The notes under the pieces: model-generated
What the model was told of the DNA's origin: nothing
Seen by the model: the letters and a program-made list of their open reading frames with translations, nothing else
The model's database searches: none
Source: Deltaproteobacteria bacterium
GTDB lineage: Bacteria; SAR324; NAC60-12
Reading direction: 5' to 3'
NCBI GenBank assembly: GCA_018645085.1
Contig: JABGPG010000238.1
Coordinates: 11,699 to 56,455 of the forward strand
Length of the DNA: 44,757 bases
Shown here: in pieces, positions 1 through 44,757 of the stretch
How positions within the stretch are numbered: position 1 is the first letter of the stretch
How the letters are laid out: every line of letters starts with the position of its first letter
Program-made: the position numbers and the translations under genes

Positions 1-623
1 ATCATTCTCAAGAAAGTTTCAGCAGCCATCTTTTTCATCTTGGCGAGAGAAGATTCGTGGGATTTTCCTGCACCTAAAAACATCGTCATGCCTTCTATAG
101 AACAAGAAATATATAAGGCAAGCTCACGTTTCGAGTCCTCTTTCAGCTCAGGGTTGACCCCGTCAATCAAGTTATAAATCACTTGTCTTTCCGCAGTATA
201 CATCTGATTCATCAATTGGGCAGCATAAGGGTCGTGGTTAGACAAGGCCCATAGTTCAGGAAAAAATTTTGTGGTTTCCTGAGTATTTAGATCTTGAACA
301 AGGTATTCAATCACTGAGGTGAAACGCTCCTCCGGAACAGCACTGGCATCTTCAATAATCTTGTCGAACTCTTTCAGGTAAGACTTCAAAATATTATCAA
401 GCATATCGCGAAAAAGTGCTTCTTTCGTTTGATAATAATAATTAAGATTCCCTACAGTAATTCCTGCCATTAACGCAACCCGCCTCATGGTCAGTTTGTT
501 GTAACCGTTCTCAACAAATACTTCTCTGGCCACCTCAAGGATGATCTCGATGCGCTCCTGCCCTTTGACAAAACGGGACTTTTTTGCCCGAGACAGAGGT
601 CTGTTTTTTTCGTCAGCAGTCAT
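1..623 (-). CDS. TetR/AcrR family transcriptional regulator (3' end runs off the window; not in the ORF track)
   Basis: Manual translation from ATG at 623: MTADEKNRPLSRAKKSRFVKGQERIEIILEVAREVFVENGYNKLTMRRVALMAGITVGNLNYYYQTKEALF, a typical TetR HTH. No stop before position 1. Divergent from the amine cluster. Confidence 0.9.
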   Translation of the reverse strand, partial: MTADEKNRPLSRAKKSRFVKGQERIEIILEVAREVFVENGYNKLTMRRVALMAGITVGNLNYYYQTKEALFRDMLDNILKSYLKEFDKIIEDASAVPEERFTSVIEYLVQDLNTQETTKFFPELWALSNHDPYAAQLMNQMYTAERQVIYNLIDGVNPELKEDSKRELALYISCSIEGMTMFLGAGKSHESSLAKMKKMAAETFLRM

Positions 624-863
624 TCAAATAATGATTGTTTGTAAATTTGTCAGCTAAACAGAACAGTAAAAAAAATTGCTATTGACATAAATTTAAAACG
701 GCAGTTCTGAAGATGTTGTAGTGAAAATTCACCCTGTAAATGAACTATTGTGTACGAAGCTAAATTTCAAAGTTATTGAATCCGCAAAACTCAAACTCCT
801 TATAATTATCTGAGATCTACGTAAATTTACTAATAGACAGGACTTTGTAATATCTATTTAATT

Positions 864-881
864 TTAGGACGCTTGTCCTAA
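864..881. promoter_or_regulatory. Palindromic operator candidate TTAGGAC-gctt-GTCCTAA (probable TetR site)
   Basis: Perfect 7-bp inverted repeat in the AT-rich intergenic region between the divergent TetR and the GS-like gene, about 100 bp upstream of ATG 985. Confidence 0.6.
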
Positions 882-984
882 TATATTCTTATTTTCTAAA
901 AAACTTCAAGCATTAATAAAAAGATTGTTCCAGATAATTTAATATTTTATTAGTTTACTAAGCAAATTTTAGCAGAGCTGACCG

Positions 985-2313
985 ATGGAATTACCTGAAA
1001 TACAAGAAGTAATTAAGCAAGCAGACATTGATTCAATTCGGATCGATTTCCCTGACATACATGGAATTTGCCGAAGCAAGCTGATACCCGCCAGACGTTT
1101 GGAAGCTACACTTGAAGAAGGGTTGAATTTTGCGGAAGCGACCTACATTGTAGATTTTGCAAACGACATAGCTTTTGAAGGTGGATGTGGTGGTGATTCA
1201 GGTTGGTCAGATATGACAGCCCGTCCAGACCTTGAGACCTTCGCGATTTTACCTCATCAACCTCATACCGCCCGTATCATTGCCAATACTTTTTTAAAAG
1301 GGGTTCCGCATCCCGTAGACCCCAGAGGCACATTAAAGAAAATTTTGGATCGCTACGAAAAGCTGGGTTTGAAAGCCTTTGCTGCATCTGAGTTGGAATT
1401 TATGCTCTTCGATCCAGTCAGTGGAGAAAATTACAACAATTCACCTTCCTGTGTTTATCAGGTTAATTCTTCGGTGGATAAACTTGGTATATTGCGTACC
1501 ATCCAAAACGCGTGTCTGGATTTGGGTATTGAGATTATTTATCTTAATCATGAATTTTTCCCAGGACAGTTTGAGGTCAATTGGAAATACTGTGATGCCA
1601 TGAAAATGGCGGATCAGACTTTCACTTTCAAACATCTCTGCAAGGAAATCGCCACCCAAAACGACTTGCATCTCACTTTCATGGGGCGGCCAAAAAGTGG
1701 CGGCGGCGGAAATGGTTATCATATCCATCTATCTTTAAATAATCTGGATAATGGAAAAAATGCCTTTGACGAGCCGGACGGAAAAGACGGTATGTCTGAA
1801 CTCCAACGCCATTTTATCGGTGGTCAATTAGCTCATGCGAAAGGTATGGCTGCCCTGTTGGCACCGACAATCAATTCCTATAAGCGCTATGTTCCGGACT
1901 CATTTGCTCCATATTTTATAGCCTGGGGCGGAGATAACCGTACTGTATATTGCAGGGTCCCGGATGAACGTGGAACAGCTGCCAGAGTTGAAAACCGCTC
2001 CGCTTGTGCGTCCGCTAATCCTTACCTTGCTATTGCCGCTACTTTAGCTGCCGGATTGGATGGTATCGAAAATAAAATCGATCCGGGAGAACCGGCAAAT
2101 TGTGATATTTATCACGATGAATCCGGACAATATGAACCAATGCCGTTTTATCTCCGTGATGCGATTAATGCCTTAAAAAAAGATGAATTTCTGAATGAAA
2201 TCTTCAGTCCGGAATTGTTGTCAGCATTTATTGCACTCAAAGAACGAGAGGAAGATCGTTTTAGAACAGCGGTAACAGATTGGGAATTTAACGAATATTC
2301 CTATCATCTTTAA
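985..2313 (+). CDS. Glutamine synthetase-like gamma-glutamyl-amine ligase (GmaS/PuuA/GlnA3-like)
   Basis: GS motifs ELEF, HEFFPGQFE, GNGYHIHLS, PTINSYKR, WGGDNRT, RVENR, NPYL. The flap reads YVPDSFAP instead of LVPGYEAP. Adjacent to mgsABC-like genes. Confidence 0.85.
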   Translation: MELPEIQEVIKQADIDSIRIDFPDIHGICRSKLIPARRLEATLEEGLNFAEATYIVDFANDIAFEGGCGGDSGWSDMTARPDLETFAILPHQPHTARIIANTFLKGVPHPVDPRGTLKKILDRYEKLGLKAFAASELEFMLFDPVSGENYNNSPSCVYQVNSSVDKLGILRTIQNACLDLGIEIIYLNHEFFPGQFEVNWKYCDAMKMADQTFTFKHLCKEIATQNDLHLTFMGRPKSGGGGNGYHIHLSLNNLDNGKNAFDEPDGKDGMSELQRHFIGGQLAHAKGMAALLAPTINSYKRYVPDSFAPYFIAWGGDNRTVYCRVPDERGTAARVENRSACASANPYLAIAATLAAGLDGIENKIDPGEPANCDIYHDESGQYEPMPFYLRDAINALKKDEFLNEIFSPELLSAFIALKEREEDRFRTAVTDWEFNEYSYHL

Positions 2314-2443
2314 TTGAAAAAACAGGCTATATAAAAAAATAAACAAGTACAGGAGATAGAGATTTGTTGAAGGCGCTTGAAAGTAGAGCACTGATAAAAT
2401 CCAGCTATCCTCTAACCTAGTTAAAATAATAAAAGGTTTGCTT

Positions 2444-3361
2444 ATGTGTGGACTCACAGGAATCATTGCTAATAATCCGGAAGGACTAGGTGTTGGCTTA
2501 ACAAAAATGCTCAAGGAGATTGAGCATCGTGGACGGGATGCCACCGGATTTGCAGTGTATGAAATCCGGGATGATATTCAAATTCGTGTTTCTATCCGGA
2601 ACATCGACAGCAAACCGGAGTTGTTGAAAATTCTTGAAAAATACGATCAACCCTCTGCAACCAACGTAACTTCCAGTGGCCGCAGCTACAAAGGTGTGGG
2701 GATTTTCGATTTTTATGAAACTTCGCTAAACATGCCACCTTCAGAAATCGAAGCCCTGCATCACGAAATAGACAGCCATCCTGATTTGTGCGTTCATTCG
2801 CTTGGTAAAAAAATTAAAGTTTATAAAGATCAAGGTACGGCGCGCGATTTGGAGAACCATCATCAATTTAATATCGGCCCGGCTACACACGGCATCGGTC
2901 ATGTACGCTTGGCAACGGAAAGCCTAGAGGATATTAATTTTGCCCACCCTTTCATATCTGAAATGTATCCGGGATTAAGTCTGGTACATAATGGACAATT
3001 CACTAATTATTTCAATTTGCGCCGTAGTTTGGAAACAAAAGGTGTACGCTTCAAAACTAATAATGATTCTGAAATAGCAGTCCAGTATCTGGCTTTTCTA
3101 ATGAAACAAAATGGAGGTGATCTCGAAGGGGCAATACATCAGGCGATGGAAAAGTTCGATGGTGTGTTTACCATAATTGTCAGTACGGAAGATCAAATCG
3201 GCATTTTTCGCGATGAGTTGGGAATGAAGCCTGTTTTGTTTTTTGAAACAGAGGACGGTTCGGTCTTGTTTGGTTCAGAAGAAATATCACTGGCCAAAAT
3301 AGCAACAGATGTGAATGCGACTGAAATGGAACCAGGAGGAGTGAAAGTATGGAACATTTAG
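2444..3361 (+). CDS. Class II (Ntn) glutamine amidotransferase, N-methylglutamate synthase subunit A-like (MgsA/GlxB)
   Basis: ATG at 2444 gives MCG (N-terminal nucleophile Cys). HRGRDATG, GIGHVRLAT, HPF, VHNG and DSE motifs present. Confidence 0.85.
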   Translation: MCGLTGIIANNPEGLGVGLTKMLKEIEHRGRDATGFAVYEIRDDIQIRVSIRNIDSKPELLKILEKYDQPSATNVTSSGRSYKGVGIFDFYETSLNMPPSEIEALHHEIDSHPDLCVHSLGKKIKVYKDQGTARDLENHHQFNIGPATHGIGHVRLATESLEDINFAHPFISEMYPGLSLVHNGQFTNYFNLRRSLETKGVRFKTNNDSEIAVQYLAFLMKQNGGDLEGAIHQAMEKFDGVFTIIVSTEDQIGIFRDELGMKPVLFFETEDGSVLFGSEEISLAKIATDVNATEMEPGGVKVWNI

Positions 3362-4053
3362 ACATCACAGGTAAAAGTATTGGTGAGACAAATCGGGCAT
3401 TAAGAAATCTCATTGCCGATCATGATCAAGTGATCATTGACAATCCACATTCCTCACACAATTTGGGAACAGCTCTCAAAGGCAATGGCAAGGTAACCAT
3501 CAACGGCAGCACTGGCTATTTCACCGGCGGTTTTTTGGCCGGGCCTACTCTTGATATCCTGGGGAACACTGGATGGTACACCGGTGATAATATGAGTGCC
3601 GGTGAAATTATTATTAGCAAAAACACCGGAAGCAACTGTGGTCCTTCGATGATGGGAGGCACTATTCTGGTACGCGGTAATAGCGGAAGCCGTGTAGGTT
3701 TTGCGATGAAAGGTGGAAATCTGATTGTCTGCGGAGATGTTGGACGCTGGGCCGGTTACATGACTTTGGGCGGACGCATCATTGTGTTAGGTGAAATGGG
3801 GCCGGTAATCGGTGAATCAATGTACCGTGGCATTATTCATACCGCTGATCCTGCTGTGGAAAAGAAGTTGGGAAATAATGTCAGCGTTATTCCCATTTCG
3901 GATGCTGAAAAAAAAGAAGTCTCTGCCCTGTTTGAAAAATACCAAATTGATCATCCAGTTAACTCTTTGAAAAGCGTGATTCCGTTAAAAACAGGACGGA
4001 CAAAATATACGATATTTAATCCAACTCACAAAGTGAGGTCTAAAAATGACTGA
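3349..4053 (+). CDS. GXGXG beta-helix protein, MgsB/GlxC-like (glutamate synthase domain 3 / FwdC fold)
   Basis: Repeated GxxGxxxGxxMxGG units. Overlaps both neighbouring genes. Confidence 0.85.
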   Translation: MEHLDITGKSIGETNRALRNLIADHDQVIIDNPHSSHNLGTALKGNGKVTINGSTGYFTGGFLAGPTLDILGNTGWYTGDNMSAGEIIISKNTGSNCGPSMMGGTILVRGNSGSRVGFAMKGGNLIVCGDVGRWAGYMTLGGRIIVLGEMGPVIGESMYRGIIHTADPAVEKKLGNNVSVIPISDAEKKEVSALFEKYQIDHPVNSLKSVIPLKTGRTKYTIFNPTHKVRSKND

Positions 4054-5359
4054 AGAAGCAACAAAAACAAGAAACCGTAAAAAAGATAAAATTCCAAAGG
4101 TGCCAAATCCCGATGGAATATGGACAAAAGAGGTTCGCGCTGAAATAAATCATAAAGCAGTAACCGGTCAGCATCGTATACGTGGAATGGGTGTAAACAT
4201 GCGATACCCCAACTTTGATGATTTGCTGGTTTTGCCGGCGCAGCTTTCACGTTTGTCTGTCGACACTTACCGCGAACCATGTGTCACCAAAACAGTTTTG
4301 GGAACACGCTTCGCGAAAAAACCGCTGGAAATTGAAACTCCGATTATGATTTCCGGAATGTCATACGGTGCGTTAGGTAAAGAAGCAAAAACCGCATTGG
4401 CCAAAGCAACCCAAATTGTCGGGACTTCGATCAATAACGGAGAAGGCGGATTACTTCCGGAAGAAAGAGACAACTCCTATAAACAGGTTGTACAGATCCT
4501 TCCCAGCCGTTTCGGCTTTTCGCTGGAAACGATTGAAGCTGCGGATGCGCTGGAAATTATTTGCGGAATTGGGGCGAAACCCGGACTTACAGGACATCTC
4601 TTAGGAAGTAAAATTACAGAGGAAATTGCGGAAATGCGACAAATTCCTGCAGGACTGGATCTTTACAGCCATCCTCGTCACGGTGATATATTTGGTCCGG
4701 ATGACATGGTTTTGAAAATTCAGGAACTGAGAGATATTACCAATTATGAAATTCCGATTTTCCTGAAAATTGCGGCAGGCCGTGTTACTGAAGATGTTAA
4801 AATTGCCGTTAAAACCGGTGCGGACGGAGTCGTGATTGATGGCTGTCAGGGCGGTACAGGAGCGGCGCCGGTAGTGGCTTTGAAACATTTGGGCATCCCT
4901 ACCTTACCAGCATTGGTGCAAGCCACAAAGGCTCTTGAGGATATGGGGGTCAAAGATGAATTCAGTCTCATCGTTTCAGGCGGGATCAAGGACGGAGCGG
5001 ATGTTGCCAAAGCAATGGCACTTGGTGCGGATGCAGTTGCTATCGGAACCGGAGCGAATATTGCCTTGGGATGCACGACCTGTCACCAGTGCCACGAAGG
5101 AATTTGCGGTTCCGGAATCTGTACGCAAGAACCGCAGTATCGTGAATTGCTTAAATGTGACGCAGCTGAAAGAGTGGCAAATTATATAACTGCCATGACA
5201 AACGAAGCTGTGATCCTCGCCAAAGCAGCGGGTAAAACTAGGCTGTCAAATCTGGAGCGGGAAGACATTCGTTCAATTACTTTGGAAGCTTGTGCAATGA
5301 CCGGAATTCCATTGGTCGGAACAAATTATACTTTTACGGAAAGGTTTGGGTTTTGTTGA
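4046..5359 (+). CDS. FMN-binding glutamate synthase family protein, MgsC/GlxD-like
   Basis: MSYGAL, GEGG, GAKPG, DGCQGGTGA and SGGIKDGADVAKAMALGAD motifs. CTTCHQCHEGICGSGIC Fe-S region. Confidence 0.88.
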   Translation: MTEEATKTRNRKKDKIPKVPNPDGIWTKEVRAEINHKAVTGQHRIRGMGVNMRYPNFDDLLVLPAQLSRLSVDTYREPCVTKTVLGTRFAKKPLEIETPIMISGMSYGALGKEAKTALAKATQIVGTSINNGEGGLLPEERDNSYKQVVQILPSRFGFSLETIEAADALEIICGIGAKPGLTGHLLGSKITEEIAEMRQIPAGLDLYSHPRHGDIFGPDDMVLKIQELRDITNYEIPIFLKIAAGRVTEDVKIAVKTGADGVVIDGCQGGTGAAPVVALKHLGIPTLPALVQATKALEDMGVKDEFSLIVSGGIKDGADVAKAMALGADAVAIGTGANIALGCTTCHQCHEGICGSGICTQEPQYRELLKCDAAERVANYITAMTNEAVILAKAAGKTRLSNLEREDIRSITLEACAMTGIPLVGTNYTFTERFGFC

Positions 5360-5747
5360 CATTATAAATCAGAGCTAATCTGCTTGAAACAGTTGTTCAG
5401 GATTGACAAATGTTACTTTTGGGTTCCGTTTTTTGAATTACAAAAGATGTTGATGTTATCAAGTGACTCTATGCAGAAAAACGAAATATTTGTTGATTTA
5501 ATAATTCCGGTGAAATGGAAGCAGGCAACGCTGGGGAGTGACCTGCCAAGGGATAACCGGAAGTTTTTTTCATACCTTGAAAACCTAAAGAAGGAGGCTA
5601 CAGGGAAAAAAGGATTCCGATTTCGTAATCAATTTATGCTGTATTACGACTTGATGAATCCGGCTTAACTTGTAATCCGGCATGTGTCATTCCTCTTCAT
5701 GGTGAATTGGAAAGCGCCTGCCATAGTAATAAACAAATAGAGGTAAA

Positions 5748-6935
5748 ATGAAACACTTTGTAATTACGACAATGTTCGGAACATTGGTAGTACTTCTTTC
5801 ACTGGGAACGGTTTCAGCCGGATCGTTCAATATTGATGCTGTACTTGCAACAAATCTTTCGTCCTGTAAAGCAGCTCCGAGTGGGACACCTTTGAAAATC
5901 GGTTATGCCGCCGATTTTTCGGATCTGGGAGGATTTGCTGATAAACCAGCCAGTCAAGCCGCATTATATTTTGTGGAACTGGTTAACTGTGCAGGCGGAG
6001 TTGACGGATCTCCAATCAAGTTAATTATAAAAAATATCGAAGGCAATCCGGAAGTAACTCAACGTGTCGGACATGAATTGATGGCTGCAGGAGTATCAGC
6101 CATGCTCGGACCTCCATTTCCGGATTTCGGTGAGCCTCTGTTACAAGTAACTGCAGGAAAAGTTGCGACTCTGTTTGTTGCTTCAACAGAACCCATGCTG
6201 GCTAATTCAAAAGCACTTTCGTACCTGGTCGCTTTTGATGACACAGCGCAAGCGACCGCCGCCGCCAAATTCGCACTTCAACAAGGATGGAGAACGGCGG
6301 TAACATTTTCCGCACCTGGTCCTTATTTTGGTTACAATCCGAAAATTTTCAGCAAAGTTTTCAAAGCCGGTGGAGGTAGCATAACCGCCGATTACAACTT
6401 TGTGCCGATTGATGACATGGATTTTTCCACGCAAGCCAATAAAATGGCTTCGGCGGGAAAAGCTCCGGATGTGGTTTATTCAGCCATGCTTTCCTTTCAA
6501 AGTGCTGTTTTGCGGGGGCAGTTAGATGCTGCTGGTGTAAAGACTAATTATCTGGTAACCGATGCTTTTGAAGCAACAGGAGGTTATTTCACAAAAGGCG
6601 TAGAAGGTTTTTATCACACTACACATTCCTATCCGGCGGAGGGTAGCCGCGTCAAAATATTAGCTGACGGTTATCAGGCAGCAAAAGGCGCTCCTTTGGA
6701 AAATGCCTCTTTCGGTGGATTGGCTGTTGATGCATTGGCAGTCATTATCAGTGCTTTCCAAAGTTCTGGTTCAATGGATCCAAAAATACTTGGTGCTGCA
6801 ATTGCTAATGCCGACGGAGTAGAAGGTGCTACAAGTAACCTTTCTTATTCGGGTGCCAATGGAGCTCCTTCTAAACCGGTCTTTGTTCACCGTGTTGTAG
6901 ATGGAGCACCAACGTTAGCGGCCACAATTCAGTAA
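5748..6935 (+). CDS. ABC transporter periplasmic binding protein (LivJ/K, HAAT family)
   Basis: N-terminal signal peptide, VNCAGGVDG and DFSTQ motifs. First gene of a LIV-type operon. Confidence 0.85.
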   Translation: MKHFVITTMFGTLVVLLSLGTVSAGSFNIDAVLATNLSSCKAAPSGTPLKIGYAADFSDLGGFADKPASQAALYFVELVNCAGGVDGSPIKLIIKNIEGNPEVTQRVGHELMAAGVSAMLGPPFPDFGEPLLQVTAGKVATLFVASTEPMLANSKALSYLVAFDDTAQATAAAKFALQQGWRTAVTFSAPGPYFGYNPKIFSKVFKAGGGSITADYNFVPIDDMDFSTQANKMASAGKAPDVVYSAMLSFQSAVLRGQLDAAGVKTNYLVTDAFEATGGYFTKGVEGFYHTTHSYPAEGSRVKILADGYQAAKGAPLENASFGGLAVDALAVIISAFQSSGSMDPKILGAAIANADGVEGATSNLSYSGANGAPSKPVFVHRVVDGAPTLAATIQ

Positions 6936-7663
6936 TGGATAGTGGTTTGCTTAACGTTGAAAACCTGAATACCCGCTATGGTTCTATACGAGCTATTCGC
7001 AGAGTCGGATTAACTGTTAAGGCTGGTGAGATTGTCTGTCTCATCGGCCCTAATGGTGCAGGAAAAACGACTTTGCTGGGGACTGTAGCAGGGCTATTGA
7101 ATCCGGTTCAGGGACAGGTAGTTTTCAATAATGTAGATATAACAGGCTGGTCTCCGGATCGAGTACTCCGTGCAGGTCTTTCCCTAGTACCGGAACATCG
7201 CAGAATTTTCGGCAACTTTACTGTTCGTGAGAATCTGCTAGTTGGCGGTGTGACTCTATCTCAGGATCAACGGGAAAATTTGCTGGAGGAAATGCTGGAC
7301 CTTTTTCCTGTACTGAAAGATAAACTTTCGGTTTCCGCCGGATTTCTCTCTGGTGGTGAAGCTCAACAACTTGCCATAGGCCGTGCCTTGATGAGCAACC
7401 CTAAAATGCTGCTCATGGATGAGCCGTCATTGGGTTTGGCACCTGTACTTGTGGATGTGGTGTTTGAACTGATCTCCAAATTGCGTGATAGTGGTCGGAC
7501 CCTGCTGGTTGTGGAACAAAACGCACAACGTATACTTAACGTTGCCGACAGGGCTTATGTGATGCGTTCGGGGCAGGTTGTCGCAGAAGGTTCGGCTTCA
7601 GAATTGTCAGGAAGCGAGGACCTTTTTAAGACTTACCTTGGTGGTTCGGGAGTTGCGGCGTGA
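6935..7663 (+). CDS. ABC ATPase, LivF-like
   Basis: Walker A GPNGAGKT, LSGGEAQ signature, DEPSLGLAP, VEQN. Confidence 0.92.
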   Translation: MDSGLLNVENLNTRYGSIRAIRRVGLTVKAGEIVCLIGPNGAGKTTLLGTVAGLLNPVQGQVVFNNVDITGWSPDRVLRAGLSLVPEHRRIFGNFTVRENLLVGGVTLSQDQRENLLEEMLDLFPVLKDKLSVSAGFLSGGEAQQLAIGRALMSNPKMLLMDEPSLGLAPVLVDVVFELISKLRDSGRTLLVVEQNAQRILNVADRAYVMRSGQVVAEGSASELSGSEDLFKTYLGGSGVAA

Positions 7664-8547
7664 TGGAACTGATTCAACAAATTGTCGATGGTTTGGGGCG
7701 AGGTAGTATTTACGCTTTGCTTGCTCTAGGGATTGCTGTGATTTTCGGAGTGATGCACATGGTCAATTTTGCACACGGCGAACTTATCACGGTCAGTGCA
7801 TACACTAGTTACTGGCTGCTTACAAGCGGCTTTGATTGGTGGTATGTGGCATTGGCGATAATAGTTGTTGCGGCTATTAGCTCTGTTGTTATTGAATTTG
7901 TGGCGTTTCGCTGGGTACGCGGCGCGCCTGACTTTACCATGTTGATGACCTCTTTTGGAGTCCATTTTCTAGTGCAGGCACTTTTCGTAATGTACGTGTC
8001 GGCTAATTTTCGACAATTTCCGCGCCCTGACTGGATATTTAACACTTGGAAAATTGGTGCAATCAACCTTGAAATTTACGACTTAGCGGTAATTGCTACC
8101 ACATTAATCACACTTCTCGGTACTTATTGTCTTTTACAACATACGATGTTTGGTATAAGCCTGCGCGCTGCAGCCGAAGATTTTGATGCTGCCCATCTTA
8201 TGGGTATTCGCAGTAACCGCGTTATCCGGGGAGCATTTTTTCTTTCCGGTCTTTTAGCTGGAGTTGCCGCAGTATTTTGGTTGATGCGTAGCGGTCAAGC
8301 CGGACCTGTTGCAGGTCTCAATCCAATGTTAAAAGGTGTTTTGGCTGCTTTAATTGGTGGTCTGGGAAGCCTGAGTGGAGCCGTGCTTGGAGGATTTGCG
8401 TTGGGCTTGGTTGAAGTTCTACTTATCGCACGCCTGCCGACCGAAGTTGTTGGCTTGACAGATGGAATTGTTTTTGTGCTGATTGCTCTACTTTTTGTTT
8501 TTCGACCTCAGGGTTTAATAACTGTGCATCACGTGGAGCGTGTCTGA
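7663..8547 (+). CDS. ABC permease, LivH-like
   Basis: GSIYALLALG, VNFAHGE, IGGLGSL and RPQGL motifs. ATG overlaps the livF stop (TGATG). Confidence 0.9.
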   Translation: MELIQQIVDGLGRGSIYALLALGIAVIFGVMHMVNFAHGELITVSAYTSYWLLTSGFDWWYVALAIIVVAAISSVVIEFVAFRWVRGAPDFTMLMTSFGVHFLVQALFVMYVSANFRQFPRPDWIFNTWKIGAINLEIYDLAVIATTLITLLGTYCLLQHTMFGISLRAAAEDFDAAHLMGIRSNRVIRGAFFLSGLLAGVAAVFWLMRSGQAGPVAGLNPMLKGVLAALIGGLGSLSGAVLGGFALGLVEVLLIARLPTEVVGLTDGIVFVLIALLFVFRPQGLITVHHVERV

Positions 8548-10400
8548 TGCGACATGACTCTATCCGCCATCTCGTTTTTCCAACATTTGGCTCAATCTTA
8601 CTGATTGTGGTTTTGATTTGCGGGGGCATACTTTATACAGCAAACGGCGATGCATCACGTGACAGTCTGATCACACAAATGCTGATAAATGCCATCATCG
8701 TGCTTGGTATTCAAATTTACATCGGAAACACAGGAGTTTTATCCTTTGGGCACATCGGTTTCGGAGCGATTGCCGGATATACATTTGCTATTTGTGCCAT
8801 TTCTCCTGCACGTAAAATGATGCAAATTCCTGATGCTCCGTTTGGACTGGCGAATGTTGACTTGACCCCTTTAGCGTCAGGAATAATCGCAGTTGGTCTA
8901 ACAGTAGCGTTGGCATTTTTTGTCGGCATGGCACTTTCACGTGCAGGTGTCCGTTCAGGTGCAGTATCAGCAGTTGTGATTACTTTGGCCCTACTGTTTG
9001 TCGTTCACGAAGTAGCTCGAAACTGGACAGATCTGACCCGTGGAGGGAAGATAGGCCTTTCTTTCAGCCCTTTTGGTAATGCAACTCTTGAAGGGAAAAA
9101 CTGGATTTACGTATTTTTGTTTTGTGCGGTTTTGCTGGCTAGACTATTCAAGGAAACGCGAATTGGCCGTTTTGCGCAGTGCGTGCGTGAAGACGATCTT
9201 GCTGCGCGGACGATGGGAATTGATCCAGCAATTCAGCAAATGTGGGCTTTAATTATTTCAGTAGCCCTAGTGTCGGTTGGATCGACCTTAAGAGTTTTTG
9301 AGTTAGGTAGCATCAATCCAAGGTTGTTCTTTTTTGATTATACATTATTGACGCTCACCATGCTAATAGTCGGAGGGCGTAACGGTATTACTGGTGCTTT
9401 GACCGGAGTAGTGATTATCACCATCGGTAGTGAACTGACTCGCAAATTGTCTGAATTGGATATTGTAGCATTGAGTTGGATTTTGCGTGAAGGTCTGACC
9501 GATTTATTTCTGGGCGGCGCTATGCTCGGATTTATGATTCTGCGGCCTGCCGGTATTTTAGGAGATTTTGAGTTTGATCATTGGCTGCACGAACGATTCC
9601 TCCATAGGCAAAAGAAAAAGACTTGGACATCGAAGGAAGAACAGATACGAAGCAAAGTTGTTAAAAAAAACCAAACCGTGTTGAATGTTGAAGGTGTCAG
9701 CGTTAATTTTGGCGGTTTTCGGGCACTGGGAAATGTAGAGTTGAAGGCTACCGGGGACGAAATCGTGGGACTGATTGGTCCCAACGGCGCGGGAAAAACG
9801 ACATTGCTGAATGTTATTACAGGACTTGTAGAACCAGATTCCGGGCGAGTCCAACTCGGTGAAAAGAATTTGACGGGAATGCAACCGCACGAAATTGCAA
9901 GATCTGGATTGGTACGCACCTTTCAAAATTTTCGGTTATTTTCAGACCTGAGTGTCCGTGAAAATATCGAGGTAGTCCACTTGATGGCCGGAAAGTACCG
10001 TTCTGCACAAACTCCGGATGTTGACACTTTGCTGTTTCAAGCGGGGCTTTGGGAGTTTCAAAGTTTAAGAGCTGCAGGTTTGGATTATGGAAATGCACGG
10101 CGGTTGGAATTGGCACGTGCTGTTGCCGCCGCACCGGATTTTCTTCTACTTGATGAGCCAACAAGCGGAATGGATGATAACGAATCAATGGCCATGATTG
10201 ACCAAGTACGGACAATGTCTTCAATGGTTGGTTCCGGAGTTGTTGTTATCGACCACGATTTGAATTTCATCACCGGAATTTGTGACCGGGTTTATGTGCT
10301 TGACCAGGGGTGTGTGATTGCCTCCGGAACACCTGCGGAAATTTCAGCCGATCCTGCAGTAAAAGTGGCGTATTTGGGTACAACTGCCGAAGCTGCCTGA
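8547..10400 (+). CDS. Fused ABC permease (LivM-like) and ATPase (LivG-like)
   Basis: N-terminal membrane domain with GVLSFGH. C-terminal GPNGAGKT, RTFQN, LLLDEP and IDHD. Confidence 0.9.
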   Translation: MRHDSIRHLVFPTFGSILLIVVLICGGILYTANGDASRDSLITQMLINAIIVLGIQIYIGNTGVLSFGHIGFGAIAGYTFAICAISPARKMMQIPDAPFGLANVDLTPLASGIIAVGLTVALAFFVGMALSRAGVRSGAVSAVVITLALLFVVHEVARNWTDLTRGGKIGLSFSPFGNATLEGKNWIYVFLFCAVLLARLFKETRIGRFAQCVREDDLAARTMGIDPAIQQMWALIISVALVSVGSTLRVFELGSINPRLFFFDYTLLTLTMLIVGGRNGITGALTGVVIITIGSELTRKLSELDIVALSWILREGLTDLFLGGAMLGFMILRPAGILGDFEFDHWLHERFLHRQKKKTWTSKEEQIRSKVVKKNQTVLNVEGVSVNFGGFRALGNVELKATGDEIVGLIGPNGAGKTTLLNVITGLVEPDSGRVQLGEKNLTGMQPHEIARSGLVRTFQNFRLFSDLSVRENIEVVHLMAGKYRSAQTPDVDTLLFQAGLWEFQSLRAAGLDYGNARRLELARAVAAAPDFLLLDEPTSGMDDNESMAMIDQVRTMSSMVGSGVVVIDHDLNFITGICDRVYVLDQGCVIASGTPAEISADPAVKVAYLGTTAEAA

Positions 10401-10694
10401 AAAATAAAATTGTTTTGTGGGAGAAGTATGTTAAGTAAATAGAATTATTAGAAACTAATGAATTCCTTCAAATACTCAAATTATTTATCTGTGGCAGTCA
10501 GTAATCTCCTTGTTTTTTAAAGTTATTACATTGCTGATGAACCGCTAAAAAGACCAAGACGAACCATTGCTTACAAAGCAAGAAATATATTTAAATTTAC
10601 TGCATTAATATCAATATTTCTCCCTATTGTCGAAATGACAATATAAGGATTTCAAAGTTTATAAGAAGGCATCATTTCTATACAAAAAATCAAA

Positions 10695-10973
10695 ATGACA
10701 GCGACACGATACAAAAAAATCGAACGGGGCAAGCCCATCAGCATTATGGTCAACGGTGAAGCGATCGAAGCTTTTCACGGCGAAAGCATTGCTGCCGCAA
10801 TGCTGGCTTCAGGAAGAAGAGCTTTTCGTCATACGGTCAAAGGAAAACAAGCCCGTGGTTTCTTTTGTGGAATGGGTATGTGTTTTGACTGCATTGCCAC
10901 GGTTGACGGAGTTCCACATGTGCGGACATGTATGACTGAGGTTTCTCCTGATTGTGTTGTGGAACTGGAATAA
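10695..10973 (+). CDS. [2Fe-2S] subunit of HcnA / sarcosine-oxidase-alpha N-terminal type
   Basis: GESIAAAM and CGMGMCFDC...RTC motifs. Confidence 0.85.
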   Translation: MTATRYKKIERGKPISIMVNGEAIEAFHGESIAAAMLASGRRAFRHTVKGKQARGFFCGMGMCFDCIATVDGVPHVRTCMTEVSPDCVVELE

Positions 10974-11106
10974 AATTCTTTAGTGTTATGGGATTCGACG
11001 GCACACGATTCTGTTAACCAAAGAGTTGATTAGATTCCAAAGTATAATTAGCTAAACTTATGAATTTCTTGAAAATTTAATTTTATTAAACATATAAATA
11101 TTAAAG

Positions 11107-12561
11107 ATGTTTGAAAAACCTGAACAAACGGATATAGCCATTATCGGGGCGGGGCCTGCCGGAGTTGCTGCTGCTGTTACAGCGGCACATGCAGGTGCGC
11201 AGGTTACGCTTCTGGATGAATCTCCTCGTGCAGGTGGTCAGTATTATAAACAACCGGCCTTGGACGCAAAAGACAAACAGTTCCCCCCGACGGTTGCTGA
11301 AAATATTCGCAAGGGTCGGGAATTGTTGAGCGATTTGCAACATTCAAATATCAATTTTCAGCACAGTACTTTGGTTTGGAATGTACTGCCGGAAGAGCGA
11401 ATTCTCAATTTGTATGGTCCACAAGGCGCACAAAACTTACAGGCAAAGCGCATCATAATTGCCGCAGGTGCCTACGAACGTGTAACTCCTTTTACAGGCT
11501 GGACAAAACCCGGAGTGACTACAGTTGGCGGTGCGCAGCTTTTATTGAAGTCGCAGGGATTGAAAATCGGACAACGTTTGCTTTTAGCCGGAACCGGACC
11601 TTTGCTTCAACTTGCGGCGGTGCAGTTTATGGAAGCAGGAATGGAAGTTGCGGCAATTCTGGAATTGCAGTCACGCAAGGAATTTTTGTTAAAAGCTCCT
11701 AAATTATGGGGACATTGGGACAAACTCGGGCAAGGAATGGCGAATCAGAAACGTTTGCTCGAAGCAGGGATTCCGTTTAAATTCGGCTACACCGTCGCAG
11801 AAGCTACAGGTGATGAAGAGGTAAACGGAGCGGTGATTATGAAAGTAAATGGGAAGGGAATTCCGGTTTTGGGAAGTGAAGAAACAATTGAAGTTGATAC
11901 TATTTGTTTGAATTACGGTTTTGCACCGGCGGTTGAATTAGCTCGTGTAGCAGGGTGCACAATGGTTTTTGATAAATATTTTGGTAGTTTTGCAATTGAA
12001 ACAAATGAGAACCTGGAAACCAGTGTCAATGCTTTTTTCGTAGCTGGAGAAACTCGGGGTATCGGCGGAGTGGAAGTTGCGTTGCTCGAAGGAAAATTGG
12101 CGGGAGCTATCGCCGGTAGTCAATTGGGATTCACTCCGAAAGTTGATGAAAGCAATTTACGAAAAGAACAACAACAGGCAAGGAAAGCGGTCGCTGCACT
12201 TGGTACTATGTTTCCGCTCAAATCCGGATTATGTAAATTGGTAAAGGACGAAGTTCCTGTTTGCCGATGTGAAGAAGTGACTGCTGGAGAAGTACGCAGA
12301 GCAATTGAAATGGGAGTAACTCAACTAAATCAATTAAAACCCTGGACCCGTGTCGGAATGGGACGTTGTCAAGGCAGGATTTGCGGAGGAATTCTGAATC
12401 AAATGTTGGCAGATGAAACTGGTGTGTCAATAAGTGAAATCCAGCCTTTCACGTCGAGAGCACCTATCAAGCCTGTGCCTATGGAATCAGTCGGTGGAGG
12501 GGATGATTCCGGCGAATTCACCTGGGAAGATCATGTAGGTTACGGAGCAGCGAGGACATGA
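11107..12561 (+). CDS. FAD/NAD(P)-binding oxidoreductase with C-terminal BFD-like [2Fe-2S] domain (HcnB/OoxA-like)
   Basis: IIGAGPAG, GGQYY, GAYER, AGE and CRCEEVT...GMGRCQGRIC. No aminomethyltransferase (THF) domain. Confidence 0.85.
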   Translation: MFEKPEQTDIAIIGAGPAGVAAAVTAAHAGAQVTLLDESPRAGGQYYKQPALDAKDKQFPPTVAENIRKGRELLSDLQHSNINFQHSTLVWNVLPEERILNLYGPQGAQNLQAKRIIIAAGAYERVTPFTGWTKPGVTTVGGAQLLLKSQGLKIGQRLLLAGTGPLLQLAAVQFMEAGMEVAAILELQSRKEFLLKAPKLWGHWDKLGQGMANQKRLLEAGIPFKFGYTVAEATGDEEVNGAVIMKVNGKGIPVLGSEETIEVDTICLNYGFAPAVELARVAGCTMVFDKYFGSFAIETNENLETSVNAFFVAGETRGIGGVEVALLEGKLAGAIAGSQLGFTPKVDESNLRKEQQQARKAVAALGTMFPLKSGLCKLVKDEVPVCRCEEVTAGEVRRAIEMGVTQLNQLKPWTRVGMGRCQGRICGGILNQMLADETGVSISEIQPFTSRAPIKPVPMESVGGGDDSGEFTWEDHVGYGAART

Positions 12562-14282
12562 TAATGAAGAAACTTAAAGCAGATGTTATCATTATCGGTG
12601 GAGGAATTGTCGGCTGCACTACTGCATACAATTTGTCGCAACGCGGTGCTGATGTTTTACTGATAGAAAAAAATGGTATCGGTAGTGGTGCTACGGGGCG
12701 GTCCGGTGGAGGAATTCGTCAATCGGCCAGGGTTTCCAACGAAATTCCTTTGGCCATGGAAAGCGTGGCGTTATTTCCGGGATTGTCAGCTGAACTTGGG
12801 ATTGACATTGAATACACTCAGTCCGGTAATTTCAGGCTGGTCGAAATGCCCGACCATCTGCGTCCAATGCAAGTTGATGTCGCCCGGCAGCAATCGCACG
12901 GCTTGGATGTGCGTTGGCTTGGTGTAACGGATGTCCTGGAACTTGCTCCGGGACTGCGCTGGCAAAATATCATGGGGGCAAGCTATTGTCCTGATGATGG
13001 ACATTGTGATCCATTCCGCATGGTTTCAGGCTTTTTTCGTAAAGCAAAAGAATTCGGCACAAAGGTTTTACTAAACAGCGAGGTACAAAGCATTGAGCAA
13101 ACGGATGACGGAAAAGCCGTTGTCAAAACCAGCACACATTCCGTTCAAGCAGAAAAAGTGATTATTGCGGCAGGCTTTGGTTCGCAGGAATTATGTCAAA
13201 AAATAGGTTTGGATTTGCCTCTGCAAAATGTGCGTTACGAATCCATGGTTACAGAACCGCTGCCTCCGATTTTATCACAAATGTTCGGGGTGGCCAGCAG
13301 TGATTTGTTTTTCCGGCAGACGCAGAACGGTGGAATTCATTTTGGGGGGGGGCTGCTCGAGGAAGAAGATGAGGAAGACACCAAGACTACCCGAGATAAT
13401 TTAAACATGGCTGTGGCGCATATTTCCCGACTAGTCAAGGACTTGGGAAAAACCAACTTGCTGCGGACATGGGGAGGACTTGATCCGAGTACTCCTGATG
13501 GTATGCCGATCCTCGATTATCTCAATGAAAACGTCTTGCTGGCCACAGGTTTTTGCGGACACGGCTTGGCGCTGGGACCCATTGTCGGAAGATATTTAGC
13601 GGAATGGATATCCAGCGGCCAACTTCCGGAAGCACTGGAACCATTCAAGCGGAACCGTTTTGACGGTTGGCTCCAAACTAAATGGACCCCCTCTGGTGCA
13701 TTTGCGGCAGTTTTAGCAACCGAAGACACTCAGACTTCCGGAAGAGGAACTGTTGGATCCGGGATCCCGTTTATGACACCGCCGGAATATGATGATTCGG
13801 AAGATGAAGGTTTGCATAAATTATTGTCGGTGAATCCGGAAATGTGTACCGGCTGCCGGATGTGCGAAAGTGCGTGTTCCATTGAACACGAAAAAATGGT
13901 TCGCCAAACTGGTTTACGGATTCAGGTGGCTTATCCGAGTGATGACTTTTTTCTGCCGATTATGTGCATTCATTGCGAAGAAATGCACTGCATGGAGGCT
14001 TGCGTATACGATGCTTTGGAAATCAACGATTATGGAATTGTTTCAGTTGTTGATGAAAATTGTATAGGCTGCATGCTCTGTATTCCGGCCTGTCCCACTG
14101 GAGGAATAACGTATGTAGACAGCAAAGAAACAGTTGTCAAATGCAATCTATGTGGTGGGAATCCGGCTTGTGCCAAATATTGTCCCACACAAGCAATTAC
14201 CTTCCGTCCGATTGATGATGAAATCCGTGAAAAAATGGAGACTGTGATGAGCAAACATCTTGATTCACGAATAGAAAAGTAA
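12558..14282 (+). CDS. DAO-family FAD amine dehydrogenase (HcnC/OoxB/SoxB-like) fused to a 4x[4Fe-4S] ferredoxin
   Basis: IIGGGIVG, GATGRSGGGIR, TPDGMP, GFCGHGLALGP. From about 13818 there are four Cys clusters: CTGCRMCESAC, CIHCEEMHCMEAC, CIGCMLCIPAC, CNLCGGNPACAKYC. Confidence 0.85.
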   Translation: MIMKKLKADVIIIGGGIVGCTTAYNLSQRGADVLLIEKNGIGSGATGRSGGGIRQSARVSNEIPLAMESVALFPGLSAELGIDIEYTQSGNFRLVEMPDHLRPMQVDVARQQSHGLDVRWLGVTDVLELAPGLRWQNIMGASYCPDDGHCDPFRMVSGFFRKAKEFGTKVLLNSEVQSIEQTDDGKAVVKTSTHSVQAEKVIIAAGFGSQELCQKIGLDLPLQNVRYESMVTEPLPPILSQMFGVASSDLFFRQTQNGGIHFGGGLLEEEDEEDTKTTRDNLNMAVAHISRLVKDLGKTNLLRTWGGLDPSTPDGMPILDYLNENVLLATGFCGHGLALGPIVGRYLAEWISSGQLPEALEPFKRNRFDGWLQTKWTPSGAFAAVLATEDTQTSGRGTVGSGIPFMTPPEYDDSEDEGLHKLLSVNPEMCTGCRMCESACSIEHEKMVRQTGLRIQVAYPSDDFFLPIMCIHCEEMHCMEACVYDALEINDYGIVSVVDENCIGCMLCIPACPTGGITYVDSKETVVKCNLCGGNPACAKYCPTQAITFRPIDDEIREKMETVMSKHLDSRIEK

Positions 14283-14293
14283 CAGGGAAAATT

Positions 14294-16129
14294 ATGTACT
14301 ACGGATACACCGGAACCATCTTGCGGGTTAATTTGACGCATGGCGAAGTTACAAAAGAAGCACTCGATCTCAAAATGGCAGAAGAATTTGTCGGTGGACG
14401 CGGCTTAGCTTCCAGATTGCTCTGCGCAGAGATTGATCCTGAGATTGAAGCTATGAGTCCGGAAAATCCGCTGATCTTCGGAACAGGACCTTTGACTGGA
14501 ACGGGAGCACCGGCGACTGCGCGTTATGTCGTAGTTTGTAAAGCACCGTTGACTGGAACCATCGCTTGCTCCAATTCCGGAGGCTTTTTTGGACCAGAAA
14601 TAAAATTTGCCGGTTATGACGCACTGATTATTGAAGGCGAGTCTCCTGAACCAGTTTATCTGTGGATCCAGGATGATCGAGTTGAAATACGTTCTGCTTC
14701 ATTATTATGGGGAAAAACTCCCGTTGAGACAGAAAGCACTCTACAGAAGCTGACTCATCCGGCTTCGAAAATCGCCTGCATCGGTCCCGGTGGAGAAAAG
14801 CTGTCTTTGATGGCCGGAATCGTCAATGACAATTATCGTCTCGCAGCGCGAAGTGGAGTTGGTGCTTTGATGGGTAAAAAGAAGCTGAAAGCAATTGCTA
14901 TACGCGGAACCGGAGGAGTGAATCTCGCTGACCCCGAACAGTTTTGGAAAGCATCAATGGACATGCATGCTAAAATTACTGGAGATCCTGTTTCATTTGG
15001 AAGTTTCCGGGCTTACGGTACTGCCAGCCTTGTTAATTTGATCAACGAAATGGGGGCTTATCCCACCCGTAATTTTCAATCAGACACATTTGAAGATGCG
15101 GTAAAAACGGGAGGAGAAGCGATTACAGAAGATATTTTAGAACGTAACCGTGCCTGTTTCGCCTGCCCGATTTCCTGCACCCGGGTGACAGAAGTTAAAG
15201 AGGGACCGTACAAAGGCCGCGGTGAAGGGCCTGAATACGAATCTACCTGGTCTTTAGGCGCTCTCTGCGGGGTTTCGAATCTAGAGGCCGTGGCAAAAGC
15301 AAATTATCTTTGCGGAGATTACGGCATCGACACTATTTCCACCGGAGCGACTATTGCTTGTGCGATGGAGCTTTTTGAAACCGGTGCTTTGTCAGAAAAA
15401 GAAATTGGTTTCCCTCTGCGTTTTGGCGATGAGGCAGCAATGGTGCGAGCAGTTGAAATGACAGGCAAGCGCGAAGGGTTTGGTGATATTTTAGCGGACG
15501 GAAGTTATCGATTGGCTGAACGTTACGGACATCCTGAATTTTTCATGGGCGTAAAAAAACTGGAAATGTCCGCTTACAGCCCCAGAGTTTTTCAGGGTAT
15601 GGCGCTTCAATACGCCACCTCCAACCGTGGAGCGTGTCATGTGCGTGGCAATACTGTAGCTGCTGAACTGTATGGAATTCCACGTTATATGCCTCCGGAA
15701 GTTTTGGAGCAAAAAGAAGAAATGGTGCGGCGTCCATTCCAAAACTCCACTGCTTTTGTGGATTCCACCGGAATTTGTCTTTTTACAAAATTTGCAATAA
15801 CGCACCGTGAAATTTGTGCCTTGCTGGCTCCGGCTACCGGTATTGATTTTAACTTCGACCGCTCGATTGTTCAGGGCGACCGCATCTGGAATTTAGAACG
15901 CATGTTTAACCTTCGCGCCGGATTCACCGCTGCGGATGACAAACTACCCGCCCGCGTGAGTGAACCTTCTCCTGACGGACCGCGTGCCGGCAGCCGCGCA
16001 ATTCTGCAAAACCACATTCAAACCTACTATCAATTACGTGGTTGGGATGAAGAAGGCCGCCCCACTCGTTCAAAGTTGAAAGAGCTAAATTTAGAAGACT
16101 TCTGGAACGTCTGCAGCGAACATGATTAA
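14294..16129 (+). CDS. aor: Tungsten-type aldehyde:ferredoxin oxidoreductase (AOR family)
   Basis: GYTGTILRVNLT start, GGRG, SNSGG, GRSG-like AARSGVGA, CFACPISC, GPEYE, DYGIDTIS, RGACH, DSTGIC, YYQLRGWD. Length 611 aa. Confidence 0.92.
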   Translation: MYYGYTGTILRVNLTHGEVTKEALDLKMAEEFVGGRGLASRLLCAEIDPEIEAMSPENPLIFGTGPLTGTGAPATARYVVVCKAPLTGTIACSNSGGFFGPEIKFAGYDALIIEGESPEPVYLWIQDDRVEIRSASLLWGKTPVETESTLQKLTHPASKIACIGPGGEKLSLMAGIVNDNYRLAARSGVGALMGKKKLKAIAIRGTGGVNLADPEQFWKASMDMHAKITGDPVSFGSFRAYGTASLVNLINEMGAYPTRNFQSDTFEDAVKTGGEAITEDILERNRACFACPISCTRVTEVKEGPYKGRGEGPEYESTWSLGALCGVSNLEAVAKANYLCGDYGIDTISTGATIACAMELFETGALSEKEIGFPLRFGDEAAMVRAVEMTGKREGFGDILADGSYRLAERYGHPEFFMGVKKLEMSAYSPRVFQGMALQYATSNRGACHVRGNTVAAELYGIPRYMPPEVLEQKEEMVRRPFQNSTAFVDSTGICLFTKFAITHREICALLAPATGIDFNFDRSIVQGDRIWNLERMFNLRAGFTAADDKLPARVSEPSPDGPRAGSRAILQNHIQTYYQLRGWDEEGRPTRSKLKELNLEDFWNVCSEHD

Positions 16130-16367
16130 TGTTACTGTAAAACTCAGCGCCGATTTGCGTCGTTATCGTCCAGCTCTAAGAATTGATGAATCCCTGCCAC
16201 TTTCAGTCCCGGAAGAGACGACTTTGCTGGAACTCCTCTCAGAAATACTACAAATTCCAGCCCATGCGATCGCCATTCCAATTGTCAACGGAGTTAAGTG
16301 TAAACTCAATCAAAAACTGGTAGAAGGTGACCGGGTAGCCTTCTGGCCGCCGATGGCGGGGGGCTAG
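16122..16367 (+). CDS. MoaD/ThiS family sulfur-carrier protein
   Basis: 81 aa ending in MAGG, with VNG and GDRV. Overlaps the AOR stop, as is typical in AOR operons. Confidence 0.85.
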   Translation: MINVTVKLSADLRRYRPALRIDESLPLSVPEETTLLELLSEILQIPAHAIAIPIVNGVKCKLNQKLVEGDRVAFWPPMAGG

Positions 16368-16645
16368 TTTTATGTCTAATTTCTTTTCTTTGCAAGATTG
16401 ATCAGAAGTAGAAACATAAAATTGTTTGTCTACAGCTATTATACAGCTGGCAAACTAAGACATTATAAACTCGATTTGTTAAGCTGAGTGTTTTAAACTT
16501 ACGAGCAGAATTTAATAGTGATTCATCTGCAAATGAAGGCAGGCTGGAGTCAGCAAAAAAATTAGTAGTGTTTTTTCAGTAATTCATTTTATTCTTTACT
16601 GAAAAAAAACTCTAAAATTAGTTAATTTTCACTGAAAGAATATAA

Positions 16646-17206
16646 GTGTACGAGACATCAGATATTAGAAAAGGGCTGCGCTTTGAGATGGATGGAGATC
16701 CATTTGTTGTAGTGGATTTTCAGTTTGTTAAACCGGGAAAAGGAACAGCGTTTACACGGACTAAAATCCGTAACATGATAAGCGGCGCAGTACTTGACCG
16801 TACATACAAGTCAGGTGAAAAACTCAAACCTGCTGATACAGAAGACCGGCAAATGCAGTTTTTGTATAATGACGGTGAATTCCATTTTATGGATAATAAC
16901 AACTATGAACAGGTGAGTCTGGAAAGCAGTGCTGTCGGTGACGCGGTGAATTATCTGACTGAAAATATGCTGATTGAAGTTGGTTTTTTCAAGGGCCGTT
17001 CAATCGGATTAAGCCTGCCGAATTTTGTTGTTCTGGAAGTTACAGAAACTGCTCCCGGAGAAAAAGGGAACACAGTCACTGGAGCTTCTAAACCGGCCGT
17101 AGTGTCAACTGGTTACAGTGTCAATGTGCCTTTATTCGTCAATGAAGGAGATCAACTTCGGATTGATACACGAACCGGTGAATATGTGGAGCGAGTCAAG
17201 GGCTAG
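16646..17206 (+). CDS. efp: Elongation factor P
   Basis: KPGKG loop (Lys34 type), VNVPLFV and DTRTGEYVER. GTG start. Confidence 0.97.
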   Translation: MYETSDIRKGLRFEMDGDPFVVVDFQFVKPGKGTAFTRTKIRNMISGAVLDRTYKSGEKLKPADTEDRQMQFLYNDGEFHFMDNNNYEQVSLESSAVGDAVNYLTENMLIEVGFFKGRSIGLSLPNFVVLEVTETAPGEKGNTVTGASKPAVVSTGYSVNVPLFVNEGDQLRIDTRTGEYVERVKG

Positions 17207-17394
17207 TAGATCGTCCAGTTTGTCCTGTGAGGATGTGGCGTTCCCGGAGCGTAGTTATTCCGCCTATTCGAAAGAAAGTTGAAGTGAAATTTCCGGTCTG
17301 TTATCTGTTTCTGCTCAGTTCACTTCCATAAAAAGTTCATTATAATCCTCCTTTTTACCAGCCTTAATCAAAGTTGGAAATTTCATTAAACCTC

Positions 17395-18690
17395 ATGTCC
17401 AACTCTTCACAGACTTTCAGCAACTCACTTTTATCAGGACGCTGCCACGGACGCGTCCTCGAAGTTGTTTGCGGGAATGAGAAGTCGGAAGAGCCAACTT
17501 CCGAAAATCATAAAAACATTATTGTTTTAGTTAAAGACCAGTTGTATGCACTGAATTATCAAGGTGATACAGAACTCTCTGCAGGCTCTTTAATTTCATT
17601 TGAGCTTGGCGAAAATAGTGAAGTTGTAAAGCTGAAAACGGAAGGCCCCGCCGTCAATTTTGAGGCAGAAGGCGATTTACTGCGCTGGAGACGTCCGGCA
17701 ATTAATCCTTCTAGAATGAAACTTCTTCGGATTCGTCAGCAAATAATACATGGGATCAGGGAGTGGTTTGAACTGCAGGAATTTATTGAAACTGAAACTC
17801 CTTTACTGGTTTCCGCACCCAGTCCTGAGTCACAATTCTCACCCGTAAAAACTGATTCCGGATTTCTGATTACCTCTCCTGAGTTTCAGATGAAACGTTT
17901 GCTGGCAGGTGGTTTTGAAAAAATATACCAGCTCGCGCGTTGTTTCCGTAAAGCCGAAAGTGGTCCCCTGCACAATCCAGAATTTACCATGCTCGAATGG
18001 TATCGTAGCAATGAAGCACTGGAAGTTTTGATGTCGGATATTGAACAGCTGGTGCTGCATCTCAGCAAAACTATTACTGCGGAAAACTTTCCGGTGAAAA
18101 TTCCACTTCCGCCATGGCCACGTGTGACAGTCTGTTCTTTATTTAAAAAACATTTGAACATCATTTTGGACGGTTGCGAATCTGCCTCACAATTAAGGGA
18201 AAAAGCACAACTATCCGGACATGCGGAATTACTGGTTGATCTTGCAACAGAGCCAAACCTTACAGAATCACTGGCTTATGAACAAATATTTTTCCGGCTC
18301 TGGAATCATATCGAAGCGGAGTTTGCCGATTCTACTCCATTGTTTGTGTATGAATGGCCGTTACCGCTGGCAAGTCTAGCCCGGCCTTGTCCGCAACGTT
18401 CCGGGTTTGCTGAACGAGTTGAACTATATGTGGACGGTATGGAGTTGGCAAATGGATTTAGAGAATTGACAGATGCTGCCGAACAAAGACGACGCTTTGA
18501 ACAGGATTTGAAAAACAGGCTTTCTGAGGGACGCAGTTCTGTGCCCTTAGATGAAAAGTTTCTAAGATGTCTTGAGCAGGGTCTGCCTGAAAGTTCCGGA
18601 ATGGCAATGGGAGTTGACCGCTTGGTCATGTGGCTTTGCGGTGCAAAGCAGATTCGTGAAGTGCTGTGCTTTACTGAAGATGAAATATAA
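17395..18690 (+). CDS. epmA: EF-P lysine aminoacylase EpmA (GenX/PoxA) with N-terminal extension
   Basis: TSPEFQMKRLLAGG, HNPEFTMLEWY, ELANGF and GMAMGVDRL. Directly after efp. ATG at 17395 preferred over TTG at 17374. Confidence 0.88.
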   Translation: MSNSSQTFSNSLLSGRCHGRVLEVVCGNEKSEEPTSENHKNIIVLVKDQLYALNYQGDTELSAGSLISFELGENSEVVKLKTEGPAVNFEAEGDLLRWRRPAINPSRMKLLRIRQQIIHGIREWFELQEFIETETPLLVSAPSPESQFSPVKTDSGFLITSPEFQMKRLLAGGFEKIYQLARCFRKAESGPLHNPEFTMLEWYRSNEALEVLMSDIEQLVLHLSKTITAENFPVKIPLPPWPRVTVCSLFKKHLNIILDGCESASQLREKAQLSGHAELLVDLATEPNLTESLAYEQIFFRLWNHIEAEFADSTPLFVYEWPLPLASLARPCPQRSGFAERVELYVDGMELANGFRELTDAAEQRRRFEQDLKNRLSEGRSSVPLDEKFLRCLEQGLPESSGMAMGVDRLVMWLCGAKQIREVLCFTEDEI

Positions 18691-18757
18691 GTATAAGAGC
18701 TAATATGCTATTCCGCTTTTGCTTAAAGAAAAAAAGAATCCGTAAACAGGTCAATCA

Positions 18758-19075
18758 ATGGAACGCAGCATCATTCACATGATCCTCCACTTTTTGGTAC
18801 CTTTCATGGTTGCCAAAACTGCTTGGAAAGAAAACTGGTTACGCCCCTTTTTGATCATGGTGTTAACAATGGCAGTAGATTTGGATCACCTGCTGGCAGA
18901 CCCAATCTTCGATCCTAACCGTTGCGGTCTTGGTTTTCATCCTCTTCACAGTTGGCTGGCTATTGCAGTTTACTTCGCTCTTTTGTTTAGTCCACGTTTC
19001 CGGATTCCAGCTTTAGGTCTGCTGATTCACATGTTTTTGGACGGCACAGATTGTTTGTGGATGCTCTGGATGTGA
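18758..19075 (+). CDS. Small His-rich membrane protein (DUF6122-like)
   Basis: HFLVP, VDLDHLLADPIFDPNRC..GFHPLHS and HMFLD motifs. Hydrophobic. Confidence 0.7.
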   Translation: MERSIIHMILHFLVPFMVAKTAWKENWLRPFLIMVLTMAVDLDHLLADPIFDPNRCGLGFHPLHSWLAIAVYFALLFSPRFRIPALGLLIHMFLDGTDCLWMLWM

Positions 19076-19146
19076 GCTTATTCTTCCTTTATAAAAGCTC
19101 CTGTACAAAATAATTTGAAAAAATCAACCTTTTTTTAAAAAAAAGC

Positions 19147-19175
19147 TTGACAAGCTACTAGCACTCTTGTAAAGT
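19147..19175 (+). promoter_or_regulatory. Sigma70 promoter
   Basis: TTGACA (19147-19152), 17-nt spacer, TAAAGT (19170-19175). Confidence 0.75.
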
Positions 19176-19184
19176 GAGTGCTAA
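19158..19184. promoter_or_regulatory. CIRCE element (HrcA operator)
   Basis: CTAGCACTC-N9-GAGTGCTAA, one mismatch from the consensus TTAGCACTC-N9-GAGTGCTAA, overlapping the -10 box. Confidence 0.92.
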
Positions 19185-19313
19185 CAAATCATGAATTCAT
19201 GCTTCGGGTAGTCCAGCAGAGGGCGGAACGGTTTTTAGATTCGTCTGACAACTCAACGATTCAGGGCATTCGAAATTTAATTATCAACAACTTTTAATTA
19301 TTAAGAGGAAAAT

Positions 19314-19535
19314 ATGGCTAGAATGGCTAAAAAAGTAAAAGAAATTTCACACGAAGAAATCAGTGATGCAATGTCCCGCTTTCTTAACAAAGGTGGCGTG
19401 ATCAACAAGATCGAATACAATGACAACGGTTTTTTGTTGGGCAATGATCTTGCGTTAGATGATTCCTATACAGAAGCATCTGATACAGTCATGAGTCAGT
19501 TGCACATGGACTTTGAGCCGGAAACCCGGATCTGA
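19314..19535 (+). CDS. Small protein with SutA-like RNA-polymerase-binding motif
   Basis: RBS AAGAGG. DAMSRFLNKGGVINKI resembles the SutA core AMEEFLSRGGKVQEI. Acidic C-terminal half. Confidence 0.6.
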   Translation: MARMAKKVKEISHEEISDAMSRFLNKGGVINKIEYNDNGFLLGNDLALDDSYTEASDTVMSQLHMDFEPETRI

Positions 19536-19562
19536 AGCACTGCTTCTCAGCAAGTCTTAAAA

Positions 19563-19597
19563 TTTCGGGCGGATACTTCAAAATATCTGCCCCGAAA
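19563..19597 (+). terminator. GC-rich hairpin after the SutA-like gene (possible terminator between convergent genes)
   Basis: TTTCGGGCGGATA...TATCTGCCCCGAAA imperfect inverted repeat. The U-tract is imperfect. Confidence 0.5.
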
Positions 19598-19733
19598 CCT
19601 CCCTTTATTTTCTACCTCTCATTTATCTTTCCAGCAATTCTTTACAAAAGATCTTCTCTTGCGTATAGTCTTGTGGAGGATGCTCAAGAATTACAGTGCT
19701 TTTATTTAACAAGTGGATTTGCAGGCATTCAGG

Positions 19734-20144
19734 CTAAGCAGCTAAATCTTTGAAGGAATTCAAAATTTTACCTACATTGGCACGAACGGAAGGAACATCA
19801 AGGTTGTCATCATCGAAATACGGATGATCGTCTGCGACACCAATACGCTTCATAATTTTTTTAATAATAACACGTTCCTCGTCTTCAAACACACCGTCTG
19901 ATGCTGCGACTAAAGCCATTAGTTCAACAAGTGCGTGCTTTGCTTCTGTGGATTCAATGTGTTTTAACATCTCTTCCAGAGAAGTATTTGCCTTCATTTG
20001 CTCTTGTTCTTCCGGAGTAATTGCAGCAGCCTTGAAGGTAGCAATCAGAACTTTCTTTTCGGCAACGTGCATTTCTCTTTCAGCATGTGCTAAAAAGTTC
20101 ACTACAGTTAAGATATTAACAAGTTCGTCGCGACTGATAGCCAT
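19734..20144 (-). CDS. TerB/DjlA-N-like domain protein
   Basis: Two-repeat helical pattern LAHAEREMHVAE ... VAASDGVFEDEE. Confidence 0.7.
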   Translation of the reverse strand: MAISRDELVNILTVVNFLAHAEREMHVAEKKVLIATFKAAAITPEEQEQMKANTSLEEMLKHIESTEAKHALVELMALVAASDGVFEDEERVIIKKIMKRIGVADDHPYFDDDNLDVPSVRANVGKILNSFKDLAA

Positions 20145-20274
20145 TATAATCCTGTCGAATTATTCAAAATATTTGGAAAAAACTGTTACGATTAAAATTT
20201 AGCTAATTATGTATAACCAAATTCGCAGAGAACGTAAAGAGATATTTTTCAGCTCTCCGAGTCAGGAAGCTTAA

Positions 20275-20691
20275 ATGGCTCATGATTCTCGCTATCACCC
20301 TGAATGGGAAACGGTTTCACGTTATGTAAGAGAGTTGTTTAACTACCACTGCGCGAGGTGCGATAAAGATTGTAGAAAAACTAAAAATGCTCAAATGGTT
20401 TTGCAAGTTCACCATATTGATGAAAATCCGGCAAATAACGCACTCGAAAATCTTATTCCGCTTTGTGCCAGTTGTCATCTTAAAATAGAAGGTGAGGCAC
20501 GTTTACATGCACCTTACCGTGAACAACAGTTAGAATTGTTTGAAGATCATACCTACATGAGCAGGATGAAGGAAATGCGTGAGAATGCGTTAGCAAAATT
20601 CGGATCAGCAGTTAAGCCGGGAGTTTCCGTACTAGACGCAGAAACATATGAAACAAATGCTATTGAGTGGGAAATTAACGAGCCTTCTTAG
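20275..20691 (+). CDS. HNH endonuclease domain protein
   Basis: CARC...LQVHHIDENPANNALENLIPLCASCH zinc-finger HNH. Confidence 0.8.
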   Translation: MAHDSRYHPEWETVSRYVRELFNYHCARCDKDCRKTKNAQMVLQVHHIDENPANNALENLIPLCASCHLKIEGEARLHAPYREQQLELFEDHTYMSRMKEMRENALAKFGSAVKPGVSVLDAETYETNAIEWEINEPS

Positions 20692-20739
20692 TTTTGCTAA
20701 GCAAGATCCACCCAACTTTCATTTCATAGGCTGTAAATA

Positions 20740-21840
20740 TTAACGTCTTCTCCGTCCAAAACCTCCAAAGCCAAATCCCCTGCTGCGGCGTCTTCCGCCA
20801 AAACTGAATTTTTTCCTTGGTACAACTCTACGTTTTGAAACAGCGGGTTTTCTCTGTGATGTGCTACTGCCAAAACCTCCTCCGGCAGTTTTACGGTTGG
20901 TGGAGCGGAATTTTGTGCTCTTGATATTATTCAGGGATTTCTTTGAAGTTGAACGGAACTTGTTTGACGAGACACTTCTACCGCCGGCTGTCTTTGCGGA
21001 AGAAGATGAGGGCGTGGCCTTTTTCATTTTTGAAGTGGACGCTCCTCTGCGGTTTTGAATAGAACTAACTGACCTTGCTCCACCGTAACCGTAACCATAA
21101 CCTAATCCACCTCCCCAGATATATGGTGGTCTAAAGAGCATTGACATCATCATTGATGTCATTAAAAGATTCGTCATGCTGTAACCGGTACCATAATATG
21201 GAGCGTATGGAGCTCCGGCTGACTGGTACATCTGCGGATTAGGAGTAGACTGCAACTTCATCTCATCACCCGTACCACGTACAACGGAGGCAGTCATGAT
21301 TTCGATAGATTTATTTTCAGCAATATCTTTCCAGGCAGCTTGATCTGAGCCTGACGGCAATGTGCTAACTTGATCGGGATCCGGAACCAAAATTGAAAAT
21401 AACAGAAAATCCGCATCGCCTTTTTCGGTTTGAGGTACTATCAAAACATGATCCGCCATTCCATCCTGATTCAAATCGATTGTACTTATATCACGCACTT
21501 TGTTTGATATTTTGTTGACCAGAGTCGGTAGAAAATCTTTGTCAGAAACCTGAGCCTGTGACGTTTCTCTTAACGCTTCAGAGGTGATTGCAGGGATTAA
21601 TTTTGGATCCAGATGTTCCGTTAGATCAATGCCAAGTTTTTCGATAGCTTCCGCGTTAAGTTGATTGCTGACTCCAATTGGAATATTTTGGGAAGAATAA
21701 TTGTAGCGTGCGGATTCCTGACTTTTATCTTCTCCAAAAAATACCCAGTAAAATCCTAAGAACAGAATTGCGATGAGGATACCCTGCGTAGAAAACAATT
21801 TTTCTAAACCGTTAGGAGGTTCATTATCTTTGTTGGCCAT
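20740..21840 (-). CDS. Hypothetical membrane-anchored protein with DxNxDG loop and Ser/Arg/Gly-rich basic tail
   Basis: N-terminal TM helix, DLNQDGMAD, and a low-complexity C-terminus ending GGFGRRRR. 366-aa ORF. Confidence 0.75.
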   Translation of the reverse strand: MANKDNEPPNGLEKLFSTQGILIAILFLGFYWVFFGEDKSQESARYNYSSQNIPIGVSNQLNAEAIEKLGIDLTEHLDPKLIPAITSEALRETSQAQVSDKDFLPTLVNKISNKVRDISTIDLNQDGMADHVLIVPQTEKGDADFLLFSILVPDPDQVSTLPSGSDQAAWKDIAENKSIEIMTASVVRGTGDEMKLQSTPNPQMYQSAGAPYAPYYGTGYSMTNLLMTSMMMSMLFRPPYIWGGGLGYGYGYGGARSVSSIQNRRGASTSKMKKATPSSSSAKTAGGRSVSSNKFRSTSKKSLNNIKSTKFRSTNRKTAGGGFGSSTSQRKPAVSKRRVVPRKKFSFGGRRRSRGFGFGGFGRRRR

Positions 21841-21950
21841 AATTCGTGATTTAAGTTTATTTTAATTCAGTAATATTTTAATTATTTTAAGCTATTGAAA
21901 CTTTACTGCAGTACGCTGAAGGCGCAAGTTAAAACGAAGGTTCGAACAGC

Positions 21951-22883
21951 TCAGTCTGTGGGTGAGTCCATAAAATCTTTTTTCACAGACATGTCATGAG
22001 TACTTATTTTGAGATAACAATAACTGACCCATTGCGTGAAAAAAGTGTTCCGATGTGAACGCCAGCGGTTGAGTGGCTCCATAAAATCAAAATTTACGGG
22101 CGGTGGTACGTCCGGATTACCGTGGTCTCGCTTTGCTTCATCCGCCAGTCTGGTAGCGTTGTATTCTGGATGCCCCGTATGCGCAATGAAACGGTCATCT
22201 GAGGTTGAAAAAATAGAATAGCCGGCTTCCTTCCCGTATGCCAGTAATTTCAGTCGACCGTCGTTTGCCGCCTCTTCCATGGCCTCATCCGGAATCCCAG
22301 CATGACGACTTTGCGGACAGAAAAAGACATCGTCCAGTTCTCCAACAATTGGATGAGCAGGGGCAAGATTTTTCAATTCAAAAACCCCAAACAGTTTTTG
22401 ATCATAGTTAAATTTGTTTACACCTTCTAAATAAGCCATCACAAATCCCGCCCAGCAGAGTCCAAGTGTGCTGGGAATTGTTTGACGTGCATCCTTCAGG
22501 ATTGCGCTGATTTCGTTCCAGTAATGTACATCTTCAAAACGGACAGTCTCAACCGGCGCACCTGTGAGAATTAAGCCATCAAGCGGTTGATCCCGATTTG
22601 CTTCCTCGTAAGTAACATAAATGTCATCCACATGCCGTGGTTCCCATGTTTTGTAGTTATGGGATTCAAGACGAATCCAAACTGGTTCCAACTGCAAAAC
22701 CGAAAGTCCGAGAGGATGGAGAATATTAAATTCGTATTTTTCTCCAAGCGGCATAATATTGAGAATACCTATGCGCAAAGGACGAATATCCTGACGTTCC
22801 GCCTGTGAAGGAGGAATCCAGCGGATACCATTTTTTTCCAGGATTGGAACTGCGTGATAATCAGGACTAACAATGAGTGTCAT
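21951..22883 (-). CDS. metA: Homoserine O-acyltransferase MetA family, probably acetyl-specific (MetAA)
   Basis: RQDIRPLRIGILN, LCWA catalytic Cys, PQSRH, GHPEY. TGAPVE has Glu at the specificity position, indicating acetyl-CoA use. Confidence 0.92.
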   Translation of the reverse strand: MTLIVSPDYHAVPILEKNGIRWIPPSQAERQDIRPLRIGILNIMPLGEKYEFNILHPLGLSVLQLEPVWIRLESHNYKTWEPRHVDDIYVTYEEANRDQPLDGLILTGAPVETVRFEDVHYWNEISAILKDARQTIPSTLGLCWAGFVMAYLEGVNKFNYDQKLFGVFELKNLAPAHPIVGELDDVFFCPQSRHAGIPDEAMEEAANDGRLKLLAYGKEAGYSIFSTSDDRFIAHTGHPEYNATRLADEAKRDHGNPDVPPPVNFDFMEPLNRWRSHRNTFFTQWVSYCYLKISTHDMSVKKDFMDSPTD

Positions 22884-23170
22884 AACTTTCTTTCTAAAAA
22901 ATAAAAGCGAACGGCATGAATTTGCTGTGTCTCAAAGCATGGCTAATTACGCATGCTCAAACTTGAATATCTTTTTCTTGAAAAAGTCATTTGCGGAAAA
23001 AACAAATACGCAACTAACAGTATTATTCAAATCAAAAAGACATGCCGAGACTCTCCACAGACGGAAAACAATATCCCTGCGGATTATACTTCAGACAGCT
23101 AAACAGGATAGACGAGAATCAATCAGGTGGGCCACTAAAAGAGGCGGACCAGCACTTTACTCGAATCGAG

Positions 23171-23283
23171 TCGTATCGACTCCCTTCCGGAAATTCCGGA
23201 GGGGCTGGCATTAGCACCTTGATGCGGAAAAAGGATGCTCGACACTTCAAAGGGCCAGATCCCTCAGTGTCATCTGGATACAA
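23171..23283 (-). ncRNA. SAM-I clan riboswitch upstream of metA
   Basis: Minus strand reads UUGUAUC-CAGAU-GACACU-GAGGGAUCUGGCCCUUUGAA-GUGUC-GAGCAUCCUU...AAGGUGCU-AAUGCCAG-CCCCUCCGGAAUUUCCGGAAGGG-AGUC-GAUACGA. This gives P1-P4, a kink-turn and a CUGG/CCAG pseudoknot. Confidence 0.85.
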
Positions 23284-23355
23284 AGTTTTATCTAAATTAT
23301 CACAATCAATGTCATAGTCAATCTTTTTTAATCACTTAATATGAATGTAGTGATA

Positions 23356-26300
23356 TCAAATTTCAGAGGGACTCATCAGTGCCTGTTTGAGGGATTCCTC
23401 AAAGTCTGATTTAAGCAGTTTTTCATGATCGTCAGCAGTAATGTAAAAGGTGTCGATAACTTGATGGCCGATGGTTGTAATGACGGCCTGCTGAATCGGC
23501 ACTCCCGCACGATCAAACGCACTGACTATTTTGTAATAAACCAAGGGCGCGTCTTCGGCAGTTATTTTAATACGCAGATAATTTTTATCACGTCTCGGAA
23601 ATTCAGTTTTATCACGTGAATCGCCTTTCCAAACCGGAAAATCTGCTGAAGAAACATTATTGGTTTCTTTGACCATGTAGCCTTTTTTGTCATCTTTGAG
23701 GTACTCCAGCTGAAATTTTGTGTAGTAGAGAAAAGTCTGAGGCTTTATTTTCAGTGCAGGCGGAGTATTTCTTCTGATGGAAGTTTCCACCTCCAGGGGA
23801 AAAATAACATTGTCCTCTTCCCTTTTTGAGACTTTCAAATAATAGCAAAAAGCAACGTGACCGCTCGCAAAATTTATTTGGTTGATCTTTGCCGATTCAA
23901 TGTTAAGGTGCTTCAGGTTCAAAGTGTAAGCAATTCTACTGTGAATTTGAGGCAGGTCATGCACATAAATCAGCAGAGCATTAAGTCGACCTCTTGCATT
24001 GGTGATGACATTTACAATTGCGGGACGTTCCAGTTTGTTGAAAATAGTAAGATTCTCCGCAATCATTCCCGGAGAAGAACTGAGCAGAAAACGATTTGGA
24101 AATGAAGCAAAAAACCAGTTGATTAAAGGACTGTAAAGCTCAGTCAGTTCGACCAAAGTTTTATTGCTGAGAGCTTGCCGAATTTTACGGATAAATTTCT
24201 CTGTAGTCTGGTCAGTACCATGTTTGTCAAGTGAACCAAGTTTAAGGTCACGCCAGAGGACTTGTAATTCATCTTCTGAATTTTCAAGCAGTTTTCTTTC
24301 TTTTTTATTAATCTGTTCCAATGGTTTGAGCAAAACAGAATCCAGGTTTTCGCGGAGACTTCTGTTAATCAGCAAATCAATACGTGTGTCGGATTCCAGA
24401 TCATTCTTTTTATTTTCCAGATATGAGAGGATAAAATCCATGGAATCCTCCTGCTTCTGAGAGGATCGCATTTCGGCAAAAACGCGGTATGTCTCCTCAA
24501 AAAATGTTCGTAATCCTCGTGTTGAATGAGCGTTGCTTTCACTCACAGAAATGTAATCGGAGATATTGCAGAGAAAAAGCAAAATTACATTGATCAGGTT
24601 GCGGTCTGCAATTTCGAAAAAACTTTGCAGTGCCTGATCAAAATAGGCTGAAGTTCTGCTGAGCTGCACGACTGTCGTGTGATGTACAATAAGCAAAGAT
24701 ACCAGCGTGAATAATTCCGGATCATCATAACCGATACGCTCCAGAGCCTTGACTGCAATCGAAGTTCCTGAAACTTCATGATCCGTCTGCGGATCGATTT
24801 TTCCGACATCGTGGAACAGGATGCCCCACTTGAGCGCTAAGATATGTTTTGGTTCAAGGTATTGATATAATTCCTGGTAATCTTTTTTTAACCGATCCAG
24901 TTCTTTTTGTGTACGATCCAGGGCATTCAGTGTATGAGTGCAAACCGGATGTTGATGGTAAGCCAGGTTACGTAGTAAAAAACGCATCTTATTAGTTTCC
25001 GGAATAAAACAACCCATCAGAGTCCGCGGTTCATTTTCCGCATTAATCGGTTCACAAATATCGAACATGATTCGCCAGGCACTTGCCGCAAATGGAGTCA
25101 GCATGAGTTTTGTAAAACGTTCTGCAATCTGCGTACGGTGAGTATCAATCACATCCGGAGTGATGATTCTGATCAGATCCGCCATTTCGTCCTTGAGGTC
25201 AAAAGACAAATCATATTCGGACTGTCCCACATATTCAAAGAGCTCAAGCAAAGCAGTGGGGTCGTTGAAGATCAGCGAAATTGGCACCTGCGGTAAACCT
25301 TCAAGCGCATTTACCTCAACAATTTGACGCTTACCCAGATGGACTACAACCTGGAAATTAGAGAAAGTCCTCACTATGGTGCGGTCCAGCAGGCGTTGTA
25401 AAATTGCCTGTGAAAGATATTGGATATAATTCACCATCTGCAGACGATAGCGGTCAAAAACGTCTATACTCTGGAAACGTTTTTTCTTGAGCAGGTAAAG
25501 CCGTTCTGTTGCGTCATTGATGATATTAATCTGGATGTCTTTTTCTGAAAGACCTCTTTCACGCGCTTCATCATCAAAATGAAACTTCACTGCAGTTGCG
25601 GAAAAGTTACGTAAGTCATACAAAAATTCCAGTGCCTGACAAAGTTTAAAACCTTGTCTCGGTGAAATTATACGTTTTTGAATCAGCAGGGCGAGCATAT
25701 CTGCAGTTTGATTTGGAAACACACCAAAAGTCGCCGCCGCCAGCCAAAGCGGAATTTGCAGAGAGCGTAAACCACCTTGATCTTCCTTGAGATTCATCTG
25801 GCTCAGTCCGGGGACTGCACGATCATGATAATCTCGTATCTGGCTCAGCACGAAGGTTTCATAAGGCAGGATTTGAAAGAATCTGCGTTTCAGGGCATTC
25901 GCTAAATTATTACTGCCCAGCAGAACTCTGCTTTCCAGAATGGCAGGAATGGTATGGATAGCGGCGGGATCCTTAAAACGTGATAAATCCTCGTCTAATT
26001 CAAAGTATTGGTGAGCAGTTTCAATACCTGCGATCCGGAGTAAATGCTCAATATGTATGATGAACTGTCGGCAAATCTCTGCTTCTCCGGAACTTAGCTG
26101 CTGTGTATCAAGACAATAGCCAAGATCTCTGTCTGAGGCGAAACTGAGTTCCGCACGTCCGTATCCTCCTCTGGCAAAGATCACTAGATGATTGAGCAAA
26201 AAATCACGTTTGAATTCAGCTTGCTCAGCAAGCGGCATGTGTTCTTTTAGGTACTTCAGCCGCTCATTGAGTTCTGCTGTCTCTTGAGTCAAATCTGCTT

Positions 26301-26814
26301 CAATACTGTTGTAATATTTCAGTAACTGTCTTTGTTCAGGATCTTCCGGATTTGATTCAATCTTCTCGATTTGTTTTTGAGTCAGTTGGAGTTTTTGCTG
26401 ATTTTTAGGTAGTGTTCTTTTTTTGAACCGGTACTCTTTTTTTAGTTCTTCAATTATTCTTACTTTGAGGATTGGCAGATCTTTAAAGGCATATTCGAAA
26501 GCAGTATGGATGATACTGTCCAGGAGGCGTGTGTTTTGAGCGAGCGTGGTAAAGGAGCTGTCGGTGTTTAGACTCTTTTCTACAATTATTTTATATTGCT
26601 CTTCATAATATTCTGCAGTAACAGCTGCAAAAACTTCTTCACGTGCAGCAAGATATTCCTGAGTCTGGCTGTCCTCAAGATGCAGAGGTTTCCAGGCTTT
26701 AATCAGTTTTTTTAATAAAGCTTTTTTGTGTTTTTCTAGTTTTTGCGGATCCTCTGTAAAGATGAACGGAGAGAGGAAGGGATAATTTTCAATTGGAGAA
26801 AAATTAGTATCCAT
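23356..26814 (-). CDS. glnD: GlnD-like [protein-PII] uridylyltransferase/uridylyl-removing enzyme, unusually long
   Basis: GGYGR..LSFASDRD NTase motif, KEDQGGLR, HD domain (FHDVGK...DHEVSG) and C-terminal ACT-like domains. Confidence 0.75.
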   Translation of the reverse strand: MDTNFSPIENYPFLSPFIFTEDPQKLEKHKKALLKKLIKAWKPLHLEDSQTQEYLAAREEVFAAVTAEYYEEQYKIIVEKSLNTDSSFTTLAQNTRLLDSIIHTAFEYAFKDLPILKVRIIEELKKEYRFKKRTLPKNQQKLQLTQKQIEKIESNPEDPEQRQLLKYYNSIEADLTQETAELNERLKYLKEHMPLAEQAEFKRDFLLNHLVIFARGGYGRAELSFASDRDLGYCLDTQQLSSGEAEICRQFIIHIEHLLRIAGIETAHQYFELDEDLSRFKDPAAIHTIPAILESRVLLGSNNLANALKRRFFQILPYETFVLSQIRDYHDRAVPGLSQMNLKEDQGGLRSLQIPLWLAAATFGVFPNQTADMLALLIQKRIISPRQGFKLCQALEFLYDLRNFSATAVKFHFDDEARERGLSEKDIQINIINDATERLYLLKKKRFQSIDVFDRYRLQMVNYIQYLSQAILQRLLDRTIVRTFSNFQVVVHLGKRQIVEVNALEGLPQVPISLIFNDPTALLELFEYVGQSEYDLSFDLKDEMADLIRIITPDVIDTHRTQIAERFTKLMLTPFAASAWRIMFDICEPINAENEPRTLMGCFIPETNKMRFLLRNLAYHQHPVCTHTLNALDRTQKELDRLKKDYQELYQYLEPKHILALKWGILFHDVGKIDPQTDHEVSGTSIAVKALERIGYDDPELFTLVSLLIVHHTTVVQLSRTSAYFDQALQSFFEIADRNLINVILLFLCNISDYISVSESNAHSTRGLRTFFEETYRVFAEMRSSQKQEDSMDFILSYLENKKNDLESDTRIDLLINRSLRENLDSVLLKPLEQINKKERKLLENSEDELQVLWRDLKLGSLDKHGTDQTTEKFIRKIRQALSNKTLVELTELYSPLINWFFASFPNRFLLSSSPGMIAENLTIFNKLERPAIVNVITNARGRLNALLIYVHDLPQIHSRIAYTLNLKHLNIESAKINQINFASGHVAFCYYLKVSKREEDNVIFPLEVETSIRRNTPPALKIKPQTFLYYTKFQLEYLKDDKKGYMVKETNNVSSADFPVWKGDSRDKTEFPRRDKNYLRIKITAEDAPLVYYKIVSAFDRAGVPIQQAVITTIGHQVIDTFYITADDHEKLLKSDFEESLKQALMSPSEI

Positions 26815-26926
26815 AATTAAAACAGTTTGCTGTAGAGGGGAATGTTTGTTTTTTCAGCAGAATCCGGCAAAAATCCGGCATGAGTACTTGATAAAAGTTG
26901 TGCGGAAAATACTTGCTGATAATATG

Positions 26927-27991
26927 TCAGAAAAGAGTTTCTTGTTTTCTAGGAGGTGCTGAAATCCCCAAATGCTGATATGCTCTTTCGGTCGCCATCC
27001 GTCCGCGCGGAGTACGTTGCAAAAAACCTTTGAGCAGTAGAAAAGGCTCATAGACATCCTCAATCGTATCTTTTTCCTCTGAGACAGAAGCAGCAAGGGT
27101 ACTCAAACCGACTGGGCCTCCGCCAAATTTTTCTACGATTGCTTCGAGAATGAGACGATCCATTTTGTCCAGTCCCTCCAGATCGATTCTCATTTTATCA
27201 AGACTCTTCTCGACCAGCGGCAAAGTGATCACTCCTGAAGTTTCCATGTCCGCAAAATCACGACAGCGCTTCAGTAAACGGTTTGCGATTCTGGGTGTCC
27301 CTCTTGCTCTGCGCGCAAGTTCCAAAGATGCCTCTTCCACAATTTCAATACCCAATAAAGCAGCCGCACGCAGGATGATGGTTTTCAGTTCTTCAGGTTC
27401 ATAAAAATTAAGGCGGAACTGAATCCCAAAACGTTCCCTCAACGGAGAAGTAAGCAATCCGGCCCTTGTTGTTGCACCTACCAGAGTAAAATGTGGTAAA
27501 TCGATTTTTACGGTACGGGCACCCGGACCTTCTCCGATAATAATATCGAGCGTGAAATCCTCCATTGCGCTGTAGAGTACTTCCTCCACAACTCGGTTCA
27601 GCCGGTGAATTTCATCAATGAACAAAATTGTTCCAGGCTCAAGATTGGTGAGAATTGCTGCTAAATCACCTTGCCGTTCAATAACAGGTCCGGAAGTCGC
27701 ACGCAACTGCACTTCCATTTCACGTGAGAAAATATTTGCGAGTGTAGTTTTTCCTAATCCCGGAGGTCCGCTCAAAAGTACATGATCCAGCGCATGACCA
27801 CGTTTTTTGGCGGCGCCGATAAAAACAAGCAGATTGTCCTTAATTTCCTGTTGACCTATATAGTCACGTAAACGTTCCGGACGTAAAGATTGATCAAATT
27901 GCTCGCCAAGTTGTTGTTCAGGAGCAACCATTCGTGCTTCAGTATTTTCCGGAAGATCAGAGGACTCAGAGTCCACAGTTAGTTCCTGCAT
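26927..27991 (-). CDS. ruvB: Holliday junction helicase RuvB
   Basis: [41 protein letters not shown]. Confidence 0.97.
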
Positions 27992-27997
27992 TGGTGT

Positions 27998-29494
27998 TCA
28001 AGAAGAGGAAGAGAGATTTTCCGGATTCTCCTTTGAGGCGACTTCCGGACTGATACGCCAAGTGTAAAGCGGTGAAAAAACATATAAGATCAGGTAAGCA
28101 AGTGCGGCATGCCCGAAATATGGTGTGAAAGCGAAACCGACGATCAGCAGGATAGTGAAAATTAAAAATTTTCTACTACGGCTCATTAAGCGGCCGATGT
28201 GCATATAACGAATCGGAAAACTTATCATTAAGATTGCTGCGATTATCATTAAGACAAAACAAAATTGTGCCCAAAAAACCAAATCTGCAGAATTTGTTTC
28301 AAGCGCATTTCCAAGCATTATGAAAGGAGCAGCTGCTAACAGGGCAGCTCCTGGAACAGGGATACCTTTGAAAAATCCCGGAATACTGTTTTGATCCAGA
28401 ATAAATAAAACTAAACGTGTCACACCTAAGACAACATACATAATTGCAATCCATCCGTAAGGCAGAGCCTGAATGGATTCATCAGCAACTTTTGACATCA
28501 GGATGTAAAATATAACTGCCGGCGCAATGCAGAAACTGACTGTGTCGGAAACGTCATCTAGCACACCACCAAGGGTAATGTTATATTTTCTGGGTTTTGC
28601 AGATGGAAGAGGTGTTGTGAGTCCAAGTTTCCTGGCGACAGCACCATCAAGTTTATCAAAAAAACCTGCTCCCAGCAGAATCAAGTATGCTTCCTGAACT
28701 CGTCCCCGATAAGCAAAGAGTATGGCTAAAACACCCATCAGCGCATTCATCACTGTCAGTGCATTCGGGAAAACTGCTAAAATTCTGCGACGTAAAACCT
28801 CATCATTCAAACAAAGATCATCTAGGCATGCAGTACCGTATTTTCGACAATAACCTGCAATTGAGCCAAAATTAATGATCAACAGCAGGATTTCCAGAAA
28901 GAATAGCTGTTGAATCGGAATTGCTCCCAACCAGCTGATCCAGGAATAAAGTGATGAATCCGGACCTCCGGGCACATAAAAGGCGTGAATATAAAGTACA
29001 ACTCCAATTGGAGCAGCGACCATCGTACGGAGCCTGGTGACTTCCTTCATTTCTTCTTCCTCGCCTTTCCGGAGCGAAAAATTTCTCATGAAGTGCGCGA
29101 AATTGTCACGCATTAAAACTGTTACGCACAAGACAAATACAAAAACGACGTGCAGCATTTCCAGCCGGAAATTAGCATTTTCTGCTAAAGTCTGGTAGCG
29201 CCACATCATGCCCACTGCAACCATCGGAAAAATCATTGCATAAACGACTTTGTCCATGATCCGGTCCGCTAAATGAGCGAGTTTTGCCTGTGGTCGAAAA
29301 CGTGCCGCAAACCAGCCGTCAATTAAATCAAGGATCATTGCGGCAAGTAGAAAAATTACTCCGCTGTAGTAAACAAATGGATTGCGGTCCAGCATCACGC
29401 TGATGGCGCAGACCATGCCGGCAAACACCATTGGCGGTCGTCCATAAACGAGTAAAGCCGCAACATTAGTTGAAAGAAATTTAGGGTTAGACAT
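27998..29494 (-). CDS. Tandem CDP-alcohol phosphatidyltransferase (PgsA-like plus PssA-like domains)
   Basis: Two signatures: DLIDGWFAAR...ADRIMD and DKLDGAVAR...GGVLDDVSD. PNALT and FKGIPVP are PssA-like. Confidence 0.8.
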   Translation of the reverse strand: MSNPKFLSTNVAALLVYGRPPMVFAGMVCAISVMLDRNPFVYYSGVIFLLAAMILDLIDGWFAARFRPQAKLAHLADRIMDKVVYAMIFPMVAVGMMWRYQTLAENANFRLEMLHVVFVFVLCVTVLMRDNFAHFMRNFSLRKGEEEEMKEVTRLRTMVAAPIGVVLYIHAFYVPGGPDSSLYSWISWLGAIPIQQLFFLEILLLIINFGSIAGYCRKYGTACLDDLCLNDEVLRRRILAVFPNALTVMNALMGVLAILFAYRGRVQEAYLILLGAGFFDKLDGAVARKLGLTTPLPSAKPRKYNITLGGVLDDVSDTVSFCIAPAVIFYILMSKVADESIQALPYGWIAIMYVVLGVTRLVLFILDQNSIPGFFKGIPVPGAALLAAAPFIMLGNALETNSADLVFWAQFCFVLMIIAAILMISFPIRYMHIGRLMSRSRKFLIFTILLIVGFAFTPYFGHAALAYLILYVFSPLYTWRISPEVASKENPENLSSSS

Positions 29495-29567
29495 GTTTGT
29501 TTATTAGGTTAAAAAACTTTTTCTACAATAACTGGCTTTTCCTGCAGCAACGCTAGCAGTAGTTATT

Positions 29568-30623
29568 TTAATACTCCTTTAAGCGATGTGCAACATTGAA
29601 GACATAAAGTAGCAACGCAGCTCTGATATAAACCCCGTTACGCAGTTGTCTCCAGTACATGGCACGTGGATCAGCATCGACTTCCGGAGAAATTTCATGC
29701 CTTCTTGGCAAAGGGTGTAAAATGATGGAATCTGTTTTCATTCGACTGACATTATCAGTAGTCAGACTATATTGTGAATAGTCAATCAGGTCGGACTCTC
29801 CAGAAAGATCATACTCGTCCTGAATCCTTGTCATATAAATACAGTCGACACTTGAGATAACACTTTCCAAGTTATCTGTTTTATGAATTTTCACACCTTG
29901 TGAGAGTAAATATTCTTCCAGATCGGCTGCAATCTGAAAAGAAGGCGGTGCAATAAACTCCATTTCGACATCTTTATACTGACTCAATAACATGACTGAA
30001 GAACGTACAGCCCTGCCACGCAGCAAATCACCCACAAAAGCATATCTTTTTTTACGTATACCACCAGTTTTCTGAAAGGAGCGGTGCATGGTGTAAAGGT
30101 CAAGCAGAGCCTGAGTAGGATGCTGATCTTTACCGCTACCGCCATTCATGATGGGCACGCTACGTCCACTATTGTCCAGCAAATAGGCCATATACTCGCA
30201 AAATCCAGGCTTTGGATCACGCATGATAATCATGTCAAAATAACTGCTGAAAACCCTTACACCGTCTTCCTGACTTTCACCTTTGTATTCTGATGATAAA
30301 GATGGATCCCGAACTTCTCCGGTGTCCATACCGACCATTTGGCAAGCAGTTAAAAATGAGAGGAAGGTTCTTGTAGAAGGCTGGGTGAAATAGAGCATTG
30401 CCTTTTTGTGACACAACAAGGATTTCAAAAATTCAATCCCGTTTGGTTTACGAGTCATTTCCTTGATGTGATCCGCAATATCAAATAATTCTTCCATCAG
30501 GTTAATGGAAAATTGGTGTGAGAGCATCACATGCTGGAGGCGTCCTTCTTTTTCATAATGACGCATGCGTACTTCCACTGCTTGTGAAAAGTACTCTTCG
30601 TAGGTTTTTAAAGATTCTTCCAT
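29568..30623 (-). CDS. pyrB: Aspartate carbamoyltransferase catalytic subunit
   Basis: PSTRT, KGES, HPTQALLD, GDL..GR, TRIQDE, HPLPR. Confidence 0.88.
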   Translation of the reverse strand: MEESLKTYEEYFSQAVEVRMRHYEKEGRLQHVMLSHQFSINLMEELFDIADHIKEMTRKPNGIEFLKSLLCHKKAMLYFTQPSTRTFLSFLTACQMVGMDTGEVRDPSLSSEYKGESQEDGVRVFSSYFDMIIMRDPKPGFCEYMAYLLDNSGRSVPIMNGGSGKDQHPTQALLDLYTMHRSFQKTGGIRKKRYAFVGDLLRGRAVRSSVMLLSQYKDVEMEFIAPPSFQIAADLEEYLLSQGVKIHKTDNLESVISSVDCIYMTRIQDEYDLSGESDLIDYSQYSLTTDNVSRMKTDSIILHPLPRRHEISPEVDADPRAMYWRQLRNGVYIRAALLLYVFNVAHRLKEY

Positions 30624-30804
30624 TTGTGAAGCAAGGCGAAATATATTAAAAATAAACTATACTAGCCTAAAATTCTATTCTGTAACAGTCCAGTGTGAAA
30701 TTGTGTTCAACACGAAATGCACTAATAAAAGTTCTAACTTGAAGAGTACTTTTAATGGACTATCAAATAGCTGTGGGAGGTAAAAAGACAGGACTGATTA
30801 GCAG

Positions 30805-30836
30805 CAAGAGCTTGTCCCCTCAGGGACACGCTCTTG
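30805..30836 (-). terminator. Hairpin downstream of rplL
   Basis: On the minus strand, CAAGAGC-GTGTCCC-TGA-GGGGACA-AGCTCTTG stem about 10 nt after the rplL stop. Confidence 0.55.
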
Positions 30837-30846
30837 ACAAAAGTAT

Positions 30847-31227
30847 TTACTTGATTTCCGCGCTTGCGCCGGCTTCTTCAAGTTTCTTTTTGACTTCTTC
30901 TGCTTCTTCTTTGGAGACACCTTCTCTAATAGCTTTGGGAGCAGCTTCAACTGCTTCTTTAGCTTCTTTGAGGCCCAGTCCAGTGATACCCCGAACTTCT
31001 TTAATGACGTTAATTTTCTTCTCACCAAAGCTGGTAAGAATAACGTCAAATTCGGTTTTTTCTTCGGCAGGTGCTTCAGCGGCTGCACCGGCAGCGGCAG
31101 GAGCTGCTACTGCAGCAGCTGCACTAACACCGAATTTTTCTTCCATTTCTTTTACCAGTTCAGACATTTCCAAAACGGACATGTTAGCGATAAAATCAAT
31201 TACTTGGTCTTTTGTGATACTTGCCAT
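30847..31227 (-). CDS. rplL: 50S ribosomal protein L7/L12
   Basis: MASITKDQV..., [27 protein letters not shown]. True start is ATG at 31227. Confidence 0.97.
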
Positions 31228-31297
31228 TTTATTTCTCAGACAAAGGTTAAGTTCATCTTCCACACTAGCATGGGAAGAATGTTAATAAACCGGATTG

Positions 31298-31822
31298 TTA
31301 TTTGCTATCCCGGACTGCAGCCAGAGTGCGAACAAATTTCGCGGGAACTGCGTTTAGAGTACGAACAAATTGAGTTGCAGGTGCTTGCATCAAGAACAAC
31401 AACTTCATGAGGAGCTCTTCTCTAGAAGGTAATTTGGAAAGTGCTTCCACTTCACCTGAATTGAGGATGCTCGTTTTGCTGTCACCAACAAGGATTCCAG
31501 CAAGGATTTTCAAGTTTTTTAAACTTTTAGCGGCCTCAGACAATACTTTAGCCTGTTGCACAGCATCACCGTCACTGTAGATAAGTGCACGAGTCTGTGT
31601 GAACTGATCTGCAAGTTCTGCAAACGGAGTGTCTTCCGCAGCAATACGTGCCAGCGAGTTTTTGATTACTTTCATGGTGGATGAGGCATCATTCAACTTC
31701 TTTCGAAGTTCTACAACCTGATTTGCTTCAATACCACGATAATCAACCAGTACTCCTGCGGACATGCTATTAAAGATTGACCGTAGTTCACTGACTTGAA
31801 CTTCTTTTTGGCTTCGTTCCAT
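31298..31822 (-). CDS. rplJ: 50S ribosomal protein L10
   Basis: DYRG, VIKNSLA, LSKLPSREEL. Sits between rplA and rplL. Confidence 0.95.
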   Translation of the reverse strand: MERSQKEVQVSELRSIFNSMSAGVLVDYRGIEANQVVELRKKLNDASSTMKVIKNSLARIAAEDTPFAELADQFTQTRALIYSDGDAVQQAKVLSEAAKSLKNLKILAGILVGDSKTSILNSGEVEALSKLPSREELLMKLLFLMQAPATQFVRTLNAVPAKFVRTLAAVRDSK

Positions 31823-32010
31823 GGAACCTTTCCGATATGATTATGTTAAATAATTCACTCCTGCGGTTTATCAAAGAAGTGCTTTAAGACACACACTTCC
31901 ATAGAAAAAGCCCGAAAGCAGTTTCTGTTATAACCGAAGATTGAGATAAAAATTGAATAAGACAGAGGAAGGAACACAGTAAAATGTGCTGTGTCACTTA
32001 CGGAAGCTGT

Positions 32011-32058
32011 GTCTCGGCAGGGCATAAATTAAGCCGCTAGGCCCCTACTGTCTTAGAC
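32011..32058 (-). ncRNA. L10 leader autoregulatory RNA (core)
   Basis: GUCUAAGACAGUAGGGG...CUUAAU...CCCUGCCGAGAC in the rplA-rplJ spacer matches the L10(L12)4-binding leader pattern. Confidence 0.7.
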
Positions 32059-32083
32059 AAGAAAAATAAAAATTTTTCAGATG

Positions 32084-32773
32084 TTAAACTGTTTGTGGAT
32101 CTACTTTAAGCCCAGGACCCATTGTAGAACTCACACTAAAATTACGCAGATAAATACCTTTTGAAGCTGATGGTTTCATCCTTTTGACAGTGTCAACCAA
32201 GGCAGTTACATTTTCACAAAGCTTGTCTGCATCAAATGAAACTTTGCCAATAGCAGCATGGAGGTTACCTTGCTTATCGGCACGGAATTCTACCTGCCCT
32301 GCTTTAATATTTTTGATAGCGGTTTCAACTTCGAAAGTTACTGTACCGACTTTTGGATTTGGCATAAGTCCTCTTGGACCCAGTATTTTACCTATCCGTC
32401 CTACAACTGCCATCATATCCGGAGTTGCTACAACACGGTCAAACTCGAGCCAGCCTTCCTGAATCTTTTTGGCGTAATCTTCACCGCCCACATAATCGGC
32501 CCCGGCTTGCTCTGCCGCAATGGCTTTGTCTGCTTTTGCAAAAACCAGCACACGAATTTCCTTACCCAGGCCGTTTGGCATAGAACATGTTCCACGCACC
32601 ATTTGTTCAGCTTTACGTGTGTCAACTCCAAGTCTCAAAGCAACATCAACTGTCTCATCAAATTTGGTAGCTTTGACTTCTTTAAGCAAATTAATTGCTT
32701 CAGTCAAAGGATACAGTTTTTCTGCGTCCACTTTATCTTGGAAAACTTTTGTTCTTTTACTCAGTTTTTTCAT
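32084..32773 (-). CDS. rplA: 50S ribosomal protein L1
   Basis: [27 protein letters not shown]. Confidence 0.98.
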
Positions 32774-33195
32774 AATCCCTCAGTCAGTACGCCCATACTC
32801 CGGGCAGTTCCTGCCACGGATTTCATGGCAGATTCCAGGTTATAACAATTCAAATCAGGCATCTTCTGCTTGGCAATTTCCTCAAGTTGATTTTTATTCA
32901 AAGTACCAACTTTATCCTTATTTGGGGTCGAGGAACCTTTATTCAGTTTCAGAGCTTTTTTGATCAGCACAGGTACCGGAGGTGTTTTGGTAATAAAGGT
33001 GAACGAGCGATCCTTGTAAACAGTGATCACCACCGGAATGATTGTATCTTGTCCCTGAGTTTGTGCGTTAAAAGCTTTGCAGAACTCCATGATGTTCACA
33101 CCGTGCTGACCTAATGCTGGGCCAATCGGCGGAGATGGATTTGCTTTGCCTGCCGGAACTTGCAGTTTGATGAATGAGGTGATTTCCTTTGCCAT
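32770..33195 (-). CDS. rplK: 50S ribosomal protein L11
   Basis: [30 protein letters not shown]. Confidence 0.98.
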
Positions 33196-33207
33196 GGTTT
33201 TTTTGTC

Positions 33208-34038
33208 TTATTCTACTACGTGTTTTACTTTTTCGAACTCTACCTCCACAGGTGTGGGACGGCCAAAAATACTTACTAGTACTTTTAATTTTCTGCGTTC
33301 GAGATTTATTTCATCGATTGTACCACTGAAATTTCCAAAAGAACCTTCGGTGATAGTTACCTTTTGTCCAAGTGAAAACTCTTCTTCTGTTGCTTTCTGC
33401 TGGAATCTTTCGTTGACTTGTGAACGGATTGTTTCAAGTTCACGCTCATCCAGAGGCAACGGATTTTTTTGCGTACCGCCAATAAACCCTGAAACCCTGT
33501 TGACATCCATCAAAAGGTGCCACAATGCCGGGGTGAGCTCCATGTTGATTAGTACATATCCAGGAAAATATTTCTGGTTTACTTTACGTTTTTTCCCTTC
33601 CTTCGTGCGGATCACATCTTCTGAAGGAATGAAAATTTCGTCTACCAGATGTTCAAGTCCTTCAATCCTTAACTTTTCCTGAATCGTCTGTTCTACACGT
33701 CCTTCATAACCGGAATATGCCTGCAGAATATACCATTTTGCATTTGGGTTTTTCGGCTTTTCAGGAATTTGTGCTTCAATATCTTCTGCTTCTTCAGCCG
33801 TTTCAGCTGTATTATCTGCAGTTGGCTCAGTTTCGATTGCAGGAGCATCAGGCTGTGCTTCTGTCCCATCAGCACTTACTTCCGGAACATCAGTCTGTGT
33901 TTCTGTATCATCAGTGCTTACTTCCGGAGCATCGTTTTGTTGCTCTCCCAAAGTACTGTCCTGAGTTTCTGCAGTTTCGTTTTGTTCTTCCAATACCATT
34001 TCGGTTCCAGTTTGATCTTCCACTATTTTATCCGGCAA
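33208..34038 (-). CDS. nusG: Transcription factor NusG with acidic N-terminal extension
   Basis: WYILQAYSGYE, FPGYVL, VSIFGRPTPVEVEF, preceded by about 95 aa rich in Asp/Glu/Thr. Confidence 0.95.
   Translation of the reverse strand: MPDKIVEDQTGTEMVLEEQNETAETQDSTLGEQQNDAPEVSTDDTETQTDVPEVSADGTEAQPDAPAIETEPTADNTAETAEEAEDIEAQIPEKPKNPNAKWYILQAYSGYEGRVEQTIQEKLRIEGLEHLVDEIFIPSEDVIRTKEGKKRKVNQKYFPGYVLINMELTPALWHLLMDVNRVSGFIGGTQKNPLPLDERELETIRSQVNERFQQKATEEEFSLGQKVTITEGSFGNFSGTIDEINLERRKLKVLVSIFGRPTPVEVEFEKVKHVVE
33846..33929. repeat. Imperfect 42-bp tandem repeat (2 copies) in the nusG extension
   Basis: catcaggctgtgcttctgtcccatcagcacttacttccggaa / catcagtctgtgtttctgtatcatcagtgcttacttccggag, encoding PEVSTDDTETQTD / PEVSADGTEAQPD. 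Confidence 0.85.
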
Positions 34039-34216
34039 TGACCATTTGCATGATGTCAGAAAGTCCTAAATCGGCGATACCCAAGTAGAGCGCTACAGCT
34101 AAAGATACACCTACAACTACTGAGGTTGATTTTATTGTTGCCTCACGTGTCGGCCACTGCACGCGTTTAAATTCCGCAATGACATCTTTAAAAAACTGTT
34201 GAATTCGTTTAAACAT
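34028..34216 (-). CDS. secE: Preprotein translocase subunit SecE
   Basis: EFKRVQWPTR plus a single TM helix, upstream of nusG. Confidence 0.95.
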   Translation of the reverse strand: MFKRIQQFFKDVIAEFKRVQWPTREATIKSTSVVVGVSLAVALYLGIADLGLSDIMQMVIAG

Positions 34217-34316
34217 AAGCAGATTTATGTATGAAGATAAAACATCCTGATAAAATATTTTTACTATTGTTATAAAGCATTACTGTTCAGTCACAAAACT
34301 CAGCGCCAATTATTTC

Positions 34317-34392
34317 TGGCAGGGCAGACAGGGGTCGAACCTGCGACCTTCGGTTTTGGAGACCGATGCTCTACCAACTGAGCTACTGCCCT
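34317..34392 (-). tRNA. tRNA-Trp (CCA)
   Basis: AGGGCAG...CTCCAAA...GTTCGA...CTGCCCT-GCCA cloverleaf, 76 nt. Confidence 0.97.
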
Positions 34393-34420
34393 ATCAGGAC
34401 GCAAAATATAAGGAAACGGG

Positions 34421-34570
34421 CTACTTCGTTTCTTTATGCAAAGTGTGTTTTCGATCCCACCTACAGTATTTACGTACTTCCATACGCTCTGTTTTTAATT
34501 TCTTGTTGCGGGAAGCTGTATAATTTCGGCGCTTGCACTCAGTGCATTCTAGGTGAATCGTGTCTCTCAT
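34421..34570 (-). CDS. rpmG: 50S ribosomal protein L33 (not in the ORF track)
   Basis: Manual translation [49 protein letters not shown], 49 aa. Confidence 0.95.
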
Positions 34571-34602
34571 GATTTCTATATTTAAAAAATAAATAATTTA
34601 TT

Positions 34603-34677
34603 TGGAGCCTGAGAGCAGGATTGAACTGCCGACCTCTTCCTTACCAAGGAAACGCTCTACCACTGAGCTACCCAGGC
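34603..34677 (-). tRNA. tRNA-Thr (GGT)
   Basis: GCCTGGG...TTGGTAA...GTTCAA...CTCAGGC-TCCA, 75 nt. Confidence 0.95.
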
Positions 34678-34711
34678 TTAAAACTCACACCGTAAAAAGC
34701 TCTTCAAGCTG

Positions 34712-34796
34712 TGGTGGGGAGAGAAGGATTCGAACCTTCGAAGGCGAAGCCGTCAGATTTACAGTCTGATCCCGTTGACCGCTTGGGTATCTCCCC
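34712..34796 (-). tRNA. tRNA-Tyr (GTA)
   Basis: GGGGAGA...CTGTAAA, long variable arm, ...TCTCCCC-ACCA, 85 nt. Confidence 0.97.
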
Positions 34797-34800
34797 ATGC

Positions 34801-34876
34801 TGGAGCTGGCAATAGGACTTGAACCTACAACCTGCTGATTACAAATCAGCTGCTCTACCAGTTGAGCTATGCCAGC
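34801..34876 (-). tRNA. tRNA-Thr (TGT)
   Basis: GCTGGCA...TTTGTAA...TGCCAGC-TCCA, 76 nt. Confidence 0.97.
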
Positions 34877-34892
34877 ATGAGTTAAACGAATA

Positions 34893-34921
34893 ATTATGAA
34901 ATGTTATGGAGGTTTTGTCAA
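34893..34921 (-). promoter_or_regulatory. Sigma70 promoter of the tRNA/secE-nusG operon
   Basis: Minus strand TTGACA-N17-CATAAT, 16 nt upstream of tRNA-Thr(TGT). Confidence 0.8.
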
Positions 34922-35005
34922 TCTAAAACATCAAGAGATGAGTATTTTTCTCTTTCCGTAATGCTATTAAAGTAAAAATGGCTCCCGATTCTTTAAGTTA
35001 ATAAA

Positions 35006-36292
35006 CTATGCGGCAGCCAAAGTTACGTCTGGGGAGGCAGGTTCTTTCTGCTCGGGAAGTTTAATCGTATGATCTTTACTGAACTGATAATCCTGAAAAA
35101 CTTCTTCTGCACTTAAAAGCTGATATTTACCTTTTTCAAGTTTATGAGTCGTATCTTTGAGACGGTAAACATAATGACCACAGGTCCAGATATTAAATTT
35201 TCGGAAATGGGTGCAGAGGCAGGTTTTGTCCGGAATAGAAATTTTATCCGGTTTGTTTTCCAGTTCCTTGTTATAGGCTTCTACGTAGGCACAATGTCCT
35301 TTATTGTCCAGGATATAACCGAAGGCTTCACAATTAGGTCGAATTCCGGAACCTATCCCTGGAGACTGTCGTAACATCCGCATTGGATATCCGGTTGGTG
35401 AGATAGTATTGACAACAAGATCCTCTTCTTCTGCAGCAAAGTAGTGATGCTTTGTACGGTCAGGCAGACCGCATTCTTTAGTCACGGTAAAGCGTGTTGC
35501 TACCTGTACTGCGGAAGCACCGGATTCAAAAAAGTCCACTGCATCAGTTCCGGTAAAAACTCCGCCTGCCGGAATCACAGGAATGTCCAGATCGTTTTCT
35601 TTTAAAAAAACCAACACATCCTGCACAATTGTTTTAAGATCATATTCCTGCCAGTCGTCAATGCCGAAACCTAAATGTCCTCCGGCCAGAGGGCCTTCTA
35701 CAATGATATAATCCGGAAGTCTTTTATACTTGGCAGCACGTTTAAGAAAAGGCCGTAATGCGCGTGCCGAAGAAACGATGATCCCAAGCAAAACATCATT
35801 GAATCTGGAATGATCCTTCATCAATTCCATCGAACCTAAATGCAGCCCGGCGCTTAAAGTTATACCTTCAACTCCGGCATCCATCGCAGCATGTAGACGT
35901 GTTTGCAGAGTGTCACGCGGATTGTTCATGGTTAGTTTTTCCATGCAGTTTACAAATACCGCACCGTCACCTTTTTTAGCATCCATGGTACGTCCAACAT
36001 GGAGTCGCTGAGCTTCAGCCAGTCTTTCCAGGTCAAACTGCACCACGGTTTTATCTGCGCTGTTGACGTTATATTTGTATTTGCGTTGTTTCTCCTGCAC
36101 ATAATGTGTCTTAAATCGCCGGTCGGAAACTGTGGGCACCATTGCGTCAGAAATGTGTCCGATACCACCTAAACGCGCTACTTCCAGAGCAAGTTCTGCT
36201 GTAGAAATATCTACTCCCATTCCGCCTACGAGAATAGGAACAAACTCCTTCCCACCGAGTTTAAAGCGAAAATCGTTTAACGCTTTGCTCAT
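35006..36292 (-). CDS. Nitronate monooxygenase/FabK/FabX-family flavoprotein
   Basis: GGMGV, VEGPLAGGHLG, AGGV and VQVATRF motifs. Cys-rich C-terminus. Confidence 0.75.
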   Translation of the reverse strand: MSKALNDFRFKLGGKEFVPILVGGMGVDISTAELALEVARLGGIGHISDAMVPTVSDRRFKTHYVQEKQRKYKYNVNSADKTVVQFDLERLAEAQRLHVGRTMDAKKGDGAVFVNCMEKLTMNNPRDTLQTRLHAAMDAGVEGITLSAGLHLGSMELMKDHSRFNDVLLGIIVSSARALRPFLKRAAKYKRLPDYIIVEGPLAGGHLGFGIDDWQEYDLKTIVQDVLVFLKENDLDIPVIPAGGVFTGTDAVDFFESGASAVQVATRFTVTKECGLPDRTKHHYFAAEEEDLVVNTISPTGYPMRMLRQSPGIGSGIRPNCEAFGYILDNKGHCAYVEAYNKELENKPDKISIPDKTCLCTHFRKFNIWTCGHYVYRLKDTTHKLEKGKYQLLSAEEVFQDYQFSKDHTIKLPEQKEPASPDVTLAAA

Positions 36293-36350
36293 ATCTTGTT
36301 CCCTCTAATTAGGATTTAACTATCAAATAAATTATTCATTAAGGATATAT

Positions 36351-37133
36351 TTAGTTTGCCATAATTGAATATCCGCAGTCGACATAGATCACTTGCCCGG
36401 TAATTCCTGAGGAAGCTTCGCTGGCTAAAAATACAGCAGTTTGGGCTACCTCAGCCTGAGTAGCGGTACGTTTCATTGCTGAGTGATCACCGGCAACTCT
36501 CATCAACTCAGCAAAATCCTTAATGCCTGCTGAAGATAAAGTTCTAATTGCACCCGGAGAAATTACATTAACCCGGATATTGTCCGGACCAACTTCTTTC
36601 GCCAGATAGCGAGAAGAAGCTTCCAGAGAGGCTTTTGCCGGACCCATCACATGATAATGCGGAACTGCCAGCAAGGAGCCAATGAAACTCATGCTGAGGA
36701 TACTACCGCCTCCGCGTTTTTTCATCATGGGGATAACACCTTCTGCCAGTGGTAACAGGGAAAATGCGCTGATTTCATGCGCTTTTGCATAACCGCCGCG
36801 GCTGGTGCTGGAGAAATCTACTTGTAAGTCTTTCTGGTCTGCAAAAGCTAAACTGTGAATTAAAAAATCCAGCTCTCCCCAATGATCATTTAATGCTCCG
36901 ATTAAAGACTGAATCGAATCATCACTTGAAACATCACATTCCTGTATCAGCGTAGCATTTACTTTGTCACCAAGCTTTCGGACATTTGCCTCAAAACGTC
37001 CCTTAGGATCAGTAAGATAAGTCAGCGCGAGTTCTGCACCTTGTTCATGAAAATGTTCTGCAACTGCCCAGGCAATGCTACGTTGATTGCCGACTCCAAG
37101 AATAACACCTTTTTTTCCAGATAAACTACCCAT
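36351..37133 (-). CDS. fabI: Enoyl-ACP reductase FabI
   Basis: GVGNQRSIAW, HSLAFA, YHVMGPAKASLE, ISPGAIRTL. Confidence 0.9.
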   Translation of the reverse strand: MGSLSGKKGVILGVGNQRSIAWAVAEHFHEQGAELALTYLTDPKGRFEANVRKLGDKVNATLIQECDVSSDDSIQSLIGALNDHWGELDFLIHSLAFADQKDLQVDFSSTSRGGYAKAHEISAFSLLPLAEGVIPMMKKRGGGSILSMSFIGSLLAVPHYHVMGPAKASLEASSRYLAKEVGPDNIRVNVISPGAIRTLSSAGIKDFAELMRVAGDHSAMKRTATQAEVAQTAVFLASEASSGITGQVIYVDCGYSIMAN

Positions 37134-37208
37134 TTTTCTTTTCCTTGTTTTAATAATTATTTGCTATAGATTTAAAAACCCAAAATGTTTTTGACCAAAG
37201 CTTAGTTC

Positions 37209-38081
37209 TCACTCTTTTGAGTTCGGTCTAAATCGCCCAATAGCGTTGCCGAGCCGAATTGTTTGTCCTAATTCCAACTCATTCAGTTCAACTTGTCCTG
37301 GCGGGAACAGGCAAATTACAGTGGATCCCAGTTCAAACATCGCAACTTCTTCACCGCGTTCCAACTCATAAGGAGTTTTCAAGACAAGTTGTTTAGCCAG
37401 CGCACCCTGACGGTTTGAAATTTGATCATCGTAGCTGACTCGAATGCGTCCTACAACAGTTGCGCCAACTTTTATGAGCGCACATTCACCTTTTTCCGTT
37501 TGTATATAAGTGGTCAAACGTTCATTCCGGGCAAATAGATTCGGCACATGATGCACACCCAATGGACTGACAGTCCATAAATCTCCCGGAATATATGAGA
37601 ACTCACGAACCTCCCCTGCTACCATGCTGTGAATACGGTGGTAGTTCTGTGGAGCCAAATAAATGGTAATGAATTCTCCGCCTTCATATAAACTGTCACG
37701 TTTCGAATCAAGCAGTAAATCAGCTAATCGATAATCCAGCCCTTTTGCCTGAATCAGACGTCCATCATTGATGCGGCCGTATTCACCGATAAATCCATCT
37801 ACGGGGCTTAATATAACATCCGGATCTGGATCCAGCGGACGCGCATCTGGAAGTAACTTCCTGGTGAAAAATTCGTTGAATGTCCTGAACTCTGAAACCT
37901 GCTGAGTTGCTTCTGTCAACTCAACATTATAGATCCGTGAAAATATTCTTATCAACGGAGTAAGCAAAAAACGCGGCATTCGAATGTCAGCCACAAACCC
38001 GCAAAGTCTGCTGAAAAGATTGCGGGGCAAAATCCACATAAAATAATATGCCGGTGGACGTCCAAATCCCGGAATTGACAT
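37209..38081 (-). CDS. psd: Phosphatidylserine decarboxylase proenzyme
   Basis: FNEFFTR, SPVDG, YLAPQNYHRIH and the LGST cleavage motif. ATG at 38081 overlaps the ftsH stop. Confidence 0.93.
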   Translation of the reverse strand: MSIPGFGRPPAYYFMWILPRNLFSRLCGFVADIRMPRFLLTPLIRIFSRIYNVELTEATQQVSEFRTFNEFFTRKLLPDARPLDPDPDVILSPVDGFIGEYGRINDGRLIQAKGLDYRLADLLLDSKRDSLYEGGEFITIYLAPQNYHRIHSMVAGEVREFSYIPGDLWTVSPLGVHHVPNLFARNERLTTYIQTEKGECALIKVGATVVGRIRVSYDDQISNRQGALAKQLVLKTPYELERGEEVAMFELGSTVICLFPPGQVELNELELGQTIRLGNAIGRFRPNSKE

Positions 38082-39919
38082 CAACCCCCGACTGGCTCAA
38101 CTTTTGATTTGCTCTGTCCCAGTAAGTCCATAATATATGAACCATCGACGGTTTCTTCTTTCATCAAAACATCAACGATTTTGTGTAAAACATCGATATT
38201 ATCACGAAGTAGTTTTTTAGCTTTCGAATCATGATATTTAATTGTTTTACGCATTTCCTTATCAATTTCTGCAGCAGTATTTTCACTAAATTCACGGCCT
38301 TTACCGATGTTACGACCCAAAACGTTCTGCTGACTATCACTGCCTAAAACGATTGGTCCAAACGATTTGCTCATACCCCAGTTGCAAATCATGTTTCTGA
38401 TCGTGTCGGTGGCCTGCTGAATGTCGTTGCTTGCTCCGGTTGTGACCTCATCAAAAATTATTTCCTCCGCCGCACGTCCCCCCATGGCGATAGTGATACG
38501 GTTACTCAGGAAATCAATATCGTAAGAATGATTATCATGTTTTGGCAAAAATGCTGTTAGACCAAGAGCTCGCCCGCGCGGAACGATTGTAACTTTGTGA
38601 ATTGGATCGGTTTTAGGCAGAAGCGCGGAAACCAGTGCATGACCTGCTTCGTGGTATGCAGTATTACGTTTTTCTTTTTCCGACATGACCATCGAGCGGC
38701 GTTCTGTGCCCATCATCACTTTATCACGCGCCCATTCAAAATCTGCTAATTTAAGTTCGGTTTTGTTGTTGCGTGCACCACCTAGAGCAGCTTCATTGAT
38801 CAGGTTTTTCAAATCTGCACCAGAAAATCCTGGAGTTCCGCGTGCAATAATGTTCATGTCAACGCCATCAGCCATCTGAACTTTTTTGGCATGGATTTGT
38901 AAAATTTCCTCTCGCCCTTTTACATCAGGCAGAGGGATACTCACCTGCCGGTCAAAACGACCGGGACGCAGAAGTGCAGGATCAAGAACATCTGGACGGT
39001 TAGTCGCCGCGATCACGATGATTCCTTCCATTCCATCAAAGCCGTCCATTTCCACCAAAAGCTGGTTGAGAGTCTGTTCGCGTTCGTCATTTCCACCGCC
39101 CATTCCTGTACCACGGCTTCCTCCGACGGCATCTATTTCATCAATGAAGATGATGCACGGTGCGTTTTGCCGACCTTGTTCAAACATATCTCTAACTCTG
39201 CTGGCACCAACACCGACAAACATTTCGACAAAATCAGAACCGCTCATACTGAAAAAGGGAACCTCCGCTTCTCCGGCAACGGCCTTTGCGAGCAAAGTTT
39301 TTCCAGTACCGGGTGATCCGGACATTAGCATGCCTTTTGGAATTCGGCCACCAAGTTTACGGAATTTTGCCGGATCCTTCAAAAAATCAACTGTTTCTTT
39401 CAAATCGTCTTTTGCTTCTTCAACACCAGCGACATCAGCAAAGGTCACTTTCATTTCACTCGGATCCATCTTTTTGGCACGGCTACGTCCGATGGAAAAT
39501 AAACCTCCTCCTCCGGCACCTCCTCCCTGCATTCTACGCATCAGCACCATCCATATTCCAAAAATCAAGATGAACGGTCCCCAATTTATCAAAATGCTTA
39601 AATACCACGGAAGACTTTTTTCAGGTACATAATTGATCGGAATTTGATACAGTCGAAGGTAGTCAATTACACTGGGGTCTTCTGCGGGGATATAGGTGCG
39701 GTAGCCCAGTCCGTCCTGAGTGAAACCCTCGATTAAGGAATCTCCGACTATCTGAGCATTGACAACTTCACCTGATGCAACGAGTGCCTTGAAGTCACTG
39801 TAAATCAGTTCCTGTGTGCGTTGAGTGCCGGTTGACATATTTCCACCGTCGAACATTTTTGCTAAAAAAAATGCCAGCACCAGCATACTGAGGATAATAA
39901 GAATGTTTTCTCTTTTCAT
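38081..39919 (-). CDS. ftsH: ATP-dependent zinc metalloprotease FtsH
   Basis: Two TM helices, [26 protein letters not shown]. Confidence 0.97.
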
Positions 39920-40103
39920 ATAAAAATAGTCCTAAAAGCAGAGCTTGAAGTCAGCCGTATTCTGTGACAGAGAATTCGGCATGAGCTTAAAAAAATAAAA
40001 AAATTATCTATTAAAAACCATGTTAACTGGTACATGATAGCATACAACTGCTTGCACAGTTAAGTAATTTTTTAACACTTATTTTCAATAGTAACTACAT
40101 TTG

Positions 40104-41519
40104 ATGAAGCAATACAATCTATCTTCGCGTTTTAAAAGATTTTCACATGAATCTTCATTAACCCTAAAACTCGGTCTGCCGGTAATTATTGCGCATTTGT
40201 TACAAACTCTGATGCAGTTTGTGGACACAATAATGGCTGGACATGTTAGTTCTCATGATTTAGCAGGACTGGCAATTGCGACTGCGCTTTACCATCCGGT
40301 GTATTTGTTGATGCTGGGAATATTGATTTCTCTCGGTTCGATTATCGCACAACTTTTTGGCGCTGGAAAGCAGCAGGAGATCGTCACGAATGTGATACAG
40401 GGTCTGTGGCTCAGTCAGGTTTTAGCAGTTATCAGCATCTTGATTTTAGCAAATCTAGAGCCGGTTTTGTACTTGATGGGTTATGAACCGGAAGTGATCA
40501 GAGTTGCCTCAGATTATTTGCAGGCGTTGTGTTGGGGTATGCCACCTGTTTTCGCATTTCTTGTCTTGAGGATGTTTAGTGAGAGTTTGTCTATCACTCG
40601 TCCTACCATGTATATTTCACTGATCGGTCTCGGAGTCAATATTGTTTCAAACTATGCGTTGATGTTTGGGCACTTTGGTTTTCCCGCTCTGGGTGCTGTT
40701 GGCGCAGGTTGGACTACGAGTATGGTTCACTGGGTCATGTTTTGCGCGATGTTGATTTTTTGTCTGAAAGCATCGATGTTTGCCAGCTACCAGAAATTTA
40801 TTGCTTTCAGCAGGCCTTCCTGGTTATATCTGCGTGAAATTTTGAGAATAGGCATCCCCAATGGTTTTGGAATAGCTGCTGAAGTAGGTCTTTTCGCGAC
40901 GGTATCATTGTTGATGGGAACATTTGGGGTGACGGCAATCGCCGGACATCAGGTTGCAATCAGTGTGGCTTCCTTAACTTTCATGTTGCCGATGGGGCTT
41001 TCTATTGCCATTTCAATTCGAGTTGGCCAGGCAAAAGGCAGGGGTGATTATGTAGGTACACGTTATATAGGATATGCCGGCATCATACTTAGTGTTTTAA
41101 TTATGGCAGTAACCGCAACTGTGTTTGTAAACTTTCCGGAAATGATTGTAGCCTTGTATTCAGATGATCCGGATGTCCGTTCACTGGCTGTTCAATTACT
41201 CTATATGGCCGCGGTTTTTCAGTTGTCTGACGGAATGCAGGTAGGTGCTCTAGGAGCATTACGCGGACTTAAAGACACTCGTGTCCCTTTTGTCACAAAC
41301 GTAGTGGCATACTGGGGAGTCGGCTTGCCCACAGCATATTTGGTTGGAGTGTATTTTAACTTTGGTCCTGTGGGAATGTGGGTTGGTCTAATTGTTGGCT
41401 TGAGCATTGCTGCGGTGCTGCATAGTTGGCGTTTCCGGGTTCTGACCAGACGTCTTTTAAGCCAACCGGAAGCTAAAAAATCGCTTGATGATCAGCTTTT
41501 ACAAATGAACCCTGATTAA
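40104..41519 (+). CDS. MATE family efflux transporter (NorM-like)
   Basis: VDTIMAG, FPALGAVGAG and LRGLKDT motifs. About 12 TM segments. Confidence 0.9.
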   Translation: MKQYNLSSRFKRFSHESSLTLKLGLPVIIAHLLQTLMQFVDTIMAGHVSSHDLAGLAIATALYHPVYLLMLGILISLGSIIAQLFGAGKQQEIVTNVIQGLWLSQVLAVISILILANLEPVLYLMGYEPEVIRVASDYLQALCWGMPPVFAFLVLRMFSESLSITRPTMYISLIGLGVNIVSNYALMFGHFGFPALGAVGAGWTTSMVHWVMFCAMLIFCLKASMFASYQKFIAFSRPSWLYLREILRIGIPNGFGIAAEVGLFATVSLLMGTFGVTAIAGHQVAISVASLTFMLPMGLSIAISIRVGQAKGRGDYVGTRYIGYAGIILSVLIMAVTATVFVNFPEMIVALYSDDPDVRSLAVQLLYMAAVFQLSDGMQVGALGALRGLKDTRVPFVTNVVAYWGVGLPTAYLVGVYFNFGPVGMWVGLIVGLSIAAVLHSWRFRVLTRRLLSQPEAKKSLDDQLLQMNPD

Positions 41520-41569
41520 TAAATCCTTTTTTTAAATATCAAAGAACAAAATAGTTCTTCCATATTGTT

Positions 41570-41585
41570 TGGAATCGTAATTGCA
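41570..41585 (+). promoter_or_regulatory. Sigma54 (-24/-12) promoter upstream of fliF
   Basis: TGGAATCGTAATTGCA has GG-N10-GC spacing with TTGCA at -12. Confidence 0.65.
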
Positions 41586-41693
41586 GGTGAGATTGGTGCT
41601 AAATTCCAGCTGATATTTTCGAGGCCTGGTTCGGGCACTTGAAAATCAGGCGATATTTTCTCCATTTTATAAACTCACTTTAATAGGAAAACT

Positions 41694-43307
41694 ATGGCAG
41701 ACCAAGCCAGCGTTCTTTCAGATGTACGATTTCAGTTTCAGGATTTTTTTGGTGCCTTAAGTCTCACGAAGAGGATCACAATTTTGGTGGCCCTTGGAAT
41801 AATTCTCATCGGTATGGTGAGTATGATTTTTGTGGCAAACAGGGCTTCCTGGGCTCCATTGTATTCTAATCTAGAACCTGCGGATGCCGCCGCCATAGTT
41901 GAAAAATTACAGGAAAATCAAATTCCTTATATGCTTGCTCCGGGAGGCAGGTCCATCATGGTTGAACCGCACTTAGTAGACCGGGCCCGTTTAACATTAG
42001 CAAAAGAAAAAGTATTACCGGGCAGCGGAGTTGGTTTTCTTGATCTGTTTTCTACTCCAAGTCTGGGTGAAACAGAATTTCAGCAGGGAGTTAAATTCCG
42101 TGTTGCGCAGGAAGGTGAACTGGCAAGGCTGATTTCCACTATTAATGTTGTTAAGTCAGCAAAAGTTTCATTAGCAATTCCACAAAAAACACTATTTTCA
42201 GACAATCAGGAGGAACCAAAGGCGGCAATTGCGCTCAATCTTACCAGCAGCGGAGCCGGCCGTAAACAGATTGAAACTATAGTTCATCTGGTTGCGAGTG
42301 CGGTTGAAGGTCTCTCTCCGCGAAATGTTAAAATCACGGATCAAAGCGGAAACTTGCTGAGTCGAGGATTTTCTGACGATTCTGCAGGCGGTAAAATGAA
42401 TGATAATTATTCATATAAAAGCCGTTTTGAAAAGGAGCTGGAAACAAAAGTTGTCAGACAGATTGAGGAGGTTGTTGGTAAAGACCGCGTGAGGGTCAAT
42501 GCCTCTGCTAACCTGCGTTTTGATCGGAGGACAATCAAGGAAGAACTAGTTGATCCTGATCAAACCAGTGTTGTAAGTGAGCAGGTGGTCGATGAATCTT
42601 CAACTGGAACTCGCTCGATTCCTGTAGGACCAGCCGGAGTTACAACCAATTTACCCGAAGCAACGGGTAGAGAAGCCGCCACAGTTTCAGAGTTCAGCAA
42701 GAAAAACTCTACTCGTAACTTTGAAAGCAGCCGCAGGGAAATAATTCTCGAGTCTGCAGTTGGAGAAGTGGTCAGCCTCAGCATATCTGTACTTCTTGAT
42801 AACAGACGCTCACAAATTATTGATGATAGCGGAAACTCTTTAGGACGTACAAATACTCCCTGGACAGAAGGTGAAAAAGAAACTATCGTTGGTTTGGTAA
42901 AAGCCGCAATGGGCTATAATGAAGCCCGCGGGGACAGAGTATTTGTGGGTAATATGCCTTTTGAAGCAGCACTTGAAGAAGATAAAACTGCGGAAATTGA
43001 AAGTACACGAGTCCGCAACAAATTCGTTTTGGATGTTGTACGTTATGTCGCACTTGCACTTGCAATTCTGGCACTCATTATGTTGGTCATCCGACCGATG
43101 GTTCAGCGGCTGAGTTCAAAACCTGCTGACCTTGATCTTCTCATGGGTATGCCCGCAACAATTGGCGAACTGGAAGGAGAGGAACTGGAAATTCCGACCG
43201 AGCGTGAGTCCGGAATTCCACCTAGAGAAAAGATTCTCGAAATTGCCAAGCAGGATCCTCTCAAAACATCCGCGCTGATACACACCTGGCTGCGAGATCG
43301 TTCATAA
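41694..43307 (+). CDS. fliF: Flagellar MS-ring protein FliF
   Basis: TM helix, LYSNL...DAA.IV, EGELAR, ASAVEGL, ITDQSGNLLS, ARGDRV.V, second TM, A..DP...A.LI..WL C-terminus. Confidence 0.93.
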   Translation: MADQASVLSDVRFQFQDFFGALSLTKRITILVALGIILIGMVSMIFVANRASWAPLYSNLEPADAAAIVEKLQENQIPYMLAPGGRSIMVEPHLVDRARLTLAKEKVLPGSGVGFLDLFSTPSLGETEFQQGVKFRVAQEGELARLISTINVVKSAKVSLAIPQKTLFSDNQEEPKAAIALNLTSSGAGRKQIETIVHLVASAVEGLSPRNVKITDQSGNLLSRGFSDDSAGGKMNDNYSYKSRFEKELETKVVRQIEEVVGKDRVRVNASANLRFDRRTIKEELVDPDQTSVVSEQVVDESSTGTRSIPVGPAGVTTNLPEATGREAATVSEFSKKNSTRNFESSRREIILESAVGEVVSLSISVLLDNRRSQIIDDSGNSLGRTNTPWTEGEKETIVGLVKAAMGYNEARGDRVFVGNMPFEAALEEDKTAEIESTRVRNKFVLDVVRYVALALAILALIMLVIRPMVQRLSSKPADLDLLMGMPATIGELEGEELEIPTERESGIPPREKILEIAKQDPLKTSALIHTWLRDRS

Positions 43308-43420
43308 TGCTGATTCAGGATTCAGGCTGCAAGCAACAATTCAACCTGCAATTTTCCATTTTGTGTCAAATCCTGAATTCCGGCTCCTTAACCTAATAAT
43401 CATCAATCAATTTTAAATGC

Positions 43421-44757
43421 ATGTTGGATGAGAGTGAGTTTAAACCGTTTTCACTGACCGATTTCACGGTTGTTGAAGCAGAGTCTGCGGAAACTGCTGA
43501 TTCATCAGCTGGAAAAGAAAGTCCTGCAGAAGGTTTAAATAGCGCAGAGCAGGAAATCGAAGACAGACTTGCCTCTTTCAAACCCCTTACTTTTGATGTT
43601 GAAGGAGATTCTGCAGAGTTTGTCGCAAAAGTTGCTGCAGATGCTGAAAGCGGAAGAACGGATGCAGAAATAATCCAACTCTCAAAAGGTTTCAAAAATG
43701 CAGAGTTTTTTCAGGAAAATAGTCTGCTGACAAATGCAGAGGATTTTGCGGAATCGATCAGATCAGGTGCAAAACTTTACAAAACTCAACTGCTTACAAA
43801 AATTGAAGAACAGGCAAGTGATACTGAACGTATCTACCAGCAAACTATTGCAGAAAATCAAGAGGCAGAAAAGGAGAGGAAAAATCTGCTTTCTTCCACT
43901 GAAGAAAAAGTAGAAGAAATAAAAAACAAAGCTTATCAGCAGGGTTTTGAGAGCGGACTTCAGCAGGGAATGCAGCAGCGTTACGATGAAGCAGAACCGC
44001 TGGTATCGCAGATAAGTTCCGTATTGGCGCAGTTGAATTCGTTAAGGCAGGTTGTCCGTTTTCAGGCGGAAGAAGAGTTGGTGAAGTTAGCTCTGCAAAT
44101 TGCTAAAAATGTTGTTGCTAAAGAAATAAAACAGAACAACTCTGTGATCAAGAACATAGTTCAGGCTGCGCTGCACGAAACTGAAGTGCAGGGAAAGATA
44201 TATTTGTTTTTGCATCCGGATGACTACCAATTTCTGCTCGATAGTAAAAGTGATCTGGAACGATATTTAAGTGATGAACAAACCCTCCTGCTGCGGCAGA
44301 ATCCTGAAATGGAACCTGGTTCTATTTATGTTGAGTCTGATGAAGAAATAATCAGCAGATCCATTGAAGGGCAGTTCGATAAGCTGGAAGAATCGCTGAC
44401 AGAACAGCTTGAAAATAGACATGCACATTTATCCGAAGTAGATATAGATGCGCACGATTTTAGCCTAGAGACTGTTTCAGACTTGAAAGAAGTTGAATCG
44501 GAGTCTCTTGATTTAAGTCAAACTGAGACCACACAACAGATAGCGCCAGCAAGCTCAGCAGAAACAAGCGTTGAAACAGAGGAGCCTGAAAAGCAGCCAG
44601 ATAATGTGGAGCCACTTCCGGAAACTGCATCGGCGGAATCCGAAAATCTGCAGCCTGAATCACTAGACTCTGAAGCCGCAAGTGCTGAAACAGCAAACGT
44701 CGAATTAGCGGAACCGGAACAGGGTACAGAAGCTGTTGAAACAGTAACTACTGAAAC
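43421..44757 (+). CDS. fliH: Flagellar export protein FliH with acidic extensions (3' end runs off the window; not in the ORF track)
   Basis: Open frame from ATG 43421 (MLDESEFKPF...). Contains AYQQGFESGLQQG GxxxG repeats, LHPDD and EPGSIYVES, then a Glu/Ala/Thr-rich tail. Confidence 0.8.
   Translation, partial: MLDESEFKPFSLTDFTVVEAESAETADSSAGKESPAEGLNSAEQEIEDRLASFKPLTFDVEGDSAEFVAKVAADAESGRTDAEIIQLSKGFKNAEFFQENSLLTNAEDFAESIRSGAKLYKTQLLTKIEEQASDTERIYQQTIAENQEAEKERKNLLSSTEEKVEEIKNKAYQQGFESGLQQGMQQRYDEAEPLVSQISSVLAQLNSLRQVVRFQAEEELVKLALQIAKNVVAKEIKQNNSVIKNIVQAALHETEVQGKIYLFLHPDDYQFLLDSKSDLERYLSDEQTLLLRQNPEMEPGSIYVESDEEIISRSIEGQFDKLEESLTEQLENRHAHLSEVDIDAHDFSLETVSDLKEVESESLDLSQTETTQQIAPASSAETSVETEEPEKQPDNVEPLPETASAESENLQPESLDSEAASAETANVELAEPEQGTEAVETVTTE

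Follow-up and report, generated by a model that had tools for sequence, protein, structure and literature searches.

An aldehyde oxidoreductase apparently plugged into an amine-oxidising flavoenzyme in a SAR324-like genome

Overview of the operon

The window studied here, a stretch of 44,757 nucleotides from a SAR324-like MAG, carries an operon in which an aldehyde oxidoreductase (AOR) appears to be directly plugged into an amine-oxidising flavoenzyme via a fused Fe-S domain. Homology searches identify the C-terminal 180 residues of the DAO-family subunit of this flavoenzyme as the WorS/AorA small subunit of tungsten AORs, and the neighbouring AFOR-family protein as an AOR sensu stricto. The operon is most likely accessory and catabolic, and dedicated to a primary amine (R-CH2-NH2). 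In the scenario that we favor, to which we assign a probability of about 0.5, this amine would be glutamylated at the expense of ATP and its carbon moiety released as a free aldehyde, which the AOR would oxidise on the electron chain of the flavoenzyme. The gene content, the domain and cofactor motifs, the gene order across phyla and the occurrence of the locus in contigs from RNA libraries are observed, and the steps of this pathway are inferred.

The first-pass annotation had described a divergent TetR gene followed, on one strand, by a ligase, MgsABC-like genes, a transporter, flavoenzyme subunits, an AOR and a MoaD gene. The ORF listing and Pfam searches agree with this gene content: apart from the divergent regulator, all are present on the plus strand between positions 985 and 16367, the exact ends of the first and last genes (Table 1). 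Overall, what that annotation observed stood, and its interpretation did so in part. A further 22 loci, spread over four phylum-level groups, show the same gene order, so the arrangement is not a product of chance. The TetR gene, whose C-terminus is cut off by the window edge, has orthologues (56-60% identity) at the same position in loci L016/L032 and L021, and none was found within 2.8 kb upstream in L015, the closest relative. The 94-residue ORF that follows the FMN subunit has no Pfam or NCBIfam matches and tblastn searches against L015 and L016 were also empty; it is probably not a gene.

Table 1. Features of the operon and its surroundings (window positions)
Feature	Position	Strand	Evidence or remark
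TetR/BetI-type regulator	3..623	-	TetR_N 49.8 bits, TetR_C_6 28.5 bits; divergent
GS-like gamma-glutamyl-amine ligase (predicted)	985..2313	+	Gln-synt_C 347.8 bits
Class-II (Ntn) amidotransferase subunit	2444..3361	+	GATase_6 75.2 bits
GXGXG subunit	3349..4053	+	PF01493 83.1 bits
FMN (Glu_synthase) subunit, trio-1 type	4046..5359	+	PF01645 341.5 bits
ORF, 94 aa	5384..5668	+	Probably no gene
LIV/HAAT-type ABC importer	5748..10400	+	Pfam, incl. Peripla_BP_6 binding protein
Importer, binding protein	5748..6935	+	
Importer, ATPase	6935..7663	+	
Importer, permease	7660..8547	+	
Importer, permease-ATPase fusion	8547..10400	+	
Small [2Fe-2S] subunit (Fer2_4)	10695..10973	+	PF13510 87.4 bits
Alpha-like flavoprotein, 484 aa	11107..12561	+	Pyr_redox_2 + BFD [2Fe-2S] + SO_alpha_A3
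DAO-WorS fusion, 574 aa	12558..14282	+	DAO 263.2 bits + 4Fe-4S
AOR large subunit (WorL)	14294..16129	+	AFOR_N 261 bits, AFOR_C 465 bits
MoaD/ThiS-family protein, WorX-like	16122..16367	+	PF02597 26.9 bits

The aldehyde oxidoreductase and its probable flavoenzyme partner

The closest solved relatives of the AFOR-family protein are AORs (9mqx_D, E = 7.5e-199; 1aor_A, 9.9e-185; 8c0z_A, 1.5e-173), the match to the FOR structure 1b25 being weaker (1.7e-92). It retains the PfAOR residues involved in catalysis and in pterin and cluster binding: T243, E316, Y428 and H449 align to T243, E313, Y427 and H448 of that enzyme, and C288, C291, C295 and C495 are conserved. A MoaD-like gene follows in 19 of the 20 loci with sequence beyond the AOR; PMC13328260 presents WorX as a cofactor-maturation partner in WOR operons. 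The genome, which is 88% complete, yielded no WtpA-type tungstate-binding protein.

No separate WorS gene lies beside the AOR, and 11 bases separate it from the DAO-WorS gene. In the product of the latter, a DAO-family dehydrogenase part (residues ~7-370) precedes a 4x[4Fe-4S] polyferredoxin of WorS/AorA type (~397-560). Residues 7-369 find their nearest solved relative in 1y56_B, the beta subunit of an L-proline dehydrogenase (E = 5.9e-45), sarcosine oxidase beta being a weaker match (about 1e-27), and residues 397-553 resemble the Fe-S subunits found in AOR structures (8c0z_C, 4.8e-32; 9mqx_E, 2.5e-27), with 16 cysteines invariant in 20 sequences. The first-pass annotation had seen a DAO-ferredoxin, the WorS/AorA identity of its C-terminus having escaped it.

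The other two subunits of the flavoenzyme resemble pieces of sarcosine oxidase alpha. The Fer2_4 protein is similar to the N-terminus of this chain and of HcnA (it covers residues 13-66 of 1vrq_A) and has four cysteines invariant in 14 sequences. The alpha-like protein covers residues 127-563 of solved alpha chains (1vrq_A) and positions 168-598 of the 996 of TIGR01372; its GAGPAG motif is invariant and Cys386, Cys388, Cys421 and Cys426 are conserved in 95% of 21 sequences. Both alignments stop before the C-terminal folate (GcvT-like) part, and the gamma and delta subunits have no Pfam matches among the operon ORFs, as had been reported of this short subunit and its surroundings. Since there is no folate domain, the flavoenzyme would release glutamate and a free aldehyde. 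Against the third (FAD) chain of the Aromatoleum AOR structure, the alpha-like protein gave no match at E <= 0.001.

The fusion is followed by an AOR in 22 of 23 places, from SAR324, Gammaproteobacteria, Chloroflexota and one Bacillota MAG, and the sole exception is a locus that stops 70 bases past the DAO-WorS gene. By comparison, none of the 21 non-fused-relative loci examined (out of 58) has an AOR, and Fer2_4 and alpha-like genes adjoin the DAO gene in 15 of them. Among the best 150 matches in a library of 1.84 billion representatives, only one is a full-length fusion. The proposed link between flavoenzyme and AOR is thus borne out (22/23 fused against 0/21 non-fused) and, with WorS fused to the DAO subunit, it is tighter than originally described. 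A model of the AOR in complex with residues 395-574 of DAO-WorS obtained a score of 0.95 (best control 0.00); 58 of 80 solved complexes attained this mark, as did 2 of 110 mismatched pairs. Runs agreed on at least 92% of contacts, the pLDDT of the partner was 86, and the cluster loop of the AOR (286-292) touches Cys-motif residues 431-435; since similar complexes have already been solved, this model speaks only for likeness to them.

The ligase, the amidotransferase trio and the importer

The predicted ligase is neither a canonical GmaS (TIGR03105 332.9 bits, cut-off 469.6) nor a glutamine synthetase (GlnA model 318.5 bits, cut-off 429), the true GlnA of the genome being encoded elsewhere (654.2 bits). 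It has an Ala at the Asp50' position and a Phe at the Glu-flap position of glutamine synthetases, so that both ammonium residues are missing, as in GmaS, and an Asn replaces the catalytic Asp177 of GmaS. It is 30% identical to the canonical GmaS of the same genome, which is found on another contig (C128; TIGR03105 645.8 bits) together with mgsABC-like genes and Tdm; a full-length SoxA-family alpha subunit is also present (contig C50). Since these give the genome a canonical set of Tdm, GmaS and MgsABC as well as a full SoxA-type enzyme, methylamine is an improbable substrate. This part of the original proposal, in which methylamine was a candidate, is weakened by that set and by the score and Asn of the ligase, and the amine of this operon is probably another one.

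The ligase is followed by a class-II amidotransferase, a GXGXG and an FMN subunit of GltB/MgsABC-like type (hereafter trio-1). The amidotransferase ORF may start at 2438 or 2444; the ATG at 2444 is the likely start and gives Met-Cys-Gly, and the N-terminal MCG(I/L), thus Cys1, is conserved in all 21 aligned homologues. The FMN subunit shares 64-96% identity with those of 10 other fused-type loci and 72-77% with those of the Desulfobacterales-type loci discussed below, against just 46% with the canonical copies of the genome, and in the tree it is separate from the group formed by canonical and trio-2 sequences.

Alternatively, the ligase could open a route resembling Puu, with a diamine or an amino alcohol as substrate: one end would be glutamylated, the DAO enzyme would oxidise the distal amine to an aldehyde, the AOR would yield a gamma-glutamyl acid and the amidotransferase would hydrolyse the amide into glutamate and an amino acid. 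In E. coli, Puu enzymes follow the order of GS-like ligase, DAO-family oxidoreductase, aldehyde-oxidising enzyme and amide hydrolase. The order of enzyme types also matches that of a marine ethanolamine glutamylation cluster described in PMC10132767. The gamma-glutamylputrescine synthetase model (NF045547) does match the ligase, yet with 268.6 bits it is far under its cut-off of 650. Moreover, simple hydrolysis would require neither a GXGXG nor an FMN subunit, yet in this half no protein is better conserved than the FMN subunit, while the entry names of solved multi-subunit SoxAB/PDH-type dehydrogenases indicate N-substituted alpha-amino acids as substrates. We therefore consider this route unlikely.

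The same LIV-type ABC set is found at 9 of the 23 fused-type places, and an APC permease substitutes for it in six Chloroflexota/Bacillota loci, a swap between phyla that fits the uptake of a substrate. This bears on a biosynthetic direction, in which the AOR would use low-potential electrons to reduce an acid to an aldehyde and the flavoenzyme and trio-1 would build an N-alkylated or gamma-glutamylated compound from it. Strong reductants do let AORs reduce acids, according to PMC9295118. Nevertheless, the operon is framed by an importer and a repressor-type regulator, two unrelated importer families interchange, and elsewhere the ligase and trio-1 are joined to a catabolic-type microcompartment and acylating aldehyde dehydrogenases, which makes this direction very improbable.

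Distribution and separability of the two halves

Of 18 informative places, 11 have the ligase and trio-1 next to the dehydrogenase-AOR module; they come from SAR324, a gammaproteobacterial MAG, Chloroflexota and Bacillota, and in them the genes lie on the same strand and with short gaps. Trio-1 is not nearby in six of the 18, each gammaproteobacterial. Four loci (L018, L019, L035 and L036) have Fer2_4, alpha-like, DAO-WorS, AOR and MoaD genes with neither ligase nor trio-1 nearby, and L018, L019 and L036 also have a LIV-type importer of the amino-acid family. Three of the five gammaproteobacterial genomes (G041-G043, completeness not given) lack orthologues of both the ligase and the trio-1 FMN subunit, the best identities being 34-36% and 39-49%, respectively, so the dehydrogenase-AOR half can function without this feeder. 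The co-conservation that the first-pass annotation put forward as a check thus holds for the pairing of dehydrogenase and AOR and does not always extend to the ligase and trio.

These loci raise the possibility that the dehydrogenase-AOR half is self-sufficient for an imported secondary-amine amino acid, with the ligase and trio-1 as optional neighbours. L-proline would be a candidate, oxidised to pyrroline-5-carboxylate and, through glutamate semialdehyde, to glutamate by the AOR; sarcosine or another N-alkyl amino acid would be others. The DAO domain, which among solved structures is most similar to the beta subunit of the Pyrococcus L-proline dehydrogenase complex, points this way, and so do the common ligands of LIV-type binding proteins, amino acids, the nearest solved relatives of the binding protein being annotated as amino-acid binders. 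Yet the ligase and trio-1 directly adjoin the module in four phylum-level groups, and the gammaproteobacterial genomes carry other gmaS/mgsABC-like sets (FMN subunits 48-49% identical) that could feed it. Furthermore, the lack of an AOR beside the 21 non-fused dehydrogenases examined ties it to a particular substrate class rather than to the enzyme family. All in all, a self-sufficient module seems fairly unlikely.

The other half also occurs by itself. Metagenomic contigs of Desulfobacterales type also encode this ligase and trio-1. Fer2_4 comes next in 38 of the 48 loci examined (each at least 8 kb), and after it a SoxA-like Pyr_redox_2 protein (soxA model positions 170-502, 137.6 bits) and a ferredoxin gene. 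In profile searches of 76 such loci, neither a DAO subunit nor WorS was detected (top scores 30.0 bits, falling on the alpha-like protein, and 24.5 bits, respectively) and a single locus had an AOR; hence the ligase and trio-1 do not always need a DAO partner. Among the 42 loci that reach 10 kb or more, 22-25 have microcompartment shell, PduS-like and EutJ-like genes downstream, and some loci have EutE/PduP-type aldehyde dehydrogenases, an independent hint of an aldehyde intermediate. The two halves of the operon are separable.

Trio-1 may itself be redox-coupled via the alpha-like/Fer2_4 pair. Taken further, it would be the oxidising enzyme: the FMN subunit would oxidise the N-CH2R bond of the gamma-glutamyl amide, yielding glutamine and an aldehyde, the Cys1 subunit would hydrolyse glutamine, and DAO-WorS would be a second catalytic head or mainly an AOR adaptor. 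This would suit the order of the Desulfobacterales-type loci, devoid of DAO, and the succession of FMN subunit, Fer2_4 and alpha-like genes in the fused-type loci L021, L024, L032 and L033. Still, by homology the partner of a SoxA-like alpha subunit is a DAO-type beta subunit, the two locus types have alpha-like proteins that share only 28-34% identity, and we know of no such reaction in the GltB-like family. We give this interpretation a low probability.

Contigs from four of four metatranscriptome libraries (four studies) cover all 30 bins of window positions 1-19100 and bridge 6813-13816, 11104-14991 and 13336-16494. The locus is thus present in contigs from RNA libraries, with the proviso that assembled contigs cannot prove a single transcript and that DNA may occur in such libraries.

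Proposed pathway

In our preferred reading, the glutamylation of a primary amine, the ABC importer would bring the amine in and the ligase would join it to the gamma-carboxyl of glutamate with ATP. Trio-1 would free the amine from the amide and move it to the alpha position, giving an N-alkylglutamate, and the flavoenzyme made up of Fer2_4, alpha-like and DAO subunits would oxidise the N-CH2R bond. The AOR, docked onto the WorS domain and assisted by the MoaD-like protein for the maturation of its pterin cofactor, would turn the aldehyde into an acid. The electrons of both oxidations would enter one shared flavin and Fe-S chain, whose outlet is probably NAD(P)+, reduced at the alpha-like subunit, or else ferredoxin. 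Such a route through an N-alkylglutamate may also conserve low-potential electrons, as the first-pass annotation supposed.

Comparison with known systems

The N-methylglutamate pathway (GmaS, MgsABC, MgdABCD) has in common with this operon a GS-like ligase without ammonium residues and the order of amidotransferase, GXGXG and FMN genes, then sarcosine-oxidase-like alpha and beta parts. It differs in that the ligase of the window falls below the GmaS cut-off and has Asn at Asp177, its FMN subunit lies outside the canonical group, its alpha subunit is split in two and lacks the folate domain, gamma and delta are absent, and the beta subunit bears a polyferredoxin with an AOR next to it.

The AOR large subunit is very similar to those of the multi-subunit tungsten enzymes Acetomicrobium WOR1 (class IV, likely 9mqx) and Aromatoleum AorABC (WOR class III, 8c0z). 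Further features in common with these systems are a WorS-type 4x[4Fe-4S] partner, a WorX gene of MoaD-like type and an operon-encoded flavoprotein of Pyr_redox_2 type. In the window, however, WorS is no free subunit but the C-terminus of the substrate-oxidising flavoenzyme, and the flavoprotein is SoxA-like rather than AorC-like. The 2026 classification, in the part available, sets WOR classes I-V by WorL, WorS, WorN, WorABC and membrane anchors; its main text lacks the words amine, sarcosine and glutamine synthetase, and its lone "fused" refers to ModBC.

Fer2_4, Pyr_redox_2 + BFD and DAO subunits are also those of the archaeal L-proline dehydrogenase 1y56, HcnABC, OoxAB and D-hydroxyproline dehydrogenase, yet an adjoining WorS domain and AOR are found in the window type and in none of the 21 non-fused three- or four-component relatives. 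One archaeal proline dehydrogenase complex has a ferredoxin-like gamma subunit, which is separate. Puu and the Phaeobacter ethanolamine cluster share with the operon a GS-like ligase, an aldehyde-to-acid step and the recovery of glutamate. They use NAD-dependent dehydrogenases and a simple hydrolase, whose place in the operon is taken by a GltB-like enzyme of three subunits, a flavoenzyme of Fe-S type and an AOR. The first-pass annotation knew of no pathway with this combination, and literature searches, most of them aimed at an amine-flavoenzyme-AOR system, returned no precedent either. Within the literature searched, the wiring of an amine flavoenzyme to an AOR through a fused WorS domain would be a previously undescribed arrangement.

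The operon and its genomic setting

The genes that the first-pass annotation had listed at 985-16367 were recovered as written by ORF listing and Pfam: fourteen co-oriented genes follow a divergent TetR/BetI-type gene, and EF-P and housekeeping genes lie downstream. No operon protein reaches an NCBIfam equivalog cut-off. The metagenome-assembled genome (MAG) that carries the window as part of its contig C282 amounts to 3.1 Mb in 294 contigs and is 88% complete, and the nearest named homologues are labelled SAR324 cluster bacterium. The fusion protein described below is present in only two of 40 SAR324 relatives, and the G+C content is 0.44-0.48 at 4-16 kb against 0.40-0.42 on both sides (window 1-20000), which hints at an accessory, horizontally moved cluster. 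A scan returned 33 promoter-like sites (29.5 expected) and 15 terminator-like sites (18.4 expected), on which no claim is based.

Features of the operon, of its surroundings and of related loci
Feature	Location	Remarks
GS-like ligase	window 985-2313 (+)	First gene of the operon
Ligase-amidotransferase spacer	window 2321-2423	101 bases replaced by 100 others in one metatranscriptome contig (run X18); strain variant
Class-II amidotransferase, GXGXG protein, Glu_synthase-type FMN protein (trio-1)	window 2444-5359 (+)	Three genes after the ligase
94-aa ORF	window 5384-5668	No family match; no counterpart in the two closest relatives
LIV-type ABC importer		Four genes; binding protein at 5748-6935
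Fer2_4 protein		Motif-predicted [2Fe-2S]
Pyr_redox_2/BFD/SO_alpha_A3 protein (alpha-like)	window 11107-12561 (+)	484 aa; motif-predicted FAD, second dinucleotide fold and [2Fe-2S]
DAO protein with 4Fe-4S C-terminus (DAO-WorS)	window 12558-14282 (+)	574 aa; motif-predicted FAD and four clusters
AOR, then ThiS/MoaD-family protein	operon end 16367 (+)	AOR gene starts 11 bases past the DAO-WorS gene; motif-predicted tungsten or molybdenum pterin and one cluster in AOR
EF-P, class-II tRNA-synthetase-like protein, DUF6122 protein	window 16646-19075	Same order in the closest relative, L017; second protein 438 aa, tRNA-synt_2 at residues 111-435, perhaps an EF-P lysylation enzyme extended at its N-terminus
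1152-aa ORF	window 23356-26814 (-)	Sole match weak: GlnD_UR_UTase (29.6 bits, residues 337-403)
Second GltB-like set (trio-2)	L020:14252-16838	
Canonical methylated-amine locus, contig C128 of the MAG	L103:1-18001	
Second gmaS-like gene of C128	L103:10654-11793 and 11682-12278	Split in two overlapping ORFs, with the second mgsABC-like set
Second, distant AOR of the MAG, contig C140	L105:3206-13823	646 aa, 35% identical; beside a sigma-54 activator, succinate-semialdehyde dehydrogenase, acyl-CoA ligase and SauS-type acylating sulfoacetaldehyde dehydrogenase (738.9 bits)
PD40-repeat, PA14 and methyltransferase genes	L026:5908-9606, 11723-14794	Between alpha-like and DAO-WorS and between DAO-WorS and AOR; sole fused-type locus with an interrupted module
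Sister microcompartment loci (examples)	L138:10001-21335; L126:1-14445	

A WorS-type domain fused to the DAO flavoenzyme

One point was absent from the first reading: judged by its sequence, the DAO protein is a flavoenzyme fused to a WorS-type domain, that is, to the small subunit with four [4Fe-4S] clusters that accompanies the large subunit (WorL) of tungsten AORs. Among solved structures, its residues 7-369 resemble 1y56_B, the beta subunit of the Pyrococcus horikoshii proline dehydrogenase complex (E 5.9e-45), the same stretch matching sarcosine oxidase beta more weakly (about 1e-27). Its residues 397-553 resemble 8c0z_C, the iron-sulfur subunit of the Aromatoleum aromaticum tungsten AOR (E 4.8e-32), and also match 9mqx_E, a second solved AOR small subunit (2.5e-27), and the WOR5 small subunit. 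Sixteen cysteines, sufficient for four [4Fe-4S] clusters, are invariant across 20 aligned members.

The AOR itself is a WOR/AOR large subunit (AFOR_N 261 bits, AFOR_C 465 bits). Among solved structures it is closest to PfAOR and to the large subunits of these AORs (7.5e-199 to 1.5e-173); formaldehyde oxidoreductase scores far below (1.7e-92), and an assignment to that type was rejected. Its four cluster cysteines, C288/291/295/495, are invariant or aligned. Its T243, E316, Y428 and H449 align with PfAOR Thr243, Glu313, Tyr427 and His448, which are given as conserved WOR residues in the available part of a 2026 study (PMC13328260). A search of the 88%-complete genome for WtpA gave no hit, and matches to the broad family PBP_like_2 are uninformative; neither result bears on the metal of the AOR.

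The predicted complex of the AOR with residues 395-574 of the fusion protein obtained a score of 0.95 (best control 0.00), the mark for this score being reached by 58 of 80 solved complexes and two of 110 mismatched pairs. The runs agree in at least 92% of contacts, the partner has a pLDDT of 86, and the AOR cluster loop is modelled facing the first Cys motif of the WorS domain. Because WorL-WorS complexes have already been solved, the model indicates likeness to them rather than proof of binding by this copy. In terms of WOR classification, the operon encodes WorL, a MoaD-like WorX and a WorS fused to a flavoenzyme, with no free WorS. It would probably count as class III under the 2026 rules. 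Classes II and III (WorL and WorS, with or without WorN) have a free small subunit bearing four [4Fe-4S] clusters, and class III an FAD/NAD subunit as well. Here the WorS homologue, with its 16 Cys, is fused to a DAO enzyme, and the Pyr_redox_2 protein is SoxA-like, with no match to the FAD chain of the solved AOR at E<=0.001.

The remaining subunits of the dehydrogenase agree with the first-pass description of a 484-aa alpha-like protein devoid of a folate domain and unaccompanied by gamma or delta subunits. This protein spans only model positions 168-598 of 996, unlike the alpha subunits of MgdABCD or heterotetrameric sarcosine oxidase, and Pfam finds neither gamma/delta subunits nor further domains among the operon ORFs. 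Fer2_4, Pyr_redox_2 plus BFD, and DAO subunits encoded together make up the component set of HcnABC, OoxAB and PDH-type flavin dehydrogenases. A second, distant Fer2_4/alpha-like/DAO set (31-36% identity) lies on the 7.3-kb contig C45 of the MAG (L104).

Conservation of the link between the fusion and the AOR

A profile-guided scan of one genome per species retrieved 22 loci (L017-L038, 41-85% identity) in which the fusion is full-length or nearly so, in MAGs labelled SAR324, Acidiferrobacteraceae, Arenicellales, unclassified Proteobacteria, Anaerolineae/Chloroflexota/Caldilineales/Ardenticatenaceae and one Bacillota. With the window counted, the AOR follows the fusion in 22 of 23 places, the exception (L025) ending 70 bases past the fusion gene, and the alpha-like gene precedes it in 22 of 23, L031 beginning at the DAO gene. 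Fer2_4 is found in 20 of the 23, and a MoaD-like gene in 19 of the 20 that have sequence beyond the AOR. Full-length AOR matches are 66-91% identical to that of the window, above the 54-85% of the fusion protein itself. Non-fused DAO relatives (27-35% identity; 21 of 58 loci examined) are flanked by Fer2_4 and alpha-like genes in 15 of 21, but none of these 21 loci has an AOR and a WorS-like stretch occurs in one, 6.5 kb off. Among the best 150 matches in 1.84 billion representative proteins there are one full-length fusion and two fragments, the rest being DAO-only; a 90%-identity database holds 52 full-length fusion clusters (P0001-P0052). On these counts the fusion forms a small, tight family always travelling with an AOR.

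Two contigs of one Acidiferrobacteraceae MAG (L018 and L035) carry two copies of the Fer2_4/alpha/DAO-WorS/AOR/MoaD module. The LIV importer accompanies one of them and not the other, and the first is flanked by genes for an N,N-dimethylformamidase-beta-like protein (DMFA2_C, 283 bits) and an SDR.

The front end: ligase and GltB-like trio

The only name given to the ligase in the Atlas and databases is 'glutamine synthetase'. Its score with the GlnA model TIGR00653 is 318.5 bits (cut-off 429.15), and it has Ala and Phe where the true GlnA of the genome (contig C8, 654.2 bits) has the Asp50'-loop Asp and the flap Glu; GmaS likewise lacks both. According to the available part of PMC7948447, these residues handle ammonium in GS. 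Their replacement, together with the true GlnA on C8, led us to reject the ligase as the glutamine synthetase of the cell. It also falls short of the GmaS model TIGR03105 (332.9 bits, cut-off 469.6; the C128 copy scores 645.8) and is 30% identical to the canonical GmaS of the genome. The same part of PMC7948447 describes catalytic Asp177, Glu186 and Arg312 as strictly conserved in GmaS homologues. When positions were mapped via 7cql_A, with an offset for its 20-residue tag, Asp177 corresponded to Asn in the window and proteobacterial orthologues and to Ser in three aligned Chloroflexota orthologues, while Glu186 and Arg312 were kept. On these sequence grounds, the ligase is neither a glutamine synthetase nor a canonical GmaS. 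Such an enzyme might also serve a route like that of Puu, in which a diamine is oxidised at its distal end, yet the ligase obtains 268.6 bits with NF045547 (cut-off 650) and Pfam detects no class-I amidotransferase-type hydrolase PuuD in the operon; we regard this route as unlikely.

The trio that follows has the subunit order of MgsABC/GlxBCD (Cys1 amidotransferase, GXGXG, FMN with PF01645), and the N-terminal MCG (Cys1) is kept in 21 of 21 amidotransferases. The FMN subunit shares 46% identity with the canonical copies of the genome. A tree was built from 19 FMN subunits after a truncated row (L020) had been dropped; in it the C128 copies and trio-2 form one group (90/89), apart from the window-type rows, among whose lineages the order is unsupported; the window subunit does not group with the copies beside canonical GmaS. 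Trio-2, which is 32-48% identical to trio-1, lies between trio-1 and Fer2_4 in L024, L032, L033 and L037, as well as in L020. Branch lengths of only 0-0.14 separate its nearly identical FMN subunits in Chloroflexota from those in a SAR324-family genome, suggesting a recent cross-phylum transfer.

The co-conservation of all modules that had been expected held in part. In the window and ten other loci, the dehydrogenase-AOR module has the ligase and/or trio-1 as neighbours, with trio-1 FMN subunits 64-96% identical; L037 is ambiguous in this respect and five fused loci are too short to score. On the other hand, trio-1 is missing at six gammaproteobacterial loci with at least 4.5 kb of flank, two of which keep the ligase. 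When five such genomes were searched whole, three proved to lack orthologues of both the ligase (closest hits 34-36%) and the trio-1 FMN subunit (closest hits 39-49%). This absence would suit a dehydrogenase-AOR pathway that stands alone and handles an imported amino acid with a secondary amine, e.g. proline. Nevertheless, those three genomes hold other gmaS/mgsABC-like sets and the front end is retained at the ten loci; the pathway seems to us fairly unlikely for this operon. The importer varies too, a LIV-type ABC set being found in nine places and an APC permease in six Chloroflexota/Bacillota loci.

A sister system with microcompartment genes

The ligase belongs to a family far larger than that of the fusion, with many homologues, 52-65% identical, labelled Desulfobacterales or Desulfobacula. 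A metagenome scan seeded with these returned 80 loci (L126-L205), 52 of them at least 8 kb long: four are window-type, and the other 48 have the ligase and then trio-1 (FMN subunit 69-77% identical). In 38 of the 48, Fer2_4 comes next, usually with a SoxA-like Pyr_redox_2 protein of about 362 aa (soxA model positions 170-502). Beyond these genes, gene clusters were counted in the 42 loci of at least 10 kb, with Pfam and NCBIfam run on representatives only: there is a 167-aa ferredoxin in 27, a PduS-like RnfC/Nuo51 protein in 25, an EutJ-like protein in 24 and a tandem BMC-domain shell protein in 22, BMC-H and EutN-type shell proteins are also present, and some loci encode EutE/PduP-type aldehyde dehydrogenases (525 bits, cut-off 403) and a LIV-type binding protein. 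Profile searches across all 76 such loci detected neither a DAO subunit (top score 30.0 bits, obtained by the alpha-like protein) nor a WorS (top score 24.5 bits), and a single distant AOR.

The ligase and trio-1 are thus repeatedly joined to aldehyde-handling machinery, which independently supports an aldehyde as the product of this front end. As the sister loci lack DAO, the front end does not always depend on that subunit, and the aldehyde-making step is not fixed to it. A redox-active trio that itself makes the aldehyde would fit these loci; we consider this variant quite unlikely. Some microcompartment types still lack a signature enzyme, according to the available part of the catalogue PMC8217296, and the sister loci may supply the signature chemistry for one of them. 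The main text of that catalogue nowhere has glutamine or glutamate synthase; its supplementary tables may list the locus type.

Substrate and expression

Contig C128 of the MAG carries Tdm (1205.6 bits), the canonical GmaS (645.8 bits), two mgsABC-like sets and an Amt-type transporter, and contig C50 (L097) a full-length SoxA-family alpha subunit (964 aa, 743.8 bits) with a SoxB-like beta subunit. Methylamine, one of the examples first put forward as substrate, is therefore already provided for and disfavoured here, and the operon more likely serves another amine. All solved relatives of the importer binding protein are distant and carry annotations as binders of branched-chain amino acids (best E 2e-10), and NCBIfam gives no match; its Atlas neighbours are uninformative on the ligand. 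Nor do the APC permeases found elsewhere come near any curated cut-off.

Of the words sampled from 6400-16367, at least 87% are present in each of 20 public runs (15 studies), and six of these runs are RNA libraries. Contigs of four RNA libraries (four studies) cover 30 of 30 bins of window 1-19100, and single RNA-library contigs span 6813-13816 (importer to DAO gene), 11104-14991 (alpha-like to AOR) and 13336-16494 (DAO gene to MoaD). This is consistent with expression and co-transcription of the operon, although assembled contigs cannot prove one transcript and the libraries may contain DNA.

A proposed route and its significance

The reading that we favour, with a probability of about one half, is a route of the N-alkylglutamate type. 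An amine would be taken up and gamma-glutamylated at the expense of ATP, the GltB-like trio would move it to the alpha position, and a flavin-dependent oxidation of the N-CH2R bond would yield glutamate and an aldehyde, released free because there is no folate domain. The AOR, docked on the fused WorS domain, would then oxidise this aldehyde. Since the operon has no membrane subunit, a soluble acceptor, NAD(P)+ or ferredoxin, is to be expected. The acid/aldehyde couple lies near the potential of ferredoxin, about -500 mV, in the available part of PMC13328260. Under the N-alkylglutamate-type route, these electrons might merge with those of C-N oxidation, which lie at a higher potential, to reduce NAD(P)+, an attractive possibility. 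A biosynthetic direction, beside the importer and the aldehyde-handling machinery of the sister loci, appears most improbable.

A bolder and, in our opinion, doubtful proposal is that Fer2_4, the alpha-like protein, DAO-WorS and AOR form one soluble machine for the four-electron oxidation of a bound amine carbon to the carboxylate. The flavin site would hand the aldehyde straight to the tungsten site, and very low-potential aldehyde electrons and high-potential C-N electrons would be confurcated on one Fe-S/flavin chain, reducing NAD(P)+ without oxygen or quinone. If true, tungsten oxidoreductases would gain a sixth architectural class, the first with a tie to amine catabolism, and in the sister system the same front-end enzymes would be housed in a microcompartment.

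Every part of the operon belongs to a known family; what is new is the fusion, the conserved combination and the sister microcompartment arrangement. A full-text literature search found no description of an AOR joined to a sarcosine-oxidase-like enzyme or a glutamylation pathway, which agrees with the earlier statement that no described pathway with this combination was known. The terms 'aldehyde ferredoxin oxidoreductase' and 'sarcosine oxidase' occurred together only in a global redox-trait survey, unrelated in the portion available. The main text of PMC13328260 mentions no amine, sarcosine or glutamine synthetase, and its supplementary tables may list the clade. According to the available part of PMC5023235, Methyloversatilis has an unlinked tungsten AOR, predicted to oxidise formaldehyde and lower on methylamine than on methanol; it was rejected as the same system.

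Only five of 92 tungsten oxidoreductase clades have a defined physiological role, by the account in the available part of PMC13328260. Gene context here gives an AOR clade a testable one: to take its aldehyde from a flavin amine dehydrogenase, to which it is seemingly fused physically. If this is right, bacteria of low-oxygen sea water and Chloroflexota-rich habitats would oxidise amines without oxygen, folate or NAD-dependent aldehyde dehydrogenases, an added sink of dissolved organic nitrogen that surveys using canonical gmaS as a marker would miss.

Follow-up and report, generated by a model that had tools for sequence, protein, structure and literature searches.

Why does a flavin-dependent amine dehydrogenase share one reading frame with a polyferredoxin, directly in front of a gene for an AOR, and what would such a union achieve? 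The question is raised by a 44,757-nucleotide stretch of DNA (the window) from a marine SAR324 bacterium, in which all features discussed here lie on the forward strand. If the reading preferred below is true, the answer would be a single machine that carries an amine through the aldehyde to the acid at once.

The fusion gene

In the ORF list of the window, the gene is an ATG-started frame of 574 aa (12558..14282). The stop of the preceding α-subunit gene overlaps its start (ATGA), and its end lies 11 nt (14283-14293) before the AOR start at 14294, the spacing that an earlier sequence-only reading had given. The same reading had described a complete DAO domain followed by an in-frame Gly/Thr/acidic linker and four [4Fe-4S] clusters, a layout that Pfam, the Cys motifs and an alignment of 18 fused sequences bear out: Pfam assigns residues 9-350 to DAO (E 6.3e-78) and finds several Fer4 dicluster families at residues 428-549. 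The frame comprises the DAO-family FAD dehydrogenase body, the putative β subunit (12558..13655, residues 1-366); a conserved tail, RFDGWLQTKWTPSG.F.A (13656..13709, residues 367-384); a hypervariable Gly/Thr/acidic spacer of ~40 aa (13710..13829, residues 385-424); and a module assigned by PDB matches to the AorA/WorS-type 4x[4Fe-4S] polyferredoxins, with 16 Cys (13830..14282, residues 425-550). The spacer is variable in sequence and roughly 30-90 aa long across homologs, and it is in frame in all 18 aligned sequences. The tail between DAO body and spacer, which the earlier reading did not mention, appears to be specific to the fusion: its 18 aa (RFDGWLQTKWTPSG) are invariant or nearly so in the 18 fused sequences and are absent from the unfused relatives P0056 and P0059, both of which end in ..RFN.

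Among the 120 database matches listed, at least 52 are full-length fused clusters with DAO and Fer4 Pfams (561-632 aa, 54-99% identity; named SAR324, Anaerolineae and Chloroflexi). Four Fer4 motifs and no stops are present in ten of ten related loci, and the gene occurs in 3 of 88 genomes of the phylum, fused and at full length in each; a stop with a restart in the linker was found in none of these ten loci and three carriers. Among 20 longer proteins close to the Fe-S module, none has a partner domain other than DAO. Contigs of four runs (Logan contigs, not raw reads) cross the spacer without indels or joints: X4 (12400-14500) and X9 (12400-14338) from DNA runs, which may include the source sample, and X15 (12488-14500) and X16 (13336-14500) from RNA libraries, which can carry DNA. 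Their substitutions are silent or missense (M476I; I503T+G504A), with no stop among them. One RNA-library contig continues from the fusion into the AOR gene, and 86-94% of sampled words are present in six metatranscriptome runs.

Two separate genes could in principle have been joined by an artefact, through loss of a stop codon, a frameshift or chimeric assembly. Nothing was found in favour of this: the only short forms of the protein (P0053-P0055, P0057, P0121) are fragments on short contigs. Such an artefact would have to recur in the full-length clusters listed, in every locus and phylum carrier and in the contigs of two DNA runs and two RNA libraries, and would have to preserve the frame of a spacer whose length varies. 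The fusion in relatives and the run contigs refute it for practical purposes, and its probability is negligible. The fusion is genuine and conserved, and it joins a subunit of one enzyme to a subunit of another.

The dehydrogenase subunits

Judged by homology, the N-terminal 366 residues are the β subunit (DAO, FAD) of a dye-linked α-β-γ amine dehydrogenase, and the family is that of opine-DH, D-hydroxyproline-DH (D-HypDH), HcnABC and archaeal L-ProDH. The best PDB match is 1y56_B (5.9e-45); GxGxxG at residue 14 is invariant in the alignment, as is R303-T-W305, the FMN-site motif of the family, in the fused homologs. The best NCBIfam match is glycine oxidase ThiO, at 153 bits and below the ThiO cut-off. 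Upstream lie the genes for a predicted [2Fe-2S] γ subunit of 92 aa (10695..10973; Pfam Fer2_4, 6.9e-25), which corresponds to the N-terminus of SoxA, and for a predicted α subunit of 484 aa (11107..12561), in which Pfam recognises a Pyr_redox_2 FAD Rossmann domain and a BFD-type [2Fe-2S]/SoxA-A3 domain and no folate (GCV_T) domain. The α subunit matches TIGR01372 (soxA) at positions 168-598 only, and its best PDB matches are SoxA α and 1y56_A; elsewhere, the same genome encodes a full-length SoxA paralog that does have GCV_T and lies beside SoxD. The window and all ten of ten loci contain the γ motif C58-x4-C-x2-C-x12-C, the α motif C-x-C-x32-C-x4-C and the β R-x-W and ADP-binding motifs; Cys, R-x-W and ADP-binding motifs of the family are described in the parts of PMC4575208 used here.

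The amine dehydrogenase of the sequence-only reading is thus not a free-standing enzyme; it is the β partner of the γ subunit at 10695 and the α subunit at 11107. The latter, described there as an FAD/NAD(P) subunit, had been proposed as a possible exit point, and two observations speak against an NAD(P) exit: the PDB search gave no AorC match to the α subunit, and a characterised α-β-γ member used neither NAD(P)+ nor O2 (PMC4575208, in the parts used).

The polyferredoxin module and the AOR

By similarity, the last 150 residues form the small subunit of the downstream AOR, a 4x[4Fe-4S] protein of AorA/WorS type. Their four Cys motifs (C430-x2-C-x2-C-x3-C and those starting at C470, C502 and C529) hold 16 Cys, all invariant in the 18-sequence alignment, and a low-confidence AlphaFold model of the whole fusion predicts a C-terminal helix at ~554-567. 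The AorA-type identity first proposed for the module agrees with its best PDB matches, AorA (8c0z_C, 117 bits, 6.5e-33) and then WorS (9mqx_E, 102 bits, 3.8e-28), followed by WOR5-S (83 bits), HycB3 (75 bits) and others, and with its place at the aorA position, directly before the AOR gene; Pfam reveals no separate aorA-like gene among the ORFs of the window.

The AOR gene (14294..16129) encodes a putative tungsten AOR large subunit of AorB/WorL type with 611 aa (Pfam AFOR_N 7.7e-78, AFOR_C 1.9e-139) and the cluster cysteines C288-x2-C291-x3-C295 and C495. Its PDB matches are 9mqx_D (665 bits), 1aor_A (619), 8c0z_A (582) and the FOR 1b25 (314), and its identity across loci is 81-91%. It overlaps by 8 nt a MoaD/ThiS-like gene (16122..16367; Pfam ThiS 7.4e-6, weak NCBIfam moaD), whose product ends in ..MAGG, with a terminal Gly-Gly, and which is a candidate for an aorD-like maturation factor; it follows the AOR gene in nine of nine loci. 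In the operon aorABCDE, aorD and aorE resemble MoaD (PMC6365974, in part). With the module at the aorA position and the MoaD-like gene behind the AOR gene, the order aorA-aorB-...-aorD is thus matched.

A predicted complex and its possible electron path

The earlier proposal that the fusion tethers the dehydrogenase to the AOR is supported by synteny and by complex modelling. The order γ-α-β::Fer4-AOR-MoaD holds in nine of nine loci having downstream DNA, and the arrangement is conserved across three lineages. In the models, the module would dock on the AOR as AorA does on AorB, with its first cluster facing the AOR's own [4Fe-4S]: the median ipSAE is 0.95 versus 0.00 for the best control, a mark attained by 58 of 80 complexes of solved structure but by 2 of 110 mismatched pairs. 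Different runs share 67% or more of their contacts, and the partner pLDDT does not fall below 76. The C288/C291 cluster loop of the AOR (residues 287-292) contacts the module at its first Cys motif (residues 431-435), and tail residues 368 and 370-373 also touch the AOR. Similar complexes have already been solved (8C0Z, 9MQX), and the pass may stem from the model's memory of, or likeness to, these structures; it would then reflect likeness and not binding of these copies.

Docking of this kind could serve electron transfer only. The Fe-S module would then be a conduit, either as a wire shared by both enzymes or by passing dehydrogenase electrons to soluble ferredoxin, with no shared substrate and no aldehyde hand-over, and the AOR would oxidise unrelated aldehydes or associate loosely. 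WorS/AorA nanowires indeed take electron-only 'plugs' such as BfuABC, AorC and a quinone-linked type (PMC12318220, in part), and AORs have broad substrate ranges, according to the parts of PMC6365974 and PMC12318220 used here. In the Chloroflexota locus L107, moreover, the fusion and the AOR gene stand 3.2 kb apart with unrelated genes between them, and this lack of contiguity also counts against the tethered reading. A mere wire is nevertheless improbable: the amine couple lies too high in potential to make sense as the acceptor or donor for just the AOR couple, a catabolic amine dehydrogenase without a folate-capture domain would release its aldehyde, and the AOR is the sole aldehyde-consuming enzyme in the conserved core.

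Proposed pathway and the neighbouring genes

We consider it rather probable that the locus encodes a folate-independent N-alkyl(methyl)glutamate-type dehydrogenase tethered to an AOR, a predicted complex that would convert amine to aldehyde to acid with a substrate that we infer. A small primary amine, most likely methylamine, would be taken up, γ-glutamylated by a GS-like ligase and converted by an mgsABC-like enzyme into N-alkylglutamate, whose N-alkyl side the α-β-γ dehydrogenase would oxidise, giving glutamate and an aldehyde. This dehydrogenase would correspond to the N-terminal ~590 residues of a SoxA/MgdC-type α chain plus SoxB, without the folate-binding half. With no folate domain to trap the aldehyde, its immediate oxidation to the acid would fall to the tethered AOR (giving formate from formaldehyde if the amine is methylamine). 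Electrons of both steps would enter one chain of flavins and Fe-S clusters, the fusion linking the two enzymes physically and electronically; substrate, aldehyde hand-over and electron exit are all presumed, and it is the AOR alone that suggests aldehyde formation. Formaldehyde and short aldehydes are substrates of a multi-subunit bacterial AOR (PMC6365974, Table 3), although AOR_Aa is less active on formaldehyde (4.1 vs 25 U/mg; same source, in part), and the products of the characterised α-β-γ enzymes are keto acids or cyclic imines rather than free aldehydes (PMC4575208, in part). By its PDB scores, the AOR of the window also resembles broad-range AORs more than it resembles FOR (314 bits), which speaks against the pathway.

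The genes for the first steps precede the core. The candidate γ-glutamyl-amine synthetase, a gmaS-like, glutamine-synthetase-like ligase (985..2313; Pfam Gln-synt_C 8e-104), scores below the NCBIfam cut-offs for type III GS (333 bits, cut-off 470) and GlnA (318, cut-off 429). The mgsABC-like trio comprises a putative class II amidotransferase subunit (mgsA-like, 2438..3361; GATase_6, GATase_7), whose likely true start, the ATG at 2444, gives M-C-G-L (translation 'MCGLTG') with an N-terminal Cys nucleophile; a GXGXG subunit (mgsB-like, 3349..4053; 2.4e-23); and an FMN subunit (mgsC-like, 4046..5359; Glu_synthase 8.7e-102). A predicted Liv-type ABC transporter follows (5748..10400; Peripla_BP_6, ABC_tran, BPD_transp_2), made up of a binding protein (5748-6935), an ATPase (6935-7663), a permease (7660-8547) and a fused permease-ATPase (8547-10400); its binding protein is weakly similar (E 2e-10) to the nearest solved ones, of Leu/Ile/Val type. 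Orthologous gmaS genes (70-86% identity) lie on the contig of the core in five loci, beside it in L004, L005 and L006 and elsewhere on the contig in the genomes of L001 and L008; mgsC-like orthologs (84-96%) are found in L005, L008 and the genome of L001.

The same tethered complex could, however, act on a directly imported secondary amine or N-substituted amino acid, such as a small opine-like compound, an N-methyl amino acid or sarcosine/glycine (to glyoxylate), entering through the co-conserved transporter; the GS-like and GOGAT-like genes would then only re-assimilate released ammonia or amine. The transporter accompanies the core in eight of nine loci having flanks (64-94% identity). Orthologous gmaS/mgs are not found in the genomes of L002, L003 and L010 (Arenicellales/Acidiferrobacteraceae-type), which have GS-like (31-36%) and mgsC-like (39-49% identical) proteins elsewhere in the genome; the core module thus needs no adjacent gmaS/mgs. 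The ligase, too, is by its PDB scores no closer to glutamate-methylamine ligases (9qur, 216 bits; 7cql, 214) than to true GS (254), which weighs against the proposed pathway, the ThiO match of the DAO part fits an imported substrate, and characterised family members use opines, proline, hydroxyproline and glycine (PMC4575208, in part). On the other side, the GS-like/mgsABC-like, transporter and core modules co-occur in different gene orders in SAR324, L005 and L008, and in L107 an mgsC-like homolog (65%) adjoins the γ gene, which together points to a functional link; moreover, a split GATase/GXGXG/FMN trio plus a GS-like gene is a recognised signature of the NMG pathway, whose gene set is described in PMC5023235 (in part). 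An imported substrate is a serious but rather unlikely alternative, and N-alkylglutamate remains our preferred substrate.

Comparison with known systems

We found no description in print of a DAO::polyferredoxin-AOR arrangement; each of its parts has known relatives. In AorABC of Aromatoleum aromaticum (8C0Z; PMC6365974 and PMC10413684, in part), the gene for a four-cluster polyferredoxin likewise immediately precedes that for the W-cofactor subunit, and the operon includes a MoaD-like gene. Of the solved structures, AorA matches the fused module best, AorB matches the AOR with 582 bits, and the modelled contact of FS1 with the AOR cluster is as described for AorA/AorB. The small subunit of AorABC is free-standing, whereas here it is the C-terminus of a DAO flavoprotein, and the window cluster has no homolog of AorC. 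The electron-bifurcating WOR of Acetomicrobium mobile, WorABCSL (9MQX; PMC12318220, in part), is, among solved structures, the closest to the AOR and the next closest after AorA to the module, and shares the concept of a WorS nanowire that takes another redox module as plug. There, the plug is BfuABC, held non-covalently via a helix; here, it would be an α-β-γ amine dehydrogenase, joined covalently. The four clade-87 types (BF, N, M, U) in the parts of that paper used here include no DAO-fused form, and 'fused' or 'fusion' does not occur in its main text.

The α4β4γ4 opine DH, D-hydroxyproline DH, HcnABC and archaeal L-ProDH (1Y56; PMC4575208, in part) are encoded by the same three tandem genes and share with the window the Cys motifs, the β R-x-W FMN motif and two ADP-binding motifs. 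The α Cys spacing is 15-20 in that family and 32 in the window, and the parts of PMC4575208 used here mention no member whose β subunit carries a fused polyferredoxin or whose partner is an AOR. MgdABCD and SoxBDAG (PMC5023235, in part) keep the same gmaS-like and mgsABC-like genomic company; the β subunit of the window is homologous to SoxB and the α subunit to the N-terminal part of SoxA, and the reaction proposed here, in which an N-alkyl amino acid gives the amino acid and an aldehyde, would be the same. These enzymes possess the GCV_T half of α, SoxD and SoxG, in place of which the window has Fe-S clusters; there, the C1 unit goes to tetrahydrofolate, whereas here it would go to the AOR.

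Architecture of the fusion protein

The gene at 12558–14282 on the plus strand encodes, as the sequence-only reading had described, a 574-aa protein in which a flavin-dependent DAO enzyme and a polyferredoxin share one open reading frame; 11 nt separate its end from the ATG of the 611-aa AOR at 14294. The body of the protein is a full-length DAO domain (residues 9–350; Pfam DAO, E = 6.3e-78). It is followed by a tail of the pattern RFDGWLQTKWTPSG.F.A (residues 367–384, window positions 13656–13709), which that reading did not mention and which is near-invariant in all fused proteins, RFDGWLQTKWTPSG being strongly conserved across the 18 fused homologs aligned. P0056 and P0059, the protein clusters nearest to it among unfused DAO relatives, end at ..RFN and lack these residues; the tail may serve in docking, as an element that the fusion either created or requires. 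The spacer (about residues 385–424) varies in sequence and length, roughly 30–90 aa, and is in frame in all 18 aligned homologs. The polyferredoxin module comprises about 150 aa, with Pfam 4Fe-4S dicluster families at residues 428–549 and 16 cysteines in four [4Fe-4S] motifs (starting at C430, C470, C502 and C529), all of which are invariant in the same alignment. AorA/WorS-type subunits have a C-terminal helix that mediates nanowire assembly; here about 25 residues extend past the last Cys motif, where a helix (554–567) is predicted solely in a low-confidence AlphaFold2 model of the whole fusion; this model, computed from the 18-row alignment, has a mean pLDDT of 49.8 and a pTM of 0.49, too poor for fold searches or domain geometry.

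Recurrence and spread of the fused family

In a search covering 5.8 billion proteins, at least 52 full-length proteins of 561–632 aa among the 120 listed matches carry both DAO and Fer4 Pfam families (54–99% identity), the named carriers being SAR324, Anaerolineae and Chloroflexi, and 4 further shorter pieces in this list also bear both domain types. All ten related genomic loci have four Fer4 motifs and no stop. The gene occurs in 3 of 88 genomes of the window's phylum (own genome included; fused and full length in all 3), in only 1 of 17 other genomes of the same genus, and in 2 of 301 sampled genomes of the class of the Anaerolineae locus. Seen from the Fe-S module, all 20 longer relatives belong to the DAO family, and no other fusion partner is found among them. 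Only 7 stand-alone relatives were found, of which the best, a 56% identical protein of 151 aa on a 1153-bp contig, may be a fragment, and the others are at most 43% identical. A metagenome scan with the unfused relative P0059 had its best match at 45% identity; the loci it returned (L016–L086) are distant DAO genes, and the contig of P0059 itself was not recovered.

A lost stop codon in the spacer, which the sequence-only reading had raised as a concern, finds no support in sequencing runs. Near-identical DNA is present in 14 marine or seawater DNA runs, which may include the source sample, and six metatranscriptome runs, from libraries that can contain DNA, hold 86–94% of the sampled words. 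Here contigs rather than raw reads were compared: those of two DNA runs and two from RNA libraries span the spacer without indel, joint or stop, and their substitutions are silent or missense.

When 1.84 billion representatives (clustered at 50% identity) are searched exhaustively with a profile, the fused family is a single representative among the best 150 matches; besides it only a 172-aa junction fragment extends into the Fe-S part, the remaining 148 being DAO-only. The fused family is thus single and tight, and patchily distributed over SAR324, Gammaproteobacteria (records titled Arenicellales or Acidiferrobacteraceae) and Chloroflexota, a pattern suggestive of a single fusion event and subsequent transfer. 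The G+C content of window positions 12001–16000 is 0.48, compared with 0.40–0.44 in most of the window, and the AOR is 81–91% identical between SAR324 and gammaproteobacterial-type loci, above the identity of its neighbours; both observations are consistent with recent lateral spread of the cluster. One Acidiferrobacteraceae-titled MAG (genome G002) holds the whole core, from the gamma to the MoaD-like gene, on each of two contigs (L002 and L009); either copy shares about 69% identity with the window, the ABC transporter flanks only one of them, and they could reflect a duplication or a mixed bin.

The alpha-beta-gamma dehydrogenase

The DAO half is most similar, among solved structures, to 1y56_B, the beta subunit of the Pyrococcus horikoshii proline dehydrogenase complex (5.9e-45), which outranks dimethylglycine dehydrogenases, glycine oxidases and SoxB. 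Two genes lie in tandem upstream, in the order gamma, alpha, beta: a 92-aa gamma protein with an Fer2_4 domain (C-x4-C-x2-C-x12-C), and a 484-aa alpha protein with Pyr_redox_2, a BFD-type Cys motif (Pfam Fer2_BFD, 2.3e-11) and a SoxA-A3 domain, whose stop codon overlaps the start of the fusion. Going by their domains, these two genes complete a known three-subunit dehydrogenase design; the same layout of a [2Fe-2S] gamma, a Pyr_redox_2/BFD alpha and a DAO beta subunit is found in OpnDH, D-HypDH, HcnABC and archaeal L-ProDH. The flavin amine dehydrogenase of the earlier view is thereby re-identified: it is not free-standing, being the beta subunit of an alpha-beta-gamma enzyme. According to the available text of PMC4575208, enzymes of this family contain two FAD, an interface FMN and [2Fe-2S] and have dye- or cytochrome-linked activity. 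The family motifs given there are present in the window and at all 10 loci, with the R-x-W motif of beta as an invariant R303-T-W305; the Cys spacing in alpha is 32, compared with 15–20 in the C-x-C-x15-20-C-x4-C pattern of that account. Alpha had also been considered as an AorC homolog, a candidate dropped since a PDB search gave no AorC match at E <= 0.001. None of the genes in the cluster receives an equivalog-level name from NCBIfam.

The relation to sarcosine oxidase and N-methylglutamate dehydrogenase is one of partial correspondence. On the NCBIfam soxA model (996 positions), gamma matches positions 10–61 and alpha 168–598, and a canonical 960-aa SoxA-like gene of the same genome (contig C50, locus L099), adjoining a SoxD gene, has the domains Fer2_4, Pyr_redox_2, A3/BFD, GCV_T and GCV_T_C; taken together, these findings indicate that the window enzyme corresponds to SoxB together with roughly the first 590 residues of SoxA. 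Whereas the alpha subunits of MgdABCD and SoxBDAG have about 960–1000 aa with a folate-binding GCV_T domain, the window alpha has 484 aa and no GCV_T, and no Pfam match to SoxD or SoxG is found among the ORFs of 10400–16400. The window enzyme, as predicted from these domains, is outside the MgdABCD/SoxBDAG family, although it may work in a similar manner.

The same genome contains a second, unfused alpha/beta pair (contig C45; locus L098, 468–3071, minus strand), 31% and 29% identical to the window proteins and adjoining 2-oxoglutarate dehydrogenase genes, as well as several DAO plus GCV_T proteins of about 790–840 aa; together with the SoxA-like and SoxD pair on C50, this indicates a rich set of putative N-methyl- and amine-oxidising enzymes.

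The Fe-S module and its tungsten partner

The best solved relatives of the module are the small subunits AorA of Aromatoleum AorABC (8c0z_C, 117 bits, E = 6.5e-33) and WorS of Acetomicrobium WorABCSL (9mqx_E, 102 bits), followed by WOR5-S (83 bits), HycB3 (75), FdnH (55) and NrfC (51); HycB4 also ranks below AorA and WorS. At all nine loci with downstream DNA the module is encoded directly upstream of the gene for the W-cofactor subunit, the position of AorA in the aorABCDE operon, and at the Chloroflexota locus L107 the two are 3.2 kb apart; the window cluster has no separate aorA-like gene. A MoaD-like gene whose product ends in Gly-Gly follows the AOR, comparable to the MoaD-like aorD of the aorABCDE operon. 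The AOR itself has AFOR_N and AFOR_C domains, retains the [4Fe-4S] ligands C288, C291, C295 and C495, and has its nearest solved relatives in 9mqx_D (665 bits), the AOR of P. furiosus (619) and AorB (582), with FOR far lower at 314; by sequence it is a predicted tungsten enzyme of the AorB/WorL type. A second AOR in the same genome (contig C140; locus L097, 7425–9365, minus strand; 646 aa, 35% identical) lacks an adjoining polyferredoxin or FAD subunit; a sigma-54 activator is encoded on one side of it and an aldehyde dehydrogenase on the other, and genes for an AMP-binding ligase and a TctC-type receptor are close by.

Docking of the AOR with the C-terminal part of the fusion (residues 360–574: tail, spacer and module) was modelled from row-matched alignments that comprised nine loci in addition to the window. 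The ipSAE has a median of 0.95, with the best control at 0.00; among 80 solved complexes 58 attain this mark, as do 2 among 110 mismatched pairs. Contact agreement between runs is at least 67% and partner pLDDT at least 76. The tightest modelled contacts join AOR residues 287–292, the C288/C291 loop, to module residues 431–435 in the first Cys motif, the same geometry as that described for the clusters FS0 of AorB and FS1 of AorA in the available account of 8C0Z. The result supports binding, but since the similar complexes 8C0Z and 9MQX have already been solved, the high score may derive from the predictor's familiarity with them; it demonstrates likeness rather than binding of these very copies. 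Further modelled AOR contacts involve tail residues 368 and 370–373, spacer residues 399–406 and the last three residues of the fusion. The tail contacts, for which the solved structures offer no equivalent, are the lead of greatest interest from the model: if they are real, the DAO body would be held near the AOR instead of ranging at the end of a long tether. The proposal that an amine dehydrogenase is tethered to the AOR via an AorA-type module is supported by the identity and position of the module, by synteny and by this docking.

Gene neighbourhood and candidate substrates

From 985 to 16367 all genes lie on one strand: a GS-like ligase, a GltB-like trio, a four-gene Liv-type ABC transporter and the core of gamma, alpha, beta::Fer4, AOR and MoaD-like genes (10695–16367). 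The trio corresponds to the separate GATase, GXGXG and FMN domains of GltB; its GATase begins M-C-G, which provides the Cys nucleophile of a predicted activity. In the accessible part of PMC5023235, the N-methylglutamate pathway is encoded by such a set, a GS-like gene (gmaS) with a split GltB trio (mgsABC). The five-gene order of the core is kept at all nine loci with downstream DNA, the contig of the tenth ending just past the fusion, and the transporter is found in the flank of 8 of 9 loci. Orthologous gmaS genes (70–86% identity) are adjacent or on the same contig at L001, L004, L005, L006 and L008, and mgs orthologs at L005, at L008 and in the genome of L001. Since these modules occur in differing orders, for instance with the transporter upstream of the core in SAR324 and downstream in gammaproteobacterial loci, their association is argued to be functional and not accidental. 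In the Chloroflexota locus L107 (genome G244, contig C66) mgsC-like, gamma, alpha, beta::Fer4 and AOR genes follow each other in order with unrelated inserts of 4.4 and 3.2 kb; the inserted stretches (6231–9302 and 11419–15117, minus strand) encode PD40 beta-propeller proteins, a PA14-domain protein, a methyltransferase and two proteins without Pfam match.

Other observations speak against a strict link to gmaS and mgs. The GS-like protein matches true glutamine synthetases better (254 bits) than the solved glutamate-methylamine ligases (216 and 214) and stays under the NCBIfam cut-offs; in the genomes of L002, L003 and L010 the GS-like proteins are only 31–36% and the mgsC-like proteins only 39–49% identical, both being encoded elsewhere, and the genes upstream of the L003 core are unrelated and on the opposite strand. 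These exceptions bear on the main rival explanation, in which the same complex would act on a directly imported N-substituted amino acid, or on glycine or sarcosine with glyoxylate as the product. The transporter binding protein has only weak solved relatives, which give no ligand hint. We consider the rival less probable than the main reading, though still worth serious attention.

Downstream of the cluster, positions 16646–18690 encode EF-P and a truncated class II lysyl-tRNA-synthetase-like protein (438 aa, TTG start, tRNA-synt_2 only), presumably an EF-P lysylation enzyme of the EpmA/PoxA type; the same pair follows the cluster in the SAR324 locus L001. Further on, both on the minus strand, lie a 366-aa ORF without Pfam match (20740–21840) and a 1152-aa ORF with a weak GlnD_UR_UTase match only (23356–26814; 7.9e-7).

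Proposed mechanism

The conserved parts list observed here could serve amine oxidation in the following manner: A small primary amine, with methylamine as the first candidate, would be imported, gamma-glutamylated and converted to an N-alkylglutamate. The alpha-beta-gamma dehydrogenase would then oxidise the alkyl side, yielding glutamate and an aldehyde. As the dehydrogenase has no folate domain that could take up this aldehyde, its oxidation to the acid would fall to the tethered AOR; AOR_Aa acts on short aldehydes and, at a lower rate, on formaldehyde (Table 3 in the available text of PMC6365974). The electrons of both reactions may enter a common chain made up of the W-cofactor, the AOR cluster, the four clusters of the module, the flavins and two [2Fe-2S]; for their exit, the FAD/NAD(P) subunit at 11107 named in the sequence-only reading is no more than a candidate.

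Comparison with known tungsten enzymes

Recent work has revealed a modular build of multi-subunit tungsten AORs, in which a polyferredoxin nanowire bears the catalytic subunits and takes up different electron modules as plugs. The clade-87 WOR types comprise BF (with a BfuABC plug), N (AorC-type), M (monomeric) and U (beside a quinone-linked dehydrogenase), as laid out in the available text of PMC12318220. The words 'fused' and 'fusion' are absent from the main text available in that source, and a preprint on the UBA868 Arenicellales (10.64898/2026.04.01.715867) describes, in its accessible part, a gamma-glutamylmethylamide/N-methylglutamate route in which aldehyde, tungsten and sarcosine go unmentioned. 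A literature search of partial coverage found no published description of the fusion, an arrangement that supplementary tables may list. Present annotations of the gene stop at 'FAD-dependent oxidoreductase', 'sarcosine oxidase subunit beta' or 'hypothetical', and with such generic labels pathway reconstructions miss the amine-AOR link.

A far-reaching but improbable reading is that the alpha-beta-gamma dehydrogenase would be a fifth 'plug' on a WorS/AorA-type nanowire, the first that is both substrate-oxidising and covalently attached. Three flavins and two [2Fe-2S] would merge the high-potential electrons of the amine with the very low-potential electrons of the aldehyde, in a confurcation onto one mid-potential acceptor, for example NAD(P)+, so that the aldehyde step would pay for the amine step. 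SAR324, Arenicellales and Chloroflexota of mesopelagic and oxygen-minimum zones would by these means oxidise methylamine-type compounds to the acid in a folate- and oxygen-free, tungsten-dependent manner.

The cluster is present in ocean RNA libraries, which can contain DNA, and in abundant uncultured lineages. If confirmed, the two-step arrangement would be a natural amine-to-acid machine that keeps its toxic intermediate in check, would offer a route that bypasses folate where N-methylglutamate dehydrogenase or sarcosine oxidase would otherwise serve, and would be evidence that tungsten enzymes contribute to the organic-nitrogen turnover of widespread, transcriptionally active mesopelagic bacteria. 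The fusion is of real but not extreme interest, and readily testable. To the known AOR modules the locus would add a new sort, a wire-joined, substrate-oxidising flavoenzyme complex that would make the AOR's own aldehyde. Whereas the small subunit AorA/WorS is a free-standing protein of about 17 kDa, its counterpart here is, in all close relatives, joined to a DAO protein; what is new is the covalent joining of an AorA/WorS-type wire to an alpha-beta-gamma dehydrogenase, each half being of a known kind.

Follow-up and report, generated by a model that had tools for sequence, protein, structure and literature searches.

A near-consensus CIRCE precedes a small gene with a SutA-RBD-like motif in the SAR324 lineage: a very likely non-chaperone member of the HrcA regulon

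Comparison of SAR324 genome sequences suggests that a 73-aa gene lying behind a near-perfect CIRCE is very likely a true, previously unreported non-chaperone member of the HrcA regulon. Regulation of the gene by HrcA, that is, binding of the repressor and induction under stress, is highly probable on the same grounds. The reading that we favor as a whole, and which we hold to be reasonably probable, is that the CIRCE is a working HrcA operator and that the 73-aa product would dock on RNA polymerase during stress. HrcA-CIRCE control is established class I heat-shock regulation, and non-chaperone targets of HrcA are already known. The type of regulation is classical; what is new is the nature of the target and the fact that a SAR324 family has kept it in the core of the regulon.

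The window, by which is meant the whole stretch of 44,757 bases, contains a single CIRCE match (CTAGCACTCTTGTAAAGTGAGTGCTAA, at 19158-19184) when the consensus TTAGCACTC-N9-GAGTGCTAA is searched with up to 3 mismatches; shuffled sequence gives an expectation of 0.01 chance matches in a window of this size. The arms, CTAGCACTC-N9-GAGTGCTAA, agree with the consensus at 17 of 18 positions, the sole mismatch being a C for T at position 1. A promoter scan predicts a sigma-70-type promoter at the same place, made up of TTGACA, a 17-nt spacer and TAAAGT (10 of 12 consensus positions). The final six bases of the CIRCE spacer are the -10 hexamer, which places the operator over the -10 box. This is the arrangement that the initial annotation had described, a 17/18 CIRCE overlapping the -10 of a strong sigma70 promoter, and the pattern match and the promoter scan agree in bearing it out. 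A transcription start site (TSS) predicted near 19182 fits the position of the -10 box. The features of the locus are as follows.

18758-19075: DUF6122 gene, upstream, ending before the promoter
19137..19144, + strand: A-tract, a possible UP-like element, read from the sequence; largely invariant across the 17 genus loci, its function being inferred
19147..19152, + strand: -35 hexamer TTGACA, from the promoter scan; invariant in 17/17 genus loci
19158..19184, no strand assigned: CIRCE operator, from the pattern match (17/18); no variation in the genus at arm positions 2-9 or anywhere in the right arm
19170..19175, + strand: -10 hexamer TAAAGT, within the CIRCE spacer, from the promoter scan; invariant in 17/17 genus loci
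19182..19313, + strand: predicted 5' leader of ~130 nt, its start inferred from the -10 position
19303-19308, + strand: ribosome-binding site AAGAGG, read from the sequence
19314..19535, + strand: 73-aa ORF, from the ORF list, with a PF20661 match (E = 4e-4), a coding substitution pattern and homologues
19563..19597, no strand assigned: hairpin between the convergent 73-aa ORF and TerB-like gene, a likely terminator (folding z = -2.57)
19734-20144, opposite strand (convergent): TerB-like gene, next downstream

The DUF6122 gene ends before the promoter and the TerB-like gene is convergent, so the 73-aa unit should be monocistronic. The hairpin at 19563-19597 has a 13-pair stem with one bulge, and the 101-nt stretch that was folded has an MFE of -21.1 kcal/mol with the z-score listed above. 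A simple terminator scan called none at all and passed over this hairpin as well, because its loop is 8 nt long and the T-rich run begins several bases past the stem. The ORF list and the folding together uphold the earlier description of the 73-aa ORF as the sole co-oriented downstream ORF, followed by a hairpin. Assembled contigs from RNA libraries (4 runs, 4 studies) cover the ORF, such contigs carrying no start, strand or level, and in 2 RNA-library runs single contigs connect the DUF6122 gene with the TerB-like gene across the locus. Among the 20 runs listed, 19 are on record as RNA, and 19 contain at least half of the sampled locus words. One run showed greater word depth across the ORF, and another had a contig ending at 19197; both observations were set aside as unusable evidence.

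The genome in which the window lies is a SAR324 assembly of 3.1 Mb that is 88% complete, the assignment to SAR324 coming from the names borne by near-identical homologues, and it clearly possesses the repressor. The initial annotation had made its proposal dependent on hrcA being present, and a search with PF01628 finds the gene at G000:C155 with 208.8 bits (207.4 bits on the ORF), with a CIRCE of its own upstream and grpE and dnaK downstream. Genome-wide, 5 CIRCE sites occur at up to 3 mismatches, against 0 for a reversed control pattern. The 4 sites with at most 2 mismatches adjoin a clpB-type gene, hrcA-grpE-dnaK, the 73-aa ORF and groES-groEL, as identified by Pfam.

0 mismatches: CIRCE with a Clp_N/AAA gene (clpB-type) lying 31 nt downstream
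1 mismatch: CIRCE ahead of hrcA-grpE-dnaK
1 mismatch: CIRCE of the 73-aa ORF (19158-19184)
2 mismatches: CIRCE ahead of groES-groEL
3 mismatches: CIRCE-like site within a gene, taken as chance

The promoter of the clpB-type gene, read by eye, shares the layout found at the 73-aa gene, with a -35 of TTGCAA, 17 nt, and a -10 of TATAGT inside the CIRCE spacer. In 3 congeneric species an extra perfect CIRCE stands ahead of an hsp20 gene adjoining clpB; the hsp20 gene of the window's own genome lies behind the clpB-type gene and has no site of its own. A search for sigma-32 in this 88%-complete assembly gave no match above the TIGR02392 cut-off (best 142 vs 323 bits).

The type HrcA-CIRCE regulons are groESL and hrcA-grpE-dnaK-dnaJ of B. 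subtilis. SAR324 shares with such class I regulons the 9-N9-9 repeat overlapping a sigma-70-type promoter, an hrcA gene presumably autoregulated through its own CIRCE, and a small regulon (4 good sites) that includes groESL and dnaK. It differs from them in two respects: the lineage adds a clpB-type gene, and hsp20 in some species, and one probable target, a 73-aa protein bearing a motif like that of a transcription factor, belongs to neither the chaperones nor the proteases.

If the operator serves the 73-aa gene, the two should be kept together, and comparison within the genus shows this plainly. Orthologues of the 73-aa protein occur in 17 of 18 genus genomes, the window's own included, the exception being a genome that is 86% complete (G016). 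A CIRCE is present at every one of these 17 loci, 108-139 nt before the start codon, with 0-1 mismatches except at one locus with 2, where the extra mismatch is an N. Within a 50-nt block comprising the A-tract, the -35, the CIRCE and the -10, 37 of 50 positions are invariant among the 17 loci, including both promoter hexamers in full, arm positions 2-9 and all of the right arm. On either side of this block, in leader and upstream region alike, the DNA is barely alignable in the genus, and the neighboring proteins are 59-71% identical in the most distant species.

The survey was extended to the family by taking the best match to a profile of the orthologue alignment in each of 45 genomes from 12 genera. 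Beyond the window's genus, the sites found upstream of the matching genes were these.

g12 (3 genomes): CIRCE with 0-1 mismatches, 14-29 nt upstream
g8 (2 genomes): CIRCE with 1 mismatch, 55-78 nt upstream
g4 (1 genome): CIRCE with 1 mismatch, 142 nt upstream
g7 (2 genomes): CIRCE with 1 mismatch, 158-164 nt upstream
g2 (3 genomes): CIRCE with 3 mismatches, 33-54 nt upstream
g5 (3/3 genomes): perfect CIRCE 520-550 nt upstream, ahead of hsp20, with the orthologue ~90-120 nt past hsp20

For the best family matches in g3, g9, g10 and g11, a scan at up to 4 mismatches finds no CIRCE within 900 nt, and these matches may be paralogues; g6 has no family match in the survey. In sum, of 11 genera with a family match, 7 have a CIRCE upstream, in one case by 3-mismatch sites only and in another by way of hsp20, so that the link between operator and gene is seen in six further genera. 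CIRCE-like sites number 1-12 per family genome, as compared with 0-5 for the control pattern; the 3-mismatch level of the g2 sites is one that control patterns also reach (0-5 per genome). The repeated adjacency of CIRCE to one small gene is far beyond chance, with the understanding that related genomes are not independent trials. The EpmA-like, DUF6122, TerB and HNH neighbors are confined to the genus loci and are absent from the loci of other genera; the operator therefore travels with the gene. The initial annotation had proposed looking for a CIRCE upstream of orthologues, and the site is there in 17/17 genus loci and in the six further genera (0-1 mismatch, with one genus at 3).

It is conceivable, of course, that the CIRCE is simply the leftover of a chaperone operon, for instance one ordered CIRCE-hsp20-gene, from which the chaperone has since moved, and that it has no role for the 73-aa gene. 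Such an order can actually be seen in g5, where the gene follows 520-550 nt downstream of the perfect CIRCE ahead of hsp20, and in the window's own genome hsp20 is found elsewhere, behind the clpB-type gene. The unusually long leader of ~130 nt in the window's genus, which is without recognizable function, would also fit a move of this kind. A leftover would be expected to decay, yet 37 of 50 positions have remained invariant in 17 species whose flanking DNA has diverged. Moreover, the -10 box within the CIRCE belongs to the 73-aa gene itself, and 4 other genera have a CIRCE 14-164 nt from the gene without an intervening chaperone gene. The initial annotation had named a relic of a relocated chaperone operon as the finding that would undo its proposal; a promoter and operator that are nearly invariant amid diverged flanks, and an operator that stays with the gene in unrelated neighborhoods, make a mere relic unlikely, and we consider that reading very improbable. 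In g5 itself there is a hairpin between hsp20 and the orthologue, read from the sequence and accompanied by a T-run in L027, and co-transcription of the two genes is therefore uncertain.

With the operator assigned to the gene, the question becomes what the transcript provides. Variable sites fall at codon positions 1, 2 and 3 in the ratio 32/14/62 among 11 ungapped orthologues, and by this measure the 73-aa ORF evolves as coding sequence. An alternative would place the function in the RNA: the leader, or the short transcript in its entirety, would serve as a thermosensor or regulatory RNA, and the ORF would be incidental. The leader does keep its length across the genus (108-139 nt) although its sequence has diverged. 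RNAalifold nonetheless finds no consensus structure in the leaders, and folding z-scores of single leaders against mononucleotide shuffles scatter around 0, from -2.2 to +2.3, 1 of 17 sequences having been dropped for N. A search of Rfam over 18900-19800 at a permissive threshold likewise returned nothing near a gathering score (best 23.9 vs 90 bits). Considering also the coding substitution pattern and the conservation at the protein level across genera, a functional RNA is the most improbable of the explanations that we entertain.

The product of the gene is, as far as sequence and structure prediction go, a small, largely disordered and acidic protein. Its N-terminus consists of 11 mostly basic residues (4 K/R, 1 D/E) ahead of a helix region, and the helix at 13-25 is the sole confident part of an AlphaFold model whose mean pLDDT is 62. 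An invariant Gly-Gly follows, and after it a conserved stretch, I-x-K-I-x-Y-x-DNGFLL-x-ND. The C-terminal half is acidic, with 9 D/E and 1 K/R in residues 35-73. In a collection clustered at 90% identity 264 homologues occur. The family is narrow: only 81 of 1.84 billion representative clusters are matched at E <= 1e-3, with 20 at 1e-10.

The helix and the Gly-Gly are where a resemblance to a known transcription factor is found, a feature absent from the initial annotation that gives the gene a more specific character than that of a small non-chaperone gene. Residues 12-34 match Pfam PF20661 (SutA-RBD) with E = 4e-4 and 20.1 bits, a score below the 29.3-bit cut-off. The same model is matched at E <= 0.01 by 14 of 15 aligned orthologues, with 1 giving no match; 4 of the 15 exceed the cut-off (31.4-33.1 bits) and 10 remain below it. 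A precomputed PF20661 label is carried by 23 of 120 homologues among the matches listed. Searching in the other direction, the family profile matches the SutA chain (7F0R, 7XL3, 7XL4) over chain residues 67-90 with a marginal E of 0.043; on this segment of the profile a designed protein does slightly better, with E = 0.021. The motif common to SutA and the 73-aa protein spans only ~24 residues.

PF20661 corresponds to the segment of Pseudomonas SutA that binds the beta protrusion of RNA polymerase, and the substitutions given in PMC9300723 as impairing binding affect L67, M71, F74, L75, V81, I84, K60 and R64 along with the glycines G78/G79. When these are mapped through a HMMER alignment (chain 7f0r_G, with a PDB numbering offset of +4 that was judged by residue letters), SutA L67, M71, F74, L75, G78, G79, V81 and I84 fall on I16, M20, F23, L24, G27, G28, I30 and I33. 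By this alignment all 8 of the hydrophobic and glycine interface positions validated by mutagenesis are retained in the window protein. Across the family alignment G27, G28 and I30 are invariant and F23 is nearly so. The basic positions are less straightforward: SutA R64 aligns with H13, where other genera have R, and SutA K60 would correspond to K9 if the helix continues ungapped beyond the aligned stretch.

The polymerase side can be considered in the same way. The first 115 residues of RpoB in this genome are colinear with the P. aeruginosa beta chain. Polar contacts of SutA on the polymerase are given at residue numbers S59 and E73 in PMC9300723; in 15 SAR324 RpoB sequences S59 is invariant and E73 is at least 90% conserved. 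This conservation is compatible with a docking surface having been retained, and no more than that. We would put the chances that the 73-aa protein binds RNA polymerase at about even.

Even so, the protein should not be called SutA. An assignment as a SutA orthologue was rejected on two grounds, namely that the NCBIfam equivalog NF041490 scores 14.2 vs 145 bits and covers only positions 64-91 of 109, and that the D/E-rich N-terminal domain and the wedge loop are missing. The likeness consists in the protein being small, mostly disordered and acidic, its one helix leading into a Gly-Gly loop and the two together matching SutA-RBD. The differences lie in the order of the parts, since here the RBD is N-terminal, behind just 11 residues, and the acidic part is C-terminal. 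The 73-aa protein also has its Y-x-DNGFLL-x-ND block, the comparison with SutA being limited to the matched 24-residue stretch. In PMC9300723 the N-terminal domain and wedge loop of SutA are held responsible for opening the beta lobe; without them, the effect of the 73-aa protein need not resemble that of SutA even if it binds. If the protein docked in the manner of SutA, its tail would leave toward sigma region 3.1 and not toward the gap between protrusion and lobe, going by the description of the complex in the same paper. With the acidic part on the other side of the anchor, the effect on initiation could therefore differ from that of SutA and might even be opposite.

The regulation of the two genes would also differ. 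RpoS, FliA and Lrp are reported to drive sutA in P. aeruginosa (bioRxiv 10.64898/2026.06.26.734693), whereas the 73-aa gene stands behind a heat-shock repressor site.

A more serious competitor accepts control by HrcA and differs about the product, which would act within the proteostasis circuit as a feedback modulator of HrcA or as an adaptor or co-factor of DnaK, ClpB or a small heat-shock protein; the RBD-like stretch would then be a generic amphipathic helix with a GG turn. There is a precedent in Chlamydia, where HagF, a lineage-specific non-chaperone repressed by HrcA, binds HrcA and weakens its repression, making it an HrcA antagonist under HrcA's own control (PMC13750654). HagF resembles the SAR324 case in being the product of a lineage-restricted non-chaperone gene that HrcA represses alongside the chaperone operons; it differs in that it binds HrcA itself, while the SAR324 protein bears a motif of the RNA-polymerase-binding type, the two having been compared through that paper's description only. 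The position of the g5 gene directly behind a CIRCE-controlled hsp20 would suit such a role, and so would two features of the motif search, the window protein's RBD match being under the curated cut-offs and the designed helical protein matching the profile segment about equally to SutA. Weighing on the other side are the 4 orthologues that pass the Pfam SutA-RBD gathering score and the 8/8 retention of the hydrophobic and glycine interface positions validated in SutA. In addition, searches of Pfam and NCBIfam reveal no similarity of the protein to chaperone, co-chaperone or HrcA-binding families. On balance we judge a proteostasis role to be unlikely, though clearly less remote than a relic operator or a functional RNA.

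The favored reading, a working operator and a product that docks on polymerase, would proceed as follows. In unstressed cells HrcA would occupy the CIRCE, and with it the -10 box in the spacer, and so block sigma-70 RNA polymerase. When unfolded proteins accumulate, they would titrate the chaperonins that keep HrcA active, and the near-consensus promoter would open. A monocistronic mRNA for the 73-aa protein would then be made along with those of groESL, hrcA-grpE-dnaK and the clpB-type gene (and of hsp20 in some relatives), and the product would build up alongside GroESL, DnaK/GrpE, ClpB and Hsp20. The most likely action is docking of the N-terminal helix-GG anchor on the beta protrusion of RNA polymerase, by which the protein would alter transcription during proteotoxic stress, with the acidic C-terminal tail possibly supplying the effector function.

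The usual picture of an HrcA regulon is one of a few chaperone operons. Against that background we advance, tentatively and as a possibility that falls somewhat short of even, the more specific proposal that SAR324 HrcA directly controls a dedicated accessory factor of RNA polymerase besides its chaperones. This factor would be of the SutA-RBD type with its order reversed (anchor first and acidic tail last), and it would dock on the beta protrusion during proteotoxic stress to reprogram or protect the transcription machinery. If true, this would add a new branch to the class I heat-shock response and carry the range of SutA-like regulators far past the Gammaproteobacteria. A conserved non-chaperone target with the look of a polymerase anchor suggests that in this lineage, which is abundant in the deep ocean, folding stress might act directly on the transcription apparatus with no heat-shock sigma factor in between. 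PMC9300723 describes SutA as confined to the Alteromonadales and Pseudomonadales; its polymerase-binding module would here be used outside Pseudomonas-like bacteria, in another architecture and under another signal. A literature search returned no work linking SutA with HrcA on this subject, judged by title, and SAR324 was not found in connection with HrcA or heat shock among the matches listed. The system is also compact enough to serve as a testable model, consisting of a 73-aa protein and a 50-bp promoter/operator.

The helix-GG motif is not confined to the CIRCE-controlled gene. Small proteins of the PFL_1563 family (NF058628) have the ~24-residue motif in common with it, and the family model reaches 16 bits on the window protein, which is sub-threshold, as it is on most of 78 representatives. 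When 78 of the 81 family representatives were scanned with NCBIfam (P0129, P0147 and P0163 having been left out for length), no curated cut-off was reached, PFL_1563 being best at 47.9 vs 60 bits. Two paralogous small ORFs in the same genome bear the motif as well and are without a CIRCE. The sub-threshold PFL_1563 matches and these paralogues together suggest that the module is a reusable anchor found in several small-protein families. Among the nearest clusters in the ESM Atlas, which are unnamed, one (score 0.86) carries PF20661 on 15% of its members, and the few taxon labels are those of viruses; these are leads only.

One means by which the reach of HrcA in the SAR324 lineage can be gauged is through the placement of its operator, the CIRCE inverted repeat, at chaperone genes. 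In G000, the 88%-complete assembly to which the window belongs, such a site lies at:

G000:C205:4280-4306, outside the window: perfect CIRCE, 31 nt 5′ of a clpB-type gene.

Here the -10 box of the clpB-type gene is located within the CIRCE spacer. In three congeners, the hsp20 gene adjacent to the clpB-type gene has its own perfect CIRCE in addition to the clpB-type one. From these sites, HrcA seems to control a disaggregase and a small heat-shock protein in this lineage, besides groESL and dnaK. A scan of the whole of this 88%-complete assembly for sigma-32 (TIGR02392) gave nothing above the cut-off, with the top scores below it being 142 bits (a 608-aa frame) and 55.7 bits (a 256-aa frame). 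The heat-shock response of this genome may thus be regulated mainly by HrcA.

The helix-GG (SutA-RBD-like) motif of the CIRCE-preceded 73-aa protein also occurs elsewhere in G000, in two small ORFs, neither of which has a CIRCE:

G000:C8:7499-7642, (-) strand: small ORF with the motif, 72-aa open frame.
G000:C48:5242-5370, (-) strand: small ORF with the motif, 88-aa open frame.

Most genomes of the family have 2–4 such matches. Two very large representative proteins also match the 68-position profile of the 73-aa protein's family in separate stretches (7 in P0129, of 874 aa, and 11 in P0147, of 4429 aa); these may be genuine repetitions of the module or may merely come from low-complexity sequence. 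In the ESM Atlas clusters nearest the 73-aa protein, the few labels that give a taxon point to viruses (Uroviricota); the cause may be marine contigs binned wrongly, or copies of the module carried by phages.

Other genes of the window include:

16646-18690, (+) strand: EF-P gene, then a class II lysyl-tRNA-synthetase-like gene (EpmA/PoxA-type).
20275-20691, (+) strand: stand-alone HNH endonuclease gene, 138 aa.
20740-21840, (-) strand: 366-aa ORF.

In 15 of the 17 genus loci the HNH gene keeps its place beside the TerB-like gene, and the remaining two loci stop short of that position; judging from this conserved arrangement, the gene does not represent a recent mobile insertion. In the EpmA/PoxA-type protein, the PF00152 match spans residues 111–435, and the N-terminal extension of ~110 residues has no match in Pfam. 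A Pfam search with the 366-aa ORF was likewise without a match; its C-terminal tail is long and G/R/S/K-rich, with GGRRRSRGFGFGGFGRRRR as the last residues.

Follow-up and report, generated by a model that had tools for sequence, protein, structure and literature searches.

The locus

The window, by which we mean the whole stretch of 44,757 nt that was analyzed, corresponds to positions 11,699-56,455 of contig JABGPG010000238.1 in assembly GCA_018645085.1, from a Deltaproteobacteria bacterium (SAR324; NAC60-12). It contains a short reading frame that encodes a protein of 73 aa, MARMAKKVKEISHEEISDAMSRFLNKGGVINKIEYNDNGFLLGNDLALDDSYTEASDTVMSQLHMDFEPETRI, referred to below as the microprotein. Table 1 presents the positions of this gene, of the features around it and of the segments of its product. 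The upstream neighbor is a DUF6122 gene that ends at 19075, and the downstream neighbor is a TerB-like gene on the minus strand, convergent with the microprotein gene. The microprotein gene stands alone, as its own transcription unit.

Table 1. Positions, within the window, of the microprotein gene, its control region and the segments that it encodes.
Feature	Position	Strand	Remarks
Sigma-70-type promoter	19147..19175	+	TTGACA 19147-19152, 17-nt spacer, TAAAGT 19170-19175; A-rich tract just upstream
CIRCE operator (candidate HrcA site)	19158..19184	.	CTAGCACTC-N9-GAGTGCTAA; covers the -10 hexamer
5' leader	19185..19313	+	about 125-130 nt; ends in AAGAGGA; variable except for the ribosome binding site
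Ribosome binding site	19303-19309	+	AAGAGGA; 4 nt before the microprotein ATG
Microprotein CDS	19314..19535	+	ATG start, 73 aa; stop TGA 19533-19535
SutA-type RNAP-binding module (predicted)	19347..19415	+	residues 12-34: helix 13-25, G27-G28, strand-like VINKI
Most constrained segment	19416..19463	+	residues 35-50, YNDNGFLLGNDLALDD; low pLDDT
Acidic C-terminal end	19464..19532	+	residues 51-73; short helix 56-62; terminal motif hydrophobic-D-[FY]-[ED]-x-[ED]
G+C-rich hairpin	19563..19597	.	about 28 nt past the stop, between the microprotein gene and the convergent TerB-like gene

The hairpin that follows the gene recurs at the corresponding position in 14 of 15 loci of the genus, with folding energies of -11.5 to -23.4 kcal/mol and with changes in the letters of the stem. 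It is a probable terminator that lacks a U-run on the plus strand; a scan with the terminator consensus found no canonical intrinsic terminator at this gene. An RNA thermometer or structured leader was considered and rejected, since no Rfam family matched in the leader, its predicted fold is no more stable than those of shuffled sequences (z = -0.87) and the leader is poorly conserved.

Two other frames in the window may be recorded here. The first (20740-21840, minus strand) encodes 366 aa; a hydrophobic segment lies at the N-terminus, and the long basic C-terminus, rich in S, K, R and G, ends in GGRRRSRGFGFGGFGRRRR. The second (17374-18690, plus strand) is a class II tRNA-synthetase-like gene that adjoins efp and is EpmA-like by position. 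With its listed TTG start, about 110 residues precede the Pfam domain, which would mean that the protein is extended at its N-terminus or that the start has been placed too early.

Conservation, selection and presence in RNA libraries

The 73-codon frame is a real gene under selection. Eighty-eight genomes of the phylum were searched. Of the 18 that belong to the genus, 17, its own included, contain a full-length orthologue with an E-value of 1e-29 or better; the one genome in which none was found (G029) is 86% complete. The same search detected weaker full-length orthologues in the genera labeled g11, g8 and g12 (3/3 genomes each) and in g2 (1/2). A first protein search returned 264 related proteins, the close ones being named SAR324 cluster or Candidatus Lambdaproteobacteria, and many of the database relatives carry the precomputed label PF20661.3, to which we return below.

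Selection was analyzed with 15 loci of the genus; L006 was excluded for its 99% identity to the window, and L007 for the N in its sequence. Among these loci the median pS was 0.68, compared with a median pN of 0.12. Of the 105 pairs, 72 gave a usable dS, with a median dN/dS of 0.079, and 31 were saturated. The reading frame is open at its full length in every orthologous locus. Nineteen RNA-registered runs hold the stretch (20 runs listed, from 17 studies), and in all four marine runs, from four studies, the frame is covered by metatranscriptome contigs, which report presence in RNA libraries and from which no level, transcript start or end, or induction can be read. Two details are hints only, given that contigs provide neither levels nor starts: in run X1 the contigs over the frame have depths of 258-396, compared with 106 and 23 alongside, and in run X4 a contig with a depth of 184.5 starts at 19197, just past the promoter.

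It might be supposed that the frame is open by chance, or that it belongs to a non-coding leader behind the CIRCE-controlled promoter described in the next section, the true product being an RNA. The frame is indeed short, and the Rfam and fold scans are uninformative either way. This supposition is already refuted by the substitution pattern, with dN/dS near 0.08 at almost saturated synonymous change. The full-length open frame at all orthologous loci, the retention of the ribosome binding site in a leader that otherwise varies and the number of related proteins in the first search argue in the same direction, and we assign this possibility a negligible probability.

A conserved CIRCE operator over the promoter

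The promoter agrees with the sigma-70 consensus at 10 of 12 positions. The consensus for CIRCE is TTAGCACTC-N9-GAGTGCTAA (PMC545781), and the site in the window departs from it by one mismatch. The sequence-only reading of this DNA had connected a CIRCE with the gene, and this CIRCE proved real. When the organism's own genome (3.1 Mb) was scanned, 5 sites with at most three mismatches were found, 4 of them with at most two, and a reversed control pattern gave 0. Because of this difference, together with the Pfam match described below (E = 4.1e-4) and the median dN/dS of 0.079, neither the operator nor the similarity of the protein can be attributed to chance. The four good sites precede clpB, hrcA, groES and the microprotein gene. 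The hrcA gene of this genome is a frame of 361 aa with an HrcA C-terminal domain (E = 3.3e-61), a DNA-binding domain and its own CIRCE upstream. Before clpB (L001:1470-1530) the operator lies over the promoter TTGCAA-17-TATAGT, and clpB and the microprotein gene agree both in operator sequence and in the placement of the operator over a sigma-70 -10 region.

The operator is conserved across genera. Of 30 loci, 24 have a CIRCE with at most three mismatches immediately ahead of the orthologue, at a distance of 29-167 nt from its start codon (17 from the window's genus, g1, 3 from g12, 3 from g8 and 1 from g2); the sites in g8 are weaker, with three mismatches each. In the three loci of g11 (L022, L025 and L026) the CIRCE precedes hsp20, and about 90-120 nt separate the end of the Hsp20 gene from the microprotein gene. 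Hairpins, read by eye and not folded, lie between these two genes in two of the three loci, and co-transcription is therefore unsure there. The remaining three of the 30 loci, with no CIRCE, contain distant relatives that have in common only the RNA polymerase (RNAP)-binding domain (RBD). Within the 15 genus loci, the A-tract, the -35 hexamer, the operator and the -10 hexamer are nearly invariant, and the leader of about 130 nt drifts. Counts of CIRCE sites are 1-5 per genome in the genus and 1-10 in the family, compared with 0-2 for control patterns. The larger family genomes have 7-10 sites.

The textbook picture from Bacillus is that HrcA is released when chaperones are titrated. Since the -10 hexamer of the microprotein promoter lies inside the operator, HrcA should repress this promoter and stress should release it. 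The usual members of the CIRCE regulon are groESL and hrcA-grpE-dnaKJ, of which the groESL operon is the only constant one (PMC545781). The HrcA regulon of this SAR324 lineage seems to be enlarged, taking in clpB and, in g11, hsp20. No sigma-32 above the cut-off was found in 45 genomes of the family, 19 of them at least 90% complete, with a proteobacterial model that may miss a divergent sigma-32; the best matches to this model in the family genomes are frames of the size of RpoD.

The sequence-only reading had also presented a link from HrcA to a modulator of RNAP as not known to be described. To the extent that no predicted RNAP-binding microprotein was found in the literature as a member of an HrcA/CIRCE regulon, this statement holds. 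It needs to be qualified by the CIRCE that precedes rpoH in Geobacter sulfurreducens, the nearest precedent for a connection from HrcA to the transcription machinery (PMC545781). A search of the literature for SAR324 heat-shock metatranscriptomes, judged by titles and abstract openings, gave nothing related.

A SutA-type module near the N-terminus

The sequence-only reading had singled out residues 15-33, EISDAMSRFLNKGGVINKI, and had compared them with the RNAP-binding helix of SutA from Pseudomonas. This comparison was borne out: the helix-Gly-Gly-strand segment is a SutA-RBD by profile, and binding to RNAP is predicted from this match. The sole Pfam match of the microprotein is to PF20661 (SutA-RBD), with 20.1 bits, residues 12-34 aligning to positions 6-28 of the 35 in the profile. 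This score is below the gathering cut-off, 29.3 bits, which is exceeded by five full-length orthologues or relatives, namely L022 (32.7), L023 (33.1), L024 (32.2), L025 (32.0) and L031 (31.4). At E<=0.01 the domain is matched in 20 of 23 orthologues, and in a wider set of 27 scanned proteins it is listed without exception.

Comparisons with proteins of solved structure lead to the same family. With a profile built only from orthologues (A1), the first match in the PDB was a de novo designed protein (E = 0.042) and the second was SutA (E = 0.094). With a broader profile (A3), made from 31 small proteins in which the RBD comes first, SutA (7F0R, 7XL3 and 7XL4) was the top match among 177,635 PDB sequences (E = 5.9e-4), and all other matches had E-values of at least 0.1. 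The module aligns to residues 63-91 of the SutA chain, and the alignment obtained with A3 extends over SutA residues 59-87, which comprise the helix, two glycines and the strand; the likeness between the two proteins spans about 25 residues. AMEEFLSRGGKVQEI, the SutA motif that the earlier reading had cited, is part of chain 7f0r_G of the solved SutA structure, where it aligns with the module of the microprotein.

In a study of SutA by He et al. 2022 (PMC9300723), ten residues are named at which changes impair binding to the beta-protrusion. Seven of these are identical in the microprotein (given as SutA/microprotein, K60/K9, M71/M20, F74/F23, L75/L24, G78/G27, G79/G28 and I84/I33) and three are conservatively replaced (R64/H13, with R in other genera, L67/I16 and V81/I30). 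A19, G27, G28 and I30 are invariant across 31 sequences. AF2, run on the orthologue alignment, predicts a confident helix at residues 13-25 (pLDDT about 81) and a short helix at 56-62, confidence being low elsewhere (mean pLDDT 60.9). The first 150 residues of SAR324 beta match Pseudomonas beta (7f0r_C) with E = 3.3e-46, ranked 11th. In 14 control genomes searched, no SutA was found over the cut-off, and a word-indexed protein search with A3 gave only SAR324 orthologues among the best 120 of 348 matches.

The N-terminus and the C-terminal part

The order of parts had been read correctly from the sequence: residues 1-11 are basic (net charge +3, with one acidic residue), residues 12-34 carry almost no net charge and residues 35-73, with nine D/E and one R, have a net charge of -8. 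In the other genera only 3-8 residues precede the module. Other claims of the sequence-only reading did not survive. It had assigned the microprotein to the SutA family proper, and this identity, like that of a SutA orthologue, is rejected: the NCBIfam equivalog for SutA (NF041490) gives 14.2 bits against a cut-off of 145 (E = 0.061), aligning only profile positions 64-91 of 109, and in place of the acidic N-terminal domain of SutA there is a short and basic N-terminus. Neither the D/E-rich N-terminal domain nor the wedge loop before the helix, the parts of SutA that serve activation, has a counterpart in the microprotein.

The same reading had supposed that the acidic region of SutA was moved to the C-terminus. 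No Pfam or NCBIfam model matches the microprotein past residue 36, and a loose acidic tail is ruled out as a description of residues 35-73 by the strong constraint on the segment that directly follows the module. For residues 35-50 pN is 0.026, compared with a pS of 0.80; in the RBD pN is 0.109 and in the N-terminus 0.22. N38 and N44 are invariant, and D37, G39, L42 and L46 are each present in at least 90% of 23 orthologues. Residues 35-50 are probably a second contact motif. The terminal motif also recurs across genera. Since constraint extends over the whole C-terminal part, the tail is likely to do something specific and not merely to be carried along.

That the strongest constraint falls outside the RBD means that the key activity may not be docking, and it raises the question of whether the microprotein acts on RNAP at all. 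It may instead be an accessory protein of the heat-shock response, one that binds a chaperone or protease (DnaK, ClpB, GroEL or Hsp20) or serves as an adaptor for damaged proteins. The helix-Gly-Gly-strand would then be a general docking unit, with residues 35-50 and the C-terminal motifs as the working parts. Consistent with this, the co-regulated genes are chaperone genes only, in g11 the gene lies directly behind hsp20, and the Pfam match of the window's own protein is sub-threshold. Against it, the SutA-RBD is the sole consistent family match (27/27 proteins, and 16/16 in the set of small proteins described below), the curated cut-off is passed by five orthologues, the ten experimentally defined RNAP-contact positions are all kept or conservatively replaced and no chaperone-binding family was matched in Pfam or NCBIfam. 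On balance we consider an accessory role unlikely.

Relatives, paralogues and a recurrent layout

The sequence-only reading had regarded the architecture as inverted relative to SutA. A search with the orthologue profile yielded only 58 cluster representatives at E<=0.001 out of 1.84 billion. Those beyond the orthologues are mostly 58-81 aa long, have the module close to the N-terminus and carry unrelated, often acidic, tails. All 16 of the small relatives that were scanned match the SutA-RBD of Pfam at E<=0.0032. RBD-first small proteins are thus common in metagenomes, so that the layout is not unique and represents a recurrent class rather than a single inversion. NCBI has a model for one such family, the PFL_1563 family small protein (NCBIfam NF058628). 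These proteins and the unnamed metagenomic ones resemble the microprotein in size (about 50-80 aa) and in having the motif near the N-terminus; their tails are variable, often acidic and unrelated to that of the microprotein. NF058628 itself scores 16 bits on the microprotein (cut-off 60, E = 0.0071) and 28 bits on the best of the relatives. The CIRCE link was seen only for orthologues of the microprotein and not for the PFL_1563 or metagenomic proteins, and no function or regulation of PFL_1563 was found in the literature.

The organism's own genome encodes three more small RBD-like frames, all on the minus strand: L035:1360-1668, G000:C8:7472-7690 (L038) and G000:C48:5137-5403 (L039). Their E-values for the SutA-RBD are 4.5e-4, 0.026 and 0.12, respectively, their tails are quite different and one has a basic N-terminal stretch of 30 residues. 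Secondary matches in most genomes of the genus suggest that the three are conserved paralogues. The scan of this genome placed no CIRCE near any of them.

The paralogues bear on two further proposals. In the first, the microprotein would bind RNAP and act by occupancy and not by activation in the manner of SutA. The three paralogues or other protrusion binders would be its competitors for the beta-protrusion, and under stress it would displace these or damp housekeeping initiation. The existence of several RBD-like small proteins with different tails in one genome fits this proposal, as does the absence from the microprotein of the activating acidic N-terminal domain of SutA; SutA deprived of this domain still binds and no longer activates (PMC9300723). 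The strong constraint across the C-terminal part argues instead for a specific role of the tail. We regard action by occupancy as improbable. In the second proposal, SAR324 would possess three or four paralogous microproteins with a common beta-protrusion anchor and differing tails, which would serve as exchangeable polymerase modules, the HrcA-controlled one reprogramming global transcription during proteotoxic stress. This more far-reaching idea is speculative and, in our estimation, unlikely to be correct; if it were, the heat-shock response would be acting on the core enzyme and not via an alternative sigma factor.

Several observations concern the wider distribution of the motif. Viral contigs of IMG/VR encode proteins with the same helix-Gly-Gly-strand (L073:3830-4159 and L083:1142-1540, both on the plus strand). 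One viral-contig frame with the motif is small and lies just ahead of a gene like that for the terminase large subunit; another encodes a protein of 132 aa with the motif at its very C-terminus, ahead of a nuclease-like gene. These could be phage binders of RNAP, or they could be a sign of a general docking unit. A search of the ESM Atlas gave only unnamed clusters, and the label "Viruses" in these, with 3-4 members behind it, carries no weight here. A hypothetical protein of Herbaspirillum sp. HC18 (P0133, 874 aa) consists in part of seven tandem repeats that match the orthologue profile (E = 2.8e-14) over the RBD and the NG...L..DY part behind it; the Pfam SutA-RBD gave no match in this protein. 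The appearance of RBD-like motifs in proteins as unlike the microprotein as these indicates that the motif may be a more general docking unit, and to that extent it favors the accessory role considered in the preceding section.

Comparison with SutA and other RNAP-associated factors

The comparison with SutA (P. aeruginosa, 105 aa; PDB 7XL3, 7XL4 and 7F0R) is instructive both for what is common and for what is not. The common module consists of an amphipathic helix, two glycines and a short strand. Both proteins are small and acidic overall, and SutA is a factor for times of stress. By NMR, SutA has one helix and flexible tails (10.1101/423384), a description that the AF2 prediction for the microprotein resembles. 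The module is N-terminal in the microprotein and in the middle in SutA. Only SutA has the D/E-rich N-terminal domain and the wedge loop, which are needed for activation (PMC9300723), and only the microprotein has the C-terminal 39 residues, which lack a counterpart in the SutA models. Regulation differs as well: HrcA and CIRCE would control the microprotein gene, whereas sutA is controlled by RpoD, FliA, RpoS and Lrp (10.64898/2026.06.26.734693). Finally, the microprotein belongs to SAR324, whereas homologues of SutA are reported from most organisms of the Pseudomonadales-Oceanospirillales clade (10.1101/423384). A literature search for SutA-RBD or SutA-like proteins gave nothing beyond SutA itself; supplementary alignments might list more distant homologues.

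An anchor on RNAP combined with a flexible acidic segment, which can mimic nucleic acid, is also found in the delta subunit (RpoE) of Firmicutes RNAP and in region 1.1 of sigma-70. In delta the anchor comes first and the acidic tail last, as in the microprotein. The tail of delta is much longer and of low complexity, and that of the microprotein is short and bears motifs. We know of no relation in sequence or fold between the microprotein and either delta or region 1.1.

Proposed mechanism

Of the readings considered, the best explanation in our judgment, held with somewhat better than even confidence, is that of a SutA-type module under HrcA control that docks on the beta-protrusion and works via its C-terminal tail. 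According to this model, residues 9-34, approximately, would form the helix, Gly-Gly and short strand with which SutA clamps the beta-protrusion of RNAP. A short basic stretch would precede this module, and an acidic, largely unstructured segment of 39 residues with two conserved motifs would follow it. HrcA would repress the microprotein promoter until proteotoxic or heat stress released it, together with groESL, hrcA-grpE and clpB, and with hsp20 in some genera.

The microprotein would then dock on the beta-protrusion. For SutA, PMC9300723 describes the residues that follow the strand as running over the protrusion towards sigma region 3.1, and those that precede the helix as entering the gap between lobe and protrusion and the main cleft. 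The tail of the microprotein would leave from the C-terminal end of the module, so that the C-terminal motifs would face another side of the holoenzyme. From the position of this tail behind the module we infer that it reaches a different face than does the tail of SutA. Initiation would therefore be tuned in a manner unlike that of SutA's wedge.

Implications

As a whole, these results point to a microprotein with a SutA-RBD, predicted to bind RNAP, that would have its regulatory segment behind the anchor and would belong to the HrcA regulon of a marine phylum in which no sigma-32 was found. They suggest that SAR324 bacteria adjust RNAP directly under protein-damaging stress. SutA has so far been a single studied case; it is described as confined to one clade of gammaproteobacteria and is connected with nutrient limitation. 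If the microprotein does bind RNAP, several consequences follow. First, the docking module of SutA would be an old and portable anchor, used in a distant phylum that is very abundant in the ocean. Second, with the tail on the other side of this anchor, nature would offer a test of how tail position sets the effect on initiation. The parts are small and amenable to work in E. coli or in vitro, with no need for the cultivation of SAR324. Third, the chaperone-titration circuit of HrcA would have a direct input to the transcription machinery of a lineage in which the search for sigma-32 gave no match above the cut-off.
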